Source: Bugula neritina
Lineage: Eukaryota; Animalia; Bryozoa
Direction of reading: 5' to 3'
Length of the DNA stretch: 41,806 bases
Assembly: GCA_964035545.1 (NCBI GenBank)
Contig: CAXIUT010000032.1
Span: forward strand, 32,694-74,499
A program made the translations under genes and the position numbers. Of this stretch, positions 1-41,806 are shown piece after piece (positions within the stretch are counted from its first letter, which is position 1; each line of letters starts with the position of its first letter). A model generated the notes under the pieces. That model was not told the origin of the DNA. It saw only the letters and a list, made by a program, of their open reading frames with translations, and did no database searches.

Positions 1-1
1 A

Positions 2-73
2 GATGGTAAGCTGTTTTCAGCCTGTGAAGATGGATTTGTTCGAGTATTTGACCTCCAAAAGATCAACTTGTGA
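2..73 (+). CDS. 3' end of a WD40-repeat protein (partial, runs off window start)
   Basis: Frame 2 reads DGKLFSACEDGFVRVFDLQKINL then TGA, a typical terminal WD40 blade (LFSAxxDGxVRVFD). Confidence 0.7.
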   Translation, partial: DGKLFSACEDGFVRVFDLQKINL

Positions 74-347
74 TTTATTTAACTTATTATCGACTTATCT
101 TACTTACTCTAAATACATTATCTTTTTTATTCTTTATTATTTTAAGATAAGTGACTTTTTGAATTATTTTGACATATTTTCATTTATTCAAATATATTCG
201 AAACATTAAATAACAATTTCACCCATAAAAAAGAAAAATAGTATTACTTTTGATTGATCGATATATCATAGAAATATCATTCAGAGAAGTTCAATGAAAC
301 AAGAATCTTTTTCAACAAATTCTTGTTGCCTAAAATATCTAATACTT

Positions 348-960
348 ATGGATTACTTATCTTTGTCCCCTTTATCTCACATTCAGAACATTCTTTCTCG
401 ACTTTCTACGCAGCCGCATCTTAAACCACCTACTCAACCATTTGCTCTTGAATCATCTCAATCCAATCATTCTTTTTTTAACTTAGTTTTAACTCTTCAG
501 AACTTTACTTCCGACCCATTGGATATTAATATATCTTTTTAGCCTTTTAGTATTTATCAAATAGAACTTTTGGGTCGTTATAAGGAGAAGTCAAACTAAG
601 ATTTTTTCTAAGATCTTGTTTTTTGAACCAGTAATTACAATGAAATACAAGTTCTTCATATTACTATCTATCAGGCAATAGACTTTATCTTCTACAAAAT
701 CTGATATTTTTACTAGAAAAGAGTCTCATAACTTCTATCATATCATGATAGTGTTTGAAGTAGACAAAGAACCTTCTTTTTGAATTAACGAAATAGAACT
801 GTATTCCTTGAGGAATCATTTTGAGAGACTGCCTTAACTACAAAACTAGGCAGTTCAAAAGGTTAACATGAGGAGGCATACGCAATATTTATATTAATAT
901 TATATCAAATTTATGTACAGTCTAATCTCATATTCATTCAACCTCAATAAGTGTGAGATG
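348..960 (+). CDS. Hypothetical protein, weakly TRAPPC13-like; frame disrupted by apparent indels, boundaries uncertain
   Basis: MDYLSLSPLSHIQNILSRL... is open with TAR=Glu to ~625. Other frames continue with segments such as RTVFLE and TQYLY, reminiscent of TRAPPC13. At least one frame change is needed. Confidence 0.3.
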
Positions 961-1140
961 GTGAAATATCAAAAGGATAATATAATAAAAATGAGATATC
1001 AAAGGATAATAAAATAAAAATGAGATATCAAAGGATAAATATAATAAATATGAGATATCAAAGGATAATATAATCAATATGAGATATCAAAGGATAATAT
1101 AATAAATATGAGATATCAAAGGATAATAAAATAAAAATAG
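961..1140. repeat. Tandem minisatellite, ~6 copies of ~29-nt unit ATGAGATATCAAAGGATAATATAATAAAT
   Basis: Directly visible head-to-tail repeats with no spacers, between convergent ORFs. Confidence 0.9.
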
Positions 1141-1152
1141 ACTAGATAATAA

Positions 1153-2087
1153 TCATAAAGATGGAAATTTCAATACAACTAGTTGTTTGATTTATTTGAG
1201 CCATTGATTGATATTTTAATCTAATTAGTTTTTTTTCTACTCCTGCTACTTTCATACTAGTAGCCACTTCAATGACTCGAACGACAAAGGTTTCCTTTAT
1301 TATTAAACTAACAACAAACTTTTACCACTTAGTAATATATTTACCAAATAGATGTACAAACATGGCAGATATAACATACAAAAGGACCCAAAAGGTTCCC
1401 TCTCCATTTCTATCCTCGCAATCAAGCATATTATTCTCCAACTGGTGTAGAGTTCTGACAGTAGGAGTCAGCATTTGTCTGAGAGTAGGTTTATAGAGAT
1501 AGCTTCCCATCAAAGATGGATATAATACGATTGTCTTAGCTATTAGGTTACCTTTTGATGCTGCTGATAAATTAACAGCTAGTTTTTATGATGTCTAATT
1601 GATAACTTATGGTATGATGTCATGCAAGTGTTTAGTCAAACTATAATAAAACCTCTACAACTGTCTTGAATCTTTAAAAACTATTTATTATCAGTATTTC
1701 GTAGTGAAATTCCATTCTTTTATAACTAATTTCTGGCCAACTCAACCTTCTGCAACACCCTATTATATTTTTACGAATAAGCTTATTAATACAATTGGTC
1801 AAAACAGGATCAAGAGTTTTGATTATATCCTTTCTTTTAGCAAATAGCTTCTTGCGTAGAGAGGCAGCCAAAGGACAACTCTCCGGTAAGTCACAATATG
1901 TATTTTGTGGGAGATCTACTTACTAATTATCACCTTTATTCATAAATTAGAGTTTATCATTATAGAAATTATAAAAGCTAGGCTCAAAATATGAGTAAAA
2001 AAGGTTATTCTCAGTATAAAAGTACTCGAGACTCACTATGACCTTTAAAATCATTATTTTTAACAGTGTTTTTACACCTAATACCAT
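1153..2087 (-). CDS. Hypothetical helical protein with two probable single-base indels
   Basis: ORF-track pieces 1947-2141 and 1674-1871 join via TAR=Glu. A second frame (includes 1322-1513) is open ~150 codons. The most protein-like end is ...QWLKEIKQLVVLKFPSL-TGA(T) at 1153. Confidence 0.45.
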
Positions 2088-2185
2088 CGTGAAGAGTCCC
2101 TTTCTTCCATTAAAACAAATTTTAAAATCAATTAATTTCAAAGATGATTCTACTTTAATATTTTCATTTTGAATAATATTAATAA

Positions 2186-3084
2186 ATGATATTGCTGATA
2201 TTTTTGTGGTTAGTTCCCTGTCATTTTCAAAAATCTTTTCTTCTCACTTCTTCTGTCGGTTACTATAACTATCGACAACTTTCTAATGCCTTTGAAGTCT
2301 ACCAAAAACTCAAATAATATCACTATGAAGACCATAATATTCTTTTATTCTTTCCTTAAAACGTAGCCTGCTGCTAAAAAAACGCTCTTCAAGGGTCTGT
2401 CTCATTCAGAGATAACGACTACACCAACATCAATCGCAATCTTTAAGGAGACTATGCATATCATACCTTCAATAGTCAAAGTGCAGCCTAAACCATGACC
2501 TTCAAGTATTCACATAGACTTCTTAACAACAAAAAACTGACCTTCGATAACCAACCTTACTTTCTCTATCTAACTGGTCATGGTGGTGACTTTTACTTCA
2601 AAATAAGATAGAGGTAGGCTTTAGTCGCTCAAAATTTTTAACATCTTTTCCATGACCTTTCCTATCGTAAACCTAAAATGGCCACATTTATTTTGGTTGA
2701 TTCCTGTTCAGCTATAACTCCCTACTAGGGAGTAGAAGAAGAGAACGTGATAATTTAGCAAGTTCATCAGTTAGATAATAATCACTATCGAAAGGGTATG
2801 ATAAGGTTTTGAACGGTCCAAAATCAGATTAATTTACATTTTACCTTTCTTAATTTTTATAAAACAACAATCCCTTGAAAACAAACACCACTATAAGAAG
2901 TTATACGACTATCTAGATTACAATAAACTAAAAGTCCATGCTAAAATAATTACCAAAAACAAAAAAAAACAAAAAAAGACTCCTAAAAGAATTCATCACC
3001 TCAAAAATAAACATAAAAACCCTCTAGCCAACTCTAACAGCACCAGATTCCTTTGCTAAATATATCTTTTCAACTGACGAATGA
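2186..3084 (+). CDS. GPI8: GPI transamidase catalytic subunit (GPI8/PIG-K, peptidase C13); apparent frameshifts near 2755 and ~2895-2970
   Basis: Signal peptide, YYNYRQLSNA (cf. NYRH), catalytic-His motif YLTGHGG, catalytic-Cys motif VDSCSA. LASSSVREESLS and DEFTFYLSEFLE follow after a -1 shift in a T-run. Confidence 0.85.
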
Positions 3085-3141
3085 TATTTTATATCAACTA
3101 TCATATCATATTGGTATCAAAATTATATATATTTTATTTTA

Positions 3142-3411
3142 ATGCAAAAGATATTTTCATTGACTATCTTCATCGTCCTTTTCCTCTTGGCTGTCAGTAT
3201 TTAATCTAGAAAGCAAAGTATAAATCGAAGAAGTTAAAGCAAAATATAGAATTAATTAAATATTTCAATATGGAGTTGTTTTTGGTGGCTATTTATTAAC
3301 TTTATTACTCTATTAGGATTCTTTAGCTGGTTCCTATGCTGTGCTGTCCCTTGTACCTTCAAAATAGCACTTTTCTTTAACAATCACATCTACAGAAAGT
3401 TCATCAACTGA
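3142..3411 (+). CDS. Small secreted/membrane protein (89 aa)
   Basis: MQKIFSLTIFIVLFLLAVSIE signal peptide, basic linker, Trp/Cys-rich hydrophobic C-terminal half; single open frame to TGA(T). Confidence 0.6.
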
Positions 3412-3506
3412 TCTATAAACAATCAATCTATGTTATTCGTCTATTATTTTATATAAAACTATTTAAAACACCTATTTAGGAATAGAATCAAACAATATAT
3501 TAATTA

Positions 3507-3646
3507 TAGCTTATATTAGTGAAACTTACTTAGTAGTAGCTTATATTAGTGAAACTTACTTAATTGTAGTTAATATTAGTAAAATTTACTAAGTAGTAGC
3601 TTATATTAGTGAAACTTACTTAGTAGTCGCTTATATTAGTGAAACG
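3507..3646. repeat. Tandem minisatellite, ~4.6 copies of 30-nt unit AGCTTATATTAGTGAAACTTACTTAGTAGT
   Basis: Directly visible; ends ~57 nt upstream of the dynein ATG. Confidence 0.9.
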
Positions 3647-3702
3647 TAATTAATTTAAATATAAGTTTGCGACATAGATTGTATCTTCATTATTTAAATT
3701 GA

Positions 3703-6700
3703 ATGCAGGAACAAAAAAGCTACATCCTCCACAACATCAAAACACTCCTTCATCTCGATTAACCTCCCTATGAACTAGTAGAATCTCAAGCCATAGACAA
3801 GTTCATCACCTCAGACACTGACTCTTTAATCATCAACTCTCTACCCACCAAATAGTTCAAAGTACTAGCTCCCAACTCCAATCCGACTGAAGGCACTCTG
3901 CTACAAATAAGCAAATTCAAAGGAGATGGATCTATAAGAGACTTTTATAACTTCAGCATCAGACCAGTCGAAGGTTTCAGACAACTTGCCAAACAGATAA
4001 TGCATCTATATGAGCCAGTAGCCAATAGAACAAAACATCCATCTTTGATGCAAGTTAAAGAACTTAAAGCTGTTTTGGAAAGTTCTTTCAAAAGAAAGTT
4101 TACAGGATAAAGTGATCTTAGCTTTACTACTTTTTAAGAATAAATGGATTTTTGGCAATAAATAGATATGGAAAGTCCGACTCCTAGAGTCTCATTCTTC
4201 CTCAAGTAATATGCTACTATCAGCAAAAGTTGGAAAAATTCTAAAGGAGGAGTTGAACTAGGTCGTCTAGGAACTCTCATCGAAACCACCTGGGCAGTCC
4301 TCTTCAATATCTGGTAAAGTCCACACTAATACAACAGCAAACGCTTTTCTCATTTGGTAGAAGTATTTGAAAGCTAGGTGAAAACAAGTATAAGACTATC
4401 ATTTGCTAAAGAAAGTGACCTACAATAACCAACTTTCGATATCAGACAAATGATAATCGAGGCAATTCAATGTTGTAGTAACTTTTTATCCCTTTTGAAA
4501 GAACATAGTGAAAGGTCAAGAAGGAAGTTACCTGTAATAAAAGTGAAGATAATATAGGAATTAAAGGATAAGATAATGGGAACTTATAGGACTAAAAGCA
4601 AAGTATAGTTTTTGTTGAGATTGTTCAATCAAAATATGATAACATAAGATCCAGTAAGTTTAATGTTTTTAGTAAAGGCATAAAATTTTATGTCTAGTTT
4701 TGTGAGTCAATTCAAAAACAATCCTAAAGCAGTCGCTAAATTATAAAAATAAAAATAAAAATTATCAACCTTAACAGCTGCAGCCTTACCTGTCTTTGAA
4801 TAATAACTTAAGTCTGTCATCGATAGAACCAGTCTGCAATACCTATTTAAATTACTATAAAAATGGTTTTACTTTTTGGCTTAACCTCAATTTGCATAGC
4901 ATACAGTCTAATACCAAGACACTGCCTTGAAGAAATCAATAGAATATTTATAAAAATATTATCAAGATAAAAGTAAAGGATAAGGTAATGAACCAACAAA
5001 GTTAAGTCAATTGTTAATAATATATAAAAAGATGCAATAGATCGATAATCTTATGAACGAATTCGGTCAAAATTCAACTGCAATGCCAACTTATAAAAAA
5101 AGATACGATAAATTATTATAAACATTAAAACACAATCAAAATACTCTCATAAAAGGATTCACGTCAAGGTACTAAAACAGTCTCACAGGTAAAGAAGGTA
5201 CTTCAATAGTAGGCAGACAAATAGCTTTATCAATATCAGAGAAAGGAATGATTTTTAGTTGGAGTAGATAGAGTGATATATTTATTTAGGAGGTATAATA
5301 GATGATGTAGCTTGGTTTTACTGGTCAGTTGGGAGATAGATTAATGAAGGGATGGTAGTAATCGAAGCAATATCATAAATAGAATAGTTACATCAGTAGT
5401 ATTTAGTCGAGATATAATTGGCTATAGAGTCAATTACAATTTTTTCAAAAGCATATGCTACAAAAAGAACTAAAGTAGGTCAGATAAGTAGTTTAACATC
5501 CTAAGATAACAAAGAAACTAAATGATTCACGCTATGAATGGAAATCTTTATAAGAAGCTAGTTAATATGGTACTATCTTGAATACAGTTGTGGATAAAAT
5601 GACTAACTATTTGAAATTATTCAATACTAGTTAGCTTTAAATATAATAGCTATCAATGTAGTTGCTAAATATAGACTTCAATCCCAATAACTTTTTTATT
5701 ATCTCACAAAAACTAGACCAAATATCAAAAATAATGGACATTGCCAGTATAAATAGAGATAGTCAACTTTGGAAAGACTACTGGTATAAAAAAATGACAG
5801 ATGTTATATAACTACAGTGGCAATAAACGCTAATCAAAGGAATAGATCTACCAATGACAGTCCATACTGTCTTATCTGGTAAAAAATGTACTTATGATCC
5901 TGATCTAAACTAACTAAAATAAAAGTATTTCAAATAGCTCAAACACTACCTAGGATGGCCTCTAGAACAAAAAGGACTCAACGGAGATCATCTCCTCGAG
6001 AATAGTGCAGAACTTATTACATAAATCTACAACAAAACTTAAAAACTATTTGACTTATTAGAATAAAGACTAAATAAATATGTTTCTTTCGAAAAAACAA
6101 TTATAATAGATTTAGATGCATTATAGTAGAAATTAGGCAGAGATGAAGGATAGTAGCTACTAGGAAAATTACTAACTTAACTAAAAGAATGTAAAAACCA
6201 GGCATAGTCAATCCAATAATAATAAAAAATAAGAAGTATATCAATTGATAACAATGGTCTCAAGGAAGGTCTCTGCTAAATATTAAATCAAATGATTTAA
6301 AATGTTATTGGACTTATCAAGTATTCCATTAAATTAGAAAGCTAACAAGTTTAGGAGTATATTGGCAGTGTCATGTCCAAACTATAAAGCAAACCTAATA
6401 ACATGGAATAGCTTGGGTAGGTTATTCAATAGTTCGATAAAATCAGACTCAACTAAAAATAAATATTGAACAAAATAAGTAAAATATAACAAAAAAATAG
6501 TAGCATCAGATCTGTGACAGGAACTGGATTCAATACTGTTAATATGCTAAAAAGATGGGATAACCTACAAATAGCCTCATTATAAATGGGCAATATACTC
6601 GAAGATCAAAGAGGCCGACTCCAACAATAAACCATCCGCAAAAGCTAAGCTCTAGAACATTAAGCCTCTAAAGTCTACAAAAAGTTCTAACATATCAAGC

Positions 6701-9700
6701 CCAGCAATGAACAACTCACAAGAGACCATGTTATGGAACTATATGGAAGAATCAAAGATTGGCAAACATAATGGAAAGAAGTCTAAGAAAAATATATAAA
6801 TATAGAAAAAGACATCAAACATTTCAACATGGAAATGCCTTCCTTCAAAGGATACCTCACTGTCAAAAGAAAACTAGATAACTAACTTGGTAACTGGATC
6901 TTCTTCATGGAGTATCGAGCAGAAGTATAGAAGTTCTAACCAGAAGAATGGATCACTTTCAGAGGAAGTCTCAACCGCTATTCAGATCTAGTTGGAGACT
7001 ATCATGCCAAATCCAAGTAACTTTCCACTTCTGATCCAATAGCCAAACTGATTAGATAGGTTCTAGAGGATAATAAAACATAAATCATTCTCCTTAGATC
7101 TCTTACAGGATAAAACTTTGAAAAATAACACTGGGGAATGCTCTTTTCCATCCTCAAAATTAAACATGTATCCTCTAGCGACAAGCTTACCTTTGGAGAT
7201 CTCATCAACTCGGATCTCATGTCTAAAGGAGACTAAATCAGATAGCTTGAGGCCAGAGCAAGAGGAGAGATGAACATCAGAATGGCAGTTGATGACCTTT
7301 AAGCCTGGTGTATCACTCGATAGTTCTAGCTAAGCGAGTACAACTCCATGGGAAGAGTAACAGCTTTAATAAAGTAATGGAAAGATGTTATGACAGAAGT
7401 ATCTGACCATCAGGCACTTGTAGCTTCAGTGAAATAGAACAGATATGCAACTAGATTTAAAGAGTAAATCGAGAAATATGAGGGTAAATTCAGTATTCTG
7501 GAGGGGTCACTTGTAAAGTTAAATCAGATTCAAAGGAAGTGGATATATTTGTAGCCAATATTTATGAGAGGAGCTTTACCATAAGAGCAAGGAAGATGGC
7601 GGAGATTAGATGAAGACTATAGGAACATAATGAATGGAATAGATATGAACCATCATGTGAGTGAACTTGCTAATATAGCTGGTTTTATAGATAGTCTAAC
7701 CAACATCATGGCTCATCTTTAAAGATGCCAAAAAGCTTTAAATGACTACCTCTAAGAAAAGAGAAACAAATTTCCAAGATTTTACTTTTTAGGTGATGAT
7801 GACATGTTATAAATTCTAGGACAATCACAAAATCCAGCCATCATTCAACTACATCTAAAGAAATTATTTTCTGGTATTCATACAGTCAAGTTTTCTGAAC
7901 AACAAGATAGAATATTAGCCATGAAGTCACATTTAAAAGAATAAGTACCTCTAACTCAAGAGATATAAGTCAGCGAAGTAGTCTAGAATTGGTTGGACTA
8001 GCTAAACAAAATGATGGTTGTTACATTGAAGTAGTCAACCCAGTCAGTTAAAAAACAAAAAATATAAAATTGCTTCTAAAATTATAGTTCACAAGTCATA
8101 TGTTTACTAAATTAACTCAACTTCAATGCTAAAACAGCGACAGCTATTCCCAGTGGTCGCTCTAATCTATAATCTCTCAAAAAGATACCCAATCTCTCTT
8201 ATCTTCTTTAACCAAACTTTGCCATGAGAATAAAGATTAACTTATTCTGGCCAAAATAAAATCTCTCATTCTTGATGTCATTCACCAAGTGTCAGTCCTA
8301 GATGCCTTGATTAATAGCAATATTAAAAGTACTAAAGAATGGATCTGGCATAAACAACTTAAAATCGTATAGTAAAATAGTAGTGTTAAACTACATATGG
8401 CCAACTCAGCCTTCAACTATACCTTCTAATATCAAGGAAATGCACAAAAACTTGTCTATACTCCTCTCACTGATAAGTGCTATCTCACTCTCACTCAAGC
8501 CATGTACATGGGTCTCGGTGGTAATCCCTATGGTCCAGCAGGAACAGGAAAAACAGAGTCAGTAAAAGCACTAGCTCTAGCTTTTGGCAGACAAGTACTT
8601 GTTTTCAATTGCGATGAAGGATTAGATTTCCAGTCAATGGGCAGAATTTTTATAGGATTAGTTAAATGTGGAGCATGGGGCTGTTTTGATGAGTTTAATA
8701 GACTGCTAGAGTAACAACTATCAGCTATCAGTCAACAAATTCAAATAATTCAAGAAGCAATCAAAGCCAAGTAAGAAGTAATAAATTTACTGGGCAAAAG
8801 AGTGGAAGTAAACTTCAATTCAGGTATATTTGTCACTTTGAACCCAGCAGGCAAAGGATATGGAGGTAGATCAAAACTACCAGACAACTTAAAACAATTA
8901 TTTAGACCTGTCGCCATGTCAATCCCAGATAATTAACTTATCGCAGAAGTACTTCTTTTTGCTGAAGGATTTAACACAGCCAAAATTTTAGCTCAAAAAA
9001 TAATAACCATTTTCACTTTATCAAAACAACTTCTATCAAGACAACTGCACTATGATTGGGGACTAAGGGCTCTTAAGACCATTTTGACAGTTGCAGGAAG
9101 ACTAGTGTTCTAGTAGAAATAAAATATCAATGAATCGATTGAAAGTTAAATCTTGATAAAAGCTCTAAGAATTAACACGATAAGTAAATTAACTTTTACA
9201 GATATGCTTAAATTTAATGTATTAGTATAAGATGTTTTTCCAGGCATTAATATCAAAGATATCGTTTATCAAAAAATAACTGAAGCTGTAGGATAAGTCT
9301 TCAAATAATAAAAATTTTAAATGCTATCTAATCAACTCAATAAAATCCTTCAATTCTATGAAGCCACGAAGCAAAGAATCGGAGCTGTATTGGTTGGTCC
9401 TTCAGGATGCGGAAAGACAACTATATGGAGAAGTCTTAAGAAAGCTTATGATAAGTTAGGACAGCAGGTAAAAGTCCATGTAATAAATCCAAAAGCAATG
9501 CCCAGGTCATCATTTTTAGGACACATGAACAACGACACACGTTAATTTGCTGAAGGGGTACTGACAGTATCAGCCCGTGATGTAGTAAAATAAGATTCTG
9601 ACGTACTAAACTGGATAATATGCGATGGAGATGTTGATCCTGAGTGGATTTAAGCTCTTAACAGTGTACTAGATGACAACCACTTGTTAACTTTACCTAC

Positions 9701-12700
9701 AGGTTAGCGTATATCGTTTGGATCTAATGTGAACTTTATATTTTAGACTGATAACCTTCAATTTGCATCACCAGCTACAGTCTCAAGAATGGGAATGATC
9801 TTCATGAACGATGAAGATATCAACATCAATAGTATAATAAAGAAATGGACTAAAAAATTAAATAAAGAACAAATGTTTATTTAGTAACAGGTAGGATTCA
9901 TAGAATAGATATGTAGCAAGATATGGAAATATAATTAAAAACAAATAGTATCAACAACTAAAGTAGGATTAGTTAGAAGTGCACTATCTCTACTTCATGA
10001 TGTTAAAAATTAACAATAATTCAAATTAAACCTAGTCAAAGGATTATCCTCTAATTTCGATCATTAAATCAGAGGCATTGTCTTCGAGACTGTCTTTAAT
10101 AAACCTATTCCAGGAGGCAGAGATCCTCTCTCTCTAAGAATCAATAATGCCAAGCTAACTGACTTCAAAGACTAGTAAACTACTGAAGTACAAAAAATAT
10201 ACATGACAAAATAACTAAAAAAAGATGTTGAAGTAGTAAAGGGATGGATCAAAGGAGGTAGTAACCTGATAATAGTTGGTCGATAAGGTTGTGGTAAATC
10301 TCTACTCCTCGAAGCCAGTGTGCAACAAATTTAAGAGACATAAAAATGCAAAGTAATAACAATTCATTGTAACAGAGAGACCAAAGCAAAAGTATTAATT
10401 CAAAAGTTATATCAAAGCTGTCATAGAGCCACTTCAGCAACAGGAAAGATCCTTAAACCTCTCAACTGCAGCAAACAAATATTCGTTCTTAAATAGATCA
10501 ACCTGGCCAGACCAGATAAATACAATACCATTGAACTGATCACCTTTTTGCAATCGATTATTTCACATGAAGGGTTCTACGATCACAACCTTTAGTTTGT
10601 GAGAATCGGCGATGGTATTCAATTTGTTTGCATAATGAAGCCATCAAGTACGATAGGTAGATTTTAGATAACAACGAGATTTGTAAGTAATTTGAGAGTA
10701 TTATCAGTTGATTATAACTCAGTAGGTGTACAACAAAAACTTGACCTTCTTACTCCTCATGCTGATATAGTTAACAATAAACTAAATCAATTCTGGGATT
10801 GTCTTCAATAAAATTTCAAACCAGATGATAACGCTCACTATCTCTTCAGTCCTAGAAATTTAAATGCCATCGTAGATAGTCTATAAAAATATCAAATTAA
10901 TCTCAAAAGTGCTTAAGAAGTAATATCAGCCATAAGAAACGAAGCAGTTAAACAGTTCTAGGATCGACTGGTGAATAACTAAGCCAAAAAATAATTTACT
11001 AAATTAATTAGACCCATCTTTGGCAACCAAAAAGATATCATTTATACCATATAAGATAATAAACTTAAAGCCATCTCCAGACAATAATATAAATAAATAC
11101 TAATTAAAACTATCAAATCATATTAAAGTTAAATAAGAGATGTTAATTTGATACTAGTTGAAGAAGTTGTCGATTTGTTTTCTTCTCTTTAAAGAAAGTT
11201 TATAGAAGGGGGTGCCATGTTGATGGCAGGCGTCTCAGGTAATCTTAGAAAAACTGCACTAAGAATAGCTGCTTTCAAAAACAAACTGCCCATCTACACC
11301 CTCTCTAATGCCAGAAACCTGTCTCTTAAAGATTTTTATAAAGATCTCAAAGCAGCTCTTTAAGTAGCAGGAGGACAAAATAAACAAATAGTTTTATTCC
11401 TTGAAGAACATCAGCTTGGTCGTAGCTAGTTTTATTAAAAGATAAACTCTCTGATAAGTGCAGGATAAGTTGAAGGTTTATTTAATAGTGATGAGATCTA
11501 AGGAGTCACTCAAGATATATAAGTACTTAGGACATAATGTATGGGCAAAACTTTGTATGAAGCCTTTATTTAAAGAATAAAAAAGAATGTAGTAATAGTT
11601 TTAAGTATGGACCACAGAAATAAGCAATTTTATTAGATATGTTCCTCAAATCCAGCTTTTTACTCAACCTGCAGAATAATATGGATGAATTGCTATTCGA
11701 AATAATCTATGAGTAAAATATTTTAGTAGAGAACTAAACACCTCAACGTTAAATAAATAAAATAATTAAACCAGGCAATTGTGACAATTCATGAGGGAAG
11801 TTCTTATACCTATAGCAAATTAATAAACAATTTTTTAAGTGTATTTTAAAAGACACAATCAAAAAGTGGCAATAAATTAGATAAATTAACTATGGGTCTT
11901 AAAAAATTAGTATAAACAGCAAAAACTGTTGATACTTTAACTGCCTAAGCAATGAGTAAAAAGAAATTATTAACTGTCAAACAAAAATAAGCAGATTAAT
12001 CTCTCAACTATATCACTGATGCAATGCAAGAAGCATCTGCCAGTAAAGCTGAAGCATAAAAACTACAAGTTTATTTATAAGTTTAAGAAAAAAAAATATC
12101 AAAAGATAGAAAAATAGTCATGACCTAATTATAAAAAGTACTACCTCTAATTGAAGAAGCTAAAGAAGCTGTTAATGGTCTACAATCAAGAAATATCCAA
12201 CAAATAAGGTCATTTATGAATCCACCAGAAGCAGTCAGATATGTACTCAAAGCAGTCTTAGCTTTATTCGGTAATAAAGATGATAGTTGGAACTCTATGA
12301 AAAACTTTTTGAAAGTATGCAAAGATCAAATCCTTATTTTTGATATCAAATCTGTCTCAGAAAAAATAAGAAGAGAAGTTTAAAGTATTATTAGCTAACA
12401 TGCTTTCTTTTTCCAAAGATAAAATGTTTTCAAAGCTTCCCAAGATGCTGTCCCTCTTGCTGATTGGGTCAAAGCTGCCATCTAGTACAGTAAAACCTAT
12501 GAAAAAGTAAGACCTTTAGAGGAAAATTTAACTAAAATATAAAAAGAATTAGCTAGATCTAAAATAAGATATGAATAATGTGCTACAAAAGTGAATGAAT
12601 CTTAACAAAAGATAAGAGTTTTGAATGAGAACTTTGTCAAGAAGACCAACTAAGCTTAAATACTAAAATAATAGCTAAAGAAGGCAGAAATAGCTATGTC

Positions 12701-15700
12701 AAGTGGTCAATAACTACTAGAGAAGTTATAAGATGAAAAGGTACGTTGGAATATAGAGAGTGACAAACTTAAAGTTGAAGTAGAGATGATGCCTAAACAT
12801 GCAGCCTTAACATCATGTTTTGTCACCTATCTTTCACATTGTCCATAAAATATCAGACATCTAGAAGTATAAAAATGGAAAAAGATATTTGGTTGTCATT
12901 ACTACAGTTTTCTTAATTTTGTTACTTCAGAAGCAACTACTCTTCAAGAAGTTCTTAAAGGACTACCCAATGATCAACTTTCTATCGAAAACAGTCAAAT
13001 TTTATCATTTGTGGGATAAGTTCCCTTGATAATTGATCCTCATACTCAAGCAACTAACTGGCTAAAACAAAAACTACAAGTATAAAATAAGGTATAGACC
13101 CTTCTCCAGCAGGATCCTAAATTTTTGAATACTCTCGAACTGGCAGTTCGATTTGGAAAGGTGCTGATTATTCAAGAAATAGATTATATTGAGCCAGTGT
13201 TAACTCAAATATTAAAGAGAGACTATACCAGACAAGGTGCTCGTAATTTGATTCAAATAGGTGAAAAAGGATTAGATGTAAACGATACATTTAAATTATA
13301 CTTGACAACTAGAAATAGTTCAATATAAATAGCTAAACATCAAAAAGACTTGGTATCTTTGATAAACTTTTCAGTAACAAAGTCAGGTTTATAAGGTAAA
13401 TTACTATCAATCATAATAACATATTTTCAACCATAAATATAAAAATAAAACAAAGTTTATTAGAAGATCAATAAAAACTAAAAATAAACTTATCAGATCT
13501 ATAATAAAAATTATTAAGATAATTAGCCGATTCTTCAGGAAATATTCTCTAAAATAAAGGACTAATAAGTAGTTTAAATTAAACTAAAGCACAAAGTCAA
13601 ATTGTAGGCAAATCATTAAAAGATTCTTAAAAATTACAAAGAACTTTAGATTAAAAAAGATAAGTATATAAAATAGTAGCATAAATTGGAGCTAAATTAT
13701 ATATCAGTTTATCTATACTAAAAAACTTGAGTCCTATGTATAAATTTAATCTATCACAATTTATAAATCTTTTCCAATAATCCCTATCAATGAATCTAAG
13801 AGATACCAGTCAGATAAGTAACATCCAAGACGCTTTGATTCAAATAGTCTTCAACAATATCTCAGTTGGTCTAGTCAAATCTCATAGATTACTCTTAGGG
13901 CTCATCTTTGTCAAGTAGATCTTTTAAAATAGTATAACTGAAGATTAGTTTAGCGCGTTGCTTGGTAATATAGTCTCAAACTAAAATGTAGAGCCGCCTG
14001 CATGGCTTGATAGCAAAGATAAGTAAAAATTCAAAATATTCCAATCAGTTGTTCATAGTAAATAAAATTTCAATAATTCTGCTTGGACAGAATGGTCGAA
14101 ATCCCATTAATGTTAAGATCATGTGCCTAAAACAACATAACTCACTCAATTCCAAATCTGTCTACTCACTAACGTCTGCAGACCAGATAGACTAACTAAT
14201 AGTATGACAAACTTTGTCCAAAAAACACTTCAGCTCGAAAACTTATCAGGTTTATAGATAAATATGAAGATACTAACAGAATAAAAGATGAAAAATAAAG
14301 TACCTTGTCTTTTCATAGTAAGTATCGGCTTTGATCCATCAAAATAAATACAATAATTTGCTATAAAAACAGTAGGGAAATAAAGGTTTCAAGAATTATC
14401 TATGGGAGGTGATCAAAATTAGTATGCATTACTATTACTGAAATAAGCAGCTAGATAAGGCAAATGGCTTTGTCTTAAAAATTTACATTTAGTTATCGGA
14501 TTTGTAAGTCTACTATAGAAATAAGTACTATCAATGTAGCCACATTAAAATTTTAAATTGTTTTTAACAACTGAATCACATTAAAAATTTCCACCCATCC
14601 TATTATAAACCTGCTTCAAAATAAGTTATTAAGCACCTCCAGGTCTAAAACAAAACTTTTCTAGAATGCTAGTTGGTAGATAAACATCAAAAAATAATAA
14701 TTTATAACTAGTAGCTACCTATTTCCACGCATTAATTCAATAAAGACGTAACTACATACCTCAAGGCTGGAATAAATTTTATTAATTTAACTATGGTGAC
14801 TATAAATCAGGATTAAATGTTATCAAATAGATGGATAGTTCATATGATAAAGATTGGAAAATGCTCTATGGATTGATGCTCGATACCATATATGGAGGAA
14901 GAATCGATAATGACGTTGATAGAAAATTGTTAGAAATACATCTGTTTAAATATTTTAATTAAGATATCGAAAGTGGATCTAAAGGAATCTATAAAAACGC
15001 AAAAATATCTCAAGTCGATGATCTACTACATAAATTGCCCAACAACGATAATCCAGATCTCTATAACCTACCTCTAGGAATAGATAAAGCTTTATTAAGA
15101 ATCAAAGCCAAATAGTTTCTATAAAATCTTAAAATAGCCACCTTAGCTAGTGATAGTACAACTAAGTTTTCAAGATAAGCTTGGGGAAAAACGCTCACAC
15201 CCATCTTTACACTCTGGAAAGGCCTTCAGAAACAAATTAACTAAGATAAACTCAAAAAAATCAACTAAGATAAACTCAAATCAGTAGATCCCATCTAATC
15301 TTTTGTCTATAGCTAGTACAATGAAGCAGTTGTCAACTATCTACATATTAAACAAGCATTACAAAGACTAGAAGGCACTTTATTCGGTAACTAGATCCTA
15401 GTGACTGAGATAGAAGAACTTGGTAAGGTCATATTGAGAGGATAGCCTTCATCTAAATGGAGAAAAATATGGGAAGGACCAGATTTGATATCAGATTGGC
15501 TCAAGCTTTTTGCTAAAAAACTAAATAACATGTAGAAATGGAAACAACTGACAGAATCAAATCGACTTCTAGGATAAGAACTAGATCTGTCTGAAGTATA
15601 CCGTCCTTAAATATTTTTAAACGCCATGAAGCAACGAGTAGCTCGATAGAGAAAGATCCCAGTCAATCAGTTAAAGATCAAATCAGCCTTTTCAAAGCCA

Positions 15701-15976
15701 TCATAAATATGTGTAAAAATAAAGAATCTTATCTTACAAGGATGTTCATTTTCTAACAATTCAATAGTTTAGACCAGACATGACGAGTAGTATGAAGATA
15801 TTCCAGTATTTTACATATTTTTCAACGAAAAAGATAACTCTTAATCTGAATATTCCCTACCTTTCTATACCGATATGAGCCGAACAACTTTGCTGTCAAT
15901 GATACCTGTTTCATGCCAAGGTGATAAAGATAAACTAGTGCTTGCCTCTGCTGCAATACTCTTGAAAGATATATGA
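3703..15976 (+). CDS. DYNC2H1: Cytoplasmic dynein-2 (IFT dynein) heavy chain, ~4090 aa, no introns seen; two apparent -1 frameshifts (~8180, ~13450)
   Basis: Linker QRKWIYLEPIF and [21 protein letters not shown]1 [39 protein letters not shown]2 [30 protein letters not shown]3 GREGCGKS. Degenerate AAA4 P-loop [10 protein letters not shown], as typical of dynein-2. AAA6 YEAPPGLK. Confidence 0.95.
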
Positions 15977-16070
15977 TCTCATTTAGTCAATTCCTATTTA
16001 AAATATTCAATCAATATATCAAACAATATTATTATTCATATTTTGTGATATAATTAGTGATATATTAATA

Positions 16071-18758
16071 TCAGTCAATAATTTTAGCCAATTATATTTA
16101 AGTTCCCTCGTTTTAATACTCATCTTCAGGCTAATCAAAGTTAAAATCATAGTTAAGTTCCATCCGATCCACCTTCTCCTCTTAAATCTAATCGAATATA
16201 ATCTAATATCTTATATTCTAAACAAAGTTATCAGAGAGCTAATATCTATGAATGGGAGGATAGTGACTAGGAGGCGGAATCAGTGGATCCAGCCCAATTC
16301 TCAAAGAATGTTCCAACATACTTGGTATTATCCTTGACATCAACGGACAGTTTATTTATAAGCAAGGATTCGCATTTATTTATATCAACCATGGCCTGTA
16401 TTTACTATCAATCATAAAATCCAACCCAAATATTTCAAAATTATTCATCTTACGCTCCTTGTCCAAGTTCATATAGTTAGCACGAATCACATCGGCGGTT
16501 ATTTATTTCATTTTAGATAAAATTTGTTCCTTGAAATTGACCTTGCCCTTCCGAGTATCAAGATATCTTTGAAATTAGTGATATGATAATTTGTTTCCAG
16601 GCTAGTATTTACCATATTTTTAAGAATTTTTCTGAATTGAATCATTAGTCAAATGGATAAATAAATTAGTTAAATTCTCAGTTGAAAAATGTTAACTGCT
16701 AGTTCTCAGATATCCTTCATGATACCAATATGCTTTGAGGTATCCATTAACAGTAGTTATCATCATAAAATGTCTTATGTCGAATTTTCTACCATGATAT
16801 AGCAAAGGATCAGTAATATAAGACTGCACAATAGTGGTTTTAGGCTGTCCATTCTCGTGAACCACTTTCTTCAAGATCTTTCTCGATATATCAGCAGAAC
16901 GAAGTAAATATATACCATTTCCACGATTTGTACATTATCCAGGTTTCACTATCCATATACTTTTTTCATTGATGTTTTTTTGTTCTTGAAGAAATGTTTG
17001 ATAGGTCTAGTCATCCATTGATTTAAAATGATAAGTTTGAGGAAGTATCGTAAAAGGATCAATTTTCTTTATCTGTCTATAGTAATGCTACATAGTATAA
17101 AATAATGCCTTTTTTGATCCAATAAAAGAATTTTGAGGTATATGATTTGTTATTATTCCTGCTTTGTCCTATTTCTTTGATTTTGTTCTTGATTTTATCT
17201 TAAAATTCTTTAGCAACTACTCTATCTTCTATCCTTTACCATCATTTATAAATAACTTCTTATTGTCTTGAACCTTCTTTACCTTCTAGATGTTTTGAAA
17301 TATCTTAGGAGGAGAACCAATTGATCTCTTTGATGATGCATCTAAGGTCAGTGAAGCAAATGATTGAAGAAAAGTTGGACGTAATTTCTATCTTTTTGAT
17401 TCTTATTTTTTAGTACTTACTTCAGAATTTATTATCATCTATGGATTATCTTAAAACTATTCAAAACTCTATGTTCTAGCTTTATTTCTCTTTTTTTGGC
17501 ATTCATCAATATCCCCTTTATCCTCTTTATCATCTCTATCATCTCTATCATCTTTATCCTCTCTATCATCTCTATCATCTTTTTTATATCTATTTATTTA
17601 TTTAATTTCTTTATCTATTTTATCAATTTTAAGGTGTTATGCTTTTTTTTGGATAGAATGAACATCTTTAACAGAATTTTGTGTCCAAATAAATTTGGTT
17701 TAATTATTGACTTTATTACAAGTTTAAAACCAAAATCGTCTTTTCAATAAAGCTATAACTAAAAATTTATTATTACCATTACCAACAAATGCTTTAACTT
17801 TTTATCCATTATATTTATCAGCTAAAGCAATAGTATTAAAGGGTAGATTATTAGAATAGTTAATTTTGATAAGAAAAGTGAGATAGGAATTGATTTTTTT
17901 GGCATAAACTTTATCTAAAGTCATATCTGGTGTTTATTATTCTTATCTATAAAAGTATTTCTTCTTTTTAAATCTTATTTGAGGTTTTTTCTATGTAGTT
18001 AAACTTTGATACAAATCTTTCTTTTTAGCCAAGTTCAATCTATTCTCACTAAACTTTGGTGTTTTCTTCTATTTAATTGACATAATTGTCATCACTTACA
18101 ACATATTCGATGATATCATCTCAGACAACTTCATATCAAGTATCTTCAACTGATCTCCCATATTCAATCTATTCTTCTCATTTAACTCATTTATATACTC
18201 ATTTCTTTAGACAAAATAAGCCTTACTCCTTGGAACTAAAGTACGCTTCTCCTTCTTAGGAAAACTCGGATTCATCCCCTTCGACAAGGGATTTATCAAC
18301 CCGTCATTTAATTTACTAGATTTGATAACTTCATGTTCAGATTAGGATTGTTTCTTTTAGATTTATTTCATAGCATGTCTGATATTGATTTGTGATTTAT
18401 GGTCTTCGAGAATGTTATCAAGCTCAATATCAATCATTTTGTCTATTTTTTGTTCGTTTTTATCTTTACTCTTCTTACTTTTATAGTTAAGTTATTTCAA
18501 TTTTTACTTCTTTTTAGATCGCTTTCCATTGGCAGTCCCTCCTCGATTGGCTTTTAACTATAATTTCGGTTTAAAAGAGTTCATAGTTGAAAAATTGTTT
18601 TTTCTTTGTTGAAGCAAATGTTCTTCTTTACTTTAAAAAAGAAAAGAAGGAGGTTGAAATATCCTCTATGTTTGCTAAATGACCTAAACAGTAGGCTAAA
18701 TAATTGTTTTTTTGCTTTTTAGTTTAGATTCAGCCTTGTCATTAATGTTAATATTCAT
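16071..18758 (-). CDS. Tubulin-tyrosine-ligase-like (TTLL) protein, glycylase-like, with long low-complexity N-terminus
   Basis: WIVKPGECTNRGNGI, VQSYITDPLLYHGRKFDIR, HLTNDSIQK, FEIFGLDFMID, WLIEINANPCL. Start, catalytic domain and stop are in the same frame. Confidence 0.88.
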
Positions 18759-18886
18759 CTAATAAATTTATAAATCATTCAATCGCATATTGCAACAAAT
18801 TAATCAACATATTAATTTTGAATATTTGCTACATCACTAATAGAACACAAAATAACAAAAGAGATATCAATGATAATTGGACAAAA

Positions 18887-19645
18887 TCAAGAATTTGGGT
18901 TTAATAGTTAATCAAAATTTCCATTACTATTCATACTTTGCATTAGTTTTTTTATATCTTCTATAGTCAACAATTGTATTTATGATTCGCAATGCATTGG
19001 TTTAGGAACTTTAGATATCAATTCGAAATGAACCTATTTCTCTTCTTTTCCAGAAGTTATCTTCTTAATTGTACCCTGACTATTAACCATCACATAAAGT
19101 ATCAAATCATCAGCTAGATCTATCTATTCACTACTCGATTCATCCTTATTCTACTCTTAAGATTCTTATTTTGACAAATTTTATCTATTCAGCAAAAAAG
19201 GCTAAAACTTATATTTATCAAGAACTTGACCTTAACTGCTATCTTTTCCAATATATTTGAAGAAAATATTAGTCAAAAACATAGTTTATTTAGTCCTTTC
19301 AGTCAAATCTATCTAAGAATTGTTGAGAATAGCCAATTTATACCTCTAACATCCAGATTTAGCCAGTTGATTTGTAGTGACTATCAAAGAAGGCAAATCC
19401 AACTGCACTTTAAAGACCTAGACCTTTGTCATTACAATATTGTAGTAGATAGTAGCAGTGAAAAGAGATATTTCACTGTTGTAGTCAATATTAGCTATTA
19501 GATTGTACTTGTCAACTTTGAAATCAAGATTCAAAGGGTAGTTGAATAGAATGGGACTAGTTGCTTCTGTTTGAGAGTAAAGATTATCCCAGACATTGCT
19601 ACTACTAAGAACTAGCAATAGAAGAAGTGTTATCCCTTGTAACAT
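18887..19645 (-). CDS. Secreted hypothetical protein (252 aa)
   Basis: MLQGITLLLLLVLSSS signal peptide; single frame open with TAR=Glu to TGA(T). Confidence 0.7.
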
Positions 19646-19782
19646 TCTTGATATTTAAATATTAATTAGAAAATACCACAATAAAGGATTATCAATTATT
19701 TATCTACAACTGTTTATCAAAATGACTATTTCAAATAAAAACAACATTTATGAAGATCAATATATTTTTATTTATAAAATAG

Positions 19783-20130
19783 ATGGATAAAGAATGTGAA
19801 TCATAGTGTCGCCAAGGTTATGCCATCTTTGCAGCTCTAATTATCATCATGATATGTGTAGGTTTCCTTATGACTTTTCTACTTGTCAAACCAGCCACTT
19901 CCAGAGAAGTACTTCAAGGAAAAGAATTATAAAAAACCATCCAAGATTTACCAGAATAATGGAAACTTAAAAAAGCTATTTAAGTATAAACCAATAGAGT
20001 TAAAGCCTTCTTCTCTGCTTTGTATAGTCGATGCGTTGATGGAGTTGATGTTTTGAAGAAAGGACTGCAGCAATGGCAAACTCTTTTTGATGATGTATCT
20101 AAAAGAGCAGGCTAGAAGTACAGAAGATGA
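19783..20130 (+). CDS. Small single-pass membrane protein (115 aa)
   Basis: MDKECESECRQGYAIFAALIIIMICVGFLMTFLLV... N-terminal TM helix; open frame to TGA(T). Confidence 0.65.
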
Positions 20131-20255
20131 TTCTCTTTCATTATTCTTTCTATTTTTTGTTTATTTTTTGAATATTGATAGTTTCTTTTTCAAGATAGTT
20201 GATAAAAAGAGTCAACTTAACAATTTATAATAGTTAGCAAGTTGATTGCATCAAT

Positions 20256-21383
20256 ATGATTCCTTAAACCAAACCTTATGTCCTTGTCCTTGGAGGTACC
20301 AACTTCATGGGAAAAACTCTACTTTAAGCACTACAGAGTAGGTCATATGGAGTCTGCTGCATTAACAGAGGCAAAAAATATTGGTAAGAATAGTTTTATT
20401 TAGGAACAACTCGGCCAGAAAACTAAATCCTGAAGTATAGTGGTTCTGTGCGGATCGAAAAGACCTCAAAGATTACAGCTCAACAGTAGCTTTTGCTGGT
20501 AGACATCTAGGTATATCATAAACTAACAAATGGATTGCAGTAATTGACTTTTGTGGGTATAAATGGAGAGATGTTCAGAGTGTTTTGAACGCTATTGAAG
20601 GACTTACTCACAGATACATATTTATTTCATCAGATTCAGTCTATAACTGCTATCCTCAATAAAACTTGCCCATCACTGAAGATACGGTCAACCTTTAGTA
20701 CCAATACTCCAGAATAAAGTAAACCAACAAAAGAAAAAAAGATTCTTATGGCTACGTAAATATTTATAAATGAAGGACAAGATGAAGTGTGAACTATATC
20801 TCCATCGTAAGAAGACTGTCCCTTTCACCTGTTTGAGACTAGCTGATGTGATTGGTCCTTTCGATAATACTGAACGTTTTTGGACTACAATCAAATGGAT
20901 GAGATAAAGCTAGAAATATCCCTTCACCATAAATGCTGATTAGTAAAGCCAACATTTGTCTTTTGTTGATAGTGTAAGTGTTGTTACCTTTATTGTTCAA
21001 TTGATACAGATGAAAGACATTCCATCTCATACTTACAACCTTTGCTGGGAATAAAGCTGCACACTCTATGAGTTTTTGGAATAAATAGTAATAATAGGGT
21101 TATGATAGAGAAAATGTCTAGGAATATAGGTCAAATATAAAGCTGTCAAGAAAGAAGAGAGCAATCAATTGTATCCTTCGGTTGAATGTGGAGCTATATC
21201 TTGTGAAAAAGCAAAAAAAGAGATAAGTTGGAGTCCTATATCAAAGGTATTTGGTTATTAAGATAGGCCCAAGCTATAAAGATAACAGTTGATTTCTTTG
21301 TCCAAGAAGCAGACAAATATCCTTCAGAAAAATATGTGATGGAGAAATAGTTTAAGAAAAAAGTTGCAGATCAATTTGATTGA
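20256..21383 (+). CDS. NAD-dependent epimerase/dehydratase (atypical SDR); introns 20384-20403, 20756-20775, 21247-21266
   Basis: LVLGGTNFMGKTL Rossmann motif, YIFISSDSVY, YGYDK (YxxxK), LRLADVIGPFDNT. Three 20-nt GT-AG introns restore the frame. Confidence 0.85.
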
Positions 21384-21544
21384 TAGTCTGTTTGCAAAAA
21401 TATATCAACTATTATAAGAAATATAGGTTATTCCAAGAGGTTTATCAATAAATAAAACTATTTTGACAAATATACTCATAGTATTCATAATTTTAATACA
21501 AATAATAGTAATAATCAAGCAGTATTTATTTATAATAAAACGAT

Positions 21545-21639
21545 TTGGGGTTGGGGTTGGGGTTGGGGTTGGGGTTGGGGTTGGGGTTGGGGTTGGGGTT
21601 GGGGTTGGGGTTGGGGTTGGGGTTGGGGTTGGGGTTGGG
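21545..21639 (+). repeat. Internal telomeric tract (TTGGGG)15 + TTGGG
   Basis: Perfect Tetrahymena-type repeat, same orientation as the terminal telomere. Confidence 0.97.
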
Positions 21640-21784
21640 TTCTCTTCTTATTTTCTGACAATTCAACATTGATCAAATCAGACTTATCGAGAACCACCGT
21701 TTGGCTATCGACATTCGATATCGGCATGTTTTAAGGTGATGCGATAGGCTAGAGTTATAATATTTTTGAGTTATTCTCTTGCAT
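21640..21784 (-). CDS. 5' part of a small hypothetical gene that runs into the internal telomere tract
   Basis: MQENNSKILELEPIASPENMPISNVDSQTVVLDKSDLINVELSENKKRT, then reads into CCCCAA repeats with no stop. Confidence 0.4.
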
Positions 21785-21928
21785 ATAGTTGATTAAGTTT
21801 AAAAGTAGTATAATAATAAATTCTTGTTTTAATAAAAGTTAGATTCTATTTAATTCGGACCTTGAATATTAGAATTAATATCAATTGAATATTAGATACC
21901 ATTTGAATAAAGACTCATAATAAAGTAC

Positions 21929-22603
21929 TCAATAATCATTGTTCTAAGAGAGTTGCAATCTAAGGGCAAGTTTCTTATTTCTAAACCTCAATGATGCACA
22001 TTTCAATGTCTTCAAATAAAGCAGTTTATTATCTTTTCTTATTTGGGTACTTTTTATCACCTCTCTTCGAAGATACCGATTGAACAATCGATAAGTTATT
22101 TTCAGGTTGTGAGATCCTTCCCTTTCAGAACAACCAAAAAATAGCATCTTTAAATGACTTGTATTAAATCCATCCTTCTTATCTTTCTCTATTGTCCTGT
22201 TCTGTTGCTTTTACTCAAGACTTCTGATCATCTATAGGACCCCTTGATTGAGTTAACCATCTATTTAGTATTAAAGCAGGTTGTCAAGAATGATTCTTCC
22301 TATTTTTTTGATAGAATTTGAATTTTTTTTATGTTTAGTCCTCTTTGAACTCTATGCCTGATCATCTATTTGGTATTATATTTGCTGTGGTATCTAACCG
22401 AGTGATTAGATCTAGATATATTCTCTAGGTTAATTGATTAAGGAGTTGTTCAGTTCAAATATGGAAGAATGATCGCTTTAGGAGTAATTAGGCACCCAAA
22501 TATTGTTTTCTGATTATTTTGAATATTCTTCAGTTGAATAGTTTTTTTCACAATGGTGATTATAATCAATTAGTTCTTCAAAGAGATCATAGTTGTCTGA
22601 CAT
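21929..22603 (-). CDS. Hypothetical protein (224 aa; may extend to 21881 if the TGA-G is read through)
   Basis: MSDNYDLFEELIDY... single open frame incorporating ORF-track 21944-22147. Confidence 0.65.
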
Positions 22604-22893
22604 AGTTGGATTTTTACCAAATATTAATAATTAAAGTATAGGTTAATATAGTATTAATAATATAAATAAGTCTAGCTTAAAGTCTTAAAGTCTTTAATAT
22701 ATATTAGCTTTTAAATGATAAACTATCACCTCAATACAAACAATTAATACAATAAATATAAAAAGATAACTTAGTTCATATTCTATCTCAAATTGAAAAA
22801 AATAAATCGTTACTTTTTATCATCTTTATAATAATGCTTATTTTATATCTAATTATTGATAACATCCCCATTATAAGTATAGCTTAATCAAAA

Positions 22894-25051
22894 ATGACTA
22901 AAATGTAATTTTGATTAATAAGAACATCAATAACTATCATAATAAAATATTACAACTAACATCAACAATCACTACAATATCTTCTCTTAGTAATAACCTC
23001 ATTTCGAACAAAATAATCAAGTTGTCAAAAAATAACCTTAAATTGATCGTCAAACTAATAAATCACAAATTGATTATAGCAGCGCTTCTAGTGGCAGTCG
23101 TAGAGCCCCCAATGAAAAAGATCTAAAACAATCGATATTATATTTGAGACAAAAGTTTCCTAAAAAATCACTTTAACAAATCCTCATCAGATTATATCAA
23201 GCCATGGAACTAAAAAGTACAGCAGGCAGCCAATCGAGTAGGTCAAAAGCTTTTGATACTATCAGCATAAATTCAAGAGCAAATGACTTCGACGATATCT
23301 ACCAGTAATCATAAACAAGCAAACTAAAAGACAATATGATTGATAATACCTCTTAAAAATACTAAAAACAATAAAAAAGGTGTCTTAAACAGGGGTAAAA
23401 AAGTATCTATAGTGATAATTGCCAAATGTAGGAGACTCCATAGACAGGAGAAAACTATATATATAAGCCTTCTGGCCAATAGGTGGTAAAGCATTACAGT
23501 CAGAAAGATTTCAGTATTAAATTTTTAAATGAAGAGGATCATAAGAAGTTTATTTAGAGAAAGTTTATGGCAAAGTCATTTGTCGAGAGAGGATATGGAG
23601 TGGGAGAATGTCGCAAGTAGATATAGCACTAAGGAGTGAATATTACATTAAGAAGAGATTAGTATAAAACACTAGGAAATTCAATAGTTATCTTGGCCTT
23701 TAGGAAGCTATAGGCATTCATGTAAAATGATTGCAAAAAGGTAATAAAGAAATTAGATAAATGGCAAATGAGATCAATTTGTACTTTAATGCTGAATTGC
23801 AGGACAACTATGTAGCCATAGCAAATGGCTACTTTGTTTAAGATAATAAGATCAGGCTATGGGCTAGGGGATGTGACTTTAGGGTAGATTTAGGCTGTTA
23901 AGTTATATTTGGCTTGTCAGAAGTTTGTGTATGGTAAGAATATAACAATGTAAGTATTAGAGAGAATGGGATAAGTCCAAAAAAGGAAAAAGGACTAACT
24001 CATACTGGCTTATCTTGCTTAAAATAAAAATATCAGAAAAGAAAGACTGCTAAGAGCTAGATAAAAAAAGAGAATCAGAAACAAAATAAAAAATAAAAAG
24101 ATAACTAAAACATAACAAAATAACTCTGAAGTTAAAATATAAGACAACATCTAAAGAAATATAGAGATTTAGGGCAATAGAGATGATCACAATAAAATTC
24201 TTACCTTTGGCTATCACAATAAGTTGTCATATTTGTAGCGTTCAAACAGGGAGTAAAAGATAATAAAAAGAAAGGAAATGGATATTAAATTTTCACAATT
24301 AATACTAAAATATAACAACATCTAAGAAGCAATAAAGATGATGATATAAAACAATCGATAGCTAGAGAATTGGCCTTAGACCCAGTTTTATAAAAAATAT
24401 ACAAGCATTCTGAAGAAATCAATCAATAATATCTACTTAGAATCGCAAATAATAAAAATATAAATAAAATAAACTTTAAAAAGACCTACTAGACCCCAAT
24501 CCTACATGCTAGTACATCATCCTTAAGCCTAAAAAATAAGAAAAATACTACTAGAATATTTTGTTAAAGATCAACCCAATGTTAACATACTGACTAGAAT
24601 CATCAAAGAGATTAATTAGTTTTTGGAGAATGTTAAATCATAGGAAAAGTAGGAGAATATCTTAACGGATAAGAGAAGGAAAAAGAGAAGTTCTTATGAG
24701 AGAATAGATTAGGGATTTTAGTTTTTAGACGATATTTAGATCAACTTCGATGGGTAAATGCCATAAATATAGTAATAGGATTAGATTGATCTTATTTCAT
24801 TGAATTTTATCTAATAATAAGGAAAGCAGCAGTCGTAGTGGGAGGATATCAACTTCGATAAAATATAGTATTTTGGCAATGCTAGTAACAATTAATAAAA
24901 TGAAAAGGATGTTAATTATAAATAATAAAACAACTAAGTCAAATTATAAACTTCTTAATACTAAAAATTAAATTATTATTAGCAAGACGATGTCCTGTCA
25001 TTCGATCAAATCATCCAAAATAGTGACAACTTTACTAAATATGAATAATGA
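22894..25051 (+). CDS. Hypothetical protein (~715 aa, acidic tail); start uncertain
   Basis: One frame is free of TGA for >2.1 kb, ending TGA(T) at 25051. The ATG at 22894 joins only if one extra T near 22910 is an error. Confidence 0.6.
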
Positions 25052-25101
25052 TTTACAACCTTTATTTTTAGTTATAAATACTTTAACAATCAATTCGATT
25101 A

Positions 25102-26009
25102 TCACTTCTTTTTGCTTTTAACAGTGTTTTTGCTTCTATTTTCAAGTAATATAGCATTGATATGGCTGATTCGCTCTTATTTAACCAATTTGGCAAAAGA
25201 TATTATATTCATATTGAATTGCATCATCGATTTGTCATCAACTGTTCTCCAATACCTATCAAATTACACCCATATGGCTTAGAATAAGTTCTGAAACTGA
25301 TTCTCAACTGACTATCCATCATATAGAATCCAATACTAAGCTGATATTTTCAGTCCTTTCAGCATTTCAAGAGCAAGCATAGTTAAAAACAAACTAGCTG
25401 ATGCAAAAAAATATTAACTCCCTTCTGTATCTGCCACTCGAAAAGCTTCCTTTCCCTGATCTGTACCCACCCAGCCATGCAAAGTGGTCAATCCCAAAAA
25501 TCCAGCACCTCTGAAATCAGTTGCTGGATCCTAAGCCTGAAATCCAATTTATATCCACTATTGAGATAACCTGGCCTTCATGGGTCGATTCGGTCTCAGT
25601 TTATTCCATACTTCAAGCAACATTTGTTAATGCTTTTACGAATGACGATCATACCGAGTAGTTCTCAATCCTTCTATGTAACTGATGGCATATTTCCAAC
25701 AAAATAATTTTTAAAGTCCCAATCCCACTCTAAACTTACTATCCTAGTTATAAATATTTTTAATCGAACACAATTCCTCCAAAAGATCATTGTGATAACT
25801 ATCAGTCCACTTGCAGTGATTTTATCGATAATGTCCCAACACTTTAGATAGATATATCGACCTCTCTAAATGAGATAGAACTTACACAAACCTAGAATAT
25901 CAGATTGACGGCAAAGACGTTAGATTTAGGTCTGACCAGTCAACTTATGAACGATATATTTTAGCAATGAACGAAAGAAGAGATACACAGTTGATGGCTA
26001 TTGATTCAT
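25102..26009 (-). CDS. ELMO/CED-12 domain protein (ELMOD-like Arf/Arl GAP); intron 25866-25885
   Basis: WIEIGFQAEDPATDFRGAGFLGL signature, N-terminal HKLTGQTEIERLC, C-terminal DRYW...MMQFN. A 20-nt intron fixes the frame. Confidence 0.9.
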
Positions 26010-26066
26010 ATATTGTTCTTATTATTTAGATATAAATAGTCAGAATTATCGACTTAAACTATCTTA

Positions 26067-26432
26067 TCATTTTAAATTGGTCATCACCCTTCCCACCTCC
26101 TTCTCTAAATCATTTTTCAAACCTTTTGCGTACTTCTAAAAACATCTTTCGCCCTCTTTCTACCAGTTATTCGTCCCAGCAGCATTATTGATGCATTCCT
26201 ATAACTACTAACTAAAATGCTAAAATCGAGGTTAAACCTTCAAAACCATCGATTTAGAATAACACTACTCAGCATTTGATGTCTTCACCACACAATCACG
26301 AAATCTCTAGTATCGCAACTGCTATATCTTCTTCAGAGACTCATCGAATTCTTTCATCAAATCTTCGTCCATTCCTCTTATCTTATCAGTTAGTCTCTTA
26401 TGCAAATCTGATAGCTTATCTTCGCTCTTCAT
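26067..26432 (-). CDS. Small helical Cys-pair protein (121 aa), possibly FAM136A/DUF842-like
   Basis: Open frame with spaced cysteines (RDCVVK...EECYSK...EECINN...ERCFEK). The family call is a resemblance only. Confidence 0.55.
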
Positions 26433-26503
26433 TATCTATCACAACCTAAAATTAAATAGAAATATCAACCATGATAGATTTAGTTAAATAATTGATAAAA
26501 CCA

Positions 26504-28476
26504 TCAGTTTATTTTCAACTTTTATTATATCTATGCTGCTATATTCGGTCTCAGTCCCTTCAACCCTCTATACCACTCAACTGCTAGTTGGGGACTACTT
26601 TTGTGTATAACTTGTAAAACATCAACAGCTTGAATTCTTACCTAATTACTACTATGATAAAGCGATCCCTCAACAAGCCTTTCCAAAATCTATCTGATAT
26701 CGATCTTTCTTTTCACAAAATCAAACTCATTCATCAACTTCAATACTATCTATAAAATAAGACTAGATATACCTACAGACGAGATAAAATTATCCTTGGA
26801 TTTTGCTTATCAACAGGAGTAAACTTCAAATTAAGCTACTCCTTACAAATCCTCAAACACTCACCGATCACAATATGCAAATCAGCCACTGGATGTCTAA
26901 ATATAGTTATCAATTGCTTCAAAGAGATCTCTTTCGCCCGAGAATTCATCTATGATACTACATTAGTTATATATTTACTTTTCTCAACTAAAATTGATAT
27001 AAACTTTTGAATTGATTTGTTAATTAGTACAGGAGGCACATCCTACCCACAAATAGGAGGCTGTAACGCTGTTAACATGATCTTTAGTGACGTGTAGTAA
27101 ATTTGCAAGACTTTATCTTCAGCATTTATCCTTGCAAACTACATCAAAGCTAAAAACAAATTTTTTGTTTTGCCATCATTGTATCTCTAAGGAAGTTTAT
27201 CCTGGGAAAACTTCAAAACTGCCTCCACAGCAGCAGCCCTCTGTCTCCAGTTTTAAGAATGAGCACTAATCCAAATCCTGGCGCCCAAAACATCCAAATA
27301 CTGCAACTGCTAGTACTTCCTCAACAACTCAGGATCGGCCACATTCTGAATACCAAATTCATTTAGCAAAGGCTTTATATATCTCTACATATCAGCATCT
27401 CCTTGGTTATAGACATATGGGTTTTTAAAACTGTATTCATCTTCAAGCACCTCTGTCTGCTTCTTAGGCTTCTCCACTTTAGGTTTAGGCTATGATTTCT
27501 ACTCATCCAATCTGTCTAATTCATTAGAGTTTTTCCACCATTAATCATCCTCCTAGTTAGCACGATTAAACTCCTAATTAAGCAGTCTTTCCCTTTAGAG
27601 TACTTCCTCTTCTTTCCTTCTTTTTTATCTTTCAAGTGCCTCTTTATCTTATTCTAGCATATTTTTAAGCAACTCATCATGATGGTTATCAAAATCATCC
27701 ATCTAGACCATCTCCCAAAACCTTCTCGTCTCGTACTTCTCATCGTACTTATCTCGTTGCTTTCGAAGACCAGCTATCTCATCATTCACATCTTTAACCT
27801 TCTCAAATTAAGAACGTGCATTTATATACTGTTTATCATTTAGCAACTCCTTTATCTTTTTGCCTAATTTAATGACTTTCTTTAGATCTTTTTATAAAGT
27901 TGATAGTTTTTAGTTTTAGCCTTTACTTGAATACTATGATTGCAATTTACTCATATCATGCAGTGTGATTAAGGTTTCTTAATCTGTCTACCAATTTTGA
28001 TGGTTATTGAATCCATACTGCATGAGTATTTCGTCAACTTTTTATTTTTTTTGAGTATGATAGAGTTGATCTTAATGATACTTGAAGTAAGGATGACCAT
28101 AAATCCTCAAAAGATCCAAAGAAGCCGGCCTTCCTTGTTCCTTATCAAGAACAACCAACTTAAGAAATCGACACTTCCCGGATATTTCTATTCTAACAGC
28201 ATCAGTCAAATCATACACTTTAGCTATCGATGAAAACTACTGATTATCTTCAGAAATAAATACCTCAAGAGCTCTGATATATTTGTTTTTTTTTGGATGC
28301 AGATATAGTTCAGTTACAAAGGTTAGAGATGATAATTGGAAGAGAAGATCGATTGGAGCTACGGCATATTAAGTTGACTACCAACCGATTAAACTACGAG
28401 TATTTTTATGAAATATTTGTACTACTTTTTATGAGAAGTTAGAAGAAGAAACCAATTCGTAGAGAACTTCACTCAT
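26504..28476 (-). CDS. CEP104-like protein (jelly-roll, coiled coil, TOG domain); introns 26958-26978 and 26750-26772
   Basis: N-terminal GWES...RFLKLVV...LRIYGHP resembles the CEP104 jelly-roll. LDVLGARIWISAHSENWRQRAAA resembles the first TOG HEAT repeat. The two introns reconcile the frame. Confidence 0.7.
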
Positions 28477-28687
28477 TCGATTCTAATTATATAATCTTTA
28501 TCAAAAACATCTCATAAATAATCATCAAAATAGCATAAATAATCAAAACATTCTCGATGATGAGAAATAACATAAACTGAGTCACAATCAAAGCTAATAT
28601 AAATAATATATATTATTGAATATTCGATATAAGAATGTGTATTAAATCGTTGAATAATATAAATTACTAATAAACTAGTTACAAAAA

Positions 28688-29423
28688 ATGATAAAAACAA
28701 TACGCATGCGTCCCCGCTAAAAACCTCTCGTCATTCAATAGATAATTTACAACCATTTTGAAGAACCTCTCGACACCAACTCATAAGCATCATTCATAAA
28801 ACTATCAAACAACCCATCCAAATAATACACCAGCATCGACACCGACCCCTTCACCGCACTTGAACAAGACATAAGCAAGATGCAACAAAAATCAGCATTA
28901 AAACTACACAGCATAAAGAACAAATTAAATAGATTATAAGGATAGCGTCGATAGTAAGGAGTAAAGAGATGTAGGGCACTACTGTAAGAAGATAAATAAA
29001 ATATAAGAACAACTTTTCGATAGATAATTAATATAGAAGACAACTAAATAAAAGATGATTGCAAATTTTAGATGGATTAGAATTTAAATTACATCAAAAG
29101 CAAATAACTATCACCGAAAAAACAATCATAAACAAATAGTAAAAGTCAAAAATAGATAATTTTATTCACTAGAAAATTCAAGACAACTATCATAAACCAA
29201 AAGAATGAAGTCTAGCGGATAAGTCAACTCACAAGTATCTCTGACCAAAAGAATCAACAATAGAAACTGTTTGAAATCCAAGTAAAAGTAAAACACAAAA
29301 AAGGAATGTAGAAAAGAAGTTAGAAGTAGAAGCAGTAGTGTGTCTGGCAAGAAAGGTCGAGTCTATTAGGAGATCCTTTCCTTGTACTCTATCCCTAAAC
29401 TACTTGCAATGTAAGTCAAATGA
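28688..29423 (+). CDS. Hypothetical coiled-coil protein; 3' end uncertain (29423 or 29440)
   Basis: Long TGA-free frame from ATG 28688; two alternative open frames after ~29160. Confidence 0.5.
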
Positions 29424-29499
29424 TATCTATCTTATAGTGAAGAGTATCTATCTATCTTATAGTGAAGGGTATCTATCTATCTTATAGTAAACAGTATCT
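29424..29499. repeat. Short tandem repeat, ~3 copies of ~25-nt TATCTATCTATCTTATAGTGAAGRG
   Basis: Directly visible between convergent genes. Confidence 0.8.
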
Positions 29500-29519
29500 T
29501 TAAATAATAACAGTGCCTA

Positions 29520-30279
29520 TCATCGATATATTCTAAATATCTGTACTCTCTGGTCGTTATAATCGGGATGATACCCTTCTATTTTCTGATAGTTGATTTC
29601 TTTTTCAATCAAATACAACTCCAAAGTCCTGCTCTACAGATAATCGTCGGATTGCTATAATTTCTTTCTAAAAAACAAACCATCATTCCATCCTTTCCCA
29701 TCCATCTCAACTGATACTTCAAATCGTTCAATCCTCCTCCCTAGCAAACCACAGTCATGTTTATCTTAGATAGCAAATGAACTAAACACTCCTCTTTCTG
29801 CTCTGATGAAGTGCTCGATTGACATGACATCTCTTCACACTTACCCAAACACTACTCCTTTTTCCTTTGTTATTATATTAAGTACCAATTAGCAACCACA
29901 AATTCTACTTTCCCTTTGATCATCGACTTGTTCAGTGATACGTTTCTCTATGCCAGATCTTTGACAGAAGACACATCTGCCATCACTACGTTGACTCCTA
30001 GACAACCTAGATATATTCCTAACAGGCCAGTTCCACAACCAAGCTCAAGTACTGTTTTACCTGATAGTGAAATAGCTCCTTCTTCTATGAGAAAATGCAA
30101 AGTTTTAGCCAATACTATAGCCTAGATAGATAAGATAGTACTGAAGTGGAGGTCCTGGCTCCTGAACCAACAAGCATATTACTACTCTATAACACCCGAA
30201 TCACATTTCCTTCGATAAAATCTTCATAGTCGTCCAGCTTTATCTGTTTTGGAAATATTGATGACTACTATGCATACAT
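29520..30279 (-). CDS. Class I SAM-dependent protein lysine methyltransferase (METTL21-like); introns 30122-30141 and 29865-29885; 3' structure uncertain
   Basis: AIVLAKTL, motif I GKTVLELGCGTGLLGI, VVMAD; C-terminal HPDYNDQRVQIFRIYR. Confidence 0.8.
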
Positions 30280-30425
30280 AGTTGATAATAATAAACAATA
30301 ATAACTAAGCATTAACTATTCAGTCATATTTTATAAATTAACCCTTCATATTTATAAATTAATATTAATGTACATATAATAAGACTTTAATAAAATAAGA
30401 ATTGACTGGCAATATCACTAAACTA

Positions 30426-30912
30426 TCATTTATGCATTCTCTATTTTATATTCCATTTATTCAATATCAGACACCTAGAATATTCTTCAACAATTTTCTA
30501 AAATAACCACATCCGTACCACTTTATCCTCCTCACTCATATAACTCCAATCTCTCTAGACCAACTTCAACAACTCCATAGGATTCAACTCAGGATACTTC
30601 TATTCCGCCTGCTTAATGATACTTTGCTTCCAAAGATGCTAGGCCAATATCGAAGAATTACTATTAGAAATCCAACTAAAAAAAGAATTACACTTCTTTG
30701 TTATATCCACGATCTTCATATCATCTCATTTACAAACTACTGAGCAGGCAATGAATTCATATTGTCCATATCAGCATCAAGATCTATTACTTCTTGAATA
30801 GCCGGTCGGTTTTTCTGTCTTGTCTTCTTCACCTACCTTCGTCAAATCAATCTTACTTTATATTGCCATTCTCTTTCTACTTTTTCGATAAAATCTTTTG
30901 TGAGTTAGACAT
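30426..30912 (-). CDS. HMG-box protein; introns 30837-30856, 30714-30733, ~30675-30692 (uncertain), 30498-30518
   Basis: IKQAEEKYPELNPMELLKLVERDWSYMSEEDK HMG-box pattern; several 20-21-nt introns. Confidence 0.7.
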
Positions 30913-30989
30913 ATCAAATATTTATCATATTCAATATTATTCAAAATTTATTTATAAACTCTTAAAATATATCAATAATGATTGGATGA

Positions 30990-31736
30990 TCACTCTTCAA
31001 CACTTTTTTACACCTTTTATACCCTCTACTAGATAACTTGCTCCTAAATTTACACCTAAAAGTCTTCAATGTTATCAATGTTGTCAATCAACTCCTGAAA
31101 AGAATATTCTTAACCTTTGAAAAATTGTTAAATCTTCTTCTTATTGTTCTACATCCATTCTATCAACTATCCTTAACGTTTAGCCTCTTCTTACAGCCTT
31201 TACTCCTTCAGTAGCTCTTCATCCAATGCCTCTTGATCACCAAAATATTCCTAGTCGATAGATCTTCTGATCTGAGCTGTTGTTTTAGCAGGGGCAACAG
31301 GTATTTCTCTTTTGTAGACATCTTTAACCCCTGGAAGATCTTTAGCTGCTCCAAAATAACGATATCCTCCAAATCCTGGAATTTCCCTTCCCTGAGCATC
31401 AAACATCTTAGCGCTTTTGATAGCCCGATAGTCACTTCCTCCCAACTATTTAATTCTGATTTCCCAATGATAAAGCTATCTCAGCAGACGATTGATTTAA
31501 TCATTAAGAGCTCTAACTTAGTTTTATGGTCTGGCTCTATTTTGTATTTCTTAAACTTTTTAGATGATATGAGTTGTAACTTGTTTTCTCCATCTTTAAC
31601 ATTCATAAAGATCATTAATTTATCTAATATGACGAAGTCCCTTAGGCCTCTAATCTTCTTACTTATTCACCAAGGACCTCTTCATCGCCCACCAACGGTT
31701 CAACATCCCCTGAGCCTTCTCACAATTTCTTGCCAT
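30990..31736 (-). CDS. ISY1: Pre-mRNA splicing factor ISY1
   Basis: MARNCEKAQGMLNRW, RALNDEINRLLRE, HWEIRIKELGGSDY, GYRYFGAAKDLPGV; single frame, 248 aa. Confidence 0.93.
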
Positions 31737-31817
31737 TTATAAGAGAACTAGTAATATATTATAAATAGTATCAACATAAAGAAGAAATTATATGAAAAAA
31801 GTCATAAATCTATGATA

Positions 31818-33095
31818 TCAATCAGATTTATCGTGCTTTCTTGAATGACCGAGTACATTTCGACCGATTCCTTCTAACACGTCCCATACTGTATATACAA
31901 ACAAAAGAAACATAATAAGACAGTTAATAAGATTACCTTTTATTAGTAATGAATAAAATAACTCAGGTAATTTACTCCTTCTGGGGTTGGGGTTGGGGTT
32001 GGGGTTGGGGTTGGGGTTGGGGTTGGGGTTGGGGTTGGGGTTGGGTTTTCTTTATTATTCAATCAGACCGATAACTTATTGAATTTTACTAAGAAATCCA
32101 TCTTTAGTCAGTTGAGCAATATGCATGTGTTCTGGAGGCAATACCTATCCAACACCTCCAACATTACTAGTAATAACATGTAGTCCAAGACTAGCTGCTT
32201 CTACAATAGCTATCCCAAAAGATTAGGTCAATGCCGTATTCAAAAATATATGACATCTTTTAACGATTTCTAGTGCTTTTTGATTAGGCAACCCGCCATG
32301 AACAACGGTTCTAGATTCTAATGAGTTTATTTTGATCATTTCTTTCATAGGTTTCATTTTAGGACCATCTCCTATCAACTATATAATCACGTTAGAATTC
32401 ACTTTGCATAATTATGGTAACAATTCTATCAATATATCAATTCCTCTCCGAAAAACCATTCTACTACATAAAACCAATCGAATTGGACTATTCTTGTTTT
32501 ACTATTATTGTTTTTATTGATGAATAAAACGTGTTTAAACTGAATTGGGTATAACGATAGATTTACTACAACGTTGTTTATTGCGAATTAGTAAATTATT
32601 ACGAGTAGCCCTTGACACACAAATAAATTTATCAAAAAGTAAATGAATAGGAGTCAAAACCCAAGGAAATATTATCCCATCCAACTTTTTAAATTCAAAA
32701 AGAGAGTGCTAAGTCAACACTACTCTCAAGCCCAAGTGATATCCCTGTGTTCCAAAGGTTATTCCAAGAGGACTAGTCGATTGATGAGTATGTACCACGT
32801 CTATCTACTCATCAACTAATATTCTCTTATGCTGAGGATAATCACTAACAAAATTAGGAAATGATATATTAGTATTTCTGAAAAAAAATGAAGGCAAATA
32901 GTATGTTTTTATTCCCTAAATATACTTAATACCATAGTAGTCAGGAGGATAGCAATGTGTTACCACTATTACCTTGCGTACTCTTTCCTTTAGTATCTTA
33001 CTCATCTCTAATATATGCACCTCAACTCCTCCCAAACTCGGATAGAAGAAGTCACTCACAAGAGCAATAGCCATATCTTTCTTTTTCTTCATCAT
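31818..33095 (-). CDS. PIGA: GPI-GlcNAc transferase catalytic subunit PIG-A/GPI3, interrupted in frame by a telomeric tract at 31983-32045
   Basis: VSDFFYPSLGGVEVHI, KVIVVTH, HIFLNTALTESFGIAIVEAASLGL, VGGVGEVLP. A TM-like C-terminus (LINCLIMFLLFVYTVW) lies in the same frame beyond the tract. Confidence 0.9.
31983..32045 (+). repeat. Internal telomeric tract GGGG(TTGGGG)9TTGGG (63 nt)
   Basis: Perfect telomeric repeat inside the PIG-A coding region. Confidence 0.97.
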
Positions 33096-33149
33096 CTTTT
33101 GTTTATATTTAATTTATATAAATATGAATCAAAGTAAAATATAAAAGAA

Positions 33150-33557
33150 TCATTTAGTCATTTTTTATAGTTTCTTGAATTATTGAAGAATTTTAACCTG
33201 ATGGTAAAACATCTATTATACCTAATATTATGATAAGTCTTCTGTAGTTTTATCCTATTTCTTCTTATAAACCATATGAGATGCTATCTTTGATGATTCT
33301 GATGGTACTATGGGTTGTAAAAGTACTCTCGAATGTCTTTTTTTTTAAAGATTTGTACTTTTATGTCTTTATAAACGAGAAGATAGAATCATACTACTAT
33401 TTCGAGGCGATGGCTTTATTATTTTTTGAGAAGAATCTTCTATTATTTTTGATAAAATTGATTTTTTATGAATAATATCACTACTTCCTGATCTTCTATA
33501 TCTCTAACAAGATTCTTTTTGTTTATTCTGTAAATATTTATACCGATCACTTTGCAT
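33150..33557 (-). CDS. Hypothetical basic protein (135 aa)
   Basis: Single open frame MQSDRYKYLQNKQKESCE...KLEKMTK-TGA(T). Confidence 0.55.
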
Positions 33558-33693
33558 ACTAATATTTATTAATAGAAAAATTCGAATAAATAGTTATCAT
33601 AAAAAAATAAATTCTCTAATTTAGTTGGACTGTTATTAAGCAAGGGCATTATTTGTGATAATAATATTCCTTTTTATTAATTAAAAAACAAAT

Positions 33694-34740
33694 ATGTAAA
33701 ATTACATTATGAATTCTTAAAACTGTCTTAAAACATTCGTTTTCTAGAGGTAGGATACTCATCAGTCAACTATAACTGACTATTAGTTTAACCTTGTGCA
33801 AGACCACATCGATCTATCTAAGTTATTTATGAAGTACTGTCCTATCAAAGAAAATAAAATATCTATTTACGACCCAGCTGTCAGTCATTTCGTTACTCTA
33901 TAGAAACTTGGATGTCAGAATGGTATTATTTCTAAGAATCTTTTGGAACCTTCAGTGATTTTAATCAGATACACTGAACTTAATCAAAATATGAGTGATT
34001 CTGATAGCATGGATAGTAGTATGGATATTGACTACAAAGCTTAAGGAAAGAGTCTAGATACTCGCAAGAAGGAAAGAACTATTGCCGAAGTGATAGAAGT
34101 CGTCAAAAAATGGAGAAACCTTCATTTGAATGGAATAAAAGGTGTAAACAAAAAATTAAATCTCCAAGAAGCAGCTCGTTTGGTTGAAATATCAAAGAAA
34201 AGTTTAGATGATTATTATTGTCAACTAAGACTAGGAGAACTTTATAACTTTGACTTTATTAACAGAATAGATTAGAAGATGGGAGCACTTAGAAGCTATA
34301 TAAAAAATTTCAGACCTTAGAAAAGTCAAAATAAAAGAAGGCAAAATTAAAAACATCCTAAAAATTTAAAAATAATCGACTACTATGATGTGACCACTCA
34401 TACTTTTAAAGTTCCATAAGTAGAACTACAATCCTAAAGAGAAGTTGAAGAAGAATATCAAAAAGAAGAAATACTATAGAATCAATATAATATGTTAAGT
34501 GAGAGTTAAATAAAATCAAGAAATGATAATGATTTTTAAAGGAGTTAAGGATAGCCAGAACTATAGGATTTTTTTTAGTTAGATTCAGGTGAGGTATCAA
34601 AAGAACTATTCAGTTTATAAAATCAATTTTTCAAAGGTTTTTAGATGGGTTTTGGAGATATAGATCCTTACTATAGCAATGATAGAGATTTTCGTAAGAA
34701 AGATTGTTAATTTGATAGCAACAATGCTATCTTTGAATGA
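33694..34740 (+). CDS. Ciliate-type putative HTH DNA-binding protein (SKKSLDDY family)
   Basis: KERTIAEVIEVVKKWR...LQEAARLVEISKKSLDDYYCQLRLGELYNFDF...KMGALRSYIK; single frame, acidic C-terminus. Confidence 0.7.
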
Positions 34741-34759
34741 TTCAAATTAAATATTTTAA

Positions 34760-35456
34760 ATGTTATATCAATAGTATCATGATGTGTACCCAAGTAACCT
34801 TTAAATAAGTTAGTTATTCTTCTAGGAGATGCATCTGTGGGTAAAACTTGTATGATTCAAAACTATGTAAAAGGAAACAATAGTATCAATAATTTCAAAC
34901 CTACTGTTGGAATAGATTATTTCTCCAAAAATATTGAACTATCAAATGATCATACAGTTAAAGCTCAAATTTGGGATACTGCTGGACAATAAAACTATCG
35001 TTCTGTTACTATGGAGTACTAATAAAGCTATTTAGTTTTATGAGAAAAGCCCATGGAGCTTTAATTGTTTTTGATATAACAAGTAGAAAATCTTTTAACT
35101 CCATTAGCTATTGGATCGATCATCTTAAATAAAGAGTCCTTAACTAAAATAATCCAATAATTCTAGTTGGAAATAAAATAGATAAAGCTCAATATAGAGA
35201 TATCTCTATTGGATAGGCTTAATAAATGGCTAAAAACTATGGAATTTCCTATCGATAAGTTTCAGCAGGAGATCTAAGTCTACTTAATGGAGTCTTTAGA
35301 GAGATTGCTTAAAGTAATCTATTCTTAAATATAGAAATATCAAGAGCAAAAAGAGGTGAATAAAGAAGAATGGAAGCAGTTGGAACAAAACTAAGCTCAA
35401 ATCAGCCTATTTAAAGTGGTTCTCAAGGCTAATAAAAGAAAGGTTGTTGTGGATGA
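34760..35456 (+). CDS. Rab-family small GTPase; introns 34794-34813, 35016-35035, probably 35314-35334
   Basis: LLGDASVGKT, FKPTVGIDY, QIWDTAGQENYR, LVGNKID, EVSA, C-terminal GCCG prenylation motif. Confidence 0.93.
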
Positions 35457-35524
35457 TTTAATTATCAAAGATAAGTTGTTAATTATTCCTTTATTTATCA
35501 GAAACTTATTAGTTAGTTAATTAG

Positions 35525-36286
35525 ATGATAGAGAATTAGCAGATTGCACCCCTAGTTATTGGGTATTATCCTTTCAGAGCCAAAGCGCAAGTATTGCGTC
35601 TTATTTGTGAGTATTTACATATCCCTTATCACGACCGTTTCTTCAACCCAGACTAGTGGATGAAGTTCAAAGACGGAGATGCAAAAAAGTGGGTTATCAA
35701 GGACTTTCCCTACCTACAACATGCTGATTTTGTCCTTACAGGCACTCATGCAATGGTTGGTTATGTTGTTGAACTGGCATAAAGACCTGATTTGCTAGGA
35801 AAAACATAAGAAGATAAGATAAGTATCGATAGATTCAGAAGTACTTATGACTTGAAAGATATCATTATTGCCTTTCTTTGCAATAGCAGACCTACCAATA
35901 ATCAAGAAAAACTTGAAAGAAAGCGAAAAATGGATGAGCTTTATGAAAGAAAAATAGACCATTAAATGAAATCACATGAGAAAGCTTGTCAAGCTAATGA
36001 CTTCTACTTTGGATATTTGACTGTGATTGACTTTGCTATTTATGAGATAGTTAATCATTTTCGCCTTCTTTTCCCTCAATAAACAGCTAAATATGTGAAA
36101 TTGAATCAGATCAGAGACAGAGTAGCAGCTTTGAAGGAAATTCAAGAGTACTAAAATTCTTAAAGAGCCGTACGTCAATACTGTCCAATAAAATACTTCA
36201 AAAATTTTAAAGAAGAGAAATTAAGACTAGCAAGGAGAGCAAGTAGCAACGCATCAACAACAAATGAAAAACAATTATAACCATGA
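35525..36286 (+). CDS. Glutathione S-transferase, mu-class-like
   Basis: IGYYPFRAKAQVLRLICEY, DFPYL, RPDLLGKTEEDK, FYFGYLTVIDFAIYE. Confidence 0.85.
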
Positions 36287-36373
36287 TCTAAAATTAAATG
36301 ATAATAATTTATAAAGATAAAATATGATAATATCAATAGAATAATGAAATAATAAAATATTTGACTTAGATAA

Positions 36374-37713
36374 TCAATGCGACAGTTCTGCAAGTATACT
36401 CGACATGATTCCAGCCAACGAATCATCAGAAAATCCAATAATCATCAACTAAGATTCATATTTTTTGAGATATATCTTTGATAATTACGATGAAGACATA
36501 TTGCTCAGAGTCAATGCTGCGAATTGAACCAATTTCTCCTGATTTTTCATATGTTGAAGTATGCCAATTATAATATTAAGGAGACATTCATTTTTGAGCA
36601 ACTCCTCTCTTGATTGAGCACTGATATCAGTAACAAAAGCCAATATCTAAAACACCTGTTCTTTCAATTCAATCGATACCTACATTGACATCAATACTCT
36701 GAGCAAAGGTTTGATATTTTGAGTAACAGCAGGAGCAAGAGTTTAATCTCGTTCATCAACCAACCCTCTCAACAGCTAGATGGACCCTTAGACTTATTCT
36801 ACCTTATCATCGAGTATGGCAGAATCGATTTCTTTGATAATTTGATGACAGTCCCATCCGACTTTAACCAATCCATTCATAATATCAACAATATTTTTCG
36901 AACACTAGCAATCGAAACTAGTATTAAACATATTGACCAATAGTTGAAATACAGGCGTCCCAAGCATAAATTTCAAATTCATGGGATTCATAGTTAAGTT
37001 TCTAAAGATGAGAGTGATTGTTCTTAAGTCTTCAAATTCTTGTTAATTTTTGGGAGGATGAATGTTATGAGTATAGTTAGATAGTGCACTAAATATCTTC
37101 TCATAATTTTAAAACAAAAAAGGATTGTGATTGTTCACACTATAAAGAATCAACATATTCAATGAATAAGTGATATCTTTTCGTGACATAAATGAATCCA
37201 AACCCAATATTATCTTCTTTATCTAGGTTTTTGTTATATTCAACCTGTTCTTATTCAAATAAAACTGCTTCTTGCTCTACTACTACTCCTATAATGTACG
37301 ACTTATGTCACTCAAAACATTCGTATAATCATCCTTCTTTTGACTATTCTGATAATCTGTCTTCACTATTTTCCTTGGCATGCCCAAAACTATCGTTGCC
37401 TCTTCTTCATTACTCTATTCCCCGAAATAGTTTTTCTTCTCAAAAGATAAAATGTATCTTTTGTAGTAATATTTAACTCCTTAAGGCTTCCCTTCAACTT
37501 CCTGACTGATCTATGTCCATTATTTTCGATTTGTCACTGCCTAAATACTAAAAATCTTACATGAAATCCCCCTCTACGACATACAAGTTGGTATAATTTG
37601 AAAGGATTGTACTAAAAATCGAAGTCTGCATTGTCAATGATGCTATTAGACAGTAAGAAGTCAGTCAGAGTTTGTCTAAATTTGTTCTATTACTCTACTT
37701 AGTTTGTTTTCAT
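36374..37713 (-). CDS. ARID/BRIGHT-domain protein with BAF250_C-like region (ARID1/SWI1-like SWI/SNF subunit); intron 37541-37560
   Basis: FKLYQLVCRRGGFHAVTNRKEWTEI...YYYKRYILSFE ARID motif, downstream EIAYSLNML, C-terminal SSILAELSH; 439 aa after removing a 20-nt intron. Confidence 0.8.
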
Positions 37714-37893
37714 CTTATATTATATTAATTTGATTAAATAATTAGGCTCAAATAATATCTATTGATTTTATAAATAATCAATTATGTTAGGATTCACAAC
37801 TTTTATCAAAAGACTATCTCTAGTTATATTTGTTTTATTGATATTTATTTTATTAACAACAATGATAGACTCTGATAATAAATTGATATTTCA

Positions 37894-39899
37894 ATGGGAA
37901 ACTAAAATACAAGTCCTCTTCAGCAAAAACCAGTCGAAATAGCACAAAATACATAAGAAATATACAAAGTTATCACCAATCGCTTTCTCTCCTCACAAAT
38001 CTACAAAGGAAAACCTCCTCAAGGATGGATCACACCCATTCAAAAGCAAACCAATCTCTCAAACTCATCTCTTGGAGCAAGCAACACTAGAGATGCTTTA
38101 ACTGACAGCTCATCGTAACTGAAAGACAGTCGATCAGGCACTAAAATACTAAATATTGTTGAACCTTAACAAGTATCCTATCCTCAAAGTTGTATAGGAT
38201 ATATTTAGATGTAGGAATAGGGGAAGATAATAATGACTGGAAGTGCATTTTTGGTTGGTCCTAGGACAGTACTAACTTGTGCTCATAACTGTATGAAAGT
38301 TGATGGTCATAAGTAGTATTCTTCTTTACATTTTTGTATCAAAAATGATGAAGAAACAGTCAGGATAAAGGTTAAAAAAGTACACTACCTAGACGGATGG
38401 TATCAATAAAAGCTGCCATAAGCATAAAACCATTTTGATTTTGCAGCTATCGAACTCTAAAAGAATATGGATCAAAATTATGGCTATATAGGAATGGCAT
38501 TCTAATTCTAACAGCTAAATCCTAGTACCAATATCACAATCATGAGTTACAATTCAGCATAAATACCATAACTTAGTGTTATGTAGACCAAATTAAGTGC
38601 AAATAGTGCTAAAATAATGAGTTTCAATGGTAGAGTCAATTCTAAAAGTTATGGAGCCCCATTATTAGTACAAAAAGACGGACAATGGCTTGCTTTTGGC
38701 ATCTGTCTCGCTCAAGATCAATCAGACAATTCAATCAGCAGAGGTTATAAACTATCCAAGCAAATATTCTAACTTCTCAATGCTACCTTTTCACAAGCAA
38801 TCGGTCTTGTCAATCTAAGTATAAATATAATTATCAAGAATATCGATGGATAAGCAACTAGAAAATGGAAAGAGTAATGAGATAAAAATATCAATTAGTC
38901 ACAAATTTAATTTTATAAGGCAATCGTATAGGACCTTCAGGAGTTGCTTATTTAGCCAATGGAGGATGGACAGAACTCACATACATCAATCTAGGTACTA
39001 TTAATAGTAGTTTCAGCCAACAACAACATCTAAGACAGTGGATTTGAAACTCTAACAACAGGCAAATGGTCAAAACTCAACACTCTTATGGTAGGTAAAT
39101 CAGACTGAATATAGGAAACAATGTGATAACCTCACAAAGCTTGCAGTATCTCAAAAATACCAACTGGACAGAACTATCTACTCTATCTATTTGTACCAGA
39201 TATTGCTATCATAGGTGAAAACAAGATAAAAAACAAAGGATTTGAAGCAATAGTTAACGGACCATGGACCAATATGACTAATTTGAACCTAAGTATCTAT
39301 CATTTTAAACACAGATCAAACTCATATCAATTGGGAAGCAATCAAAATGCTAGTTTAAGCCGGTTATACCAATCTCGAAGTCTTGGATATAGGTTATTTA
39401 TGATCATAATATAGGATCAAATAGAATTAGAGAATAAGGACTGAAATGGCTAGCCAAAGGAAACTGGTCTGACCTACATACTTTAGGATTAAGTAAAAAT
39501 ATCGATTACTAAAGACTAAAGTAGCATTACTGATGGAGGAATCGACCATTTGATCTCATCAAAATGGAATTATTTGAAAATAATCGATCTTTGTACTTAT
39601 ATTCTAACAACAGCTAGAAACCACTTGACTCATGTTGGACTGCAAAGCTTATTGAGATGCAACTGGCGAAAAATAAAAGATCTTAACCTAAGTATAAATA
39701 TTTTAATACGAGGATAGAACAAGATAACAATGGTCGGAGTAAGTGCGATGACAAGTGCCAGTTGGATAGCTCTATAGTAAGTTGATCTAAGTAATGATGA
39801 TATGAATTAGGATGGAACCAGTTGAGCGAAGGAGATCGTGAGGCTTTGAAGAAGATGCTAGGAAAATCATTTCCTAACATGAAGAGAATGTACATGTGA
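37894..39899 (+). CDS. Trypsin-like (V8-type) protease-fold domain fused to a 26-aa LRR array; 10 introns
   Basis: MGNENTS start; GSAFLVGPRTVLTCAHN, FDFAAIEL, KSYGAP. Introns at 38819-38838, 38995-39016, 39095-39114, 39193-39214, 39293-39314, 39393-39414, 39493-39514, 39593-39613, 39692-39712, 39791-39810 separate LxxLxLxxNxI repeats. Confidence 0.88.
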
Positions 39900-40129
39900 T
39901 CATCTTCTTCACATCTATTGAATCAAATAATATTAATCTATCAACTTCATAATAATAAGAAATGTATATTTTTCAAAAGATATGACATTAAATCCTTTTC
40001 TATTTCATTAATCAGTCTTAAACATGAGTATAAATAAGAATTAGTTTTTTGAAAGTTTTTAATTTTTAAATATTATGGTAGTCTATTCATTTCTACTTAG
40101 TTAACTGTAATAATATTATTTCCCAACAA

Positions 40130-40951
40130 ATGACTCAGTTAAGCTCAAAGACAGCCCTCCCAGTTGCTCTATCCCATCTCTATCTTCGTAGAACCTCTCT
40201 GTCCTTCCAGCATTTGTTCCTTTGTGATGAGTAGTCAGAAAACGAATCAATCAACATCAAACATTATGATCACTAATGCTAAGCCGTAAGTATAATAAAT
40301 GATTTTTTGAAGACTCGACTTCAAAATAGCCTTCTGAAAGGATTTCATTCAATTATTTCATACCAGGTATCTCATAGTGAGAACATTAAAACCCCTCCAA
40401 AAACTCAAAAAACAGCAGCTGATAAATATAACACTCAGAGAACATACATGAACACCAGTTTAAATGCATCGGAAGTAAGTCCAGGTCTTAAGATACAAAA
40501 TATGGGCAACTCAAGAGAATAGCATTTCGACTTAAACTCACATTAGAACTCTTTTGCAAGGCAGACCAAATCAGCAACTAATCTATCACTACTACTAAAC
40601 CGAGTAAAATAAATAAACAAAAGAAATGACTTCGAATATTCCACCAAACAAAACTACAGTTACCAACATCTGCCCAAAAAATAACAATATCAACACAAAC
40701 TACAAAGAAATCAAACTTACCATCACTATGAATTCCAAAAACCTACCTCCACACCTTAATACAAATATGGTTGTGGATGCAACAAATGGTAAAGCCAACA
40801 GTTTAGTCAAAAAAATACTAGAAGACAATTTATTTTAGATAAATTTAGTAAGATAGAAGACGGAATGAATCAACTTAAAAATAAATAAGGAAATAAATTA
40901 AAAAAACACTTTATGGATATCAGCACCATCAAAAACAAACTCAGATTATGA
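40130..40951 (+). CDS. Hypothetical protein (273 aa)
   Basis: Single TGA-free frame including ORF-track 40307-40522, ending TGA(T). Confidence 0.6.
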
Positions 40952-40957
40952 TCTATT

Positions 40958-41135
40958 TGATATCATTATGTGTATACTATCTATCATTATGCCTATCCTA
41001 TCATTATGCCTATCCTATCTATCATTATTTCTTTTCTATCTATCATTATTCGTATTCTATCCTATCATAATGCGTATATTATCTCTCGTTATGCGTATAA
41101 TATCATATCATATCTCATTATATATATTATCATAT
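40958..41135. repeat. Degenerate tandem repeat of TATCATTATGCCTATCC-like units (17-21 nt)
   Basis: Recurrent TATCATTAT core between convergent genes. Confidence 0.65.
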
Positions 41136-41692
41136 TGAATTAATCATGGGAATGGGAATGGAATTGAAAACCTGGTTGATGATCGTCAGAGTACTCAATA
41201 TAGTAGGAGCCAGCTTGATGACAGCCTTTTCAGTATGGTTCTTTATCGATCTTTTCAGAGATGACTAACTAGATTTCATCTAATTCATTCTCAGAATGTT
41301 CAGTCCCATCTTCGTTGTGTATCCCTATCATCAGCTAGACTCTTTGCCTGTTTAATAATCATGTCAGAATTCAAATATTCAAATGTTATATAAAATTTCA
41401 GGTTTTTGAAGTTTTTACCAGCTCTTGCCATTTTCTATTTATTGTAATTATCTATTAAAAGTAGTATCGGATCAGTGTTCGCCTTTGAATTCAGCACAAC
41501 AGAAGTATAAGAGTAATTATTTTAAATATGTAGAGCTTCATATATTTCTGCTACTATCTTTATCGTACTAGCGCTAATAACAGCCATAGTAGGGTGTCTG
41601 AAGCCATCCGGAATAAACAGCTTACTTTCAGCTTAAGATTGATAGAATTATAGTTATTTAAACAAATTAAATAAAAATAAAGTATTAATCAT
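41130..41692 (-). CDS. Hypothetical subtelomeric protein; one probable indel near 41323; frame is open up to the telomere
   Basis: MINTLFLFNLFKELEFYQSEAESKLFIPDGFRHPTMAVIS... A -1 shift in a G-run gives ...FNSIPIPMINSI-TGA(T). Confidence 0.45.
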
Positions 41693-41719
41693 CGTAATAT
41701 GAATACTATTTATATGATA

Positions 41720-41806
41720 GGGGTTGGGGTTGGGGTTGGGGTTGGGGTTGGGGTTGGGGTTGGGGTTGGGGTTGGGGTTGGGGTTGGGGTTGGGGTTGGG
41801 GTTGGG
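41720..41806 (+). repeat. Terminal macronuclear telomere (TTGGGG)n, 87 nt
   Basis: Perfect G4T2 repeats to the end of the sequence, G-strand running 5'->3' toward the end. Confidence 0.98.

Follow-up and report, generated by a model that had tools for sequence, protein, structure and literature searches.

UGA-U as a probable extended stop signal in DNA of a ciliate with a peritrich-type code and in its relatives

Nearly all genes in the window (the whole 41.8-kb stretch of DNA analysed) end in UGA-U, as do genes of three related organisms, and the stop signal therefore looks like a four-base one. The excess of UGA-U at gene ends is real: all 23 coordinates listed in the original prediction as TGA followed by T carry TGAT on the plus strand or its complement ATCA on the minus strand, in DNA where T makes up 32.4% of bases, and most of these sites are backed as true stops by ORF statistics, by comparison with orthologues and by a gene parse that took no account of the +4 base. 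UGA-U is probably an extended termination signal, shared across the lineage and maintained by selection. A literature search found no published description of this pattern.

The window is best explained as macronuclear-type DNA of a ciliate with a peritrich-type code. TGA is the only stop, and long ORFs are bounded by TGA alone. Aligned to the dynein-2 orthologue of the related contig L001, window TAA codons fall opposite E 118 times, D 13 times and Q 5 times, and TAG codons opposite E 45, D 5 and Q once, together giving 163 alignments to Glu and 6 to Gln and bearing out the earlier assignment of UAA/UAG to Glu. Additionally, G4T2 telomere-type repeats and introns of 20-27 nt fit an oligohymenophorean. 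A peritrich nuclear code with UAA/UAG as Glu was reportedly described by Sanchez-Silva et al. in 2003. Here, five related contigs share this code (NCBI table 30) with the window, TAA/TAG being Glu and TGA the sole stop. For the peritrich nuclear code, UAA/UAG are likewise given as Glu by Swart et al. 2016 (PMC4967479); in searchable descriptions of that code, the base following UGA goes unmentioned. The window holds no eRF1 or rRNA gene.

Twelve gene ends with TGAT are well supported:

15974..15977, plus strand: stop of the dynein-2 heavy chain gene (3703-15976), terminal ORF of 903 codons
16070..16073 (TGA 16071), minus strand: stop of a tubulin-tyrosine-ligase-like gene (16071-18788), 910-codon ORF, 147 bits, Pfam TTL
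18886..18889 (TGA 18887), minus strand: stop of a 289-codon ORF
25049..25052, plus strand: stop of a 717-codon ORF, 108 bits
25101..25104 (TGA 25102), minus strand: stop of a 265-codon ORF, presumably ELMO-like
30989..30992 (TGA 30990), minus strand: stop of the Isy1 gene, 275-codon ORF, Pfam Isy1
34738..34741, plus strand: stop of a 422-codon ORF, 54 bits
35454..35457, plus strand: stop of a Rab-like GTPase gene, Pfam Ras
36284..36287, plus strand: stop of a 308-codon ORF, which we take to be GST-like
36373..36376 (TGA 36374), minus strand: stop of a 419-codon ORF, convergent with 36284
39897..39900, plus strand: stop of an LRR gene (37894-39899) with about nine micro-introns
40949..40952, plus strand: stop of a 307-codon ORF

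The dynein-2 gene, which matches Pfam AAA_6, MT and AAA_9, has its stop confirmed by alignment: the last 14 residues match the L001 orthologue with one I/L difference (...KLVLASAA[I/L]LLKDI), and both genes end in TGAT. This C-terminal match and TGAT end extend to L011 and L012, so that all four orthologous stops are TGAT while the flanks have otherwise diverged. The Rab-like protein ends in a prenylation-type ...GCCG, and the last exon of the LRR gene yields an in-frame LRR unit.

Further TGAT ends are plausible, displaced or ambiguous:

71..74, plus strand: TGAT preceded by just 70 nt of the window, its gene lying outside
276..279 (TGA 277), minus strand: stop of a 216-codon ORF, 21.3 bits, absent from the earlier list
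3082..3085, plus strand: plausible end of a GPI8-like (peptidase C13-like) gene, needing a frame correction near 2760
3409..3412, plus strand: plausible end of a small hydrophobic ORF (ATG 3143) with a weak coding score
20128..20131, plus strand: plausible stop of a 134-codon, membrane-protein-like ORF, 17.9 bits
21381..21384, plus strand: plausible stop of a candidate multi-exon gene (20256-21383) from the blind parse, last exon 13.8 bits
26066..26069 (TGA 26067), minus strand: plausible stop of a 123-codon ORF, 21.7 bits
26503..26506 (TGA 26504), minus strand: plausible stop of gene 26504-28476, past a 23-nt intron (26750-26772)
29519..29522 (TGA 29520), minus strand: candidate alternative end of a methyltransferase-like gene, needing a frame correction
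29608..29611 (TGA 29609), minus strand: end of the methyltransferase-like ORF (29609-30279), alternative to 29520
30414..30417 (TGA 30415), minus strand: stop of an HMG-box-like gene after correction of an indel at 30469
30425..30428 (TGA 30426), minus strand: TGAT in frame in the uncorrected assembly only
31817..31820 (TGA 31818), minus strand: plausible end of a PIG-A-like ORF
33149..33152 (TGA 33150), minus strand: plausible stop of a 148-codon ORF, 11.2 bits

The GPI8-like label is our own reading of catalytic-site-like motifs; Pfam searches with short pieces of this gene gave no match, and A9 and A7 runs at 2948-2976 make the last frame before 3082 uncertain. The PIG-A-like ORF stays in frame across a (CCCCAA)n tract and continues into a transmembrane-like C-terminal segment. 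Assembly indels, at about one per 5-6 kb, can shift apparent stops. Specifically, an extra G after 30469, present in contigs of three runs, moves the end of the HMG-box-like gene from the listed 30426 to 30415, which is still TGAT, and the methyltransferase-like gene has an ambiguous C-terminal model in which both ends, 29520 and 29609, are TGAT. The list of true stops stands for most sites, with these two adjustments and the addition of TGAT 277. On the minus strand, TGAA 26740, the end of a 586-codon ORF, was rejected as a stop: it lies 10 nt downstream of the canonical 23-nt GTA...TAG micro-intron 26750-26772, whose splicing shifts the frame and therefore places this TGA out of frame.

Candidate ends without T at +4 are few:

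21928..21931 (TGA 21929), minus strand: TGAG, end of a 296-codon ORF without homologues, 14.6 bits
21880..21883 (TGA 21881), minus strand: TGAT in frame, 16 codons past TGAG 21929
29438..29441, plus strand: candidate TGAA end of a 342-codon ORF (28412-29440) running into a 25-bp tandem array
41299..41302 (TGA 41300), minus strand: possible TGAA end of a small subtelomeric ORF, 13.4 bits, which may not be a gene

ORF 28412-29440 has a frame score of 29.7 versus 9.3 and -14.8 for the other frames, and an other-frame TGAT lies at 29421, 17 nt upstream of its TGAA. The subtelomeric ORF gave no Pfam match, and its TGAA is followed by three further in-frame TGA-V within ten codons. With these three candidates included, 23 of 26 curated gene ends are TGAT, tempering the "near-absolute" 23 of 24 claimed earlier, which had already counted 21929 but missed 29438 and 41300. 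The reality of the three, none of which homology backs, decides where within about 88-100% the T share at +4 lies. If their models, and those of the one to three non-TGAT ends per relative contig, are right, U at +4 is not obligatory.

Base composition combined with selective picking of TGAT sites is an extremely improbable source of the excess. TGAT is indeed the commonest TGAN tetramer, accounting for 40.8% of 1,879 on both strands, and the first 60 nt past stops are T-rich (44.7%); moreover, some listed stops need frame corrections, and TGAT occurs in more than one frame at several ends (29421/29438, 30415/30426, 29520/29609). Yet the 23/26 at curated ends exceeds the 41-45% expected from the TGAT share of all TGAN and the T content of 3' flanks (P = 6.5e-7 versus 0.408; P = 4.4e-6 versus 0.447). 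The bias is also recovered by two gene parses run without use of the +4 base, which before error correction ended in TGAT in 20/30 (P = 0.004) and 20/27 (P = 0.0005) cases. Most of their non-T ends are model errors: 13728 is a frameshift within the dynein gene, 38878, 39106 and 39823 arose where micro-introns of the LRR gene had been missed, and 36345 depended on a false intron. All 11 gene-terminal single ORFs of at least 265 codons, which are unambiguous, stop at TGAT (0.408^11 = 5e-5). ORF ends with a codon score of at least 0 carry T in 293/719 cases, the background level, and those scoring at least 20 in 15/21.

The bias also persists in relatives of different GC content. In L012 and L015 (a 38% GC relative), a blind parse gave 13/15 TGAT versus a background of 34-35%, and in L001 (a 45% GC relative with T at 25% of bases) 5/8 versus 27%. 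The samples are small, comprising 26 gene ends in the window and 24 in the relatives. Collectively, the +4 T bias is lineage-wide and goes beyond composition, and the artefact reading is largely refuted.

A positional scan places the constraint at a single site: +4 is T in 23/23 curated TGAT stops, and the remaining positions between -21 and +47 reach 15/23 at most. Base +5 is A in 8, C in 6, G in 1 and T in 8, and positions beyond are without constraint. This bears on the idea, which we consider unlikely, that the +4 U belongs to a non-termination signal overlapping the stop in extremely short 3'UTRs, such as an element for cleavage/polyadenylation, mRNA stability or transcription termination, or a GATA-like motif (TGATA/TATCA) acting at the DNA level in compact intergenic regions. 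Convergent stops lie merely 50-95 nt apart, as with 25049 (plus) and 25102 (minus) at 50 nt; TGATA and its complement TATCA are about 4.6-fold enriched downstream of stops, with TATCA found 26 times versus 5.7 expected in the 70 nt past 23 stops; the window contains 115 copies of TGATAT versus 55 expected; and downstream TGAT is enriched in more than one frame. Given this enrichment near gene ends, part of the TGAT excess could reflect a non-translational motif. However, with +4 alone fixed, the stop itself does not form part of any longer motif. In long ORFs the U goes with the first in-frame TGA whatever the distance to the neighbouring gene, orthologous stops keep it though their flanks have diverged, and the enrichment is tied to frame: among TGAs within 60 nt past stops, 9/10 in-frame versus 9/20 out-of-frame are TGAT (Fisher P = 0.024). 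The 23 downstream stretches of 60 nt contain 30 TGAs versus 18.9 expected, though these numbers are small.

The four-base signal UGA-U is thus a fair description, but its proposed extension to a context-dependent code, in which UGA-U alone terminates and UGA-A/C/G either encode an amino acid (Trp, for instance) or undergo efficient readthrough, is very unlikely. The near-invariant U at stops would suit such a code, as would TGAG 21929 with its in-frame TGAT 16 codons on and TGAA 41300 with its three further TGA-V. Against it, the 9,663 curated codons contain no in-frame TGA of any kind, whereas 590 TGAs, including 381 TGA-V, turn up when the same genes are read in their other two frames, and about 19,000 dynein-2 codons from six organisms also contain none, which speaks against sense use of UGA-A/C/G. 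Trp is provided by TGG, whose frequency of 1.0% of codons is normal. TAA, at 4.1% of codons, is one transition away from TGA, and neutral TGA-V would therefore be common. The best in-frame candidate flanked by coding sequence, 38878, falls within a GTAA...TAG micro-intron of 25 nt, and no tRNA gene was found in the 41.8-kb window. Moreover, in L001 a TGAG stop precedes the start codon of dynein-2 by 40 nt in the same frame, a place at which readthrough would carry a cost.

Comparison with known systems sets the pattern apart in degree. The +4 biases known elsewhere are moderate, and purines are the preferred bases in most eukaryotes; here about 90% or more of the stops in several related organisms have one and the same base, U, after them. 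Eukaryotic tetranucleotide stop signals likewise show a non-random +4 base at natural stops (Tate and colleagues; PMC5829715). This base influences how eRF1 fares against near-cognate tRNAs: UGA-C is the leaky context, and in mammalian cells UGAU ranks with the strong ones (Cridge et al. 2018, PMC5829715). The UGA-only ciliates Tetrahymena, Paramecium and Oligohymenophorea sp. PL0344, which share UGA as sole stop, show evidence of selection against readthrough in their avoidance of C at +4 and an excess of in-frame backup UGAs early in the 3'UTR (McGowan et al. 2023, PMC10553269). In the window, an in-frame TGA follows the stop by no more than six codons in 4/23 genes, a share similar, in this small sample, to their 11.5-12.3%; C avoidance there contrasts with U fixation here, where backup stops are TGAT in 9/10. 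Condylostoma, Parduczia and karyorelicts also have very short 3' regions (PMC4967479; Seah et al. 2022 preprint). Condylostoma weakly prefers a flanking U at stop codons (Swart et al. 2016, PMC4967479), but codes of this type make abundant in-frame sense use of stop codons, recognise stops by position near the transcript end, and have flanking bases judged insufficient to mark them (PMC4967479; Seah et al. 2022 preprint), whereas UGA here is never in frame and its +4 base is nearly fixed. A Condylostoma-type stop/sense code is accordingly not supported.

The sequencing runs with this DNA are all genomic. Beyond the bias, its restriction to +4, its occurrence in relatives and the lack of in-frame UGA, all of which are observed, we infer a link between the +4 U and termination efficiency, and the molecular cause. 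With a single stop codon left, the cell would also hold abundant Glu-tRNAs decoding UAA/UAG; the tRNA with anticodon UUA, by forming a G-U pair at the middle position, would be near-cognate to UGA, as would Trp-tRNA. Competition from these tRNAs at UGA would make termination a race with eRF1, which the +4 base, entering the decoding site in eukaryotic termination, may decide. In this lineage, +4 U would give the most reliable termination, possibly through adaptation of eRF1 or of the 18S rRNA pocket to it, and UGA-A/C/G inside genes would still be harmful, stopping or stalling translation rather than serving as an amino-acid codon. Since other eukaryotes favour purines and not U at +4, the proposed mechanism needs a lineage-specific change.

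A bolder, rather doubtful extension is that the release machinery of peritrich-type ciliates is effectively four-base specific, with UGA-U as the sole efficient terminator and UGA-A/G/C as slow or leaky signals purged from reading frames and tolerated, or used for C-terminally extended isoforms, at a minority of gene ends. If so, the 15-residue extension from TGAG 21929 to the in-frame TGAT 21881 would be an example of such an isoform, and the specificity would rest on a lineage-specific change in eRF1 or in the pocket of the 18S rRNA in which the +4 base sits.

At gene ends in the window, the base immediately following TGA (position +4) is T far more often than local composition predicts. All 23 coordinates listed as TGAT stops in the original prediction do read TGAT (23/23). 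The excess of T at this position stands, but the baseline of about one third from which it was judged was too low: TGAT accounts for 40.8% of the 1,879 TGAN tetranucleotides, and T for 44.7% of bases in the first 60 nt past stops. The window as a whole is 31% GC (A 36.5, T 32.4, C 16.4, G 14.6%). Nothing in it resembles human DNA. Both strands are gene-dense, with 50–95 nt between convergent stops, ORFs are bounded by TGA only, and introns are 20–27 nt long with the form GTA...AG. Recognisable genes, assigned by Pfam on stop-free pieces, include the following.

3703–15976, + strand: dynein heavy chain (Pfam; dynein-2 from database names)
16071–18788, − strand: TTL-family gene (Pfam)
30990–31736, − strand: Isy1 (Pfam)
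Ras-family GTPase (Pfam)
PIG-A-like ORF (Pfam, weak glycosyltransferase match)

Because the listed stops might have been chosen partly by the base under study, three approaches independent of +4 were used. All TGA-bounded ORFs were listed and each was scored with a codon model trained on long ORFs, while a dynamic-programming gene parse allowed micro-introns and optional frameshifts without ever consulting the base after the stop. The raw blind parses return TGAT at 20/30 and 20/27 gene ends (P = 0.004 and 0.0005). T at +4 equals background among ORF ends scoring at least 0 (293/719) and is enriched among ORFs of at least 20 bits (15/21); the unambiguous terminal ORFs of at least 265 codons all end in TGAT (11/11; 0.408^11 = 5 × 10^-5). 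Across 23 curated stops, +4 is T in every case, every other position from −21 to +47 reaches at most 15/23 for any one base, and +5 is A 8, C 6, G 1 and T 8 times. With no other position fixed, the constraint falls on one base. Including three exceptions, the tally is 23/26 TGAT (P = 6.5 × 10^-7 against 0.408; 4.4 × 10^-6 against 0.447). Genes of recognisable family all end in TGAT, and the exceptions are all orphans.

The gene models combine ab initio parsing with partial homology, the sequencing runs carrying this DNA all being genomic and their contigs showing neither splice joints nor transcript ends, and the total sample is about 50 gene ends from the window and its relatives. The assembly has single-base indels, the sites concerned being 30469, about 8160, about 13400 and the A-runs at 2948–2976; the dynein-2 gene shows two frame breaks that are absent from its orthologue on L001, a Logan contig from a related organism (45% GC). 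The resulting rate, roughly one per 5–6 kb, is high enough to misplace some stops. Given the agreement of the blind parses, that the bias as a whole is an artefact appears scarcely credible.

Several individual stops are revised. The putative stop at 71 has only 70 nt of its gene within the window. An extra G after 30469, present in contigs of three sequencing runs, places the end of an HMG-box-like gene at 30415 rather than 30426, and the end of a methyltransferase-like gene may be either 29609 or the originally proposed 29520; all four sites are TGAT. The frame correction for 3082 is supported, on our reading, by putative GPI8-type peptidase homology, and the long A-runs at 2948–2976 make its last frame uncertain. 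One TGAT stop was missing from the original list: 277 (− strand), ending an ORF of 216 codons and 21 bits.

Other candidate ends were rejected, and most high-scoring ends without T at +4 proved to be internal to genes. Those at 13728 and 8308 represent frameshifts or indels, perhaps one odd intron, as judged by colinear alignment with the intron-less L001 dynein-2. The TGA at 26740 closely follows a 23-nt GTA...TAG intron, 38878 lies inside a 25-nt GTAA...TAG intron, 39106 and 39823 fall in or beside micro-introns, 36345 requires a false intron, and 24127 and 24697 end off-frame ORFs within a longer gene. An ORF running into the terminal telomere tract of the window was discounted as spurious; a short reading frame starting at an internal ATG may exist. 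Micro-introns occur at several places in the window, about nine of them in an LRR gene (38819–39899 region), and in several, such as GTAATGAG at 38875, a TGA closely follows the 5′ splice site.

The three exceptions are without homology support, since a Pfam search of stop-free pieces of 1–3700, 21400–22800, 28400–29500 and 40900–41800 gave no usable match. The TGAG at 21929, the 24th stop of the original prediction, ends a 296-codon ORF of modest score and is followed 16 codons later by an in-frame TGAT; the extension predicted between the two has 15 residues. The TGAA at 29438 (+ strand) ends a clearly coding 342-codon ORF (frame score 29.7 vs 9.3 and −14.8), whose final five codons and TGA lie within a 25-bp tandem array (29424–29499). 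A TGAT occurs 17 nt upstream in another frame, and a good 27-nt intron candidate spans 29411–29437, although TGA-A would persist after its removal. An assembly error at this site, given the indel rate, is possible and unproven. The TGAA at 41300 ends a short ORF adjoining the terminal telomere tract, with three further in-frame TGA-V (V = A, C or G) within ten codons; this ORF may not be a gene.

The genetic code is of the peritrich type, with UAA and UAG read as Glu as originally assumed; this is borne out by protein alignment of dynein-2 with L001 and by five related contigs. Within long ORFs, TAA makes up 4.1% and TAG 2.4% of codons. In the alignment, window TAA stands opposite Glu 118 times, Asp 13 times and Gln 5 times, and TAG opposite Glu 45 times, Asp 5 times and Gln once; the same assignment holds in L001, L009, L010, L011 and L012. 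No tRNA genes were found in the 41.8-kb window.

Near-uniform UGAU could also mean that UGA-V serves as a sense codon in a context-dependent code, as the original prediction suggested. The curated genes contain no TGA in 9,663 in-frame codons; their other two frames hold 590, of which 381 are TGA-V. Likewise, no in-frame TGA occurs in about 19,000 codons of dynein-2 ORFs from six organisms, and TGG, at 1.0% of codons, is at a normal level for Trp. TAA lies one transition from TGA, so a harmless TGA-V would keep arising, and its absence indicates that it is selected against. In a scan for in-frame TGA with coding signal on both sides, the one good candidate was 38878, and it is part of a micro-intron; the remaining candidates belong to a 29-bp array. 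Reading frames thus avoid UGA-V as much as UGA-U, as expected of a codon that is still a stop, or at least disruptive, rather than one encoding an amino acid. A context-dependent code is accordingly very improbable.

The 60 nt past the 23 stops hold 30 TGA (18.9 expected) and 18 TGAT (8.5 expected). Among these TGAs, 9/10 in-frame and 9/20 out-of-frame copies are TGAT (Fisher P = 0.024), and in four genes an in-frame TGA comes within six codons of the stop; the backup-TGA rate reported for Tetrahymena and PL0344 is similar. Selection for working backup stops would give such a pattern, although the numbers are small.

The same region offers some grounds for a signal that is unrelated to translation and overlaps the stop. 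TATCA, complementary to TGATA, occurs 26 times in the 70 nt past the 23 stops against 5.7 expected (4.6-fold); on the sense strand, TATCA, TATCAT, TCATTA and CATTAT are enriched 4.5- to 9-fold, and TGATAT is twice as frequent in the window as expected. Part of the TGAT close to gene ends may thus come from a different motif. The TATCA-type element, which in reverse complement is a GATA-like TGATA, may be a motif of 3′ ends or of intergenic promoters. A signal of this kind as the source of the stop bias is nevertheless unlikely, because +4 alone is fixed and the effect tracks the reading frame.

Repeats adjoin several gene ends, and telomere-type tracts, all in one orientation, occur at three places.

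962–1138: tandem array right after a gene end, 29-bp unit
3507–3652: tandem array right after a gene end, 30-bp unit
29424–29499: tandem array right after a gene end, 25-bp unit
40961–41111: tandem array right after a gene end, 21-bp unit
21545–21639: (TTGGGG)n tract, internal
31982–32045: (TTGGGG)n tract, internal
41720–41806: (TTGGGG)n tract, window end

The ORF 28412–29440 ends within the 25-bp array. In the 29-bp array, TGATAT recurs on the minus strand with a 29-nt period, so that three units suffice to bring TGAT into each frame. The internal (TTGGGG)n tracts lie in frame in minus-strand ORFs; the PIG-A-like gene has one as (Pro-Asn)n, the small ORF 21515–21784 the other as (Gln-Pro)n. 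Since contigs from two other runs also cross the 32-kb tract, with another repeat length, the tract is real DNA rather than a join introduced by this assembly.

The contig index has no 100% match to the dynein piece of the window and none of the window's own ORF products, and relatives were used in place of further DNA from the same genome. One contig, L008 (70% GC), was unrelated and left out, and L009 and L010 comprise the dynein ORF only, without gene ends. The dynein-2 C-termini of the window and L001 share their last 14 residues except for one I/L difference, with TGAT as the stop in each. Scanning metagenomes with the alignment of the C-termini recovered two more orthologues, on L011 (29% GC) and L012 (38% GC), which end at the same final residue with TGAT and differ beyond it. 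When codon models were trained on the dynein ORF of the contig concerned, blind parses gave TGAT at 8/9 gene ends in L012 and 5/8 in L001. Extending the L012 organism with contig L015 gives 13/15, the two exceptions being a 33-codon call and an uncertain multi-intron model. Background TGAT is 34–35% in L012/L015 and 27% in L001, whose bases are 25% T. Occurring in relatives of differing composition, the bias is independent of base composition; it is a property of the clade with the UAR = Glu code.

At L012 16720–16725 (L015 at 11703), the stops of two convergent genes overlap in the palindrome TGATCA, which gives TGA-T on each strand with no intergenic spacer; window stops 30990 and 39897 are also TGATCA. 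At L001 4806–4850, a CRAL-TRIO gene ends in TGAG only 40 nt before the start codon of dynein-2, in the same frame; readthrough at this non-U stop would enter the reading frame of the next gene.

During eukaryotic termination, compaction of the mRNA draws the +4 base into the A site. Of the stop codons, UGA leaks most, and the outcome of the competition between eRF1 and near-cognate tRNAs depends on context. Against this background, the sequence pattern suggests that U at +4 is probably selected for the most reliable termination at the sole remaining stop codon. Abundant Glu-tRNAs for UAA/UAG would compete at UGA, the UUA anticodon being able to pair with it through a central G-U, and would place the eRF1/near-cognate balance under high pressure; the eRF1 or rRNA pocket of this lineage may in turn favour U at +4.

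Milder preferences have been described elsewhere. C is avoided after UGA, and tandem UGAs occur, in PL0344, Tetrahymena and Paramecium (McGowan et al. 2023, PMC10553269). Condylostoma stops show a weak flanking-U preference judged insufficient to mark stops (Swart et al. 2016, PMC4967479). In mammalian cells, UGAU is among the strong contexts and UGAC is the sole poor one (Cridge et al. 2018, PMC5829715). A 2026 comparative study (PMC13685798) names three sequenced peritrichs, Vorticella campanula, Epistylis hentscheli and Campanella sinica, with narrow intron-length distributions, and does not cover stop context. Searches of full text outside the subscription journals turned up no description of a nearly fixed UGAU in a ciliate.

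We regard the pattern in the window as an extreme, lineage-wide form of a tetranucleotide stop signal. Whether the eukaryotic stop signal comprises three or four bases has been disputed since 1990, the arguments drawing on reporter assays and on statistical biases of modest size. One base following about nine in ten stops, in relatives of 29–45% GC, would be a natural extreme case. Such a lineage would offer a route to the eRF1 or rRNA residues that read +4, a gauge of readthrough pressure under a one-stop-codon code, and a test of whether loss of UAA/UAG as stops forces compensation in context. For these genomes, TGAT could serve gene finders as a strong terminal signal, and the rare TGA-V ends would be candidates for regulated readthrough.
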